64,000 nt of DNA from IMG/VR virus record IMGVR_UViG_3300020213_000027, positions 15,845 through 79,844 of that record. One strand, written 5' to 3'. The position numbers and the translations under genes were made by a program. Within the stretch, counting starts at the first letter, position 1. Each line of letters starts with the position of its first letter. This document shows positions 1 to 64,000 of the stretch, one piece after another. The notes under the pieces are model-generated. The model was given only the letters and a program-made list of their open reading frames with translations. It was not told the origin of the DNA and ran no database searches. The stretch is from a virus.

Positions 1-82
1 GAGTTTCTTTATCGCCCGCTATTTTATCTAAAAAATTTCTTATAGTTAACTCATTAGTCGATTTTAAATCATATTTAGGCAT
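1..82 (-). CDS. Hypothetical protein, 5' end only (runs off the window), downstream of portal
   Basis: ATG at 82 directly after the portal stop; open frame MPKYDLKSTNELTIRNFLDKIAGDKET to the window edge. Confidence 0.5.
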   Translation of the reverse strand, partial: MPKYDLKSTNELTIRNFLDKIAGDKET

Positions 83-83
83 A

Positions 84-2135
84 TTATCCTTTTACGTTGC
101 CTAGAGCCTGCTGTTGCAGTTCTGGATTTGGGAGTAAACCCGCATTAACTTTAGCTGGTTGTGGAATTCTAATTGGTCCTTGTAATCCAGGACCTTCAAT
201 ATGTCCACCTTGTACTCCTGGTCCCATAAGTCCTTGTTCTGGAGGCATCATTTGACCAGAAGGAGAAGCTCCAGGAGGACCTTGTGGAGAAGGAGCAGCA
301 CCTTGTGGAGGAGCTAAAGGAGGTAATGGAGCTTGTTTTAGCATTTGAAGTGTGCCAGGATCAGTAGTTCGTAATAATTCAATGTGTTCTTGAATATGGT
401 GTTGAACTCTTAAAACTAAATCTGCATCTTTTTTAAGTTCTGGATCAAATAATACTGATCTATGTCCATCAATATGTTTTTGGTGATCTTCAGTAAAAAT
501 AGCTTGCTGAGGTTCACCATCAATTAGAGCTTCATTTTCTGCTCTAATAAGTAAACTCTCATGTACAATATTTTCAGTAATTGCGTTTAAGTTACCAGTA
601 TTAATAAGATTTACATACTGAGCAGCATCAATTTGTTGATATTGAAGAAGTTGTTCTGCCATTTGAACACGGCCTGCGGTCGTTCTAGCGAGCGGATTAC
701 CTATATCAACTACAACTCTAGAGATATTAGAAATATCTTGAGATGTAAATTCTTTCATATAAGCACGATTAGTTTTACCAGCAATAGCAACAATACGAGG
801 AGTGTGCGCAAAATCTTGAAGCATCTTAATAATAGCAGTTCCAATAGATTCAACTAATTCTACATAGGATTGTTGAAGTCCAGACATGAATTGTAATGCC
901 ATTGATTGAACTAGAGCCAAAGCAGTACCAGATTTAAGACTTGCTTCTGGTTGACCTCTAGCTACACTATTAACTCCTGAAAGAGTTTCCATAGATTGTT
1001 CGATCATTTGAATAAATTTAAAAACTTCAGCTGGAGTACTAGTAAGATTTAAAGGTTCTGGTTTTCCTGCAGCAGCATTGTAATCAATAATATTTAATCC
1101 GCCTGCTAATTGATTAACTGCGATGTCAGTTCCTCTAGGATTTAATACGTTTTGAACACCAAAAGCATTTTGATTTGTAGCCACTGTACTATATAAACTA
1201 TTAAGAATTTCTTGAAGAGGAAGTAGATCAAACATTGGAGTATAGCCATGAGGGGTGCCATGAATATTTGAAGGAGCAATTCTAAATACTGGAAGAGTTC
1301 TATAAGGCATTGCAACATCTTGTAGAACAATGTCAGATGATACAAACATCATATATCGACCATCGGGCATACAATCTGTTCTATTATGATAGAATTCCAT
1401 AATAGCGACATCATCAGTAGTATCTAAAAGTGTAGAAATTCCTAAACGAAATCTTTGCAATTCAGATTTAGTTTGTAAAGACTTAATTTCATCTGCAAAT
1501 TCAGGATATTTTGCTGCTAGGTCATATTTATTTTTCCAACGTCTAATAAGAACCCAATCATGATTTCCTGTTTCTTTGGTTCCATCAAACATAACATCAA
1601 AAGGAGATAAATTTTCAAATATAATATCTCCTTCAAAGATTTTGGTTTTAGTTTCTTCAATATAATCTACTATTTCACCTTTTGTTGCATCCCATTCCAT
1701 GACAACAAAACCACTACCATAAACAATAGCATATTCAACTGCTTGTTTAAGGTAGCCTTCTACTTTTTTCTCTCTAAGATAGTAATCTAAAATACTATTA
1801 GCTAAATAGGTTTGAACTAAAGACTTATAATCTGTATTTGTTGCTCTACAATCAAGCGCAGGACGATTTGAAACCGTCATTACGAGCATATGTGTTGCAA
1901 TATTACGCCATTGATTTACTGGGAGATTTACTAATTCACCTTGTTCACCAGCAAAAGTTACTTGGTGTCCTGATCCCGTATCACTATAATAAGCACCATG
2001 GTACGCCATGAAACAACTTCTTAGTTTTTCTAAAAAGCCATTAGATTCAATAGAATTGGACCAGTTTTGTACTTTAGAATCTAAAATTGAAGCAACAGCG
2101 TTGCTATCTTTGGCAGCAAAATATTGGTTATCCAT
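84..2135 (-). CDS. Portal (head-tail connector) protein
   Basis: 683 aa, immediately downstream of terminase; P22-type portal-like segments (SGVNSVARGQ, SGTALALVQ); Pro-rich C-terminus. Confidence 0.8.
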   Translation of the reverse strand: MDNQYFAAKDSNAVASILDSKVQNWSNSIESNGFLEKLRSCFMAYHGAYYSDTGSGHQVTFAGEQGELVNLPVNQWRNIATHMLVMTVSNRPALDCRATNTDYKSLVQTYLANSILDYYLREKKVEGYLKQAVEYAIVYGSGFVVMEWDATKGEIVDYIEETKTKIFEGDIIFENLSPFDVMFDGTKETGNHDWVLIRRWKNKYDLAAKYPEFADEIKSLQTKSELQRFRLGISTLLDTTDDVAIMEFYHNRTDCMPDGRYMMFVSSDIVLQDVAMPYRTLPVFRIAPSNIHGTPHGYTPMFDLLPLQEILNSLYSTVATNQNAFGVQNVLNPRGTDIAVNQLAGGLNIIDYNAAAGKPEPLNLTSTPAEVFKFIQMIEQSMETLSGVNSVARGQPEASLKSGTALALVQSMALQFMSGLQQSYVELVESIGTAIIKMLQDFAHTPRIVAIAGKTNRAYMKEFTSQDISNISRVVVDIGNPLARTTAGRVQMAEQLLQYQQIDAAQYVNLINTGNLNAITENIVHESLLIRAENEALIDGEPQQAIFTEDHQKHIDGHRSVLFDPELKKDADLVLRVQHHIQEHIELLRTTDPGTLQMLKQAPLPPLAPPQGAAPSPQGPPGASPSGQMMPPEQGLMGPGVQGGHIEGPGLQGPIRIPQPAKVNAGLLPNPELQQQALGNVKG

Positions 2136-2145
2136 CGTAAACTTC

Positions 2146-2165
2146 CTATATATACTTGTTAATTT
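2146..2165 (-). promoter_or_regulatory. Putative phage late promoter TTAACAAG-N6-TAG
   Basis: TTAACAAGTATATATAG just upstream of the portal start; motif recurs at 5 other intergenic sites. Confidence 0.6.
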
Positions 2166-2183
2166 TTAAAGATAAGAGTATAA

Positions 2184-3332
2184 TTATCTTTTTTTAGGAG
2201 TTAGTAGGTCTACAAGTTGCTTATTTGATTCAGATGAAGATTTTCGTGTGTTAAAAATCTTACTAAATTCATGGTGTTGTGAGTTTTTATAGCCGGGCCT
2301 CTCAAAATGACTTTCATTATATTTATCTAAATAGCCTTTTGGATAAGGATTTTTACTAATCTGAACATTTCTTATTAAATATTTTAAACTATCGATAGCA
2401 TCAAAGTGGCCATTATCTGCAGATCGATCAAAACTTGTTTTAGCTTTATTCCAAATACCAGCTTCTAAATGAGTTATTAAAGTTTTACATCTAGGATTAA
2501 TAAGTATTTGTTCATTTTCAAGCATCACTCTTACTTTATTAAGTGCTGCGTCAGCATCATCTTTTCTAGTAGGTAAAAATCTTAAACCATGCAAATCCCA
2601 CAAATCTTTAATAACAATTAAATTATTATCGCTAATTCTAAGAAATGGAATACGCTGTTCTCCAGTTATTTTGTCTGTAAATACTTCAGCCTCTTTTTGT
2701 TTAATTCCATCGGCTAAAGTACTAGTATTAAATTTTTGTCCGTGAATAACAAATTCATCCTCAACAATAAGTTTTGCTTTAAGAAAATCATACCAGCCAA
2801 ATAACACAACAGTTAAATCTTTCATACCTATGTCCATACCAACATAAGCATCATAAAAAGGAGCTCTATCAGTTTCTTTCACAATTATTTTTTTAAGTTC
2901 TTCATTAAACTCAGGTATGATCGCGTAATTACTATCTTTAATTATGTGACAATTATGATTAACTATATCATTACCTAAAAATACATTTCCATTTTTAACA
3001 TCTAATATGTCATATACGTGTCTTTTTCCTGGAAATTTATTAATTTGTATTATTTTTTCTATACCATCTATAGTTAATAAGACATCACCAATTTTGTATT
3101 CTTTTGCTAGTTTCTCTTCATTAAATTTATGTTTTGTACTTACAAGAATTTTTTTATTATTTTCCGTAATAAATTCTAGGCATTGGACTAAACCATTATA
3201 ACTAACACCATCAAAATCTTGAAATCCTGTTGGAGTTAATATCTGATAACCTTGTTTATTAAAAGCAGTTTTATTACCTTTTTTTCTGCTTTCAGAAAAA
3301 CGTTTATTCTTATGTATTTTTAGATAATTCAT
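2184..3332 (-). CDS. terL: Terminase large subunit, C-terminal nuclease part, preceded by a 127-aa C-intein fragment
   Basis: N-terminal intein blocks (ILTPTGF, STKHKF, VYDILDV...NHN/C); RNase H-like terminase motifs YVGMDIG and HFDAIDSLKY. Confidence 0.85.
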   Translation of the reverse strand: MNYLKIHKNKRFSESRKKGNKTAFNKQGYQILTPTGFQDFDGVSYNGLVQCLEFITENNKKILVSTKHKFNEEKLAKEYKIGDVLLTIDGIEKIIQINKFPGKRHVYDILDVKNGNVFLGNDIVNHNCHIIKDSNYAIIPEFNEELKKIIVKETDRAPFYDAYVGMDIGMKDLTVVLFGWYDFLKAKLIVEDEFVIHGQKFNTSTLADGIKQKEAEVFTDKITGEQRIPFLRISDNNLIVIKDLWDLHGLRFLPTRKDDADAALNKVRVMLENEQILINPRCKTLITHLEAGIWNKAKTSFDRSADNGHFDAIDSLKYLIRNVQISKNPYPKGYLDKYNESHFERPGYKNSQHHEFSKIFNTRKSSSESNKQLVDLLTPKKR

Positions 3333-3411
3333 ATTTTAATTCTTTTATTGTTAATTGTCTAATTTTACCTTCAGGATCTTTTATAGTTAAGAGAGTATTA
3401 GCTTCAACACA
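2952..3411 (-). mobile_element. Atypically split intein in TerL (IntN 33 aa at 3313-3411; IntC 127 aa at 2952-3332)
   Basis: REYL|CVEANTLL... ends ORF1; ORF2 has ...NHN|CHII; the spliced product reads FRREYL-CHII. Confidence 0.8.
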
Positions 3412-4125
3412 CAAATATTCTCTTCGAAAATCGACGCTATCAAGACCACCAGATTCTTCTACTAATTTGTCAAATTCCTCTTTATCAATATTTGGATTAT
3501 CGTAAATTGTTTTGGTTACTAAATTACCTTCAATCCTAGCTTTATTAAGATATTTAGTAATAAAAGGATGAATTGGGGATTTAGGAGGAGTGCTTGCTAA
3601 AATAATCTTACCTTTGGTAGTTGCAGTAGTTGGCAAAATAATACTTGTAACAATATAAGGAAGATCCCCAACTAAGCCAGCCTCGTCAATAATAGCGAGA
3701 TTTGAGCTACCACCTCGATTACTTTCAGCTCTTCCACCATCTAAGCCAATAAGTTCAATACGAGAACCATTAGGAAATACCCAAGCACCTTCTTGGGTCT
3801 TATACTCAGGCTTAAGTTCTATTGGACAGGTCTCAATGATCTCTCTAATAAGAGGTCTAATTATGTTTCTAGCATCTTTTTGCTTAGCGCAACAATACTT
3901 AACTAAAGAATTTGACTTTTTTAAACAAGTTTCTAGCGCTATTATACATAACGTATAGGACTTTCCTAAACGTCTCGCACAATTCCAGACAACTATTTTC
4001 TCTTTACAATCAATATAGCTATTATAAAGTTCTTTTTGGACAGGCTTTAGTTGCCAATGCAAAATGCCTTGATTCCACAACATGGCTCTAGCAGATTCTG
4101 GAGATATTTTATTTTGGTTTTCCAT
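3310..4125 (-). CDS. terL: Terminase large subunit, N-terminal ATPase part, ending in a short N-intein fragment
   Basis: Walker A ARRLGKS, Walker B IIDEAG, coupling motif LASTP, FRREYLC. Confidence 0.9.
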   Translation of the reverse strand: MENQNKISPESARAMLWNQGILHWQLKPVQKELYNSYIDCKEKIVVWNCARRLGKSYTLCIIALETCLKKSNSLVKYCCAKQKDARNIIRPLIREIIETCPIELKPEYKTQEGAWVFPNGSRIELIGLDGGRAESNRGGSSNLAIIDEAGLVGDLPYIVTSIILPTTATTKGKIILASTPPKSPIHPFITKYLNKARIEGNLVTKTIYDNPNIDKEEFDKLVEESGGLDSVDFRREYLCVEANTLLTIKDPEGKIRQLTIKELKYELSKNT

Positions 4126-4291
4126 TTATAATCCGATGTAAAGGATTTATCTCTTTTTTAATTTCTCTAGTAAATCCACAAAAATAGCACTTAAATAAGA
4201 TATTTGAATCACTATACTTTTCTAAAAATCCTATATGACAATGTGGACATAAATGATTTTTAAGAAATTCCTCGTAATTTTTATAAGACAT
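4109..4291 (-). CDS. Small Zn-ribbon protein
   Basis: CPHC...CYFC. Confidence 0.5.
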   Translation of the reverse strand: MSYKNYEEFLKNHLCPHCHIGFLEKYSDSNILFKCYFCGFTREIKKEINPLHRIINGKPK

Positions 4292-4711
4292 TTATTTTTT
4301 TGCTAACTCTAAAAGCTGTGAATTTGAATAGGGTAATTGCTTAGATCTACCTTCTAAGGTATTCCCAGCATTATCTTTTTTAATGAGTATTTTATTTTTT
4401 AAGAGTAGGTCTAATTTTTTAACTTCTTCAAGAGATAGTTCTTGTCCTAAACTCCTAGATTGCAAAATTTCAATTTGACCATCAATTAAAGCTTCTTCTG
4501 GGGTTTTTATAATTCTTTCTATTCTATTTTCCCCAATAATTTGTGTGGTATTGGTTAATAATAGTTGAAGATGCTTTATTTCTTCTTCTTGCTTGGATAT
4601 TTTATTATTAAGTTCGATTATAGTTTTATTTTGAACTTCTAAGAATTTATTTTTTTCAGCTTCTTCTTTGAATTCTTTATGTAAATTCTTTATGTCGATA
4701 ATATTGCTCAT
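4292..4711 (-). CDS. Coiled-coil hypothetical protein (possible terminase small subunit by position)
   Basis: Position upstream of terL; helical, charged sequence. Confidence 0.35.
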   Translation of the reverse strand: MSNIIDIKNLHKEFKEEAEKNKFLEVQNKTIIELNNKISKQEEEIKHLQLLLTNTTQIIGENRIERIIKTPEEALIDGQIEILQSRSLGQELSLEEVKKLDLLLKNKILIKKDNAGNTLEGRSKQLPYSNSQLLELAKK

Positions 4712-4714
4712 AAT

Positions 4715-4975
4715 TTATTTTTTTAAATTAAATCCAAAATTTAATGAACTTACTTTATCTTTCAATAGTTTATGTTGTTCTTCCATTTCGACTAGCCTAT
4801 TTTTTAGATCTTTATTTACTTCAGGCTCTTTTTTATTGTGTAAAAAATGAAAGAAGCCATAAAGACAAGAAAGTGCAATGATTACAATAGCTTCACCTAT
4901 GTTTGCACCTGTAAATAGTAGACGAACAAGAAAAGAAAGGAGTAAAAAGAAGGGAAGAGGCAAATATTTATCCAT
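4715..4975 (-). CDS. Small two-TM membrane protein
   Basis: Two hydrophobic segments followed by a coiled-coil tail. Confidence 0.5.
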   Translation of the reverse strand: MDKYLPLPFFLLLSFLVRLLFTGANIGEAIVIIALSCLYGFFHFLHNKKEPEVNKDLKNRLVEMEEQHKLLKDKVSSLNFGFNLKK

Positions 4976-5107
4976 TAAATTAATCCTTTAAAGGGTATAA
5001 TTATCAATAAAATCAACAAGTTAAAAAAAAATAAGTAGAGTGTGTGAACAGCTAGTTTTATTATATTTCCTTATTTAAGGATGTCTGCCTTACGACTCAA
5101 ATATTCT

Positions 5108-5126
5108 CTATATACACTTGTTAATT
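5108..5126 (-). promoter_or_regulatory. Putative late promoter TTAACAAG-N6-TAG
   Basis: TTAACAAGTGTATATAG at the head of the terminase operon. Confidence 0.6.
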
Positions 5127-5132
5127 TTATAA

Positions 5133-5516
5133 ATGTCTGGTATAATATATATTATGAGCGCAAAAATATCTAAAAATGATAAGAGTTGGCTTTTAAACGT
5201 CATTAAGACTACAAGACCTCTAAATGATCTTGAATCAGCCCTTGTATTTACCACATTTGATTCTGAAACAAATCAAGATATTACTATAATTGAGAAAGAG
5301 ATTGAAAATGAGAAATTCTTAAAAAAAGTTTGTCTATACAAGCTATTAACTTTCATCCCTGAAATTGGTTTTATAACTTTACTTTTTGATAAAAAGGTAA
5401 AAAAATCAAAAATGGAAGTGACTTCTTTATATTATAAATACTATCGTAATAAAATAAATTTAACAGACTTTCAAAATAAGTTGAAAATCTTACTAAAAGA
5501 AGGTAATATAGTATAA
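5133..5516 (+). CDS. Hypothetical protein with C-terminal FxxKL motif
   Basis: Ends DFQNKLKILLKEGNIV. Confidence 0.5.
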   Translation: MSGIIYIMSAKISKNDKSWLLNVIKTTRPLNDLESALVFTTFDSETNQDITIIEKEIENEKFLKKVCLYKLLTFIPEIGFITLLFDKKVKKSKMEVTSLYYKYYRNKINLTDFQNKLKILLKEGNIV

Positions 5517-5731
5517 TGAAAGCAATTTTAGAGTTTACACTTCCCGAAGAGAATGAAGAATTTAAAACAGCACAAAATGGAGCCAACTATTCCATTGCAT
5601 TGTGGGATTTAGACCAATACTTGCGTTCTAAATTGAAATATGAAGAGCTTTCAGAAGAACAACACCAAGCATATCAGGATATTCGCGGCAAATTGTACGA
5701 ATTAATGCAAGAAAGAGATATAGATTTTTAA
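5516..5731 (+). CDS. Conserved small phage protein
   Basis: MKAILEFTLPEE...WDLDQYLRSKLKY pattern; TAATG overlap with the previous ORF. Confidence 0.6.
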   Translation: MKAILEFTLPEENEEFKTAQNGANYSIALWDLDQYLRSKLKYEELSEEQHQAYQDIRGKLYELMQERDIDF

Positions 5732-5734
5732 AAG

Positions 5735-5811
5735 TTTTGGATCGTCTACGTCGGTTAGGATAGCTAGGTCGACAGAACCAGCAGAAAAAGGTTCGACTCC
5801 TTTTCCAAAAT
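5735..5811 (+). tRNA. Degenerate/atypical tRNA, anticodon not assignable
   Basis: Acceptor TTTTGGA/TCCAAAA; D-arm with GG; T-arm AAAGG-TTCGACT-CCTTT; irregular anticodon arm lacking U33. Confidence 0.6.
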
Positions 5812-6601
5812 CCCTTTATGAGGCCCATATGAAAAAAGAAGAAGCATTAAAAAGAATTGAAACGGTGATTACCCAACTTGAGGGTATTTGTACTAATAAA
5901 CTCATCGCTCAAATGATTATGACAGAGCTTGAATTTCTAGGTATGCTGCCTCCAAAAATCTCTAAAGTCAAAAAATATACAACTAATGGAAACATGTTTG
6001 AATCTATTGAGTATACAAATGAGTGGGAAAATACATGATTCAATTTTTTCACTTAAATAAAGATTCTATTTTCTATTCTGGAATTGAATGTACTCTAGCT
6101 ATTAATACTCCCACAAAATCAGAACTTGAGAAATTTCTCGAAAATCACTTAGAAAGTTTATATCTTCCAGTTGGAATTACTGTCAAATCTCCAAAAGATG
6201 TGTTTATTAAAAAAATTGGAAGAGAAGAGTCATTAAAAAATATACAATCTAGAGAGTGTTTTTTTGATAATCTTTCCCAAGATGGAACAAAACATGTCTA
6301 TAGATTTAGAGCCTCTATTGCCCATGCAAGACATCATTTTATAGCCCATCTAATATTTACCACAGTATTGGAAAGTGACAATGTTCAAATGATTACTGCA
6401 GAAATTTATCTATGATTATTAATGATATGCCAGTTCTTGAAACTTTTAAAGATTTGATGAATGAAATAGCTTATAATTGGAATTATCCAATTAATGCTAT
6501 TATTAAAACAGAAGATGGTTGCTATGTAGTAGATAAACTATATATTCAAAAAGATGTGGTGTCCTATAAAACAAACCATTGGTATTTAGCTCCAGGAGTT
6601 T

Positions 6602-7303
6602 ATGAACAATTTGAGATCTTCTATGGTCTTTTACATCCTATTAACTATCACGAAATACGAGAATTTTAACTTGAAAATAGTAGCAATTTCCGATACACAT
6701 TCAATGCTAAATAAAGTATCCTTACCTGATGGAGATCTATTAATCCATTCTGGAGATGCGACTTCTGTTGGTCAAATTATAGATATTGTAAAATTTAATC
6801 AGGAACTAGGCGGCATCAAAACCAAATATAAGCATGGTATTATCTTTATTCCTGGAAATCATGACTTTCTTTTTGAAAGAAATCAACAATTAGCTAGAGA
6901 TATAATGACCAATGCTAAAGTTCTTATAGATGAGTCAGTTGAAATTGAAGGAATTAAGATCTATGGATCTCCTTGGCAACCAGAATTCAATAATTGGGCA
7001 TTTAATCTGCCTAGAGGAGAAGCTTTGAAACAAAGATGGTCTACCATTCCTGATGATACAAACATATTAGTGACGCATGGCCCTCCTTATGGTATATTAG
7101 ATAAATGTCCTGATGGTTCTTTAGTTGGATGTGAAGAACTTTATAAAAGAGTTTTTGAATTGAAACAACTTAAGCTGCATCAGTTTGGCCATATTCACCA
7201 TGCATGGGGAACTAAACAAATAGATAATATTACATTTATAAATGCATCCATTTGTACTGAAAACTATAAACCGACGAATAAACCCTGGATAATTAATATA
7301 TGA
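6602..7303 (+). CDS. Calcineurin-like metallophosphoesterase (true start probably TTG near 6671)
   Basis: SDTH, HSGD, PGNHD, THGPP, FGHIH motifs. Confidence 0.9.
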   Translation: MNNLRSSMVFYILLTITKYENFNLKIVAISDTHSMLNKVSLPDGDLLIHSGDATSVGQIIDIVKFNQELGGIKTKYKHGIIFIPGNHDFLFERNQQLARDIMTNAKVLIDESVEIEGIKIYGSPWQPEFNNWAFNLPRGEALKQRWSTIPDDTNILVTHGPPYGILDKCPDGSLVGCEELYKRVFELKQLKLHQFGHIHHAWGTKQIDNITFINASICTENYKPTNKPWIINI

Positions 7304-7686
7304 CAAGAACAATGCTTATTTTAGAAGATGCTTATGGTGATAAAGTTAGAGTTTCTCTTGATTCTATTCAAGGCTATAGAGCTTATCAAGCAGATATGAC
7401 AGAAGTATATTTTCCAAATGTTTCAACAATTTTTAAGATTTCTGTTGAACAACTTGATGCTATTTTGATTGAATGTTTATTTATGGTTAAAAAGGTACAT
7501 TAATATGTTTACTCGTGGAGCCTTCTATAGGCATAAAAGCACTCTTGATACTGATATATATGTAGTTAAAGTACAATATAGAGGAACAAATTATATTAAA
7601 ATGAAAGTAAATTTTGTTGATAGAAAACATACAGGGATTTTTCAATTAAATTATCATGCTAAAGTATTAAGAAAAGATTTTCATCT

Positions 7687-8253
7687 TTGGCAAAGAGTTC
7701 TATGATATTTACAAGTCTAGATTTAGAGCTTAATAAAGAAGGAAATCAAACTACAGACATAATCCAAATTGGAGCTGTCATTGGAAATATTTATACTGGG
7801 GAAATTCTAAAAAAACTTAGGCTTTATGTTAAGCCTTCAAAGCCTCTAGATCCTTTTATTATTACCCTTACTGGTATAAAGCAATCAGATATTGATGAAA
7901 AAGGAATAACTCTTCTAGAAGCTTACAATGAATTAAAGAAGTGCCATATTGATTTAAAGTCTCATCATAGCATTATTCAATGGGGTGGAGGAGATGAGAA
8001 GGAACTTAAAGAACAGCTGTTAAAACAAGGAATGCCTTTTTATGACTGGTGTTTTGGACGAACTTATTTTAATGTCAAATCTTTATGTCAATCTATCTCC
8101 AAAGCTAAGAAGCAAAAATTTCAAGGCGGATTAAAGAAATACTGCCAACGACATAAAGTAATTTTTGAAGGTCCAGCTCATGATGCGCTTCAGGATTCCC
8201 TTAATACCTTTAAACTATATGTAGATTTACTAAAGAAATTAGAAAAAATATGA
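7687..8253 (+). CDS. DEDDh 3'-5' exonuclease
   Basis: LDLE, IIQIGAV, LTGI, HDALQD motifs. Confidence 0.85.
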   Translation: MAKSSMIFTSLDLELNKEGNQTTDIIQIGAVIGNIYTGEILKKLRLYVKPSKPLDPFIITLTGIKQSDIDEKGITLLEAYNELKKCHIDLKSHHSIIQWGGGDEKELKEQLLKQGMPFYDWCFGRTYFNVKSLCQSISKAKKQKFQGGLKKYCQRHKVIFEGPAHDALQDSLNTFKLYVDLLKKLEKI

Positions 8254-8394
8254 GTAAATTAGATACTAAAAAGATTTATAAACGAGGAGTTCAAGCTCAT
8301 GAATGGGCAGCAGACGTAAATCCCTCTAAAAAACAAAAAAAGCAAAAAGTAAAAGAGCGCCAAGACGGGAAGAAACAAATTAAGAAAGAGCAGT

Positions 8395-8714
8395 ATGAGT
8401 GAAGGAACAAAGCATGATCAAGGTAAGGAGCCAATTAGTTTGATTAGTTCAAAAGCTTTATTAGAATTGACCCGAGTTTTAGAGTTTGGTCAAAAAAATA
8501 TGGAAGAGATAACTGGAGACAAGGCTTCAAATGGAGCCGTTGTTTTGATGCTACTATGAGGCATCTTCTAGCCTATAATGATGGTCAGAGAGTTGATTCT
8601 GAAAGTGGGAGATCTCATCTAGGGCATGCTATGGCCAACATTATGTTCCTTATTGAAATGGAACAATCTCAAACTGGTGAAGATGATCTATGGAAAGGTT
8701 ATAAAAAAGAATGA
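8395..8714 (+). pseudogene. dATP/dGTP diphosphohydrolase (DUF5664-type), frameshifted at an A7 run near 8492-8498
   Basis: GTKHDQGK...VLEFGQK in one frame; YGRDNWRQG...RHL...DSESGRSHLGHA in the -1 frame; stop overlaps the def ATG (ATGA). Confidence 0.75.
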
Positions 8715-9184
8715 CTTTAATTCATTATCCCAATCCTATATTAGAAACTCCTTGTATTCCAATTAATAAAGAAGATAATATAGAACAACTTATTAAAGAT
8801 ATGACTGAAGTTATGATTAAACATAATGGTGTTGGACTTGCTGCTCCACAAGTAGGTCTTTCAAAACAACTCTTTATTATAAAAGATATTAAAGGTAATA
8901 TTGTGCCTTTTATCAATCCTAAAATTATTGAAACTGATGGACAAACTATATTAAATGAAGGGTGTTTATCTTTTCCAAATATATTTCTTCCTGTGGTAAG
9001 AGCTTCTTCTGTATTTATAGAAATAGATAGTATAGACTTATTAGAAAGAAGACGAATAATGGCAGAAGGAATAGAAGCCAGAATCATTCTTCATGAGTTT
9101 CAACACCTAAAAGGTGAGACCTTTCTTAATAGTGTTAATAGACAATTAAGAAAATCTACTATAGCTAAAATGAGAAAGACATAA
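8711..9184 (+). CDS. def: Peptide deformylase
   Basis: GVGLAAPQVG, EGCLS, HEFQH motifs. Confidence 0.92.
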   Translation: MTLIHYPNPILETPCIPINKEDNIEQLIKDMTEVMIKHNGVGLAAPQVGLSKQLFIIKDIKGNIVPFINPKIIETDGQTILNEGCLSFPNIFLPVVRASSVFIEIDSIDLLERRRIMAEGIEARIILHEFQHLKGETFLNSVNRQLRKSTIAKMRKT

Positions 9185-9185
9185 A

Positions 9186-9656
9186 ATGATTAAATACCTT
9201 GTATTGTTACTAGCTTCAGTTAATTGTAATGCTTATGAAGGCACTTTCTTCAAATACGGCGTAGGATTAAATGAGGATATTAAGACAGTAAAGACATTTA
9301 CTTTAGGATATCAAGCTCCTCTATTTGCTATTTTTGATTATCAACTAGAAGGTGGTATGTTTAATGATAGTAGACAAACTCAAGGAATCATTGCATTTAG
9401 TAATATTTCTATAGGTGTGTCATCTTTTACTACATCTGGTATATACGCTAAAATATTCTTTGGTCCGGCTTTAATAAGCCAAACAGATACAAGACTTAGC
9501 AGCATATTCGAATTCAATCATGACTTAGAATTTGGTTTTGTAGATAAAAAAGGTCTGTCAATTGGCGTTAACTATAAACATATGAGTAATGCTGGCATAG
9601 TTCTTCCTAATTATGGAAGAGACTTACTATTACTCAAAATTCAATTCCCTTGGTGA
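9186..9656 (+). CDS. pagL: PagL-like lipid A 3-O-deacylase (outer-membrane beta-barrel)
   Basis: Signal peptide, alternating beta-strands, HMSNAGIVLPNYG signature, aromatic C-terminus. Confidence 0.75.
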   Translation: MIKYLVLLLASVNCNAYEGTFFKYGVGLNEDIKTVKTFTLGYQAPLFAIFDYQLEGGMFNDSRQTQGIIAFSNISIGVSSFTTSGIYAKIFFGPALISQTDTRLSSIFEFNHDLEFGFVDKKGLSIGVNYKHMSNAGIVLPNYGRDLLLLKIQFPW

Positions 9657-18984: not shown

Positions 18985-19812
18985 AGAAAAAATTTGCTTT
19001 GCTAATATTAATTTTGCTACCCTATTTAATGATTGCTGTTTTTATCAATGACTTCATTAAGCATCTTGAAGGATTACAGATTAACTTTGACAATACAATG
19101 GAACATGTCTATTATTTAGGATGCATTGATACAAAATCAATAGATAAGATTCAATGCAAGATACGTGCTAAACTTGTTACATTTGAAATTAAGAGAGGAT
19201 TTAATGAAAAAAATTAATTGTGAGAAGCATGGAGAAGTGATTGCAGTTTGTACTGATTCTATTCTTTTAAGATATAATTGTGTTGACTGTGAACAAGAGA
19301 AGAATGATAATAAAGATAAGGATGGAAACATTATATGAACTATAAGCACGATGAAGTTATTTATTTTTTTACAGAAGATTTTTCTCATAAAAATGAACAC
19401 AAAATGAAAAAGTGTCCTTGTGATGATCCTGATTGTAAATTAGTAATCTTTGATAATGGATTTAATAAAGATATTAATTTACCAGCAAATGTTCTTCAAG
19501 TAGATTTTATAAACAAAAGGAAAATTTAATGATTACTTCTAAAAAACAATTATCAATTTTACATTTAAAAAATAAAAAAGCAAAAGATTTTAGGCTTATA
19601 GCCAACAATTATAAAGAGCTAAGAACTTTTGAACAAATTTTAGAAGGAATAACTGTATTTTCTATAATAGGTTTCAATAACATGGGAGTCACATTTCCAA
19701 AAACTTCTGATGGAATTAAAAAAGCAAATCGAATGGCTAAAAAACTACAAACATTAGATTTCTATGCTGAAGTAGATGTTAAAACTTTGTCAAAAGCTCT
19801 TTTAGAGATTCA

Positions 19813-20196
19813 ATGGTAAATATGAAATTTAAATGTAGAACTTGTTTCAAATTTAGAGATAGAATACGTAATGGAAACATGTTTGTTAATAAAAAGAATA
19901 AAAAATGGAAGAGTTTACAATGTCCAGATTGTATAGCATCAAATAATTCTAAAATAGCTAAAGAGGCGAGACTTAAAGCGAAACTAGAAGAAGAACTGGA
20001 AGAGGCTATGTATGGATCTTTAAATATGTTTCATGATCACAGGACTTGTAGGAATTGTAAAAATAAGCTAGAGACAAGCAGATGGTGGTATTGTTCTCTT
20101 TGTAAACCCTTCACTGTTAGTGATGCTTGGGATGATTATATTTATACAAATTCTATTGATAATCTATCTGAAATGAACTATTTTACGAGCATATGA
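19813..20196 (+). CDS. Cys-rich Zn-finger protein, resembles 13200-13472
   Basis: CRTC...W...CPDC...CRNC...CSLC. Confidence 0.5.
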   Translation: MVNMKFKCRTCFKFRDRIRNGNMFVNKKNKKWKSLQCPDCIASNNSKIAKEARLKAKLEEELEEAMYGSLNMFHDHRTCRNCKNKLETSRWWYCSLCKPFTVSDAWDDYIYTNSIDNLSEMNYFTSI

Positions 20197-20208
20197 AAAG
20201 GATTAAAA

Positions 20209-20925
20209 ATGCTTAAAGAAGAAATAAAACTTTATAAAGATAATCAAGGATACGTAAATCCCTATTTAGTTAATACAAGTCAAGGACGTCAATCTGATAA
20301 TGGAACAATGTTTTCTTCTGAATATTATATCATGCTATCTAAAAGACAAGAAGACACTGAAAGGGATGCTGATGAGTGGGAGGTTTTAATTGCTAAGTGT
20401 ATGCCTATTCCTGGTCTTACTGTACGTTATCCTGGTGATATTGCTATAGATGCTCCAGATAACATTTATGCCATACTAGCAGCTTCTAAAGTATTAAATA
20501 GGCCTCATGTTGCAAAATCTATGCTAGATTATGGATTTAAACATAGAGGATATTATAATATTGAAACTCCAACTTGGAATTGGGCTGGACTTCAATGGAG
20601 ACAGCTCCAAATGATATTTGCAATGCTTTGTGCTTCAAATACTTATAAATGGTGGAAGTTTTGGTATTGGCCTTTGGAACTATATTCAGCATTAGCTATT
20701 GCTATTTCTTGTATGAACACTCCTACTTATGAAACTGACCCAAGACGATTGAATTGGCTATTTATTCAATCCGTAAAAGAAGATTCTTTGCTTTGTCGAT
20801 TAGCTGCTAAAGTATGGTTTAAACGACTAAAAAAAGATTATGATGTAACAGAAAATGCAATGAGAGTAGTTGCAAAAACTTATTACCAAGACGATCACCC
20901 ATTTGCTAAATTTTGGATGGATTAA
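20209..20925 (+). CDS. Hypothetical protein
   Basis: 238-aa ORF with RBS AAAGGA; no recognised motif. Confidence 0.6.
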   Translation: MLKEEIKLYKDNQGYVNPYLVNTSQGRQSDNGTMFSSEYYIMLSKRQEDTERDADEWEVLIAKCMPIPGLTVRYPGDIAIDAPDNIYAILAASKVLNRPHVAKSMLDYGFKHRGYYNIETPTWNWAGLQWRQLQMIFAMLCASNTYKWWKFWYWPLELYSALAIAISCMNTPTYETDPRRLNWLFIQSVKEDSLLCRLAAKVWFKRLKKDYDVTENAMRVVAKTYYQDDHPFAKFWMD

Positions 20926-21063
20926 TATGATTGACAAACTATTAAAAGGCTTATTTATTTTAGTTATTTGCTTTCTAATCTATTTTACTGGTTGGTGTCA
21001 AGGATTTAATCGAGGCTACGATGTTGGAGAACAGATTACTAAGCAGACTTATAGGATACAATA

Positions 21064-21297
21064 ATGTTTAAAAATAATTTCATACAAATATTAGATGTTA
21101 ATGATAGATCAGTTTGGATAGATTATACAAAGATTATATGTTTACATAAAGATGAAGGCAACCCAAATCAAATTAGAATCTTCCTGGAAGGTAAACAAAT
21201 CTGGCTTGATATAAGTATAGATAGCTTTTTTGATATAATAAACAAGCATGAGCATAACTTAAAATTTAATAAGTCTTTAGAAGAGATTATTAGTTGA
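21064..21297 (+). CDS. Hypothetical protein with C-terminal FxxKL-like motif
   Basis: Ends FNKSLEEIIS. Confidence 0.5.
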   Translation: MFKNNFIQILDVNDRSVWIDYTKIICLHKDEGNPNQIRIFLEGKQIWLDISIDSFFDIINKHEHNLKFNKSLEEIIS

Positions 21298-21984
21298 CTT
21301 TTAATAAAATATAGGTAATATGAATATATGAGAATTGAAGAATACATTGAGAATCTAAAACGTGGTGTAGGAATTGCAAAGGCTTTGAGAATTGCAGAAA
21401 CTAGGATGAAAGAAACCAATCCTAAAAATTGGGAAGGAATTCCTAGAAGTGTAGTTTACTTTGTAAAAGATAAGAGACAAAAAGACCAACTAGATGTAAA
21501 ACATCTTACTTATCTACATAACTGGTGGACAGCGGTTTATTTTAATATGAAAAAGAAATATGGTAACTAATTTAATATTGACTCTAATTTGGTCTGTGAT
21601 TATAAGTATTCTTGGTAATATTTATGGTCTATCTTTCTCTACAAGATTACTAATGGTTGTTGTTGGTGGTTCAATTGTAGGAATTCTATTACCTATTAAA
21701 CCTAAGAAATAAAGGAAAAACTTGTGAATTTTAATGATGAATTCGAATATGAAGCTAATGACGATCAACTTTTTTATGTAGAAGTTCAAGGTGAAGTTTC
21801 AGATGGTGAAACTCATATCCAAGAAGTTACTATTTCTGATGGAGTAAATAAGATCGAATCTGATCATCCTTTGTTTGAAGAAATTTATGCAGAGGCTTTG
21901 AATAGGGAATATGAACCAGAAGTTCATGGACGAGATTTTGATTATTATGATTCTGATTTTAATAATTTTCTAAAAGAGACGTGA

Positions 21985-22161
21985 TTGGAAATTAAAAAAG
22001 AGGATATAGTAAAAACACATTTAAGACCTGGAGATTATTTCTTTGTCTTAAAAAGAAAAAAAGACATGATCTTAATTTCTACATATAATTTAGGAAATCA
22101 TTGGATTAGAGATATATTTTTTGAGCTTGTGACTTCCATTTTCCGAAGGAGAAAATCTTGA
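21985..22161 (+). CDS. KOW/SH3-like mini-protein (not in the ORF track)
   Basis: TTG start; MEIKKEDIVK...ELVTSIFRRRKS, 58 aa. Confidence 0.45.
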   Translation: MEIKKEDIVKTHLRPGDYFFVLKRKKDMILISTYNLGNHWIRDIFFELVTSIFRRRKS

Positions 22162-22628
22162 CTTTATTATCTTTTGTATTAATGACTTATGCCATGGCTT
22201 ATGATAAACCTTCAATTTCAAACATGCTTAAAGCTGCAGAGATCAAATATGAGATACCTGAAGGACTATTGGTAGCTATAGCTGAAGTTGAGTCGGGAGG
22301 TAATCCTAGGGCATTTGTGGCAGAGGATGGCAACTCAGGATTAGCTTCTCATGGATTGTTACAAGTTCAATTAGCATCAGCCAAAACAGTTGGATTTAAA
22401 GGTAAATCAAAAGAGTTGATGAGACCTGATGTTAATATTGAATATGGAGCTGCTTATTTTAAATGGTTATTAGAAACTCATAATAAAGACTTGTCATGGG
22501 CATTAACTTGTTATAATGTAGGTGTAGGACATAGAATGTGCAAGAATAAGAAATATTCAAATTATCCTGCAAAAGTTCTAAATGCCTATGTTAAGTATAA
22601 CCTAAGGAGTTTAAATGTATCTAATTAA
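22158..22628 (+). CDS. Second lytic transglycosylase (SLT domain)
   Basis: EVESGG, GLLQV, NIEYGAAY, CYNVG. Confidence 0.85.
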   Translation: MTLLSFVLMTYAMAYDKPSISNMLKAAEIKYEIPEGLLVAIAEVESGGNPRAFVAEDGNSGLASHGLLQVQLASAKTVGFKGKSKELMRPDVNIEYGAAYFKWLLETHNKDLSWALTCYNVGVGHRMCKNKKYSNYPAKVLNAYVKYNLRSLNVSN

Positions 22629-22782
22629 TAAAGATTTTAGTGACCAACCAATTTCAGTTATTAAACTACCAAATGGTGGATATAGATTTTATCCAATGAA
22701 TATTGAAGCAATTACAGTCTTTCTTGAATTTGAAAGAGAAAAAAAGACTAAAAAAGAACTTAATCATTGTGGTGCGGTTTAA
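22615..22782 (+). CDS. 55-aa protein ending CGAV (not in the ORF track)
   Basis: RBS AAGGAG before ATG 22615; ends ELNHCGAV. Confidence 0.55.
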   Translation: MYLINKDFSDQPISVIKLPNGGYRFYPMNIEAITVFLEFEREKKTKKELNHCGAV

Positions 22783-23471
22783 AATTTGTGATATTAGCAA
22801 TATTCGTAGTTGTAGTTATTTTACTTCTATTATGGTTTTAAAAGGATTATATGACACCTGAATATGAAAAAGAGATTCGAGATTTATTGTCAGAAGACTG
22901 GTTTATTGATAATCCAAATAGTGAGGTAAATGAATTCATTCAAGAGCTTTTTGTTGAAATCGATAGATTGAGAGAAGAGTTATTAGAAAATAAATCACTA
23001 GATGATGCCGTTAAATATCTACAAAAATCTACAGCTCAAGCAAATTATAGTCAAAAATTAGAAACTAAACTTGATATCCTTTCTACAGACTTAGTCAACA
23101 GAGAAGCTATTATAGGTACGCTTAAGTATAAGCTCGATTTGGCCGTGGCGGCCGCAGAAACCATTATATCATGGTGTGAAGATCCTGATCGCTGTAAAAT
23201 TGCTGAATGTCAAATAGCAAGAGATGCCCTATTAAAGATTCGAGATGTTCATGGAAAAGATTAAATATAAGGAAGGAGATAGAGTTATCATTGATGGAAT
23301 AGAAGCCGAAGTTTGCGCGATTTCTAGGAGTGGGTATGCTTATCTAGTTCCTTTAAATGATGGAGATCTTTATCATTCTGAGTACACTTTAAAAGGTGTA
23401 GTATTTGCAATTTTAAATACTAAGGGTAAAGATAGATATGGAAAAAGGGCTCAATCAATGATTAAAACTAA

Positions 23472-24068
23472 TTGTGGAGCAGTATGAATAAACTTTATTA
23501 TTTTCTTCCAGCTTTCTTTTTATTAACTTGTGCACCCCAAATATTGAATAGTTGTTTAGTAACAAAGATCAATGGTGTTTATATGGTAAAATGTCCAGAT
23601 GGATCTTCTACTGAATTTAAGGATGGACAGAATGGCCACTCAGTAGTATTTAATATTGCTTCTGCTGCAAAAACTCAATGTGTTAATGGTGGATCTATTC
23701 TTCTTATTGCAACAGATAAGAATGATAATGCTATATATGATAATGAAGATACCAATGTACAATCTGCAGTTATTTGTAATGGTGCTAATGGATCAGATGG
23801 CACTAATGGAACAAATGGTACTAATGCTCCCCCAACCCCCTTCACTCCTGTAGGACTTATAGATCCTTGTGGTAATGCTCCAAATATCTATGATGAGGTG
23901 TTTCTTAAATTGGCAGATGGAACTTTACTAGCCAGTTTTTCAGATAACGCAAATGGGAAAAATACTAGATTTAGTATTATTACTTCTGGAAACTATATGA
24001 CAACAGATGGATCAAACTGTTATTTTTCTGTAGACAATAATGGAAATATTTATAATGAACATTACTAA
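23472..24068 (+). CDS. Exported protein/lipoprotein with short collagen-like GTN repeat
   Basis: Signal peptide; CNGANGSDGTNGTNGTN. Confidence 0.6.
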   Translation: MWSSMNKLYYFLPAFFLLTCAPQILNSCLVTKINGVYMVKCPDGSSTEFKDGQNGHSVVFNIASAAKTQCVNGGSILLIATDKNDNAIYDNEDTNVQSAVICNGANGSDGTNGTNGTNAPPTPFTPVGLIDPCGNAPNIYDEVFLKLADGTLLASFSDNANGKNTRFSIITSGNYMTTDGSNCYFSVDNNGNIYNEHY

Positions 24069-24741
24069 AAAATCCTTTCAAGAAATAGCTGATGATGTAT
24101 TAGAAACACACAAAGAACTATTTGAAAACTTAGCCTCTATAGAAAGACTTGAAAAAACTAACCCCTCTCAAAAGGAATTAGAAATAGCTCGATGGCTTCT
24201 TGATAACAAAAAAGAGTTATCAGAGAAAGTACAAGAGCACCATAATAAGGCCTATCACTTACTTCCTGATTCATTAATTGATATTTATATGGATAATTTT
24301 AGTAATAAAGGCGTTGATATTATTAAAAATGAAATACAAGATATTTTTAACTTGACTCCAGAAGAGATGTGTAGTATTTTAACTAAAGAGTTCATAAAAA
24401 CTGTTCTGGGTAAAGAATTTCTAGAACCAACAAAAGGATAATAAAATGGCTGAACGAGTAAGATATAAAAAGATGAGTGATAGTTTGCTAGAATCTGTGA
24501 GAGTATTTTCGCATCCAACTAATGGTGCACAATATAAAGTATTGATCAATAAAGCAGAAGATCAATGGCTAGTAGTTGATGCTGAAACTGAAATAGTTGC
24601 AGCAAGCGGAAGAAACACTAATGTTAATAAGCTTCAGCTAGCAGCTAGAGAAGCTCTTGTAAATTTGGGAGTTACTCTTCATACAGAGAAGAGACGAGAA
24701 AGAACTAAAAAGACTGCTACCGCTTCAGTATAAGGTCGCGT

Positions 24742-27465
24742 ATGTTTCAACCAACAGGATTTGCTCAAGAGATATTTCGAGATCGTTATGCATTCACTCC
24801 AACGGAAACATGGGAACAATGTGCCCTTCGTGTTGCGGAACAAATGGCAAGAGCAGAAGTTCCAGAGAAACAAAAGATTTACTTAGATAAGTTTTATAAT
24901 ATTTTAGTAAATAACTTCTTTGTTCCTGGAGGAAGAATATTATATAACTCTGGAAGAAATAATCCTCAACTTTTAAATTGCTTTGTATTAGGTGATAAAC
25001 TTGATAGTAAAGAAGGTTGGGGAAATGTAGCCAAAGAAATGGTTATCACAAGTATGACGGGCGGCGGATGTGGCATTGATTATTCAGATGTGCGTCCTAA
25101 AGGTGCTTCTATAACTGGACAGAAAGGCGAATGTCCTGGTCCAGTTGAGCTTATGAAGCTTGTAGATGGTTGTGCAAAGCCTGTACGTGCAGGAGGCCAA
25201 AGGCGAGTCGCCTTAATGTTTAGTCTAGATTTAGACCATCCTGATGTGTTAGAATTCCTAGATGCCAAATTAGAAAAAGGTATGCTAACTCATGCCAACG
25301 TATCTGTACGATCTAAAAAAACTTCCAAATTTATTAAAGCAATTAAGGAAGATGGAGATTGGGAATTGTCATGGAAAGGCAAATACAAAAAAACTATTAA
25401 AGCTAAAGAACTTTGGAATAAAATTGTCCAAAATGCTTATGATTCTGCTGAACCAGGATTTCTTAATTGGGAATTAGTTTCTAATGAATCAAATATTGGA
25501 TATGTTGAAGATTTGGTTACTACTAATCCATGTGTTATAGGGGAAACAGAAATATTAACTAAAGATGGATATACTAGAATTGATAGTCTAGTTAATCAAG
25601 AAGTTGAAATTTGGAATGGATTTGAATGGAGTAAAGTTACACCCAAAATTACAGGAAAAAATCAATCGGTAGTAACTGTTTTATTAAGTAATGGTTTGAG
25701 CTTAACTTGCACAGATTACCATAGATTTGAGATAGCTACTAATTATACAGGAAATCAAAAATCTATCTTAGCAAAAGATTTAGAGCCTGGAATGAAACTT
25801 ATTAAACATAATTTTCCTATTATAGAACATGGGGCTAATTTACGAGATGCTTATACTCAAGGATTTGTGGCAGCAGAAGGAATGGAACTAAATAAAACCT
25901 TGTATGTTTATAAACCTAAAGAGATCTGTATAAGTAGATTAGAAGGTATTAAAAAATCTAGTTGGGAAGAAAATAATAAAAGATTCAGAATTATATTAAA
26001 AGAAATTCCCTATTCTAAAAATTTTGTACCAATTGAATATAATCTAAAATCAAAATTAGATTGGCTTGCCGGATTGTTTGATGGTGATGGGTGTGAGCTA
26101 AAAGAAGGAGGACTACAATTAGTATCAGTTAATAGATCTTTTTTACTAAATTTACAAAAATTACTTACTACAGTTGGAATTTCTTCAAAAATATTACTAT
26201 TTCATTCTGAAGGTATGCGAATGATGCCTAATCATAAGGGAGGCAATCAAGAATACTTTTGTAAAGAATCATATAGAATATGTATAGGAGCATTTCAAAT
26301 ACAAGAACTTAAAAAATTAGGATTTAAATGTGAGAGACTAAAATTTGAAAAATCTCCTAATAGAGACGCTTCTCAATTTGTTACTGTAGTAGATGTTACT
26401 GATTCTGGTATAGCCGACACAGTTTATTGTTTCAATGAGCCCTTAAAACATTTAGGCATTTTTAATGGGATTATAACTGGTCAATGTGGAGAAATTGCTT
26501 TATCTTCTTATGATTGTTGTTGTCTTGGCCATCTTGTTTTACCTCGTTTTATTACCAATTCTAGTATTGATTATGCTTTGCTTGCTGATGTTATTCGTGC
26601 TTCAGTTAGATTCTTAGACAATGTCTTAACCGTTAATTCTTATCCTCTTCAAGAAATGAGAGATAAATCTCATAAACTTAGAAGAATCGGGCTTGGAACA
26701 ACAGGACTAGCTGATACGTTAACAATGTTAGGACTTCAATATGGAAGTGAAGAAGGTAATAAGTTTTTAGATAAACTTTATAGATTCATTTCCAAAATTG
26801 CTTATGAGACTTCTGTAATGCTCGCAGTTGAAAAAGGTATGTTTCCGGCATGTGATCCCGATAAGCATGTAGAATCTGATTTTATGAGAAGAATGCCTAA
26901 TAAGATTAGATCTTTAGTTCGTGAACATGGGATTAGAAATTGTGCTATATTAACTCAAGCTCCAACAGGAACAGTTAGCATTCTTTCAGGAAACTGTAGC
27001 TCAGGAATTGAGCCTATGTTTGCTCCAGTATATGAACGTAGATTTTGGAAAGATAATGAAAGAAAAATTGAACTTGTATTTCATCCTTTATTTGAACAAT
27101 ATATGAAGCAAGGAAAAGATGTCAGGCATTTTATTGGTTCACACAATCTTTCTGTGAAGGATCACCTAGAAGTACAGCGTATTGTACAAAACCATGTTGA
27201 TAATGCAGTTTCAAAAACGATAAATATTCCTAACACTTATTTAATAGAAGATATGGAAAGACTTTGGTTAAAATATTTGCCATATTTAAAGGGCACCACT
27301 TTTTATAGAGAAGGAACTAGAGGATATATTGATGAGAAAGGGGTAGAACACCTACCTCCATTAACCCCACTTTCTTTAGAAGAAGGTGTTGCCAGATTTA
27401 AAGAGTCGCATAAAATCAATTCTGAAACTGTTGATGATTGTATTTCTGGAATTTGTGAAATATGA
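24742..27465 (+). CDS. nrdJ: Ribonucleotide reductase, class II (B12-dependent) type, intein-containing
   Basis: PGGRIL, NCFV, TNP|CGEI after splicing, APTGTVS, VSKTIN, C-terminal CISGIC; no beta subunit in the window. Confidence 0.88.
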   Translation: MFQPTGFAQEIFRDRYAFTPTETWEQCALRVAEQMARAEVPEKQKIYLDKFYNILVNNFFVPGGRILYNSGRNNPQLLNCFVLGDKLDSKEGWGNVAKEMVITSMTGGGCGIDYSDVRPKGASITGQKGECPGPVELMKLVDGCAKPVRAGGQRRVALMFSLDLDHPDVLEFLDAKLEKGMLTHANVSVRSKKTSKFIKAIKEDGDWELSWKGKYKKTIKAKELWNKIVQNAYDSAEPGFLNWELVSNESNIGYVEDLVTTNPCVIGETEILTKDGYTRIDSLVNQEVEIWNGFEWSKVTPKITGKNQSVVTVLLSNGLSLTCTDYHRFEIATNYTGNQKSILAKDLEPGMKLIKHNFPIIEHGANLRDAYTQGFVAAEGMELNKTLYVYKPKEICISRLEGIKKSSWEENNKRFRIILKEIPYSKNFVPIEYNLKSKLDWLAGLFDGDGCELKEGGLQLVSVNRSFLLNLQKLLTTVGISSKILLFHSEGMRMMPNHKGGNQEYFCKESYRICIGAFQIQELKKLGFKCERLKFEKSPNRDASQFVTVVDVTDSGIADTVYCFNEPLKHLGIFNGIITGQCGEIALSSYDCCCLGHLVLPRFITNSSIDYALLADVIRASVRFLDNVLTVNSYPLQEMRDKSHKLRRIGLGTTGLADTLTMLGLQYGSEEGNKFLDKLYRFISKIAYETSVMLAVEKGMFPACDPDKHVESDFMRRMPNKIRSLVREHGIRNCAILTQAPTGTVSILSGNCSSGIEPMFAPVYERRFWKDNERKIELVFHPLFEQYMKQGKDVRHFIGSHNLSVKDHLEVQRIVQNHVDNAVSKTINIPNTYLIEDMERLWLKYLPYLKGTTFYREGTRGYIDEKGVEHLPPLTPLSLEEGVARFKESHKINSETVDDCISGICEI
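25531..26484 (+). mobile_element. Intein with LAGLIDADG endonuclease, Gln-terminal (318 aa)
   Basis: CVIGETEILTKDG...CTDYHRF...WLAGLFDGDG...VYCFNEP...FNGIITGQ|C. Confidence 0.9.
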
Positions 27466-27855
27466 TTTACAAAGGCTTACAGCTCAAAGTAAAAGATAAT
27501 CATGGATATTTTAGATCCGCAACAGTTCTAGATCCTGTAGATCTATCTCATTCTGAAGAATGTTTATGGTGGGTTCAATACAGTGTAGATGATAATACAG
27601 AAGTCACTGTAGTAAGTGAAAATGACTTAATAAATTGGAATAGAGTATTTCACTGTGTTTGTGGCTCTGAAAAAGTAGGAATTTCAAATAGACATTCCTA
27701 TTGGTGTGCCAAATATGAAAAATTTAGAGTATAAATCTAAGGATAATGTTCTATATCCTGAATTTAAAAAGAAAAAAGTCTCTAATTTTATTATAAATGT
27801 CTATATGGCATTTGTATTCATTTTTACTTTCATATTACCATTTATTATTATCTAT

Positions 27856-27885
27856 TTGACATTGTAGTTATTAAAGTGCTATAAT
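27856..27885 (+). promoter_or_regulatory. sigma70-type promoter
   Basis: TTGACA-18 bp-TATAAT with extended -10 TG. Confidence 0.65.
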
Positions 27886-28054
27886 CATATTTTATGAAAG
27901 AATTTAGTTTTATTTGTTTATATTGTAATCATAAATGGAAAGAGTACTTATATATACTTCTTTCCAGTAGAAAATGTCCAATTTGTACAGATAAGAATTT
28001 AATCATAAAAGAAGTAAATGATGATAAAACAGTGGACTATTATGGAAAGAAAAA

Positions 28055-29158
28055 ATGACACAAAAACTATCATTTAGTGCAATAAATACATATACACAAT
28101 GCGGTAGAAAATATGAGCTTCGTTATAAGAAGAATCTAAGAGGTAAGTATTTTCATGCAGCTTTAGCATTTGGATCTGCAATTGATTCTTCTCTCAATGA
28201 GCTTCTATTAACTAAGGATTTATCTAAAGCAAAATTAGTATTTGACAAACAATGGAATTTTCAATTTATTAATAAGAAATATACGTCTTTACCAAGTTAT
28301 ACGGACATAGTTTATGCTGAAGCTGATTTTGATGAAGAATTATTAACTGATGCTGATAAGAATGATTTGCATGTAACTCTTTTAAATTTAAATGTTGATG
28401 GAACTTATTTAGAAATATATAATAATGTTCTAGAAGAGAAAAAAAGCAAAGGCTGGGATAATTTAACTCTAGAAAAAAGAAAATTCTTTAATTATACTAA
28501 TTGGCTATCCTTAAGACAAAAAGGATATATAATGCTAGAAAGCTATAATAAAAAAGTTATGCACCAAATAGAAGAGGTCCTTGCTGTTCAAAAGGAAAAT
28601 TATCTTCAAAACTCAGATGGTGATAAGGTAGTTCAATATTTAGATTTAATTGTAAGGTGGAAAGATGGACAAAGCATATTATTTGACAATAAAACTAGCG
28701 CTAGGGACTATGACATGGATAGCGCTGCACGCAGCCCGCAGCTCATCAGCTATTATCATGGCGCTAAAGAAGAATATGGATTAAATGCCATAGGCTTCAT
28801 AGTTTTAAAGAAAAATATACTTAAAAATAGACAAAAGATATGCAGCATTTGTATCAATGATGGAAGTGGAGGTCGTCATAAGACTTGTGATGCTACTATC
28901 AATGGAAAACGTTGTAATGGTAAATGGAATGAAAGAATCGACCCAGAAGCTAGCATCCAAATTGTTATTAATAAAGTAACAGACGTAGCTGAAAATTTAG
29001 TACTTGAAACCTTTAATGAAGCTAATGATGGAATTAAAAAAGGTAATTTTTATAGGAATTTATCAGCATGTCAAAATGGACCTATAATTTGTGAGTATAA
29101 GAATCTTTGTTGGAAGAATGATTCTAGTGAAATTGTAGATATGAGTAATGAAAAATGA
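28055..29158 (+). CDS. PD-(D/E)XK (Cas4/RecB-like) exonuclease
   Basis: LSFSAINTYTQC, LDLI, DNKT, QL-Y, C-terminal Cys cluster. Confidence 0.8.
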   Translation: MTQKLSFSAINTYTQCGRKYELRYKKNLRGKYFHAALAFGSAIDSSLNELLLTKDLSKAKLVFDKQWNFQFINKKYTSLPSYTDIVYAEADFDEELLTDADKNDLHVTLLNLNVDGTYLEIYNNVLEEKKSKGWDNLTLEKRKFFNYTNWLSLRQKGYIMLESYNKKVMHQIEEVLAVQKENYLQNSDGDKVVQYLDLIVRWKDGQSILFDNKTSARDYDMDSAARSPQLISYYHGAKEEYGLNAIGFIVLKKNILKNRQKICSICINDGSGGRHKTCDATINGKRCNGKWNERIDPEASIQIVINKVTDVAENLVLETFNEANDGIKKGNFYRNLSACQNGPIICEYKNLCWKNDSSEIVDMSNEK

Positions 29159-29481
29159 ATAAACTAATTTGGTATCCAATTACTAAAAAAACATACACTC
29201 ATAAAAAAGCTTTAAATTATGCTAAAGCTAGAGGATTAAGATTACCAACTGTTGAAGAAATTAAAGAAGCTATTAAAAATAAAGAAGATTTAGGTAAAGT
29301 TTCATTCTGGTCATCGGAGGTTCATCCAGATGGTCCCGAATTCGCCTTCGTCTTCTTGGACGATGGCTATATTCTCAGCGACAATCGTGACTTTGGCTTA
29401 TCGGTGCGCTGCGTGGAGACTGAGAAAGAAAAGTATAATAAAGAATTTAAAAATAAGCTTGATAATTTAATAAATGAATAG
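29155..29481 (+). CDS. DUF1566/C-type-lectin-fold protein (DGR-target-like) with FxxKL tail
   Basis: RLPTVEE, FWSS, SVRCV; GC-rich VR-like segment at 29305-29416. Confidence 0.7.
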   Translation: MNKLIWYPITKKTYTHKKALNYAKARGLRLPTVEEIKEAIKNKEDLGKVSFWSSEVHPDGPEFAFVFLDDGYILSDNRDFGLSVRCVETEKEKYNKEFKNKLDNLINE

Positions 29482-29906
29482 TATAATAAACATATTAGAA
29501 CGACTGATAGGATTTTTAAGGAGAATATCGATGGCCAGACCTAAAACAATAACACTTGAGCATGGAACAGTTTCACTTCAAGGATTTCCAAAAGAAGTAT
29601 CCGAAGCTCTTGCTGAACATATTAAGAACTATGGAAAACCTGCTTCAACAGAAGCAACTACATCTACAGTTTCTATTCCCACTTCTTCTGTAACAACACC
29701 AATCCCTGTCAATCAAGTTAGTTCTGAACTAACTGACACAGCTGTGGGAGTTAGACAGATTGGTAATAAATATGAACTAGTTCTAGTAAAATATAATGCA
29801 CAGACTAAAGATGCCAGTGTGCTAACTGTAGAGCCCTATGAATTTAGAAGAGAGGCTATTATGAAGTTTAAGATGAAAGCTTCTGAATTGAATTTTGTTT
29901 AATTTC

Positions 29907-30038
29907 GTGAATATTATTAAAGATATAATAGAATTAAGAAAAATAGGATGCAAATTAATTGATATAGCCAATAGCTATAAAATTAATAGGTCTTATTTAA
30001 GTAGAATTATTAAAAGACAAGTTAGAAGGGATATATAA
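29907..30038 (+). CDS. Stand-alone HTH, probable homing-endonuclease remnant
   Basis: IIELRKIG...DIANSYKINRSYLSRII, 43 aa. Confidence 0.4.
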   Translation: MNIIKDIIELRKIGCKLIDIANSYKINRSYLSRIIKRQVRRDI

Positions 30039-30694
30039 TGAGCGGTTTAATTTATAAAAAAATGGCAAGTGTTATGCAAGAAATTGGTCCTGTGACAAAG
30101 GATCAAAAAAATGTAGCTCAAGGATTTAAATTTCGAGGAATTGATCAATTTGTTAATGCTCTTCATCCAGCTTTAGTTAAACATGGAGTTTTTATGGCAC
30201 CAAGAGCAACTTCATATACACAAGAACTTAAAGAAGTACAAAGAAGTAGCGGAAAAAATGGCATTGATAAACATGTTAGTATTATGATGGAATATGATTT
30301 TTTTGCTGAAGATGGAAGTAAAGTTACTATTGGGCCTATTCCAGCAGAGGGTCTCGATAGTGGAGATAAAGCAACAAACAAAGCTCTTTCTGCAGCTTTG
30401 AAATATGCGCTTATTCAAACATTTGCTGTACCTACAGAAGATATGGAAGAAGCTGATAAAACTAGTCCAGAAATAAATTCATTCACTAAGACTAAACCAA
30501 CAGCAAAACAAGAAGAACCAACTTCAATTACAGTAATTAATGGAATAGGGACAGTAGGAAAAGTTACTCTTGATACTACACTTTCTGGACCAAATACACC
30601 AGCTACCCCAGTCTCTTCTCCTAAATCAGGATTTGCTAGCTTTAAAGCAAATGGATCAGCTGGACCAGCTAAAACTTCTAACGGAATATTTTAA
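30038..30694 (+). CDS. ERF-family ssDNA annealing protein
   Basis: GFKFRGID, GLDSGDKATNKALSAALKY. Confidence 0.85.
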   Translation: MSGLIYKKMASVMQEIGPVTKDQKNVAQGFKFRGIDQFVNALHPALVKHGVFMAPRATSYTQELKEVQRSSGKNGIDKHVSIMMEYDFFAEDGSKVTIGPIPAEGLDSGDKATNKALSAALKYALIQTFAVPTEDMEEADKTSPEINSFTKTKPTAKQEEPTSITVINGIGTVGKVTLDTTLSGPNTPATPVSSPKSGFASFKANGSAGPAKTSNGIF

Positions 30695-31820
30695 GGAATT
30701 TTTATGAATGCAGCAGATGCCAAAAAAGCAGCTTTAACAAATAAGAAACAAATGGAAGATAATCTTAAGCTTAAACAACAAAAAGCTAAAAATGCTGATG
30801 TTATTCTTTTATTGAACCATTTCAATACTAAAATTGAAGAAGCAGTTAATAAAGGAAGACTTAGCATTGATGTTGTTGAATTTCCTATAGATAGATTTTC
30901 AGATGATATTGTTAGGGAAGTAGCCGAGCATCTTCAGATTGAAGGCTACCGTCTTAGTATGGAGAAGCATAATGCATATCATACAATTAAATTCAATATT
31001 GGATGGGCATAATGGAAGAAATTAAGATAGAAACACAAACTGAAGAAAATAAGCCGCTCACTGAAGAGCAGCATGCAATGCTCGCTTTTGAGCATTTCAC
31101 TGGTCTATTTCTTCAAAAGCTTAATAATTACTCTGGATCAAGAAAACAGATCATGCGAGCTATGTCTCATGGTATGGTTGCACCTCTTTCTAAAGAAGAG
31201 CCTAGATTTAGTTATGTTGAAGAAAAAGAACTTTTTGATTTGTATACTGAAGCAAACAGTGCTAAGCTTATTTTGATGGTTCATGGTCTTATTAAGTCAG
31301 GAGCTTTGCAGCAATTGAAGCCTTTGATGTCTGTTGGAGGTTTGACAGAATCAGAGCAGCAGTTAGCAAATATGACTTATGGTGATCAAAAACTTGAAGG
31401 TGAAGTAACTGTAGATGAGCTTAAAGAAGCTAATGTTGTTAGTGAATAAAGGAAAATAAAATGGCAAAGAATGTACAAATTGGTAGTGTGATGGTTTCTG
31501 ATGATAAGAATGGTAATAAACGAATTTCTATTGGACTAGGTAGAAAGAATAAACCGCCTTATCAAAATAATGATGTGACTGTTGAAGTTCTTGTAAAAGA
31601 TTCTACAGGAAAAGTTTTAGCTAGACAAACTGATGGATTTCTTAATCTAGTTGATCCACGTACTCAACCTGACGAACTCCTAAAACTAGGTCTTGTATCT
31701 GAAGAAACAGCAGGGAAGATGCGTGCATCAGCTGCTAAACTTCCAGAAAAAATTAAATATCAGGTAGTTTTGCCGAGAAGCTAAGTTTACCCCCTTATAA
31801 CTTAGTTGTGTTCCTGAATG

Positions 31821-31862
31821 CCCGAGATAACATATTCCCCTATGCTTGTCTCGGGTTTTTTT
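31821..31862 (+). terminator. Intrinsic terminator
   Basis: CCCGAGATAA...TTGTCTCGGG stem followed by T7. Confidence 0.75.
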
Positions 31863-32076
31863 ATTTATGAAGATCAAAAAAACTATTAAAGCAACAGTTG
31901 GAAATATAATAAAACATAAATCTGAATACTTTTATAAAAGGTTTGGATATGGGTTTATTATTGAAATCGTTAAAGATGAAATATCAGTAATTTGGGGAAT
32001 ACTCGAATCTAGATCTCTTTATACTAAAACATATTTAAACAATATGGAATTAATAACAGATGTATTCAAAGTTTAA
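31846..32076 (+). CDS. KOW/SH3-like mini-protein
   Basis: VGNIIKH...ELITDVFK. Confidence 0.5.
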   Translation: MSRVFLFMKIKKTIKATVGNIIKHKSEYFYKRFGYGFIIEIVKDEISVIWGILESRSLYTKTYLNNMELITDVFKV

Positions 32077-32254
32077 AAAAGGTGATATAGTAATTACAAT
32101 GAATGATCAATATGAATTTCTTATGGATAAACCAATCTACGATAAAGATTATTATGGGAAATATAAAATTCAAGTTGGACCAACAGCTCATATTTCAGCA
32201 AAAATTGCTAAGTTAGTAACAAAAGTTTTTAGAGAGGAAGATAATGGAATATAG
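32060..32254 (+). CDS. KOW/SH3-like mini-protein
   Basis: FKKGDIV...KLVTKVFR. Confidence 0.5.
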   Translation: MYSKFKKGDIVITMNDQYEFLMDKPIYDKDYYGKYKIQVGPTAHISAKIAKLVTKVFREEDNGI

Positions 32255-34172
32255 ACGATTAACTGAAGGACTAAATGATAAAGGAAAACTTATACCGGCT
32301 CATTCTGATATATTTAGTTATATTTCAGATAGAAATAAGGATTACTATTTAAGCACGTATAAATATACCGAAAAACATAGAGAGCAGTTCTTAGAACATG
32401 GAACAATCGCAGGAATTACAGACGTAGTTACGGAGAAAATTTGGTGGGATTTTGATAGTGAGTTTGATCCAGACACCGCAAAAGCGGATACCATAAAACT
32501 AGTTAATAAACTTATCCTAAAGGGCATTGAAAAAGAAGATATTTTTATTGCTTTTTCAGGAAATAAAGGTTTTGGAGTAGAAGTAAATCTATTGGAAACC
32601 TACACACCAAAACAGATTAAAAGCATAGCATTCGAGCTAGCTGAAAATCTATCTACATTTGATACAAAGATGTATAATGCTTCTAGAGTATTTAGAGTAT
32701 ATGGAACAAGACACAATAAAACAGGACTGTTTAAAACTCCTTTAACTTTTAATCAGTTAAATGAGCTATCTTCAGATAACATTATGAAATTGGCTAGTTC
32801 ATTTCCTAAATGGGACAATGAATTTAGATGGGATGCTGTGACATCTCCTTTTATTGTAAATAAAGAACATGAATCAATAATTGAAGAAAGAGTTGAAAAT
32901 TTAATTCCAACTTTAGATTATTCAATGAAACCCAAATTTCTAAGTAATTGTAGATGGGCTATCCAAAATGGATATTTTAAACAAGGAGATAGAAATATTG
33001 CTTTACTTTGTTTAGGATCTACATATAAAAATATGGGATTTACAATTGAGCATGTATATCGACTTTTAAAGGGAGTTGCAGAACTGCAATCTAAATACAG
33101 CCAAACAGAAAGATTTTCAGATAGTGAACTATTTAATAATATTATTAAAGTAGTATTTGCTGCAACTTGGAATAATGGACAATACACATGCCGAGAAGAT
33201 AAAAACTGGCTTCATACTTTTTGTTCAAAGCTAGAACATCCTTGTAATCATAAAACTGAAGATGAACTAAAGCCTAGAACATTTATGGATCTTAAGGATG
33301 ATTTTAAACATTATGTTAAGAATATTCATAAGAACACAATCCTAACTGGATTGCCTAGCATTGATAAGAATGTATTTCTTTCAACTGGAGCTAACGTCGG
33401 AATTATTGGAGCAGCTGGATCGGGAAAAACTACAGTAGCTCTTGAAATCCTAAATCATACTTCTAAAGCCGGAGTAAGGTCTGTATGTGCAAGTTTGGAT
33501 ATGGCAAAGAATCGTATTTTTGAAAAGATTCTTTATCGTCTAACTGGTCATGATAGAACAGAACTTTATAGGATATTTCAAGATAATGAAGAAGAACCAA
33601 TACTAAATCAACTTAAAGAAGAATTTGGTAATGTACAATTCTTTAAGAAGAGTTCTCCCACTGTTCAAGATATTAAAGATTATATTATTAAATGTAATGA
33701 AGTGAGTGATGAAAAGATCAAACTAGTTGTGATTGATTATTTTGAACGAGTATCATCTGATTTTAGTGATGATACCCAAGCTAGTAAGAAAGTAGCTGGC
33801 GAACTTCAGGATTTAGTAGATGATCTAGATGTGTGTCTTATAACTCTTGTTCAACCTAATAAATTTGCACTAGTTGGTGGACCAGATCAACCTATTTATG
33901 ATTACACTAAAATTAAGGGTAGTAGTTTTGTTTACCAAGCTTTTCGAATCATTATTTCTTGTTGGAGACCTTTCTTTAATCCTAAAACATTTATGAATGA
34001 TAAATATATGCAAATGGCAGTGCTAAAGAATGATCTAGGAGAACTTGCCGAATTTGAATTTAATTGGGAAGGTAAACGTGGCATAATCAGTGAAATGGAA
34101 GATTTTCAACATGCCGAATTTGAAGAACTTTTAAGACAAAAAGTAGAAACTAAGAAAGACACTCTTTTTTAA
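32244..34172 (+). CDS. Primase (AEP-type)-helicase (SF4/DnaB-like) fusion
   Basis: WDFD, FSGNKGF, GAAGSGKT, VVIDY motifs. Confidence 0.85.
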   Translation: MEYRRLTEGLNDKGKLIPAHSDIFSYISDRNKDYYLSTYKYTEKHREQFLEHGTIAGITDVVTEKIWWDFDSEFDPDTAKADTIKLVNKLILKGIEKEDIFIAFSGNKGFGVEVNLLETYTPKQIKSIAFELAENLSTFDTKMYNASRVFRVYGTRHNKTGLFKTPLTFNQLNELSSDNIMKLASSFPKWDNEFRWDAVTSPFIVNKEHESIIEERVENLIPTLDYSMKPKFLSNCRWAIQNGYFKQGDRNIALLCLGSTYKNMGFTIEHVYRLLKGVAELQSKYSQTERFSDSELFNNIIKVVFAATWNNGQYTCREDKNWLHTFCSKLEHPCNHKTEDELKPRTFMDLKDDFKHYVKNIHKNTILTGLPSIDKNVFLSTGANVGIIGAAGSGKTTVALEILNHTSKAGVRSVCASLDMAKNRIFEKILYRLTGHDRTELYRIFQDNEEEPILNQLKEEFGNVQFFKKSSPTVQDIKDYIIKCNEVSDEKIKLVVIDYFERVSSDFSDDTQASKKVAGELQDLVDDLDVCLITLVQPNKFALVGGPDQPIYDYTKIKGSSFVYQAFRIIISCWRPFFNPKTFMNDKYMQMAVLKNDLGELAEFEFNWEGKRGIISEMEDFQHAEFEELLRQKVETKKDTLF

Positions 34173-34342
34173 TGAGATTAGGAGATATTGTACAACATAA
34201 TATATTAAGAGAGTATGGATTTGTTTATAAAGTCCAATCTGAGAAATATTTTGTACGATTTCCTGGTAGATCTTTTGCTTATGTTTATACATATCAAAGT
34301 CCTCAAATGTTAAAAATTATAAGTAAGGCATTTAGAGAATGA
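34172..34342 (+). CDS. KOW/SH3-like mini-protein (not in the ORF track)
   Basis: MRLGDIVQH...KIISKAFRE; TAATG and ATGA overlaps with both neighbours. Confidence 0.6.
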   Translation: MRLGDIVQHNILREYGFVYKVQSEKYFVRFPGRSFAYVYTYQSPQMLKIISKAFRE

Positions 34343-36555
34343 ATTCTCATTTAATAACTACATTTGAAGATTTTGAGAAACTTAAAGAGTATGTTTCTAT
34401 TCAATCTTATGAATATGTAGTTCTCGATACTGAAACTGATGGTGTGATTGAAAGAAAAGCTAAACTGTACGGCATTGGAATATGTTTCACAAATGAAGAA
34501 GCCTTTTACATTCCCATTCGTAATTCGCGAACTGAAAAATGGTGGACAGTTGAGCAAGAAGAAGCTATTAAACAATTCATCTATGATTTAGCTATTAAAT
34601 ATAAACTCATAGGCCACAATATAATATACGATATTCTTGTTCTTCAAAATAATTGGGGATATGATCTTACAAGTAGTATCTTCAGTGATACTATCTTATT
34701 AAAGCATACTTTAGATGAAGAACGGCCTCATGGACTAAAAGAAACATCAGTAAAGTATTTAGGAGCATGGGCGGATAAAGCTCAGGAGGCTCTACATACA
34801 AATATCATAAAGAATGGTGGCAAAGCTACAAAGAATCATATGGAGATGTGGCGCGCTGATTCAGAGGTATTAGGAGTGTATTGCTGCTGGGATGTATTAT
34901 TGACTCGCAAATTATTTGATCTATTCAATCCTAAACTTATAGCAGAAGGACTTCATGATCTATTTTATATAGACGAAATCATGCCTCTTTATAAAGAAGT
35001 GACTATTCCAATGAAGCAACATGGATTTCCAATAGATGTTCCTTATTTTAGTACCCTAAATGAAAATATCACTAAAGAGATTGAAAATTTAGAAAAGAAA
35101 ATACTTATTGAGATTAGACCTTTAATTCTAAATTATGAACAAGAACTACTAAATGAAATGTATCCTGTAAAGAAAACTGGCCTATTTCCAAAACATTGTG
35201 CACAAGTTATTAACTTTGACTTACCTAAGAATAAAAATGGAGATATTACTTTATCCAAAAAAGAACTATTAAAGATTAATCAAGAAAATAGAACGCCAGC
35301 ACAAATGCAGTATTTAGATTGGATTTTAGGAGATGGGGAATTAGATAAAGATTTGATTCTAGAAACTAGACTACTTTGGCACAATGCCCCAATTTTTAAT
35401 CTAAAATCTAATGATGACTTGAAATATCTATTTTTTAATAAATTGGGATATGAACCTATCGGTCATACTGAAAAAGGCGAACCTCAAATTGATGATGAAT
35501 TCTTAGAAAGTATTAAATCTCAACAAAGTTGGATTCAACTATTAGTTGATATTAAAAAACTTAACAAACTAAAAGCAACATATATAGAAGGAATTTTAGA
35601 AAGACAAATTGATGGAGTGATTTATACGAGCATGTTACAGTTTGGAACAACTTCTGGAAGATATAGTAGTAAAGATCCTAATCTTCAAAATCTACCTAGG
35701 GTAAAAGAAGATGATAGTGGTTTATCTGAATTAGTACTAATATATGTAAATAGCATCAAAAAAGGATTTATAGCTGGTCCTGGTAAAAAAATTATAAATG
35801 CAGACTATAGCCAACTTGAACCTAGAGCATTTGCTGAAGCTTCTAATGATAAACTTCTACAGCAATCATTTATCAATGGAGAAGATCTATATGGATCTAT
35901 TGCAGTTAATGTTTGGCATCTAGATTGCAAACCAAATGAAGTTAAAAAGAAATACCCAGAATATCGACAGCAAGCCAAAATAATCGCTTTAGCAGTTGTT
36001 TATGGAGCCGAAGCCGGGCGCATATCGAAATTAATGGGGATTGATTATAAAGAAGCTCAACAAGTTATAGACGACTATTTAAATGCTTATCCTGGACTTA
36101 GAACTTATATGTCAGAGTGTAATAAGGAAGTTTGCACTAAAGGCGAAATTAGAACTAAATATGGACGCATCAGACATCTTCCTGAAGCAAAACGACTATT
36201 CAATGCTTATGGTTTAAAATTATTAGATAAACAATGGGCTAAAAAGCAAGGACTAGATGAAACTCGTTGGAAATTTAAAAATATGCTCAATTTAGCCAAA
36301 AATCATAAGATTCAAGGTTTAGCAGCTAGAATCGTTAATAGTGCTTCTATCGCTGTAAATAGGGAATTTAAAAGACAAAATATTAATGCACTAATGATAA
36401 TGAATCTTCATGATGAGATAACTGTAATAGCAGATGAAAATCAATCAGAAAAAGTTAAAACTATTTTAAAAGATTGTATGGAAAATACTATAAAACTATC
36501 GGTACCACTTAAAGCAGATCCTATTATAGCAAATAATTGGTCAGAGGCTAAATAG
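34339..36555 (+). CDS. polA: Family A DNA polymerase with 3'-5' exonuclease
   Basis: DTETDG, HNIIYD, TTSGRYSS, DYSQLEPR, KIIALAVVYG, HDE. Confidence 0.95.
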   Translation: MNSHLITTFEDFEKLKEYVSIQSYEYVVLDTETDGVIERKAKLYGIGICFTNEEAFYIPIRNSRTEKWWTVEQEEAIKQFIYDLAIKYKLIGHNIIYDILVLQNNWGYDLTSSIFSDTILLKHTLDEERPHGLKETSVKYLGAWADKAQEALHTNIIKNGGKATKNHMEMWRADSEVLGVYCCWDVLLTRKLFDLFNPKLIAEGLHDLFYIDEIMPLYKEVTIPMKQHGFPIDVPYFSTLNENITKEIENLEKKILIEIRPLILNYEQELLNEMYPVKKTGLFPKHCAQVINFDLPKNKNGDITLSKKELLKINQENRTPAQMQYLDWILGDGELDKDLILETRLLWHNAPIFNLKSNDDLKYLFFNKLGYEPIGHTEKGEPQIDDEFLESIKSQQSWIQLLVDIKKLNKLKATYIEGILERQIDGVIYTSMLQFGTTSGRYSSKDPNLQNLPRVKEDDSGLSELVLIYVNSIKKGFIAGPGKKIINADYSQLEPRAFAEASNDKLLQQSFINGEDLYGSIAVNVWHLDCKPNEVKKKYPEYRQQAKIIALAVVYGAEAGRISKLMGIDYKEAQQVIDDYLNAYPGLRTYMSECNKEVCTKGEIRTKYGRIRHLPEAKRLFNAYGLKLLDKQWAKKQGLDETRWKFKNMLNLAKNHKIQGLAARIVNSASIAVNREFKRQNINALMIMNLHDEITVIADENQSEKVKTILKDCMENTIKLSVPLKADPIIANNWSEAK

Positions 36556-36559
36556 AGGA

Positions 36560-36802
36560 TTGATTATGATTACTACAGGTAGTATTATTTCAGGTACTTT
36601 ATTTGTAAATTGCGATTCAGGAGCTCTTGCTATAGACAAACTTGAAAATCTATTAAAACTCCGTGGCGCCAATACATTTTGTGATAGCAATAATTCAGAT
36701 AAATATTATATCTTAATTGAAAAGATTGAACTTGACGCTCTAAAAGCAGAATTACATAGACTGCAGTTCCAATTAAAACTTGATAATCTTATAAAAGAGT
36801 GA
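36560..36802 (+). CDS. Hypothetical protein with C-terminal FxxKL motif
   Basis: Ends FQLKLDNLIKE. Confidence 0.5.
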   Translation: MIMITTGSIISGTLFVNCDSGALAIDKLENLLKLRGANTFCDSNNSDKYYILIEKIELDALKAELHRLQFQLKLDNLIKE

Positions 36803-36814
36803 GATAATAATTGT

Positions 36815-37237
36815 ATGAAAGCAATAGTCGAAATTCCTAAAGGTTCTATATATAAATATGAACTTAAGCATGGTGTGCTTATTTTAGATAGGGTATTATC
36901 TATTCCTTATCCAGCAAATTATGGATTCATTCCTAACACTCTAAGTGAAGATGGGGATGAGCTGGATATCTTTGTATATAGTGAAACGCCAATTCACCCT
37001 TTATCTCAAGTAAAGCTCGAAGTGCTAGGAGTAATTGAAATGCTTGATGGAGGAGTGAATGATGACAAACTTATCTGTAGGTTGGAAAACAGCTTTCACC
37101 CTGTTGATAATAGCTTTAGTCAAATTATTTATTTTTTACGTAATTACAAGGTCGGCACGGTAATGGGCGATATTGGAAATAAAGACAAAGCTTTACAAAT
37201 TTTAGAACAAGCTAAAGTTAGGTTTAATACTAAATGA
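36815..37237 (+). CDS. ppa: Inorganic pyrophosphatase (family I)
   Basis: EIPKGS, KYE, YPANYGFIP, DGDELD, DDKL. Confidence 0.92.
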   Translation: MKAIVEIPKGSIYKYELKHGVLILDRVLSIPYPANYGFIPNTLSEDGDELDIFVYSETPIHPLSQVKLEVLGVIEMLDGGVNDDKLICRLENSFHPVDNSFSQIIYFLRNYKVGTVMGDIGNKDKALQILEQAKVRFNTK

Positions 37238-37602
37238 ACCACACCCACCTATTGATTCGAGCCAAAGTTAATAAACCTCCAACGGATGCCATACAGCTAA
37301 ATGATTGGTTAGCAAATTTAGTAAGTTTGATAGATATGAAAATTCTTATGGGTCCTTACTCTAAATATTTAGACGTTGAAGGGAATAGAGGCATTACTGG
37401 AATCGTTGTTATTGAAACATCACATATCAGTTGTCATTTTTGGGATGAAGAAAAGCCTGGTCTTTTGCAGATGGATGTTTATTCTTGCAAAGAGTTTGAT
37501 AGTTCTATAGTAGAAAAAGCTTTACAAGCATTTGAACCTATTTTAATTAAAACTATTTTAATAGATAGAAATGATGGATTGACAATATGCAAGTCAAATT
37601 AA
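37234..37602 (+). CDS. speD: S-adenosylmethionine decarboxylase family (pyruvoyl)
   Basis: GITGIVVIETSHISCH, DVYSC. Confidence 0.85.
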   Translation: MNHTHLLIRAKVNKPPTDAIQLNDWLANLVSLIDMKILMGPYSKYLDVEGNRGITGIVVIETSHISCHFWDEEKPGLLQMDVYSCKEFDSSIVEKALQAFEPILIKTILIDRNDGLTICKSN

Positions 37603-38231
37603 TATCTACAACTCAAGGTATGAATGAAATGTCAGCTGAAGAGCTTATCGCTTATACAGCTCGTGTTTCTAATCTTATTAACCAAAACAATACAGAAACT
37701 GCCCCTAAGCTTATTAAATATCTTATTAAAAATAAACATTGGTCACCCTTTGAAATGGCTCATATGACTCTAGAAATTTCTACTTCTAGAGCTATTGCCC
37801 AACAAATTTTAAGACACAGATCATTCTCATTTCAAGAATTTAGTCAACGTTATGCAGAATCATCTTCATTTATTGTTTACCCTGCAAGACGTCAAGATAA
37901 CAAAAATAGACAAAATAGTATAGATGATTTATCCGAAGAAGATAAGTTGTGGTTTATAAATAGACAAATGGAAATTCACCAACATTCAAATGATTTATAT
38001 AGGCAAGCTTTAAATAAAGGAATTGCTAAAGAGCAAGCTCGATTTCTTTTACCTCTTAGTACTGAAACTAAACTTTATATGTGTGGATCAATAAGAAGTT
38101 GGGTACATTATCTAGAATTGAGATGTGATAAAGGAACTCAATTAGAACATCAAGATATTGCTAATCAATGTAAAAAAATATTTATAGAACAATTTCCTAA
38201 TATAGGAAAAGCTTTAGAATGGGAGATATAA
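37587..38231 (+). CDS. thyX: Flavin-dependent thymidylate synthase
   Basis: HWSPFE, RHRSFSFQEFSQRY. Confidence 0.95.
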   Translation: MQVKLISTTQGMNEMSAEELIAYTARVSNLINQNNTETAPKLIKYLIKNKHWSPFEMAHMTLEISTSRAIAQQILRHRSFSFQEFSQRYAESSSFIVYPARRQDNKNRQNSIDDLSEEDKLWFINRQMEIHQHSNDLYRQALNKGIAKEQARFLLPLSTETKLYMCGSIRSWVHYLELRCDKGTQLEHQDIANQCKKIFIEQFPNIGKALEWEI

Positions 38232-38528
38232 ATGGAAAAACAAGAAAAGAAATCAGAAGATAAAGTAGAACCCCCAAATTTGGGGCCTTTAATAATTTTA
38301 TTATCAATTTTAATGTGCATTTTAGTAATTTCTACATCTCCTACATTCAAAGTAGGATCTTGTGTGCGTCTAAAAGATTCAAAATCAGATCCAAGACCTA
38401 CTTGTAAGATTTTAGCTTTAGAAGATAATGTTTATACTTATGATTGTCATTCTAATAAACTAACAGAAGATAGAGTTGTATTAGAAGCAGAATTTGAACT
38501 TACTCCTTGTTTGGAAGGAAAACTATGA
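38232..38528 (+). CDS. Membrane-anchored small beta protein
   Basis: TM segment then FKVGSCVRLK...C. Confidence 0.5.
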   Translation: MEKQEKKSEDKVEPPNLGPLIILLSILMCILVISTSPTFKVGSCVRLKDSKSDPRPTCKILALEDNVYTYDCHSNKLTEDRVVLEAEFELTPCLEGKL

Positions 38529-38791
38529 ATAAAGGAAATATTATTCTTATATTGGGATGTTTAATATCTATTGTAGGATTGTCTATTTTAGCTCTTTATG
38601 GTTTTACTCCCAAATTTAAACCCGGAGATTGTATTACATTGAAAAATCTTGAAGAATGGGATAACTTTAAATGTAAAGTATTAAAAGTAGGAAAATATAA
38701 ATATCTTCTAGATTGTCCTGGTTTTTCAAATAAAAAAGATCCTTACATAAATGATACAGATTCTGAATATGGAAAAGTAGCTTGTGAATAG
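38507..38791 (+). CDS. Membrane-anchored small beta protein (paralog of the previous ORF)
   Basis: TM segment then FKPGDCITLK...C. Confidence 0.5.
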   Translation: MFGRKTMNKGNIILILGCLISIVGLSILALYGFTPKFKPGDCITLKNLEEWDNFKCKVLKVGKYKYLLDCPGFSNKKDPYINDTDSEYGKVACE

Positions 38792-39050
38792 GATATCTGC
38801 TTTGTATTTTGCATTTAAATTATATCTACAAGTTAGATATATGCTTTATAAGCATAACATTCCTTGGAAATATGTTCATGAGGAGTTAATTTTATATCTT
38901 ATGGAATTAGATACTTTTTATCTACCTAAAAATATGATACCCTCATTTATATTATTTCATATTGAAAACACATTTATAATAGAAGTCATTAAAACAAATC
39001 TAGTTTATAGAAAAAGATTTGAAGAAAAGTTAAATAGGATTATTAAATGA
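38784..39050 (+). CDS. Hypothetical protein with C-terminal FxxKL motif
   Basis: Ends [10 protein letters not shown]. Confidence 0.5.
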   Translation: MNRISALYFAFKLYLQVRYMLYKHNIPWKYVHEELILYLMELDTFYLPKNMIPSFILFHIENTFIIEVIKTNLVYRKRFEEKLNRIIK

Positions 39051-40150
39051 AAATTGCTTTATCATTCAATGATGTTCTTCTAATTCCCAAATTTAGTACA
39101 ATCAAAACTCGAAAAGATGTGCTAACTAAAGTTTTATTTCTAGGAGAAGAAATCCTTCCAATTATTAGTAGTAATATGGACGCTGTTACAGGACCAGAAA
39201 TGATTAAAGCTATGACTGATCTAGGAGCTAGGGCTTGCCTTCATAGATTTCAATCTATTGAAGATAATGTTAAACAGTTTGTTGAATCAGGTAAAACAGC
39301 CTATGTATCTATTGGATTAGGTGAAAATGAACTAGAAAGAGCTAAAGCTCTTGTTATAGCTGGTGCTAAGCGACTAGTTATAGATGTAGCTCATGGCGCA
39401 TCCTTAGCTGTTATAGAACAAGTTGCAGCTCTTAGAGATGCTTATGGATCTTCTATTTATCTCATTGTAGGTAATTTTGCTGATATAAAAAGTATAGACA
39501 GGTTTAAGTATCATTTAAATCCTTATAAAGTAGACGCTTGGAAGGTAGGAATTGGAGGAGGATCGGCTTGTACAACTCGCATAGTAACTGGAGTAGGACT
39601 TCCAACTTTTCAAAGTATATTAGATTGTTCTAAAGTAGAAGAGCCTATTATTGCAGATGGTGGTATTAAAAATAGTGGAGATTTTGTTAAAGCTTTAGCA
39701 GCTGGAGCTACTGCAGTAATGATTGGTGGGATGCTCGCTGGAACAGATGAGAGTTCGGGAAATAGTATTATGAGAAATCTATCAATGTATCCAGGAACTG
39801 AAATACTTCCCGGTGACAAAGTGTTTGTGCCTACTGGTCAAGAACCTTTTACTCAGGGATGCCTAATTCAGCGTCCAACTCATAAACGATATAGAGGATC
39901 AGCTTCTCAAGAATCTTATGAAGCTCAAGGTAAAACTTCTGAGTGGAGAACCGCTGAGGGTGAATCATTTCTAGTTCCTTATACAGGACCTGTCGCAAAT
40001 ATTATTCAACAACTAGAAGCAGGGTTACGAAGCAGCATGTCTTATTTAGGAGCTAATAATCTTTTAGATTTTAAAAGAAATGCAGAATTTGTTCAAATTA
40101 CAAATAATGGAGTAAGAGAAAATGAAGCCCATGGAAAAAATCATAGCTAG
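39047..40150 (+). CDS. IMP dehydrogenase/GMP reductase family (no CBS domain)
   Basis: [36 protein letters not shown]. Confidence 0.9.
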
Positions 40151-40412
40151 TCTATTTCTAATACTCACAAGTTGTGCAACTATTCCTAAACATAGATTTG
40201 AATTAGGAGATTGTATTATTTATTATAAGAGAACGCCACACCCTTTGATGCATTTTCCTGAAGAAGTTATTGATATCAATAAAGAAGGATATGTTACTAG
40301 AATAGTTCCAATGTGGCATTTTACTAGGCCAAGACTAAATAATATTCCTTTTAATAATGAAGAAGACTATCTTAAAGTTGGTTGTCCAGTTCTAATGAAA
40401 GAATACGATTAA
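40122..40412 (+). CDS. Lipoprotein, same family as 38232/38507
   Basis: LTSC lipobox; FELGDCIIY...KVGC. Confidence 0.5.
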   Translation: MKPMEKIIASLFLILTSCATIPKHRFELGDCIIYYKRTPHPLMHFPEEVIDINKEGYVTRIVPMWHFTRPRLNNIPFNNEEDYLKVGCPVLMKEYD

Positions 40413-40495
40413 TGAAGTTTCATTATTTAAGAAGTTTGGGCTATCCTAATAAGGTATTTAATGCTAAACTAGAAAAGTTAGCAGATGATGAGTAA
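40412..40495 (+). CDS. 27-aa micro-ORF, little more than the FxxKL motif
   Basis: MKFHYLRSLGYPNKVFNAKLEKLADDE; TAATG overlap with the upstream stop. Confidence 0.45.
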   Translation: MKFHYLRSLGYPNKVFNAKLEKLADDE

Positions 40496-40720
40496 TATAC
40501 ATGATCTTAAAAGATACAAAGAGGCACTAGCAATTTATCCGCATTTAGAGAAGATTCTTAAAATACTTAGTTTTACAGAAAAATCTTTATCCTATTTTGG
40601 AACGTATATTCCTGTAGCAAAAATCCTTATGGTTATTAAGTCAGAAAGGTACGTACTTGAATCTTATAAGAAAACTTATGAAGATATAAAGAATACTAAA
40701 GGATTAAAGAAATGACGACT

Positions 40721-40739
40721 ATTTAACAAGTGTATAAAA
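40721..40739 (+). promoter_or_regulatory. Putative late promoter (plus strand)
   Basis: TTAACAAGTGTATA upstream of 40752 and of the nuclease/lysis genes. Confidence 0.5.
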
Positions 40740-40917
40740 GGGACAAAATTAATGAAAAAACTAACCGAAGAAGATTTTATTCAAGGTCTTGACTATAGCA
40801 ATGTGATGCTAGTTGCTTTTACAAATACAATGGAATCCTGTGAAATTTTAAAGAACAAAAAGATTAAAAAAGCTTATGAAAAAGTAGTAGAAGCAATGGC
40901 TGAATTTTATCAAGTAA

Positions 40918-41736
40918 TTGGTAAAGAAAGTGATAATGATGAGTAAGAAACCTGCTGGACCAAAAGTACTTATATTCGACGTTGAGACAGCTCCAATTTT
41001 AGCTTATGTTTGGAAATTATGGGATAATGACGTTGCTTTAAATCAAATTCATTCTGATTGGCATATCCTTTCCTGGAGTGCAAAATGGTTAGGTTCTTCA
41101 GAAGTTATGTACGCTGATCAAAGAAAAGCAAGAAATATCGAAGATGATAAAGTACTTCTAAAAGGAATTTGGAAACTCTTAAATGAAGCTGATGTAGTGA
41201 TTACTCAAAACGGAAAAAAGTTCGATGTTAAAAAATTAAATGCAAGATTTATTCTTAATGGATTTCAACCACCTAGTTCCTTTAAGCATATTGACACTCT
41301 TGTGATTGCAAAGAAACATTTTGCATTTACTAGCAACAAATTAGCTTATATGACTGACAAGTTAAATACTAAATATAAAAAATTAGATCATAAGAAATTT
41401 GCAGGGTTTGAACTTTGGAAAGAATGCTTAGCTGGAAATATAGATGCTTGGAAAGAAATGGAAACTTATAATAAGCATGATGTGCTATCTTTAGAAGAAC
41501 TTTACTACAAACTTATTCCTTGGGACACAAGTATTAACTTTAATCTTTATACGCATAGTTTACAAAATACTTGTACTTGTGGAGAAACAGAAGTTATTAG
41601 AAATGGATATTGTTACACTCCTACAGGAAGATATCAAAGATACAGATGTAAGAAATGTGGAGCAGAAACTAAGGATAGAAAGAATCTTCTATCTAAAGAA
41701 AAACTTGAATTTTTACGAGTTGGTACAAAACGGTGA
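40918..41736 (+). CDS. RNase H-like/DnaQ-like exonuclease with C-terminal Zn ribbon
   Basis: FDVET, NGKKFD, HIDTL, YNKHDV, CTC...CKKC. Confidence 0.8.
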   Translation: MVKKVIMMSKKPAGPKVLIFDVETAPILAYVWKLWDNDVALNQIHSDWHILSWSAKWLGSSEVMYADQRKARNIEDDKVLLKGIWKLLNEADVVITQNGKKFDVKKLNARFILNGFQPPSSFKHIDTLVIAKKHFAFTSNKLAYMTDKLNTKYKKLDHKKFAGFELWKECLAGNIDAWKEMETYNKHDVLSLEELYYKLIPWDTSINFNLYTHSLQNTCTCGETEVIRNGYCYTPTGRYQRYRCKKCGAETKDRKNLLSKEKLEFLRVGTKR

Positions 41737-42053
41737 AGGCAAAAGATTTTAATAAAATTATTCCTTCTCATGTAAGGATTACTAAAGACATTACCTATGA
41801 AGTCGTCTGGCTTGATGATTTTATTGATAAAAAACAATTAGGTGAATGTCGATATAATGAGAAGCAAATAGTTATCAAGAAAAATCAATCCAATTCAGAG
41901 AGTATGTCGACCTTCATTCATGAGGCTCTACACGCCGTTTCCTTTGAAACTAAAGGTTTGAATCTTACAGAAGGACAAGTGTATAAATTAGAAAGATCTT
42001 TATTTAGAATGCTAAAATTAAATAATATATTTGATTTGTTTGATAGAAAGTAG
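41733..42053 (+). CDS. Small HExxH protein
   Basis: LGEC...TFIHEALHA. Confidence 0.6.
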   Translation: MKAKDFNKIIPSHVRITKDITYEVVWLDDFIDKKQLGECRYNEKQIVIKKNQSNSESMSTFIHEALHAVSFETKGLNLTEGQVYKLERSLFRMLKLNNIFDLFDRK

Positions 42054-43005
42054 TAAAATATTTAATATGAATTCAGAATGTCCTATTTGTAAAACTTTAA
42101 TCATTAATAAACCTTCAATATGGAAAAAACTTAAAGGTTTATCAACGTGCTCAAGAAAATGTCGAGGAGAATACCTTAGAAGTTACTATAGAGGAAATAA
42201 AAATCCCAATAGTAAATATCAAACTAATATTGCTAAGTTTTTTGGTTATAAAACTCTTGAAATACGATCTTCAGCAAAAAAAAGAAAATTAGAATGTAAT
42301 ATAACAGACAATTTCTTAGAATTGCTGTTTAATAAGCAAAATGGTTTATGTTATTATACTAGTGTCCCATTAAAATTGGTATCTAATAAAGAAACTTTTA
42401 AAGGACTTAATCAGCCAGATTTGGATGTACTTTCTGTAGATAGAATTAATAGTAGTTTAGGATATTTAGAAAATAATGTAGTATTAGCTTGTAATGCTGT
42501 TAATAAAATGAAAGGTAGTTCTTCAGAAATTGATTTTAAAAATTTTCTTAATTTTACAAATTTACAAAAAAGTGGGTGTCTTTTACAAGTTAAAAAATTA
42601 ACAAGTGATGCTCTATTACCCCAAAAAAATAAATTGGGGGATGTAGGTTATGATTTATTTGTACATAAAGTTGAAGATTGTGGAACTTATATTAAAGTTT
42701 ATTCGGGGATATCAATTCAGCCTACCATAGGATTTTATTTGCAGATGTACCCTAGATCTTCAATTTACAAAAGAAATTTATTTTTGGCTAATAGTGTTGG
42801 GATATGTGATAATTTATATACTGGAGAATATATGGGTATTTTTTATAAAACAAAAGATTATGATCCAGAAAAAGATATTTTTATTAAAGGTGAAAGATTT
42901 GCCCAAGTTGTAGTAGCTAAATATGAATTAGTAGAAATTGAAGAAGTCAATAGTCTTTGGGAAGGTGGAAGAGGCTCTTTAGGTTTCGGTTCTTCGGGAG
43001 CTTAA
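42031..43005 (+). CDS. dut: HNH-like endonuclease fused to trimeric dUTPase
   Basis: N-terminal CPIC/CSRKC and SVDRINSSLGY...NVVL.C..VN.MK; C-terminal GYDL, PRSS, GICDNLYTGE, RFAQ, RGSLGFGSSG. Confidence 0.85.
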   Translation: MICLIESSKIFNMNSECPICKTLIINKPSIWKKLKGLSTCSRKCRGEYLRSYYRGNKNPNSKYQTNIAKFFGYKTLEIRSSAKKRKLECNITDNFLELLFNKQNGLCYYTSVPLKLVSNKETFKGLNQPDLDVLSVDRINSSLGYLENNVVLACNAVNKMKGSSSEIDFKNFLNFTNLQKSGCLLQVKKLTSDALLPQKNKLGDVGYDLFVHKVEDCGTYIKVYSGISIQPTIGFYLQMYPRSSIYKRNLFLANSVGICDNLYTGEYMGIFYKTKDYDPEKDIFIKGERFAQVVVAKYELVEIEEVNSLWEGGRGSLGFGSSGA

Positions 43006-43285
43006 TGTGGCTAAATCTAAAGGTAAAAGTGAAGTTGAAGAACTAAAAGGATTAGTTAGGTCTTTGCAAAAAGAGGTCAAACGCACTAAAAAGAGACAAC
43101 ATCTTTATGAAGATCTAGAAATTAAACAAGCTGAAGAAATGATTAAAGAAGAGATCGAAGAAAAACAAACACTTAAAGATGAGCGATGCCCAAAATGTCA
43201 GGGAAATCTTGAAATAATTGATGGAGCTCGGATTAAAGTATTTTTCTGCTCAGATTGTGATTATCGAAAAAGTAAACGTGTATAA

Positions 43286-43672
43286 ATGGCTAAAAAATTT
43301 AATAGAGATGCATGGCTTATGCACCAACTTCGTAGGCTATCCTTAAAATACCCGCCACGTATTAGAGCCCTTAATAAGACAAAGACTACTTATTATATCA
43401 CCTCTAAAAAAGGTACACAAGTTAAACGTGTTTCCTTTACTTGTGAATCTTGTGGAAAGTCTGGACTAAAGAGTACAGAAAAACAGATGGATCATCACCA
43501 TCCCGTTTCTGATGAAAGAGGGTTTGTTGATTGGAATTTGTTTCTCATAAATCTTTTCTGTGAAGAAGATAACTGGTGTACCCTTTGCATACCTTGCCAT
43601 GAAAAGAAAACTTTAGAAGAAAATACTGAAAGATTTCTTTTCAATAAAAAAACAGTTGACAAAACTAAATAG
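43286..43672 (+). CDS. HNH endonuclease
   Basis: CESC, MDHHHP, NWCTLCIPCHEKKT. Confidence 0.8.
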   Translation: MAKKFNRDAWLMHQLRRLSLKYPPRIRALNKTKTTYYITSKKGTQVKRVSFTCESCGKSGLKSTEKQMDHHHPVSDERGFVDWNLFLINLFCEEDNWCTLCIPCHEKKTLEENTERFLFNKKTVDKTK

Positions 43673-43684
43673 ATCTTATATACT
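43656..43684 (+). promoter_or_regulatory. sigma70-type promoter
   Basis: TTGACA-17 bp-TATACT. Confidence 0.55.
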
Positions 43685-43690
43685 ATTTAC

Positions 43691-43975
43691 ATGATCGAAA
43701 AGCTTAAATTACTTTTTCAAAAATTAAATGAAAAAGGCATACCAATCCCATTATTGACAGATCCACGAACTAAAATAGGAAGTGTTTCTCTAACTATGTT
43801 AGTGATATCATTCAATATTGTTTTAATAGGATTAGTTGGTAAATGGTCAAAATATTTAGATATTGATTTACAGCAAGCTATTTATTGGTTTATGGTTTGT
43901 TCTGGTCTTTACTTTGGAAGAGCTGTTTCTAAGAATGGCAATAATACTCAATTAGATAATAAGGAAATTAAATGA
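43691..43975 (+). CDS. Holin-like two-TM protein
   Basis: Two TM segments, YFGR, charged tail. Confidence 0.5.
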   Translation: MIEKLKLLFQKLNEKGIPIPLLTDPRTKIGSVSLTMLVISFNIVLIGLVGKWSKYLDIDLQQAIYWFMVCSGLYFGRAVSKNGNNTQLDNKEIK

Positions 43976-44730
43976 ATTTTAAGATATTAAGTTTTGTTGG
44001 TGTAAGTGTGTTGGCAATGGTAACTAGTGTGGGTTGGATGTTTAATAATGTAGCAACTAGTAAAGAAGTGCTTATTCCTTCTACAAACCTTGAAAACAAA
44101 GTTATAAAACTCCAACCAGTTCCTTCTAACAACAGTTCTGTGTTACGTCTAAATCTTCTTTCAGAACAAGTTGTCCAACTTAAAGGACCTATTTTTGAAA
44201 ATGCAGAATTTGTAGTTGAAGAGCTAAAACAAAAAGCCAAGACCCAAAAGGAACTATTTCTTTTGATTGATAGTCCTGGAGGTAGTGTGATGGCTGGAGC
44301 AATGATCCTATCAGCAATGGAGGCATCACCTGCATTAGTCCATACTGTTTGTATGGGACTTTGTGCAAGTATGGCTTTTGTTATTCATCAATATGGACAC
44401 TCAAGACTAGCTCTTAATAGAGCTATTCTTATGGCACATCCAGCTGCTGGAGGAGTAGAAGGAACACTTGGGCAAATGAGTGCTAGACTATCTACTATTA
44501 CTAGATATGTAGATAAAATGGATGCACATATTGCTAAACGAGCTAAGATTAGTTTTGAAGACTTTAAAGCTCTTACTGTATCTGAATTTTGGATTGATTC
44601 AGAAGATGCCCTTGAAAAACATTTTCTTGATAAAATTGTAGATATTAATGTTGATGCCTCTGGTACGGTATTTATTATGAAACAACAATCAGATGACAAT
44701 CTTTATAAACATATGGATTTGGTTTGGTAA
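43972..44730 (+). CDS. ClpP-like serine protease with N-terminal signal/anchor
   Basis: IDSPGGSV, CASMA, LMAH, hydrophobic N-terminus. Confidence 0.8.
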   Translation: MNFKILSFVGVSVLAMVTSVGWMFNNVATSKEVLIPSTNLENKVIKLQPVPSNNSSVLRLNLLSEQVVQLKGPIFENAEFVVEELKQKAKTQKELFLLIDSPGGSVMAGAMILSAMEASPALVHTVCMGLCASMAFVIHQYGHSRLALNRAILMAHPAAGGVEGTLGQMSARLSTITRYVDKMDAHIAKRAKISFEDFKALTVSEFWIDSEDALEKHFLDKIVDINVDASGTVFIMKQQSDDNLYKHMDLVW

Positions 44731-45384
44731 ATGATAAAGAGAATTTTGTTCTACACACTCCTAATAACCATTGGCTTTATTTCTTTTGCTCCTCATAAAA
44801 AGCAGGTGGTATCTCCAGATCTAAATATTGCATTTGGGCTAAAGTTTAATAATAGGGGTTTTTATCCCATAGTTAGATTAGTAGATCCTATATTAAAATA
44901 TAGTTGTACAGCTTTTATTATCGATACAAATTATGCAATAACAGCTGCTCATTGTTTAAATTCTCAAGGATCATTACCTACCCATGATTTACAAGTATTT
45001 TTGAATCAAACTAATCAATATGTTCCAGTAAGAGCTATGGGATATGATGAAGATTTAGATACTGGTCTTGTTATGGGAGACTTTCATTTATTTAGATCGC
45101 TAAATACAGACTTTAAAAATGAGATGGATGATTCTTCTGATTTTTTAGCTTGTGGCTATCCAAGAAATCAAAAAAGAATGATTTGTAATAAATTTACACC
45201 AGAAACTAGATCTTTTGATATAGTTAAAGGTAGAGGACAATTTTATCATGGTATGTCTGGTGGTCCAGTTATTAACACTTACACAAATAAGGTAATAGGA
45301 ATAGTCGATGCAATGGATGGAGAAGGCTATGCTTATGTAGTTCCTCTTCAAGCATTCTTTGGTATATTTCCTCAAATTGAATGA
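44731..45384 (+). CDS. Trypsin-like serine protease with signal/anchor
   Basis: TAAHC, D, GMSGGP. Confidence 0.85.
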   Translation: MIKRILFYTLLITIGFISFAPHKKQVVSPDLNIAFGLKFNNRGFYPIVRLVDPILKYSCTAFIIDTNYAITAAHCLNSQGSLPTHDLQVFLNQTNQYVPVRAMGYDEDLDTGLVMGDFHLFRSLNTDFKNEMDDSSDFLACGYPRNQKRMICNKFTPETRSFDIVKGRGQFYHGMSGGPVINTYTNKVIGIVDAMDGEGYAYVVPLQAFFGIFPQIE

Positions 45385-45806
45385 ATATTGAACAAAATAC
45401 AATTGAAGTTAATAAGATTATAAAAAATTTAAATGATCATCTGATTAAAGATAGTTTTAATAAATCCGGTCATGCGGTGCGGTATAATTTTTGGATTAGT
45501 GATATTTTTTATACCATAGAGCCTAACGTGAGGTATCTATTAATAAATATACCTTATACAGTCTTTCTTAGACAAACTTGGCAATCTACATTATTAGCTC
45601 AATTTGAAATGGGTATAAATAAACTAAAGAAAAAATTGAAATTAGAATCTAATAAATATATAGGTAATATTTATATTACTCAGATTTTTATCTCACCAAA
45701 TTATAATGGGATAGAATGTAGCATTATTGCTAGAGCTGAAGATATATCTAAATTATTAGATAACGAAAAATTTAAAAACAAATTAGAGGATCTTATAAAT
45801 GAATGA
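45381..45806 (+). CDS. Hypothetical protein with C-terminal FxxKL motif
   Basis: Ends FKNKLEDLINE. Confidence 0.55.
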   Translation: MNIEQNTIEVNKIIKNLNDHLIKDSFNKSGHAVRYNFWISDIFYTIEPNVRYLLINIPYTVFLRQTWQSTLLAQFEMGINKLKKKLKLESNKYIGNIYITQIFISPNYNGIECSIIARAEDISKLLDNEKFKNKLEDLINE

Positions 45807-46293
45807 AGTATTGAAAAAAGGACTAATTATTATTAGTTTGGTAGGAATTGGTGTTGCAGCTGGCAGGTTTGCAGCACCAACCAAAACTATTGAAAAAGAA
45901 GTTATTAAAGAAGTAGAGAAGATTGTAGAAAAAAGAATAATCGTAAAAGATACTTCTGAGAAAAAGAACAAAGTTACAGTAAGGTTAGTAACTATCCATC
46001 CTGATGGTACTAAAACTATTGAAACACGAATTACTGATAAAAGTGAGATTGAAGTCACACAAAACGAGAATTCTACTAAAACAGATGATAAATCTCTTGA
46101 CAAGTCAATTGAAAAAGTGGTAGAGTATAGTAAAGATGATTACTATCTTGGTTTAGGAATTAAGACTAATTTGACTACTGGTGGACTTGCCTATGGACTT
46201 CATGCCCAACGTAGAATTTTAGGACCTATTCACCTAGGCATCTTTGGATATAGTGATCTATCTCTTGGAGCAAATGCTGGCATAAGTTTTTAA
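45799..46293 (+). CDS. Spanin-like envelope protein (N-terminal TM, C-terminal beta-strands ending in Phe)
   Basis: TM, charged linker, four Gly/aromatic strands, ...AGISF. Confidence 0.5.
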   Translation: MNEVLKKGLIIISLVGIGVAAGRFAAPTKTIEKEVIKEVEKIVEKRIIVKDTSEKKNKVTVRLVTIHPDGTKTIETRITDKSEIEVTQNENSTKTDDKSLDKSIEKVVEYSKDDYYLGLGIKTNLTTGGLAYGLHAQRRILGPIHLGIFGYSDLSLGANAGISF

Positions 46294-46618
46294 TGAAAAT
46301 ATCTATATCTGACTTAATAAAAATAGCTAACGAAGACAAGGATGAATTATCCTATAATAGAATCACTACAAGTAATGATGTATTTAGATTTGTATTAGCT
46401 ATGGATATTAGAGAAGGTAAGCACAAAGTAAGAACTACATTTATTTATAAAGCTTATAAATCTTGGAGTTTAAAACCTTACCCTAAGATTTCTTTTTTTA
46501 CGTATTTTTCAAGTATATTTCGTAATAATAGAATATCTGATGATAAAAGATATTATGAGCTAAATTATACTGCAGTAAAACTTTTAAATAAAATTGATAA
46601 TTTAAAGATAAGGATAAA

Positions 46619-46810
46619 ATGAGCACACTAGCTGAAATATTTAGAGAAATCTATTATGATCCAATTGATAAGCTTATTGGCTATAATTGGATTGATTTAG
46701 AAGGAAACGATTTTAAATTTGAGTCGGAAATGGAAAGAGATAATTATATAAAATTATATTATCACAATAAGAAATTTAATAAAAAACTAGAGGATATTAT
46801 AAATGAGTAA
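46619..46810 (+). CDS. Hypothetical protein with C-terminal FxxKL motif
   Basis: Ends FNKKLEDIINE. Confidence 0.55.
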   Translation: MSTLAEIFREIYYDPIDKLIGYNWIDLEGNDFKFESEMERDNYIKLYYHNKKFNKKLEDIINE

Positions 46811-47238
46811 AAAGAAATATATGGGATTTTCAAAGAGAAGTGATTTAAAGATTAGACAAGAACTTTATGATCAAGATTATATTGATAAGCTAACAGATAC
46901 TGAAAAGCTGTTGGCTTAGTAATTTTAATCTAGAATATATTAGCGGTAATTTCGACCATCCTGGTAAACGCTTACATAAAAAGAAACTTAAAGTTAAAAA
47001 GATAGTTTCTACAGGAAAAAAGAAAACAATTGATATTGGTAAAAAAGATGTCAATGATAGAAATAATGCTAGAAATAGAGATGCATTTTCAATTTCTAAA
47101 GCTAGAAGAACTTTAGATGGCGAGAAAGAAATTAATAAAGGTTCGAATAATCTTAAGCATAGCAAGCCAGACGATATGGAAAATTATTTAATAACTTTGA
47201 TTGATTTAAAAGCTAACGGAAAAATTCAATTGTCTTAA
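46803..47238 (+). pseudogene. Basic protein of about 144 aa interrupted by a 1-nt insertion near 46911
   Basis: MSKKKY...DYIDKLTDTEKL, continuing WLSNFNLEY...RNNARNRD in the +1 frame; span is 435+1 nt. Confidence 0.55.
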
Positions 47239-47509
47239 TAACAGCTTCAACAAATCCAGCTAACATTGCTAAAAAACCCACTAGTTTTAAAGCTCCGTTA
47301 ATCATTTTAACATGAGTTTCTATAGGTTTGATTTGTTCTCTAAGAAGAGCTATATTTTCCTCTGCTAATTCTGTTCGATAAATATGATGAAAAATATCAG
47401 AAGCTTGTTTGGTTAACGTAGTACTTTGTTGATCCATCTTTAAATCTAAAGAGTCAACTTTTTGTTCAATTTTATCAATTGAGTTTTTTAACCAATCTGA
47501 ATTGTCCAT
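47213..47509 (-). CDS. Coiled-coil plus C-terminal TM protein (XhlA/holin-like)
   Basis: Coiled coil followed by one TM; last gene of the structural operon. Confidence 0.5.
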   Translation of the reverse strand: MDNSDWLKNSIDKIEQKVDSLDLKMDQQSTTLTKQASDIFHHIYRTELAEENIALLREQIKPIETHVKMINGALKLVGFLAMLAGFVEAVIKTIEFFR

Positions 47510-47512
47510 ATA

Positions 47513-49108
47513 TTATTCTTTTTTAGATGATATATCTTTCATTAATTCGCGGTATTTGCTATTTTGCATTAAACTAAAAATAATAGCGTTTCTGCCAATT
47601 TCATCTTTTTCAGATGCTTCTACTAACATTCGCCCTAGTTGAGTTTTAAGTGCGTCATCACTTTGGACAAGACTTTCACCAACTGATTTAAGAGCTTCAG
47701 GAGCTGAAGTAAATGCTTTATTTACACTTCTAAGCACATCAGCAGTTTTCTTATATCCTGTTGCTGCAATTGAATTTCCATAAGTCTTTGCTAACTTATT
47801 AATTCCAGCTGCCGCCATTCCTGTAGGAGTACCATGTAATGCAGCCGCGCCTATGCCAGCCATATAATCAGTAATACCAAAATCTCTATTGGTAACTTCA
47901 GAAGCGGTTTTACCAACTAGAGCATTTTTAGCATCTTTGGCAGTTCTATACATATCTTTAGCTTGAACATATTTATTTAATAAATCAGAACTGTTTGTGG
48001 CTTTTGTAACTGCATCTGCTGACTGTTCAATTTCATTATTAACAACACTACGAACTTGTCCCATTAGTTGGTCTTCTAATTTGCCAGTTTCTCCATAAGA
48101 ACTTTGACTTATTAATTGTTTAAGACGAGCAGCTTTAGTAAAATCTATAGGCTCATTTCCAAACTTATTAACTGTATCAATAGCTTTTTGAAGCTTGTTG
48201 TATTCAGATTCATAAAGAGGAACAATTTCACCATTTTCAGTAAATTTATTTTGAAGTTCTTCTATCTTTTTAGCAATATTTGAGGGGTTTACAAATTTAG
48301 ATTTAATATCTGGATTGTCAATTGAGTATTTAGTATCAATTTCTTTTAGTACGTTCCCAATTGTTTCCCCTGAGGTTTTTTCTAAACTTTCAACTCTTTC
48401 TAACATCACATCTGGACTAGCAAAAGGAGTAACTATAGGCTTCTCTTGAAACTCGCTTTTCTTTAATAAGTTCTTACCTTGTTCAACTAATCTATCAGTT
48501 TTAATTAGGTCTTTAACTTGACCTTTAGTAGGTCCTGTAGCAGCCACAGCACGCTTTGCAGCAGCTGTTTCTAAGGCTTCAGGTGCAGAGCCTAAAGCTC
48601 CCATAAGCTTGCCAACCACGCCTCCTGTAGCTCCTCCAAAGGCAGCTCCAGTAGCAGTGTCTCGTAATGCAGGTAGAATTTCACCTTTAGTTAAATCGGC
48701 TTCTGAACTAGCAAGTCCAGCAGCTCCACCTAATAAAGCTCCAGCTTTAATTGCACTCATTTCTGGCAATAAAGCCGAACTAGCTAATCCACCTACAACA
48801 TTTCCTGCCATATAGGATTTAGGGTTGGCTTCTTCAGCTTGTTTAAATTCGCCTTTAGAAGCATCTCTATATTTACGATAAAGTTCTAAAAGTTGCTCAG
48901 GATCAGTTAGATTGCCTCCAACAGCAGCTTGAGCAGCTCCAGAGATTTGGGGAGCAAAACCTAAAGTAGCACCTTGAGCAGCACCTCTAGCTAGTGATTC
49001 AAGTTCAGATGGTAATTCTTTAGTCATCTTAGAAGCTAAATAAGCATCAGGATTGAATTCACTATTTGCTTGTTTAGAAGCTAAGTATTTATCAGGATCA
49101 AAGGCCAT
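47513..49108 (-). CDS. Internal virion/ejection protein
   Basis: FDPDKYLA repeats, RGAAQGATLGF, Ala/Gly-rich. Confidence 0.6.
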   Translation of the reverse strand: MAFDPDKYLASKQANSEFNPDAYLASKMTKELPSELESLARGAAQGATLGFAPQISGAAQAAVGGNLTDPEQLLELYRKYRDASKGEFKQAEEANPKSYMAGNVVGGLASSALLPEMSAIKAGALLGGAAGLASSEADLTKGEILPALRDTATGAAFGGATGGVVGKLMGALGSAPEALETAAAKRAVAATGPTKGQVKDLIKTDRLVEQGKNLLKKSEFQEKPIVTPFASPDVMLERVESLEKTSGETIGNVLKEIDTKYSIDNPDIKSKFVNPSNIAKKIEELQNKFTENGEIVPLYESEYNKLQKAIDTVNKFGNEPIDFTKAARLKQLISQSSYGETGKLEDQLMGQVRSVVNNEIEQSADAVTKATNSSDLLNKYVQAKDMYRTAKDAKNALVGKTASEVTNRDFGITDYMAGIGAAALHGTPTGMAAAGINKLAKTYGNSIAATGYKKTADVLRSVNKAFTSAPEALKSVGESLVQSDDALKTQLGRMLVEASEKDEIGRNAIIFSLMQNSKYRELMKDISSKKE

Positions 49109-49110
49109 GA

Positions 49111-50592
49111 TTACATCCCATGCATCTTAAGAATTTGTTGTGCTCTTAGATCATCTTTATTAGACTTAGCCCATTCAACAGCTTGTTGATCTTCACTAGT
49201 TAATTTAGGAGCTTCTGCTTGTTTCTTAGGAGCAACATACTGACCTTTAAATCCCTGTTGTTTTTCCATTTCTTTAATAGTATCTGGATCTAAACCAGTT
49301 TGAGTAGCTAAAGAATTATAAAAATCATCAGGAGATTTTTGTTTTAGTTTGTTATGAGTTCCATAAGCTTTTTTAAATTGGGCTTGAATAATCTGTTGTT
49401 GAGCAACTTCTTTTTCTCGTTTAGTAGTATCTTCAAACATTTTAATAAAAGCTTGTTGACCTTGTCCTTGAGGAGATCCAGTAACCCATTCAGCAATGGA
49501 TGTAGCACTTCCTCTAGCAGTATGAGGAACCAACTCATTAATTTGATTTACAGCTGTTTGACTACCATTTGTTAACATAGCAGCTACAGATGTCGCTAAT
49601 TCTCGAGTTTGAATCTTAGGAATATTGCCATCAGGAAACTGTTGCAATAGAGCTTCAATACGTCCAGCAGCATTAACTTTTCCTTGATTTTTGCCCATTT
49701 CACCAGATCTAAATTTATTAGGATCTAAATCTTCACCCATTTTACTAGCGAGCTTAGTGATCTCTTGATCTCTTTGAGTTCCTAATTTTTCTTGTTTTTG
49801 TAAAGATGCCGCATCTGTTTGAATGCGTCTATTTGCCATAGTTTCAATACCTGGCATAATTTTTTCTAGATTACTCATAGAAATATTATCTGGAATAGGT
49901 ATATTAAGTTTAGCATTTTGAGCTGCAGCTTGAGCTAGTTGTCTACCAATTTTAGAGATATCACTAGTTGGATCTTCTTTAGCCAATTCATTTTTAAGTT
50001 GTTCTTGAATAGATCTAGTTTTAATTTTTTCTTGTATTAACTTTTGTTTATTCTGAACATCTTCAACTGGTTGTTGGGCTTGTTTCATTTGTTGTTGATA
50101 AAATTCTTCATCAGCTCCTCTATTTTTAGCAAGAGGAGTAAATGCTCCACCAAGAATTTGTCCTGATCTAACAATATTAGCATACATTTGTCTTCTGTCT
50201 CTTTCCTCTTGGGCATCTGATAATTCTTTATCTGATCCACCTAGAAGAGCAGAAAGAGCTTCAGCAACACTAGGCTTCTTTTCTTTCTTTTGATCTTTTA
50301 TAATATCTATTGCTTGTGGAAGAGTAGTAGCAGACTTAACTGGAGTTTTTCCAGTTGCTTTATCTTTTATGTCTTTTAATCTAGCTAGTTCTGAAGATGT
50401 AGAAGATTCCTCCGATACTGGAGCTTCTTCGGATTTAAACTGAGGAAGTTGAACAGTTTGATCATCTAAACCAGCTTGTTGTTTTTGCTGCTCTTGTGCT
50501 ATTAAATCGTATATACTAGCTCGGTTTTTTTGCTGACCTTGTTTTATTAAATCTTCTAATTTAGTTTGATCTTCATCATTTAAATAAGGCAT
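49111..50592 (-). CDS. Internal virion/ejection protein
   Basis: Gln-rich helical protein in the podovirus ejection-gene position. Confidence 0.5.
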   Translation of the reverse strand: MPYLNDEDQTKLEDLIKQGQQKNRASIYDLIAQEQQKQQAGLDDQTVQLPQFKSEEAPVSEESSTSSELARLKDIKDKATGKTPVKSATTLPQAIDIIKDQKKEKKPSVAEALSALLGGSDKELSDAQEERDRRQMYANIVRSGQILGGAFTPLAKNRGADEEFYQQQMKQAQQPVEDVQNKQKLIQEKIKTRSIQEQLKNELAKEDPTSDISKIGRQLAQAAAQNAKLNIPIPDNISMSNLEKIMPGIETMANRRIQTDAASLQKQEKLGTQRDQEITKLASKMGEDLDPNKFRSGEMGKNQGKVNAAGRIEALLQQFPDGNIPKIQTRELATSVAAMLTNGSQTAVNQINELVPHTARGSATSIAEWVTGSPQGQGQQAFIKMFEDTTKREKEVAQQQIIQAQFKKAYGTHNKLKQKSPDDFYNSLATQTGLDPDTIKEMEKQQGFKGQYVAPKKQAEAPKLTSEDQQAVEWAKSNKDDLRAQQILKMHGM

Positions 50593-51548
50593 TATTTCTT
50601 CTTTCCACCCGTACTAGAAATACTATTACTAACACTATTACCAATGTTTGCTGCAGTTTGTTGAGTTTGGGCAGCTTGTTCTTGATAAACCTTTGACATA
50701 TCCTGCATTGCGCCAGCTTGAACTTGACCAAGTTTAAGTTTATTTTCAAAATCTTTTTGTGCTAAAGATTTATTATATTGTTGTTCTTCATTAGATAGTC
50801 CTACATTAGCATTACTAATCGCTTGTTTATTAGCAAGATTTTGAGATTGCGCTTGATTTTTGGCTTGTATATTAGCAGTATGAACTTGCTGAGCATTCAT
50901 TGAATTATATTTATTTATCACATCCTGAGCTTGAGCTTTTTGAGCTTCTTGTGAAAATTCTTGAGATCCAATTTGTCCGCCAAGTTGTCCAGATTGCATA
51001 ATAGCTTGTAATGCTCGTTGAGAAGCTTGTGCTCCAATATCTAGTCCTTGTTGAGATGCTCTATTGGCAGCTCCTTGAGAAGAAATTAATCTTGCAGCAG
51101 TTTCTTCACCAGCTCCACCAATACCTCTTTGTTGCATTCCTTGCAATATACTTTGTTGTCTCGCATTTTCTTCTTGCGCAACTTGATTTCTAATTTTTGA
51201 TAGAGCAGCTTCATCTTCAGGTCTAAGTCCAGAAACACTTAGTTGTTGAAGTGATTGTAATGCTCCCATTTGAGCTTGTTTAAGTCTAGGATCAACTTGT
51301 ATATCCTTCATTAAAGAAGGAGCAGCTTCAATAGCTTGTTGCATTTCAGGAGCTACTTCACCAGCTGAAATATATTTTTCAAGCTGAATCTTCATTGCTT
51401 CAGCATCAGGAGTATTAATATTTTGAAGTTTTAAAAGTGCATCTTTTTGTAAATCAAGAGCCGACTTTTTATCACCAGCAGAAGCTGCTGCACCAGCAGC
51501 ACCAGCTGTTATAGCTACACCAACTGCGATTAATGCAATTATTGGCAT
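50592..51548 (-). CDS. Pilot/ejection protein
   Basis: Gly/Ala-rich hydrophobic N-terminus, Gln/Ala-rich coiled coil. Confidence 0.6.
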   Translation of the reverse strand: MPIIALIAVGVAITAGAAGAAASAGDKKSALDLQKDALLKLQNINTPDAEAMKIQLEKYISAGEVAPEMQQAIEAAPSLMKDIQVDPRLKQAQMGALQSLQQLSVSGLRPEDEAALSKIRNQVAQEENARQQSILQGMQQRGIGGAGEETAARLISSQGAANRASQQGLDIGAQASQRALQAIMQSGQLGGQIGSQEFSQEAQKAQAQDVINKYNSMNAQQVHTANIQAKNQAQSQNLANKQAISNANVGLSNEEQQYNKSLAQKDFENKLKLGQVQAGAMQDMSKVYQEQAAQTQQTAANIGNSVSNSISSTGGKKK

Positions 51549-51549
51549 A

Positions 51550-51951
51550 TTATAAAGTCCTCGAAAAAGATGAAAGGTTATCTGAAACTCTTGTTAATCC
51601 CATATGTACATATTTATTTTTTAATTTTTCTTCTAAAGCATAACCAAAGATATTTTTGTAACCTTTTGATCTAGAGTAAGAAAAAATGTGATCCCAAAGT
51701 AAAGATAAAATAGATTCTAAATTTATAGATTTAAACTTTGGATTTTTAATACAAAGCTCTAAAAAACAAATTTGCTTACTTTGAGTAAACAAAACACTTT
51801 GCGAAATTACTGGCTGATTATCAACTTCTAATATGAATGTGCCATCTTCACAAAACATTCCTTCTAGAGGTTTAGGTTGATTATAACCTTCATACCAAGA
51901 GCATAAAGTTTCAAAATCGCTGTGTTGATAAGATCTAATATTGTAATTCAT
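51550..51951 (-). CDS. GNAT-fold-like virion assembly protein
   Basis: IRSYQHSD start, SRSKGYKNI, YVHMGL; position typical of podovirus GNAT-like genes. Confidence 0.5.
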   Translation of the reverse strand: MNYNIRSYQHSDFETLCSWYEGYNQPKPLEGMFCEDGTFILEVDNQPVISQSVLFTQSKQICFLELCIKNPKFKSINLESILSLLWDHIFSYSRSKGYKNIFGYALEEKLKNKYVHMGLTRVSDNLSSFSRTL

Positions 51952-51952
51952 A

Positions 51953-53503
51953 TTATACTACTTTATACTTTCTTTTACCACCATGTCTTTCAATTTCACC
52001 TTGAACAATTTCCAATGCGTTTAACATGTCATTTTTTCTTGATATATAATATGGTCGAAACTCTGGTTCAACGTTTTGAGCAACTTGATCAAATATATTT
52101 GCCATATTTTGAAATTGTACAACAGCTTCCATAGGATTTTTGGATATTTCGCCGGGACTATTTATCATAGAATTTGCATCCTTTATGAGATATGCACCTG
52201 AGCTTCGTTTTATCACGGGGTTTAATCCTTTTCTTGGGTCTTTTAATAAAGATGCGGCTTGTTTAACATATTGATTTCCTTGCGTCAAATCCTCAAATAT
52301 CTTATTTAAATTTGATTTATTTTGTTGTTGTAATCCTTGTAAAGTTTTTTTATCAACACTATAAGGATCTTCTTTAGCAAACGATCCTGCTGCCGTATTA
52401 CCGGCAAATGACTCTAGTACTTTACCCCCTTCACCAGTAATATTTCCACCAGCTAATTTACTTAAAGCTTGAATTTCAGCTTGTTTTTTAGGAGTTAAAA
52501 CATTTTGAGCAGTTGCTGTAGTTGTTCCTTGTTTAAAAATTGTTGCCAATTGATCAGGATTAAGAAAAGTCAAATCTTCTAGTGTTAAGCCTAATTTAGT
52601 TAAATCAGCTTGTGAAATTTCACCACGTAAAGCTCTTTGTATAGCTTGTTGAGTAGTTGTGGATCTTTGTTCATCAGCCTGTTTAGCAGCAGTACTAGCT
52701 TCTGTTCCAAATACATTTATAGTTTTTAGTAAGGCGGCTAGAGTATCGCTACTAGTTTTTTCTGCTTCAGTTGTATAACCTTCTGCTGCCGTTTTGGCGG
52801 AATCAACACCTGCTTTAATATTGGTAGAAAGACCAGCAGATAATGGATTAACTTCTTGAAGTTTTTGTAATTGTTCTGGATCACCTTGAAGTAATAATTG
52901 ATCAAGAGATTGTTGTCCATGACCATAAGTTGGAGTATGATAAAGCTTATTAAGTAAAGCAAATCTACCGTGTTCAGTACCAGCTAAATTCGCAGTTCCT
53001 TGAAATTGTTGGGCTTGTTCTAATAGTTGTTGTCCACCTGACAATCCTGTAGGACCTCCATATGCAGCATTTGCCATTTTTTGAAAAGCAGATAAATTAT
53101 CTTGACTTTCTACAAATTGAGAAGGATCAGCTAAAGCTTGATTTACAAAATTTGGATCATATGTTGTTCTTCCAGCTTCAGATTGGGTATTAAATGCTTG
53201 GTGCTGTTTTCCTAATTCTTGATCAATATTTCCAGCTTTTCTTGATAAATTTGAATAAATCTTACCAGCTAATCCTCCACCTTGTTGATTAAATCCTTTA
53301 TTAGCATCAATATAGGATTGAAGATTAGTAAAACGTCCGCTAGAAGTAGGAGCAGATTTCACTGTAGGAGCAGCAGCAGATGATTCTGGAGCAGGAGCAC
53401 CACCTAATTGAATAGGTTTAGGAGCGCTCGCATCTGCAGGAGCATTAGGATCATTAGGATCATTAGGATCTTTTATTGGCTTTAAATTTTGAACTACAGC
53501 CAT
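51953..53503 (-). CDS. Virion/ejection protein
   Basis: Ala/Gln-rich, DPN repeats, own late-promoter motif. Confidence 0.45.
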   Translation of the reverse strand: MAVVQNLKPIKDPNDPNDPNAPADASAPKPIQLGGAPAPESSAAAPTVKSAPTSSGRFTNLQSYIDANKGFNQQGGGLAGKIYSNLSRKAGNIDQELGKQHQAFNTQSEAGRTTYDPNFVNQALADPSQFVESQDNLSAFQKMANAAYGGPTGLSGGQQLLEQAQQFQGTANLAGTEHGRFALLNKLYHTPTYGHGQQSLDQLLLQGDPEQLQKLQEVNPLSAGLSTNIKAGVDSAKTAAEGYTTEAEKTSSDTLAALLKTINVFGTEASTAAKQADEQRSTTTQQAIQRALRGEISQADLTKLGLTLEDLTFLNPDQLATIFKQGTTTATAQNVLTPKKQAEIQALSKLAGGNITGEGGKVLESFAGNTAAGSFAKEDPYSVDKKTLQGLQQQNKSNLNKIFEDLTQGNQYVKQAASLLKDPRKGLNPVIKRSSGAYLIKDANSMINSPGEISKNPMEAVVQFQNMANIFDQVAQNVEPEFRPYYISRKNDMLNALEIVQGEIERHGGKRKYKVV

Positions 53504-53513
53504 GTCATAGCCT

Positions 53514-53532
53514 CTATACTTACTTGTTAAAT
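53514..53532 (-). promoter_or_regulatory. Putative late promoter TTAACAAG-N6-TAG
   Basis: TTAACAAGTAAGTATAG upstream of 53503. Confidence 0.6.
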
Positions 53533-53533
53533 T

Positions 53534-53946
53534 TTAAGTGTATAATATTGCGCGTAATTGATAAATATTATTTACTGCTAACCCTGTGATTTTACTAATA
53601 GTTATTTGTCCACTGCTATCTCTAAAAGTTATAAAAGGTGTAGAAGTGGGTGAATTGTCTACATTTGTTTGATTTGTTGCATAAATTACTTGCATACCAA
53701 CACAAGTAGATTTTAAACCAGAAGTTAATACCAAAGAACTTTGAGGAATACCGTTTGAATCTACAGTGACAGTAAAGGTTTTTTTTGCTTGGGCTAGGTT
53801 ATCATCAATAGATAGGTTCTTATCTAAAATATTTAATATCTCATCTGCAAAAATATTAATAGAAGATGCGATCTTACCTACTAAAGCCCGTTCAGCTTCA
53901 GGAAAATCTTCAACAATAATACGTTTAAAACTTTGAGGCTTTGACA
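53534..53946 (-). CDS. Virion protein (start likely MSKPQS)
   Basis: ATG just downstream of the nozzle stop; beta-rich C-terminus. Confidence 0.5.
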
Positions 53947-53948
53947 TC

Positions 53949-56900
53949 CTATCTCCATCCACGTTGTGAAACTGGATTAAAGGAAATAGAAATACCATAT
54001 AAAGAAAATATTTCTCTTGCATAGGAATGTTGAAATCTACATCTTAAATAGCGCAGTCTTTGTTTTTCTCTTGGAATATAAGTTCTAAAAGGAACTCCAC
54101 TTCCATTACCACCAAATATACCTTGTCCAAATATTGTATTACCAAATGTACCAGGACCATTTCCATTAATATCTATAGATTCAAAATCAGCACTTAAATC
54201 AGAACTATAAGAAACAGTTGCCTGAGTAAAGCTACTATCTTCAAATATAAAAGTTCCTTCACTTGCTTGTTTAGTAATAGAAACATCCGTTAAAAATTGT
54301 GGAACAAATTCTAATTCTGTATTAATATGATTATATACTATAACGGGACCGACGATTAAAGGATATTCAAAATTAGTTGTAATTTTCGATGTTGAGGTAT
54401 TTACAGATAAAACAGGCAACTCATAAAAAGTTGTTCCTGATGAAGACATATAGTTACTATAGGAAACACCAACGTCACTATTTAATAGAGTTATTAAACT
54501 ATTAAAATTAGTTTGTAATGCAGAAAATGATGCAGATCCTAATCCAATTAATGCAGTATAAGAAGCATTGGCTGTAAATCCAACAACCGACTGTCTTCCA
54601 GAATCATCTCTAATTTTTGTAATTAATATATCTAATTGACTACTTAAATTTATACTTGCAGAAGCTGCCAATAAAGAAGAATAATTTGAGTCACTTAATA
54701 GACTATCATTATCTAATTTAGTTAATAACCTATTAAATTGATTGATTGTTAAATATTGAGTTTGAATTAATACATCACTTATAGATATATTTGAAACAGA
54801 AGAAAGAGATATAGATGTTCCTACTACTCCTCCTGACAAGATAGTTAGATCAAATTCTCTATCTGCAAAATCAGTTCTATCAAAAGTTTTTCTTTCTTCT
54901 TCAATATAATTAGTATTAATTGGTCCAAAATATAATTTATCATTACTAGGATTAACAAGTCCACATCTTTTTGATAAGTCTAAAATAGTCCAAGTATTTG
55001 TAAAGGTATTAAATCTCAAACATTGAGTAGCATAAGTATCAGAAGTATTTTTTACCGTTGAAATATAGTAAGCTCTATCACTTTCGTAAGAAATTCCAAA
55101 AGTTGCAGTAGTAAAGTTTGTATATTGAGTAGTCAATAAAGGAATTAATTTATCTTCAATTGGACGACTAATAATAGAAACGCCACTATCTGAAACAGTA
55201 TTTATACCTTGGTTACTAAACATGTAGATTAAATTATTAAGAACAACAGCACTATCAGGAGCTTTTATAATAGTACTAAAATCAAAAGGATAAACTTGAA
55301 AAGGAGCACTAAGTCCAGAAAGACGATATATCCCTTCTTCTTTTAGAATAAATAAACTATCCCTTAGTCCTAACACTCTTATAATTGCTTTATCTTTAGG
55401 TCCAACATCAATAAAATTTAAAATTGGCACAGCTTCTGGTTGTTGGAATTTACTATAATACATCCTATTTGGAGAAACTTCACTATCAGAAGATACGGTA
55501 CTACCGGAAACTGGTAAATTTGGTGTAAATTGTATACCAGTACTTGATGCGCTATTAACATTTAAATAAAAAGCTATTTGATCTAATTTTCTAGCTTCAA
55601 GATTCATTGCTCCAGGAATTTCATCAACTCCAGAGAGATAAAATGCATTAGTAATTTCTGTTGATTGACTATTAATAATTCTAACCAAAGATCTTGCTGT
55701 TTCATCTACTTGTTGACTAGGCGTAGCAAATTGAGAAAGAGCTACTTGTTTGGCCGAAATACTTTCAGTTGCAAAAACTATGGTTGTTCCTACATTAGAA
55801 GCAGTAGCTGATTGCGATATTTCTATTGAAGTTCCACTTATAATTCTAACTATATAAGTTCCATCTTCAAAATCTGCACCAGAAAGAGAAAGACCTGCTG
55901 TTAAACCGGCAGTGGTAGAAATATTATCGACTGTTGTATTAGTATGAGTATTTCCAGTTAATGAGGTCGTTTTAAAAGTGTATGTATTGGTTGTAGTTCC
56001 ATCAGTAATAGTAAATGTAGAAGTTCCAGAAACAAGTTGTGATGTAGATAATAAAGAAAGATTTAATTTTTGTTTAGTCTGAGTATTTGCAAAAAATGTA
56101 TAATTTTTAAAAGAGGTGATATCTTTGGCTAAAGGAGGAATGTCGTTAGCTTGAGCAATACCTTCTCCACTATTTGCATTAGTATATAAATTAGCTCCTC
56201 TGAAAGAGCTAGGAGTAATATCTGTGACTGTTAAAAATCCTGCAGTTAAATCTGAAATGGAAGGATTACTCTCATATACTAAAGCTTGCTCATCACCTGG
56301 ATCAATATCTAATGATTGAACGACAGTCAGAGTTACTCCAGTATTTGTTGCGGTCGCTGCATTAGATATAACAATAGAAGTTCCACTTGAAATAGAAGTA
56401 ATTGTTGTTGATGCTGGTATTCCTGTTCCAGTAATCACCATTCCCGAAACTAAAGAAGAAGTATCTGCTATATTAGATATAGTCGTATTAAGATTAGTAG
56501 TGTTTCCAGTAAAAGCAAATGTACTAACTGTAGAAAAAGTGTCAGTTCTATAAACTTGATAAAAATGTGAAGTAGTTACGACTTTAGGAATCGTTATTCT
56601 TAAATTAACTGTTTTAGAAAGTGTTGCATTTAGATTTTCTATAATGACACGTTCACTAGGTGTCCCAAGAATAAGATTTTGATTGGCGTCCTTTATTCCC
56701 CAAACTATCCTATAGGCAATAATACTACTAGGACTTAAAAATCCAACATTATTATTAATATCAGCTTTTAAATCTAAAGCTTTTATACCACCAGAATTAG
56801 TAATTACAGCAGAAGATAATCCTGAAGCAGATAGAACAGATATTTTTTTAGTGCCTTCTGAAGACGTAAAATAAAAATTACCATTTTGTTCAATACCTTT

Positions 56901-57428
56901 AAGACGTAATCCTGTTGATACTTCTTGAATTTTAAAAGTAAATGTTATAGTTATTCCAGTAAGTGAAGAAGCTGTAGCACTAGAGATTACAATTGCTGTA
57001 TTGCTAGTGATTGAAGAAATAGTTGCAGTAGAGGGAATACCTGTACCCGATACAAACATTCCTACAAATAGTTGTGCGGTGCTAGAAAGATTGTCAATTG
57101 TTGTGTTAGTATGAGTATTTCCAGTTAATTGGAGACTAAAAGGTGTAAATGTGCCGGTACCATTACTATCATACTCTAATTTTTCACCCGCAGATGCTCC
57201 ATAATGTCTAAGAAGTCTACCTTTATAATTTAATAATTGATGAGCAGTATTAGATACACTACTACCCATAGCGCTACCATAGATTTTAAATCCGCGTCTT
57301 GATTCAGCAATATTATCTCTATTGATAACAATGTTACTTGCAGTTAAAAGTGCGCCTTGGGGAATACTGGACAAGAGATTTGGAAAAGAGTATAATCCCG
57401 CAGATTTTAAAAGTACGTTCTGAGCCAT
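53949..57428 (-). CDS. Tail tubular protein B/nozzle-like protein with three repeated beta inserts
   Basis: NRMYYSK.QPEAVP, RDSLFILKEEGIY beta-propeller-type motifs; TGNTHTNTT...G..VSGTGIP repeats. Confidence 0.65.
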   Translation of the reverse strand: MAQNVLLKSAGLYSFPNLLSSIPQGALLTASNIVINRDNIAESRRGFKIYGSAMGSSVSNTAHQLLNYKGRLLRHYGASAGEKLEYDSNGTGTFTPFSLQLTGNTHTNTTIDNLSSTAQLFVGMFVSGTGIPSTATISSITSNTAIVISSATASSLTGITITFTFKIQEVSTGLRLKGIEQNGNFYFTSSEGTKKISVLSASGLSSAVITNSGGIKALDLKADINNNVGFLSPSSIIAYRIVWGIKDANQNLILGTPSERVIIENLNATLSKTVNLRITIPKVVTTSHFYQVYRTDTFSTVSTFAFTGNTTNLNTTISNIADTSSLVSGMVITGTGIPASTTITSISSGTSIVISNAATATNTGVTLTVVQSLDIDPGDEQALVYESNPSISDLTAGFLTVTDITPSSFRGANLYTNANSGEGIAQANDIPPLAKDITSFKNYTFFANTQTKQKLNLSLLSTSQLVSGTSTFTITDGTTTNTYTFKTTSLTGNTHTNTTVDNISTTAGLTAGLSLSGADFEDGTYIVRIISGTSIEISQSATASNVGTTIVFATESISAKQVALSQFATPSQQVDETARSLVRIINSQSTEITNAFYLSGVDEIPGAMNLEARKLDQIAFYLNVNSASSTGIQFTPNLPVSGSTVSSDSEVSPNRMYYSKFQQPEAVPILNFIDVGPKDKAIIRVLGLRDSLFILKEEGIYRLSGLSAPFQVYPFDFSTIIKAPDSAVVLNNLIYMFSNQGINTVSDSGVSIISRPIEDKLIPLLTTQYTNFTTATFGISYESDRAYYISTVKNTSDTYATQCLRFNTFTNTWTILDLSKRCGLVNPSNDKLYFGPINTNYIEEERKTFDRTDFADREFDLTILSGGVVGTSISLSSVSNISISDVLIQTQYLTINQFNRLLTKLDNDSLLSDSNYSSLLAASASINLSSQLDILITKIRDDSGRQSVVGFTANASYTALIGLGSASFSALQTNFNSLITLLNSDVGVSYSNYMSSSGTTFYELPVLSVNTSTSKITTNFEYPLIVGPVIVYNHINTELEFVPQFLTDVSITKQASEGTFIFEDSSFTQATVSYSSDLSADFESIDINGNGPGTFGNTIFGQGIFGGNGSGVPFRTYIPREKQRLRYLRCRFQHSYAREIFSLYGISISFNPVSQRGWR

Positions 57429-58430
57429 TTAATATCCTGATCGATATCTTTGTATTTTTGCATTTCTAAGTAGGCCGCGCATATTGACAACTTTTTGTGG
57501 ATTACCTTCAGATCTATTATCTATTAAAGTCCCAATATTTTTTTCCATTTCAGAAAGTTTAGCCGTTGCTAATTGAGCGCCTTGAAGATCGCCTAATGCT
57601 TGCATAACTCTTTGTATCACCCGTTGAACAAGTACTTCATGTAAATCAGAAGGAATTTGAGGGATAATACACTCACCAGCAAAACTAAGATAATCACCTA
57701 GAATAACTGTTGAATCAACATCAGTGCTAGTAACAGTAATAGTTTTAGTAGTAGTATTAATTGCAGTAGGGACAATATCAAAACTTATTGTTTTGTGGCC
57801 AGGCCTTCTTTGTAAAAGATCTAACTTAGAAGTTAAAGAAAATCCAGAAATTGTAACTCCATCTTGAACAAAAGGAGTAAGATTTTGGGGAATTTGATCT
57901 ACTGTATAAGTTGTAGTAGTTGCACCAACAGAAATTCCTGTAATTGTAGCAGCTCTTGATTCCTCTACTAAATCATTAGGACGTATATAATACGTAAATA
58001 CTAAAGAGCCAGAAGGAGTTGCACCAACATCAGGTACCAAAACTACTTCATTTCCTTGGAGATAGAAATAAATAAATCTGTTTTGGAAACTAGATTGCTG
58101 ATAAAGAGGCCTATGATCAGGACTAATACGGGACATTGATCTCAATTGGCCTTGAGTATCTTTATAAAATACTTCTCGAAATTTTCCGCCAGTTGCTCTA
58201 TAAGGTATAGCATAACTACTCTGATTTGCAACTATAGTAATAGCGGCACTATCTCTAGTAAAATATTCCTCATGATAAATTAATATAGCAGGAAGCATAC
58301 TAATCTTTAATTCTTGATTAGCCATAGCTAAAAAATCTGCATCAGTGAAGGTATTTTGGCTAGTAGGAACCATGCCTTCACGTTTAACAGTTTCTATTAG
58401 AGAACTTGAGGTGAGATAGCCAACCGGCAT
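57429..58430 (-). CDS. Tail adaptor/tubular protein A-like
   Basis: Position before the nozzle; LAMANQE, YAIP, IPSDLHEVL motifs. Confidence 0.55.
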   Translation of the reverse strand: MPVGYLTSSSLIETVKREGMVPTSQNTFTDADFLAMANQELKISMLPAILIYHEEYFTRDSAAITIVANQSSYAIPYRATGGKFREVFYKDTQGQLRSMSRISPDHRPLYQQSSFQNRFIYFYLQGNEVVLVPDVGATPSGSLVFTYYIRPNDLVEESRAATITGISVGATTTTYTVDQIPQNLTPFVQDGVTISGFSLTSKLDLLQRRPGHKTISFDIVPTAINTTTKTITVTSTDVDSTVILGDYLSFAGECIIPQIPSDLHEVLVQRVIQRVMQALGDLQGAQLATAKLSEMEKNIGTLIDNRSEGNPQKVVNMRGLLRNAKIQRYRSGY

Positions 58431-58477
58431 GATCTACTCCTTAACATTACAATTCATATGATTTTGAAGCAACTAAC

Positions 58478-58876
58478 TTAAGCTTGAGATTTTTTAAGTT
58501 TAGTAAGAAGCATTTGAAGTTGGTCAATTTCTTCAGAAGAAAGTTCACCTTCTGCTTTTTCTTCTTCAGGACTTTCAGCAGATTCTTCCATATCAGATTC
58601 ACCTTCTTCAGATGCATCTTCTTCAGATTCGCCTTCAGGACCAGAAGGATCACCAATAAGTTCTTTTGCCTTATCAAGACCTTTAGCAAGACCTTCTGTA
58701 GAATTAGAGGCTACTTTAACTTCCTTCATTTTTTCAGGAGAAAGATCACTCTTCATCATTCTAGTCATTTCATCTTTAAGAGCTTTGAGCATACTCATTT
58801 TACTCTCTTTATACATAGGGTCCATTTGTTTGCCCTCTTGCTTTTTCTTTTCCATCAATTTCATCAATTTTTCCAT
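58478..58876 (-). CDS. Acidic hypothetical protein
   Basis: E/S-rich C-terminus, RBS AGGAGA. Confidence 0.55.
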   Translation of the reverse strand: MEKLMKLMEKKKQEGKQMDPMYKESKMSMLKALKDEMTRMMKSDLSPEKMKEVKVASNSTEGLAKGLDKAKELIGDPSGPEGESEEDASEEGESDMEESAESPEEEKAEGELSSEEIDQLQMLLTKLKKSQA

Positions 58877-58891
58877 TTTTCTATCTCCTGT

Positions 58892-59323
58892 TTATTTAAT
58901 TAGTAATCCTATTAAGATTACGGTTTCTACTATCATTATTCCCCATACCAATAGAGGAACAACTTTAATCTCTTTTTCAATTTCTTTAATAACTTCTACT
59001 TCTTTTTCAATAATTCTATCTTTTAAAACTTCTATATATTTAGGAATTTCTATAAATTCTTTTTTTATAACTTCTTTAATAATCTCAATAGGAATTTCTA
59101 TAATTTTCTCTTCAATTACTTTTATTTCTTTAATAACTTCTACTTCTTTAATTCTCTCAACGAATTGAATCTGTGTTCTTTGAAGTTGATATTCTAATTC
59201 AGAAATTCTATTTTGTAAAAGAATAGCAGAATTATCATAAACGAAAAGAGGAGAAGAAATTTCTTCTACAGGAGTATTTGCTATTTCGGTATTTTCTTTG
59301 GGTCCTAAATAAATTTTACCCAT
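58892..59323 (-). CDS. EVIKE-repeat protein with C-terminal TM
   Basis: Low-complexity I/E/K/V repeat. Confidence 0.55.
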   Translation of the reverse strand: MGKIYLGPKENTEIANTPVEEISSPLFVYDNSAILLQNRISELEYQLQRTQIQFVERIKEVEVIKEIKVIEEKIIEIPIEIIKEVIKKEFIEIPKYIEVLKDRIIEKEVEVIKEIEKEIKVVPLLVWGIMIVETVILIGLLIK

Positions 59324-59811
59324 TATACGCCCTGTTTGACTAAGTAAATATTAAAAGTTCCAGAAGTGATAGCAGCAGCAATAGAAACTCTTGCACGTCT
59401 TGCAACAATAGAACTAGAAGCAGTACCAGCAACAACAGTTCCATTAACTAAACTAGGAGTGATAGTTAAAGTGGTAGCGATCCAAACATTGTCTGTATCA
59501 GAAGGAGACACTTCTAGAGTACAAATTTGAGCTCCAATAATAGTTGATGTGGTAGCTGTATAAAGATTAAAAGATTTGTATCCAGCGCAATCTGCAGCAT
59601 CAACAATTACACCAGTATTAGCATTCGTAATACTAGCTTTAGTTGAAATACTTAATCCTTTTTCAGCAATATTATCACCATCAGCAGCATCTAATGCAAC
59701 AGCAAAAGTAGTTCCAGAAGCCAATTCAATTCTAATTGAATCTGTACTTTCATTGTATATCTTTTTTACTATTTGACCATTATCTAATAAACTTGGACTT
59801 GGATTTGCCAT
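59323..59811 (-). CDS. Virion structural protein
   Basis: Beta-rich, Thr/Ala-rich, in the structural operon. Confidence 0.5.
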   Translation of the reverse strand: MANPSPSLLDNGQIVKKIYNESTDSIRIELASGTTFAVALDAADGDNIAEKGLSISTKASITNANTGVIVDAADCAGYKSFNLYTATTSTIIGAQICTLEVSPSDTDNVWIATTLTITPSLVNGTVVAGTASSSIVARRARVSIAAAITSGTFNIYLVKQGV

Positions 59812-59823
59812 AAAAAACTCCTA

Positions 59824-60378
59824 TTAAACCGAGGTAACGATTGATCTAAATTTTACTGTACCAGATACAAAACCAGAATAATTGGCATCAGTATATTGAA
59901 CTTGACCTGCCGTTGTAATACTAAAAACTACTAAAGATGCATCACCATTACTGGTTTGTGACATATCCCAAGAAGCTCCTTTTTGTATGCCTCTTAATGT
60001 AAATACTTCAAATAAATCAGTTGTTGCATCTATGGCAACAGAAACTAGAGCATCAAAAGATCTAACAGTGCTATTGGAAAAAGAAAGACCTGTCACATTT
60101 GCTGCAGCAGCTTGATTATTAGCTAAAGAAAAGCTTGTCTCTAGAATGTCACCAGATGAAGAACTAGCGAGGATGAGCCAACTAGTCGTAGAACCAGCAT
60201 CTAACTTCCTATAAGTCAATCCTGTGCTTGTATTGAGATATATAGAACCCTTTGGTGCAGAAGTAGCAACAGATGTTGGATCTACAGCACCACTTAATAT
60301 TTTTGCATTGCCAAATAAATCAATATTGGATTTAAGAGTTTTTGCATCATTTCCACTAAATATAATTGGCGCGCCCAC
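59824..60378 (-). CDS. Virion structural/fibre-associated protein
   Basis: GAVDPTS...APKGSIYLNT; ANNQAAAANVTGLSF. Confidence 0.55.
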   Translation of the reverse strand: MGAPIIFSGNDAKTLKSNIDLFGNAKILSGAVDPTSVATSAPKGSIYLNTSTGLTYRKLDAGSTTSWLILASSSSGDILETSFSLANNQAAAANVTGLSFSNSTVRSFDALVSVAIDATTDLFEVFTLRGIQKGASWDMSQTSNGDASLVVFSITTAGQVQYTDANYSGFVSGTVKFRSIVTSV

Positions 60379-60406
60379 TTAAAGTACCCTTCGGTAGTGT
60401 ATAGTA

Positions 60407-64000: not shown

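Follow-up and report, generated by a model that had tools for sequence, protein, structure and literature searches.

An uncultured ~80-kb phage carries a short C-terminal tag, conserved at the protein level and apparently helical, on a series of unrelated small early proteins, and we put at about one in two the probability of the joint reading that this tag is most likely served by one reader or by association of tags with one another. The window that we analyzed is a 64,000-nt stretch of the 79,844-bp genome, and all coordinates are positions in it. The motif F-x-x-K-L-[ED]-x-[LIM]-[IV]-(N-E) closes 12 small ORFs on the + strand, dispersed over 41 kb (Table 1); all 12 had been listed, by their start positions, in a first-pass annotation, and they exist with the ends given there. 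Scanning both strands with a DNA weight matrix returned 13 tag sites (18.5–37.3 bits), the 13th lying outside the 12 ORFs, and the best non-tag match (17.5 bits at 30010; the next scored 14.5) is a look-alike of a Shine-Dalgarno (SD) sequence plus ATG that is read in another frame. The − strand and the remaining 15.8 kb of the genome have no copies, and none is N-terminal, every copy lying 8–15 codons from the stop; the recognizable enzymes lack the tag, as had been noted. Chance cannot account for the repetition: in its strict form, F..KL[ED].[LI]I, the pattern occurs five times at C-termini and never internally, against 0.00 and 0.02 in 300 residue shuffles, and a relaxed pattern occurs 11 times and never internally, against 0.09 and 0.9 (maximum in any shuffle, 2), an excess that also holds when shuffling is limited to the last 30 residues.

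Table 1. Tagged ORFs, the orphan tag copy and the two candidate reader genes, in window coordinates; each tag ends at a stop codon.
Feature	Position	Tag position	Strand	Tag	Remarks
127-aa ORF	5133–5516	5469–5516	+	FQNKLKILLKEGNIV (weak)	leave-one-out PSSM 11.7 bits
MoxR-type AAA+ ATPase (context, candidate reader)	9987–11042		+		Walker A GPPGVGKS, Walker B VLLLEE, PF07728
Orphan tag copy, MoxR–vWA spacer	11060–11095	11060–11095	+	FKKKLEGMVNE	weight-matrix scan
Zincin-like metallopeptidase–vWA fusion (context, candidate reader)	11088–12377		+		DUF2201_N + DUF2201; HEILH at residue 83, MIDAS DSSGS at residue 307
96-aa DGPA/WYxNG-repeat protein	12374–12664	12638–12664	+	FNKKLEDL	directly downstream of vWA gene
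61-aa ORF	12661–12846	12802–12846	+	FNKKLKEIVNEDDK	
91-aa ORF	14473–14748	14713–14748	+	FTTKLEKEIES	
74-aa ORF	14750–14974	14936–14974	+	FQDKLEKLINET	
77-aa ORF	21064–21297	21265–21297	+	FNKSLEEIIS	
108-aa C-type-lectin-like (DUF1566-like) domain + 21-aa tail	29155–29481	29446–29481	+	FKNKLDNLINE	
78–80-aa ORF	36560–36802	36767–36802	+	FQLKLDNLIKE	after DNA polymerase
69–88-aa ORF	38784–39050	39018–39050	+	weak (10 protein letters not shown)	leave-one-out only 6.3 bits; overlaps start of GMP reductase-like gene
27-aa micro-ORF	40412–40495	40457–40495	+	FNAKLEKLADDE	little beyond tag; 37 aa if start is TTG at 40382
141-aa ORF	45381–45806	45771–45806	+	FKNKLEDLINE	downstream of ClpP-like and trypsin-like protease genes (43972–45384)
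63-aa ORF	46619–46810	46775–46810	+	FNKKLEDIINE	closest to consensus

The tag is conserved as amino acids. Its nine core codons hold 8.3, 11.1 and 3.8 bits at codon positions 1, 2 and 3, respectively, and at the hydrophobic positions the middle T of the codon alone is kept; a codon listing bore out the earlier remark on codon variety among the copies. Between window copies pS is 0.69–0.73 and pN 0.30–0.31, with pN/pS lowest in the true frame (0.43, versus 0.63 and 3.3–4.0 in the shifted frames), and the frame that gives the peptide is used by 12 of the 13 window copies and by all 11 copies in the two nearest relatives, L007 and L026 (23/24). The first-pass annotation had cautioned that the tag ends might partly encode the start signals of the next gene, which is correct for 8–9 of the 13 copies: in these the F codon stands 27–29 nt before the next ATG (a register seen in 3/6 copies in L026 and 2/5 in L007), and the last tag codons double as the ribosome-binding site and ATG of that gene, the L-E-D codons reading GAGGAT, an SD match, and the N-E codons containing ATG. 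The core is kept, however, in copies out of this register, four in the window at offsets of 37–63 nt (47 nt for ORF 5133, 63 nt for ORF 21064) and six in the relatives, and the orthologs of the downstream genes in L007 and L026 have differing upstream junctions. Given the periodicity by codon position, the comparison of reading frames, the four non-overlapping copies and the differing start regions in the relatives, a DNA-level ribosome-binding or start signal cannot explain the tag; secondarily, the DNA encoding it would provide the next gene with a ribosome-binding site and ATG or with a promoter −35 box. The variation at the tag end (NE or K before the stop) is explicable by the manner of overlap with the next ATG, a point that counts against the joint reading given at the outset.

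Tags close six ORFs in L026 and five in L007, mostly non-orthologous to those of the window, and the slot after the DNA polymerase holds tagged ORFs in both. The micro-ORF at 40412 has a positional ortholog in L026, ending in PNKEFHEKLEKL, and the pair differ by six synonymous changes at motif codons and by five non-synonymous changes, at variable positions only. Three further genomes, G001–G003, have versions of their own: 22 ORFs of G001 end in K..H...F..KM[ED]E[LF]LK (nine internal matches), 10 of G002 in [DE]I.EWLK (one internal match) and 33 of G003 in E[VI]KDLLK (one internal match). These versions have in common with that of the window the hydrophobic spacing i, i+4, i+7, i+8, and they have a pS of 0.70–0.80, a pN of 0.25–0.30 and a mean pairwise DNA identity of 0.62–0.69. 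The G001 ortholog of the repeat protein at 12374 retains the tail as FASKMEDLLKDE, each of the two bearing the version of its own genome, and the shift is genome-wide, M replacing L at position 5 and K replacing NE at the end. From the single version per genome, the saturated synonymous sites and the between-genome shifts we infer a single constraint that the copies share, most likely one reader protein or the association of tags with one another. The tag would be an amphipathic alpha-helix of ~11 core residues, or 15–20 if the residues upstream are included ([KYH]-x-x-x-F-x-x-K-L-[ED]-x-[LIM]-[IV]-[NK]-E), attached to many unrelated, fast-evolving small proteins of the early region in this phage lineage, and binding would involve the hydrophobic face F/L/L/I with a neighboring acidic residue; the amphipathic moment is 0.62, versus 0.30 in shuffles. 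It resembles a shared address or docking label, with a common reader favored on the sequence evidence, and we found no published description of such a phage tag.

The claim that the tagged bodies are unrelated held in the sense that BLASTP found no mutual similarity beyond the last 12–23 residues, but the protein at 12374 belongs to the DGPA/WYxNG-repeat family and the tagged ORFs of the relatives include paralogs (three in L007 and one in L026, of the MTF family). Such kinship, together with the orthologous pair of 12374 and G001, would suit the alternative that survives best, although we consider it unlikely, namely a self-contained C-terminal capping or oligomerization helix that has no common reader and was spread by descent and gene-end recombination. 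The lectin-like protein bears on this alternative in both directions. Its body has no Pfam match, yet we found 55 homologs (E ≤ 0.001) with RLPT..EE, FWSS and VRCV in common, and its AlphaFold model (pLDDT 96.8) has matches among C-type-lectin-like domains (TM about 0.6), in agreement with the fold first proposed. The tail (residues 90–106) is a predicted helix with no linker after the last strand; as its pLDDT (96–98) equals that of the core, it may pack on its own domain instead of hanging free, and in several tagged proteins the helix seems to reach 20–28 residues further upstream. However, 27 of the 31 aligned lectin-like homologs manage without the tag, ending 1–7 aa after VRCV, so here the tag is an addition to the fold. 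The motif residues F, K, L, E/D and L/I are also retained on bodies of different fold and size (27 to 225 aa), the micro-ORF being almost nothing but tag, and a genome-wide version shift is unexpected if each helix fits only its own body. The portable, protein-level C-terminal helix that the first-pass annotation had proposed for these small proteins is supported, and the delivery of cargo to one hub that it suggested is a possible use.

Short terminal amphipathic peptides by which unrelated cargo docks on one shell protein are familiar from the encapsulation peptides of microcompartments and the cargo-loading peptides of encapsulins. We take the hydrophobic spacing of the phage tag to resemble that of microcompartment encapsulation peptides, but the tag sequences differ and no such shell gene was seen, the phage capsid being the only shell. 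A capsid-loading signal, by which diverse small proteins would enter the procapsid and be co-injected, seems improbable to us. The tagged genes are indeed small, orphan and fast-evolving, and a ClpP-like protease gene adjoins one of them. The I-N-E end is similar to L/I-x-E, where the T4 prohead protease cuts; the tag is C-terminal, however, with nothing after it to cleave off. In addition, the tagged genes are on the strand of the replication genes, opposite the structural module, and 22–33 tagged proteins per relative genome are many for head cargo. In T4, the capsid targeting sequence (CTS) directs diverse small internal proteins to one structure, and a short terminal peptide is likewise all that these diverse, fast-evolving defense proteins have in common (PMC3012670). 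The T4 CTS is N-terminal, cleaved by the prohead protease and found on a handful of proteins, whereas the phage tag is set apart from the T4 type by its C-terminal position, is helical and marks between 12 genes (window) and 33 (G003).

We regard as similarly doubtful a degradation or processing signal for the timed removal of early proteins by the zincin-vWA/MoxR proteins of the phage or by its ClpP-like and trypsin-like pair. Both sets of genes are at hand, an intact HEILH zincin being fused to a MIDAS-bearing vWA domain next to MoxR, but relatives in which no tags were seen near the polymerase have the peptidase pair as well. Classical C-terminal degrons (ssrA-like, MuA-like) are recognized by their last few residues, mostly non-polar or basic, whose distance from the carboxylate is constant. 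The tagged proteins are unlike these, as their extreme C-termini (-NE, -E, -K, -S, -T, -DDK, -GNIV) are polar or acidic and vary in length from 0 to 6 residues past the core. Kaur et al. 2020 described zincins beside vWA-MoxR that cleave small proteins of rapid divergence in which a C-terminal peptide, e.g., FxSxx-COOH, is conserved (PMC7159879).

Least probable of the alternatives is a DNA or RNA junction element that is incidentally translated, be it a translation-initiation region, a promoter or a recombination cassette. In its favor are the register, the GAGGAT and ATG inside the tag codons, the orphan copy that is in register though untranslated and two copies overlapping strong sigma-70-like promoter matches (one, in ORF 29155, is TTGATA-17-TATAAT); against it are the 3-periodic information, the lowest pN/pS in the true frame, the low DNA identity measured in G001–G003, the single frame, the out-of-register copies, an invariant F 13 nt upstream of the SD, differing start regions in the relatives, promoter-like sites no more frequent than in shuffles and overlaid signals that are heterogeneous (SD, promoter or none). 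The nearest known element of this kind is the start-associated sequence (SAS) of cluster K mycobacteriophages, a near-exact 13-bp repeat with at most two deviations (Pope et al. 2011, PMC3203893). Like the tag, SAS lie in one orientation in the non-structural half and are associated with genes of different families. SAS hold the SD at a fixed short distance before starts, an arrangement seen in 8–9 of the 13 window copies of the tag (27–29 nt) and absent from four (37–63 nt). They are independent of the upstream reading frame, whereas the phage tag has low DNA identity, is 3-periodic and keeps one frame (PMC3203893). Near-exact repetition is absent from the tag copies (pS of about 0.7).

As for the reader, the MoxR/zincin-vWA pair is the leading candidate only through gene neighborhood and analogy. 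The pair is present in the window phage and in G001–G003, with HEILH, DSSGS and the Walker A and B motifs intact in the window, and in each of the four genomes tags close the ORFs that directly follow the vWA gene, as had been pointed out for two ORFs in the window. Since G001–G003 were found by anchoring on MoxR, the nearness of their tags to it is partly by construction, and the pair is not sufficient for tags: it is a core feature throughout the phage group, and sampling around the polymerase showed no tag within 10 kb in most relatives. The orphan copy lies in the 45-nt spacer between the two genes, out of the MoxR frame, and its own 25-codon frame has no canonical start codon. Its F codon is exactly 28 nt before the vWA ATG, and an untranslated copy in this register, as a DNA-level element would be, speaks against a shared reader. 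A putative −1 slip at GGA-AAA-TAG (11034–11042) would fuse it to MoxR, which is complete, as its homologs all end in ..KYGK at about 351 aa.

Two described systems approach this arrangement. The modules of Kaur et al. 2020, in which the vWA domain was proposed to capture peptides, likewise combine MoxR AAA+, vWA and zincin genes with small diverging proteins in which conservation lies in the C-terminal peptide; they are bacterial conflict systems with VMAP, iSTAND or FtsH as third component, whereas in the lytic-type phage the zincin is fused to vWA, the genes are dispersed and the helical motif is another one, F-x-x-K-L-[ED]-x-h-h fitting none of the described types FxSxx, RxD and acidic (PMC7159879). 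We found no VMAP, iSTAND, FtsH or beta-propeller domain among the proteins scanned, which cover part of the genome. Iyer et al. 2021 proposed that a phage MoxR AAA+/metallopeptidase-vWA pair, the same two-gene pair as here, takes part in virion assembly, with processing by peptidolysis; they reported no tagged clients, and their phages are jumbo phages of group 2.2, whereas this phage has 80 kb and SU10-like portal and adaptor domains (PMC7824862). We tentatively suggest, at a low probability, that the MoxR AAA+/zincin-vWA machine of the phage recognizes its clients by the tag: the MIDAS site of the vWA domain would capture the acidic residue of the helix, after which dozens of small early proteins would be remodeled or cut by the ATPase and peptidase, with a separate version of the code in every phage lineage. 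If this is true, a widespread and unexplained phage gene pair would gain both a function and a list of clients.

The first-pass annotation had reported that about 12 small plus-strand ORFs end in a common motif, F-x-x-K-L-[ED]-x-[LI]-I. All 12 endings were found as claimed and fit F-x-x-K-L-[ED]-x-[LIM]-[IV]-(N-E), with the codon of the first core residue (the F codon) lying 8–15 codons ahead of the stop in each. When residues were shuffled, over the whole protein or its last 30 positions, a relaxed form of the pattern was expected at 0.09 C-termini, against 11 seen, and it had 0 internal matches versus 0.9 in the shuffles. BLASTP similarity among the tagged proteins was confined to the last 12–23 residues. 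The tag is common to 13% of early-strand ORFs in the window, and the helical hydrophobic moment of its consensus reaches 0.62, compared with 0.30 in shuffles. Pfam and PHROGs gave nothing significant, except for one DUF6745, for the tagged ORFs of the window, of its two nearest metagenomic relatives (L007 and L026) or of three related phage genomes (G001–G003), and a tagged 141-aa protein had no homologue besides itself among 5.8 billion proteins.

There is also a 13th copy, FKKKLEGMVNE, inside the 45-nt spacer of the MoxR and vWA genes, in a frame with no canonical start codon; no further copies were found on the opposite strand or in the remainder of the genome. A DNA weight matrix recovered all 13 sites plus one borderline extra (30010), which we rejected as a tag copy: it is a Shine-Dalgarno plus ATG look-alike in a different frame within a small helix-turn-helix gene. 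A frameshifted or truncated MoxR would be a simple reading of the orphan copy, but MoxR homologues all terminate in ..KYGK at ~351 aa, so the gene is complete and this reading was rejected. Within 11015–11095, a low-level -1 slip of tRNA-Lys on GGA-AAA-TAG (11034–11042), which is not a canonical slippery heptamer, could fuse the orphan tag to MoxR.

The window (bases 15845–79844) belongs to a single virus record of 79,844 bp and 33% G+C. A plus-strand block (~5.1–46.9 kb) holds replication and nucleotide-metabolism genes interspersed with ~70 small ORFs, gene calls being our own crude ORF choices; the minus strand carries the structural genes, which include SU10/P22-like portal and SU10-like adaptor domains. 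Bases 1–100 of the record recur ~2.3 kb before its end, in a part of 45% G+C, and do not amount to a terminal repeat of the record in its present form. The phage DNA is present in microbial-mat metagenome runs; none of the sequencing runs listed was an RNA run containing the phage.

Features of the window and of comparison sequences (window coordinates unless L026 or L017, another comparison sequence, is named)
Feature	Coordinates	Strand	Detail
MoxR-type AAA+ ATPase	9987-11042, early block	+	
Orphan tag copy	11060-11095		
Metallopeptidase (zincin)-vWA protein	11088-12377, early block	+	
Tagged ORF after vWA gene	12374-12664	+	holds one DGPA/WYxNG-type repeat
Ribonucleotide reductase, large subunit	24742-27465, early block	+	907 aa; LAGLIDADG-type insert, probably an intein
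Tagged lectin-like ORF	29155-29481	+	
Helix-turn-helix-like small ORF	29895-30038		..IANSYKINRSYLSRIIKR..
Erf-like single-strand annealing protein	30038-30694, early block	+	follows previous ORF; PHROG 155, E 2e-35
PD-(D/E)XK nuclease	early block	+	
DnaB-like helicase	early block	+	
Family A DNA polymerase	early block	+	738 aa
IMPDH/GMP reductase-like enzyme	early block	+	
dUTPase	early block	+	
RNase H-like protein	early block	+	
Tagged micro-ORF	40412-40495	+	27 codons
ClpP-like and trypsin-like proteases, side by side	43972-45384, early block	+	ClpP-like: PF00574, E 7.5e-26; end of early strand, distant from portal and capsid genes; a possible prohead protease
Best sigma-70-like promoter matches	27856-27885; 29459-29487; 43656-43684	+	12/12, 11/12 and 11/12 positions; second sits within a tag
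Repeat of record bases 1-100	~61696-61795		
L026 DNA polymerase	L026 8423-11749		1108 aa; intein/LAGLIDADG domains
Y-T-D-I-F-[VIL] ending, examples	L026 252-440, 437-658, 655-834, 831-1031, 5891-6013, 7997-8218, 12015-12573		
Weaker forms of that ending	13929-14114, 31846-32076, 32060-32254, 34172-34342		ITDVFKV, KVFRE.., KAFRE, KIFRR..
HRTDGPA...WYQNGK-repeat proteins	L017 6009-7300, 12299-13800		six paralogs, all ending ..LTE.EFNSPSFMEFIKLIG

The nearest named phage is a Flavobacterium phage with a polymerase identity of only 31%, and searches of named phage records and IMG/VR by megablast, single-protein peptide patterns and a degenerate tag DNA pattern gave no close relatives. We read ~22 kb around the polymerase in each of the metagenomic sequences L007 and L026 (polymerase identity 65% and 61%, respectively). 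L026 has six copies (FDKKLEVMVNE, FNKKLAKLVE, FNIKLEKIVNE, FDNKLENLINES, FNQKLEKLVNE and FHEKLEKL, each before a stop) and L007 five variant ones (FNKELNKLLD, FNKELEKVLE, FNNNLDKLLEEE, FNKELDRVLE and FNKNLEDILK). Core genes are syntenic among the three, with tagged ORFs in variable slots, and homology of tagged ORFs between them was undetectable with two exceptions: a small tagged family (with three members in L007 and a single one in L026) and the micro-ORF, which has a 27-codon counterpart in L026. The micro-ORF pair aligns over 16 codons, in which six differences are synonymous, all at motif residues, and five are non-synonymous and confined to variable positions. No copies occurred within 10 kb of the polymerase in relatives with ≤56% polymerase identity. 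Gene-content profiling found four genes only in the window, L007 and L026 (29474, 30704, 31003 and 40485), which could be placed in no known family and may just evolve rapidly.

Three more genomes, found in IMG/VR by MoxR anchoring and read whole, have portal, terminase, capsid-region, MoxR and vWA genes in common with the window, and each carries its own version of the tag. K-x-x-H-x-x-x-F-x-x-K-M-[ED]-E-[LF]-L-K ends 22 ORFs in G001 (87.6 kb, complete, MoxR 61% identical), [DE]-I-x-E-W-L-K ends 10 in G002, and E-[VI]-K-D-L-L-K ends 33 in G003, with 9, 1 and 1 internal matches, respectively. In all versions hydrophobic residues are spaced i, i+4, i+7, i+8, with an acidic residue alongside; pS is 0.70–0.80 and pN 0.25–0.30, and codon position 3 is the least informative. 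The tagged ORF just downstream of the vWA gene aligns end to end with its similarly placed G001 ortholog, and each has its own genome's version (..KHTNKFNKKLEDL in the window, ..KHDEQFASKMEDLLKDE in G001).

Within a genome the tags are uniform as amino acids, whereas their synonymous sites are scrambled, so it is not recent gene conversion that keeps them alike, and all copies change version together from genome to genome. This combination argues for a single constraint common to the tags of each genome. In its simplest form, to which we give a probability of about one half, this would be a common binding partner or binding of the tags to each other.

For a partner, the candidate suggested by gene context is the MoxR / zincin-vWA pair. 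It is intact in the window (HEILH, DSSGS, Walker A and B), where it encloses the orphan copy, and it occurs in 4/4 tag-bearing genomes (the window and G001–G003) with tagged ORFs immediately after it in each. The vWA domain spans residues ~300–429 of ORF 11088–12377, and MoxR has 748 homologues at E ≤ 1e-20. Against this candidate, the pair belongs to the core genes of the entire phage group and the tags occur in some lineages only, and nearness is biased in G001–G003, which were found through MoxR. vWA domains are proposed to capture peptides for MoxR, and small variable proteins whose C-terminal peptide is conserved are described as substrates of zincin peptidases beside vWA-MoxR systems (PMC7159879). 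The phage pair has been noted previously, without clients (PMC7824862), and literature searches gave nothing relevant on a C-terminal tag described with phage MoxR/vWA.

Other protein-level roles are possible. The annotation had assigned one tagged body to the C-type-lectin fold. That body has 55 homologues (E ≤ 0.001) among 1.84 billion representatives, and 27 of the 31 aligned stop 1–7 residues past the VRCV strand; a tail of the tag kind occurs, among these 31, only in the window protein and three metagenomic proteins (..FEFNSKLEELIND, ..RFREKLDILL and ..KFKNKLQALKKDLK). Judged by this alignment, the tag is an add-on to the lectin-like body. AlphaFold with the same alignment gave a C-type-lectin-like domain (pLDDT 96.8) that matches solved lectin-like domains at TM ~0.6, bearing out the assignment. 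In the model the tail is a helix (residues 90–106), with confidence equal to the core and no linker after the last strand, and therefore may lie on its own domain; a purely structural helix is one possible alternative to a binding tag. A processing or degradation signal and T4-like capsid loading (PMC3012670) are possible as well.

A DNA-level element is less probable. The annotation's caveat that the final residues overlap the next gene's start is correct: the next ATG lies 27–29 nt past the F codon in 8–9 of the 13 copies, where the L-E-D codons provide a Shine-Dalgarno match (YTAGAGGAT) and the ATG falls within the N-E codons. The nearest DNA analogue is the start-associated sequences of cluster K mycobacteriophages (PMC3203893), but the window's motif fails the periodicity and frame tests for such an element. 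The information in its nine core codons is 8.3 bits at codon position 1, 11.1 at position 2 and 3.8 at position 3, and at hydrophobic positions nothing but the T in the middle of the codon is kept. Between window copies pS is ~0.7 (saturated) and pN ~0.3, and the true frame gives a pN/pS of 0.43, versus 0.63 and 3.3–4.0 for the two shifted frames over the same bases. The peptide-giving frame is used by 12/13 window copies and 11/11 in L007 and L026, and the core is kept without an in-register start codon in four window copies (offsets from the F codon of 37–63 nt) and six in relatives. Two conserved genes that follow tagged ORFs (29474 and 39047) have differing upstream junctions in relatives, so the tag sequence is part of the upstream ORF rather than of the next gene's start. 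Given these observations, start or promoter overlays are insufficient to account for the motif. A promoter was rejected: sigma-70-like matches are no commoner than in shuffles, and strong ones overlap only two tags (copies 29446 and 36767, whose K-L-D codons contain the -35 box).

Other recurrent endings were seen. At least 13 ORFs of L026 end in Y-T-D-I-F-[VIL] with an ATGA overlap with the next gene; the bodies of ORFs with this ending are mostly dissimilar by BLASTP, several start M..GD.V, and a likeness of the ending to bacterial clamp-binding peptides (x-D-[IL]-F) was judged by eye alone. G001 has [IV]-[IV]-P-I-[LM]-E-L-[LI] on five ORFs besides its 22 KMEELLK-type tags. The L017 tail SFMEFIKLIG was rejected as the same tag, as its profile misses the window's tag; it only weakly picks up the repeat in the tagged ORF after the vWA gene (E 0.14), and we treat the tail as that of a separate family.

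No portion of phage genomes is, to our knowledge, as poorly understood as the small orphan early genes, and a shared short label unites them, up to 33 in one relative, into one functional set. The same codons serving as peptide and as RBS, start codon or promoter make a clear example of constraints that overlap where phage genes meet. The tag is a direct experimental handle on its putative reader, and the lineage-specific versions are a natural co-variation experiment for a computational search for it. If that reader is the MoxR / zincin-vWA pair, clients would be assigned to a phage-common gene pair without a known role.
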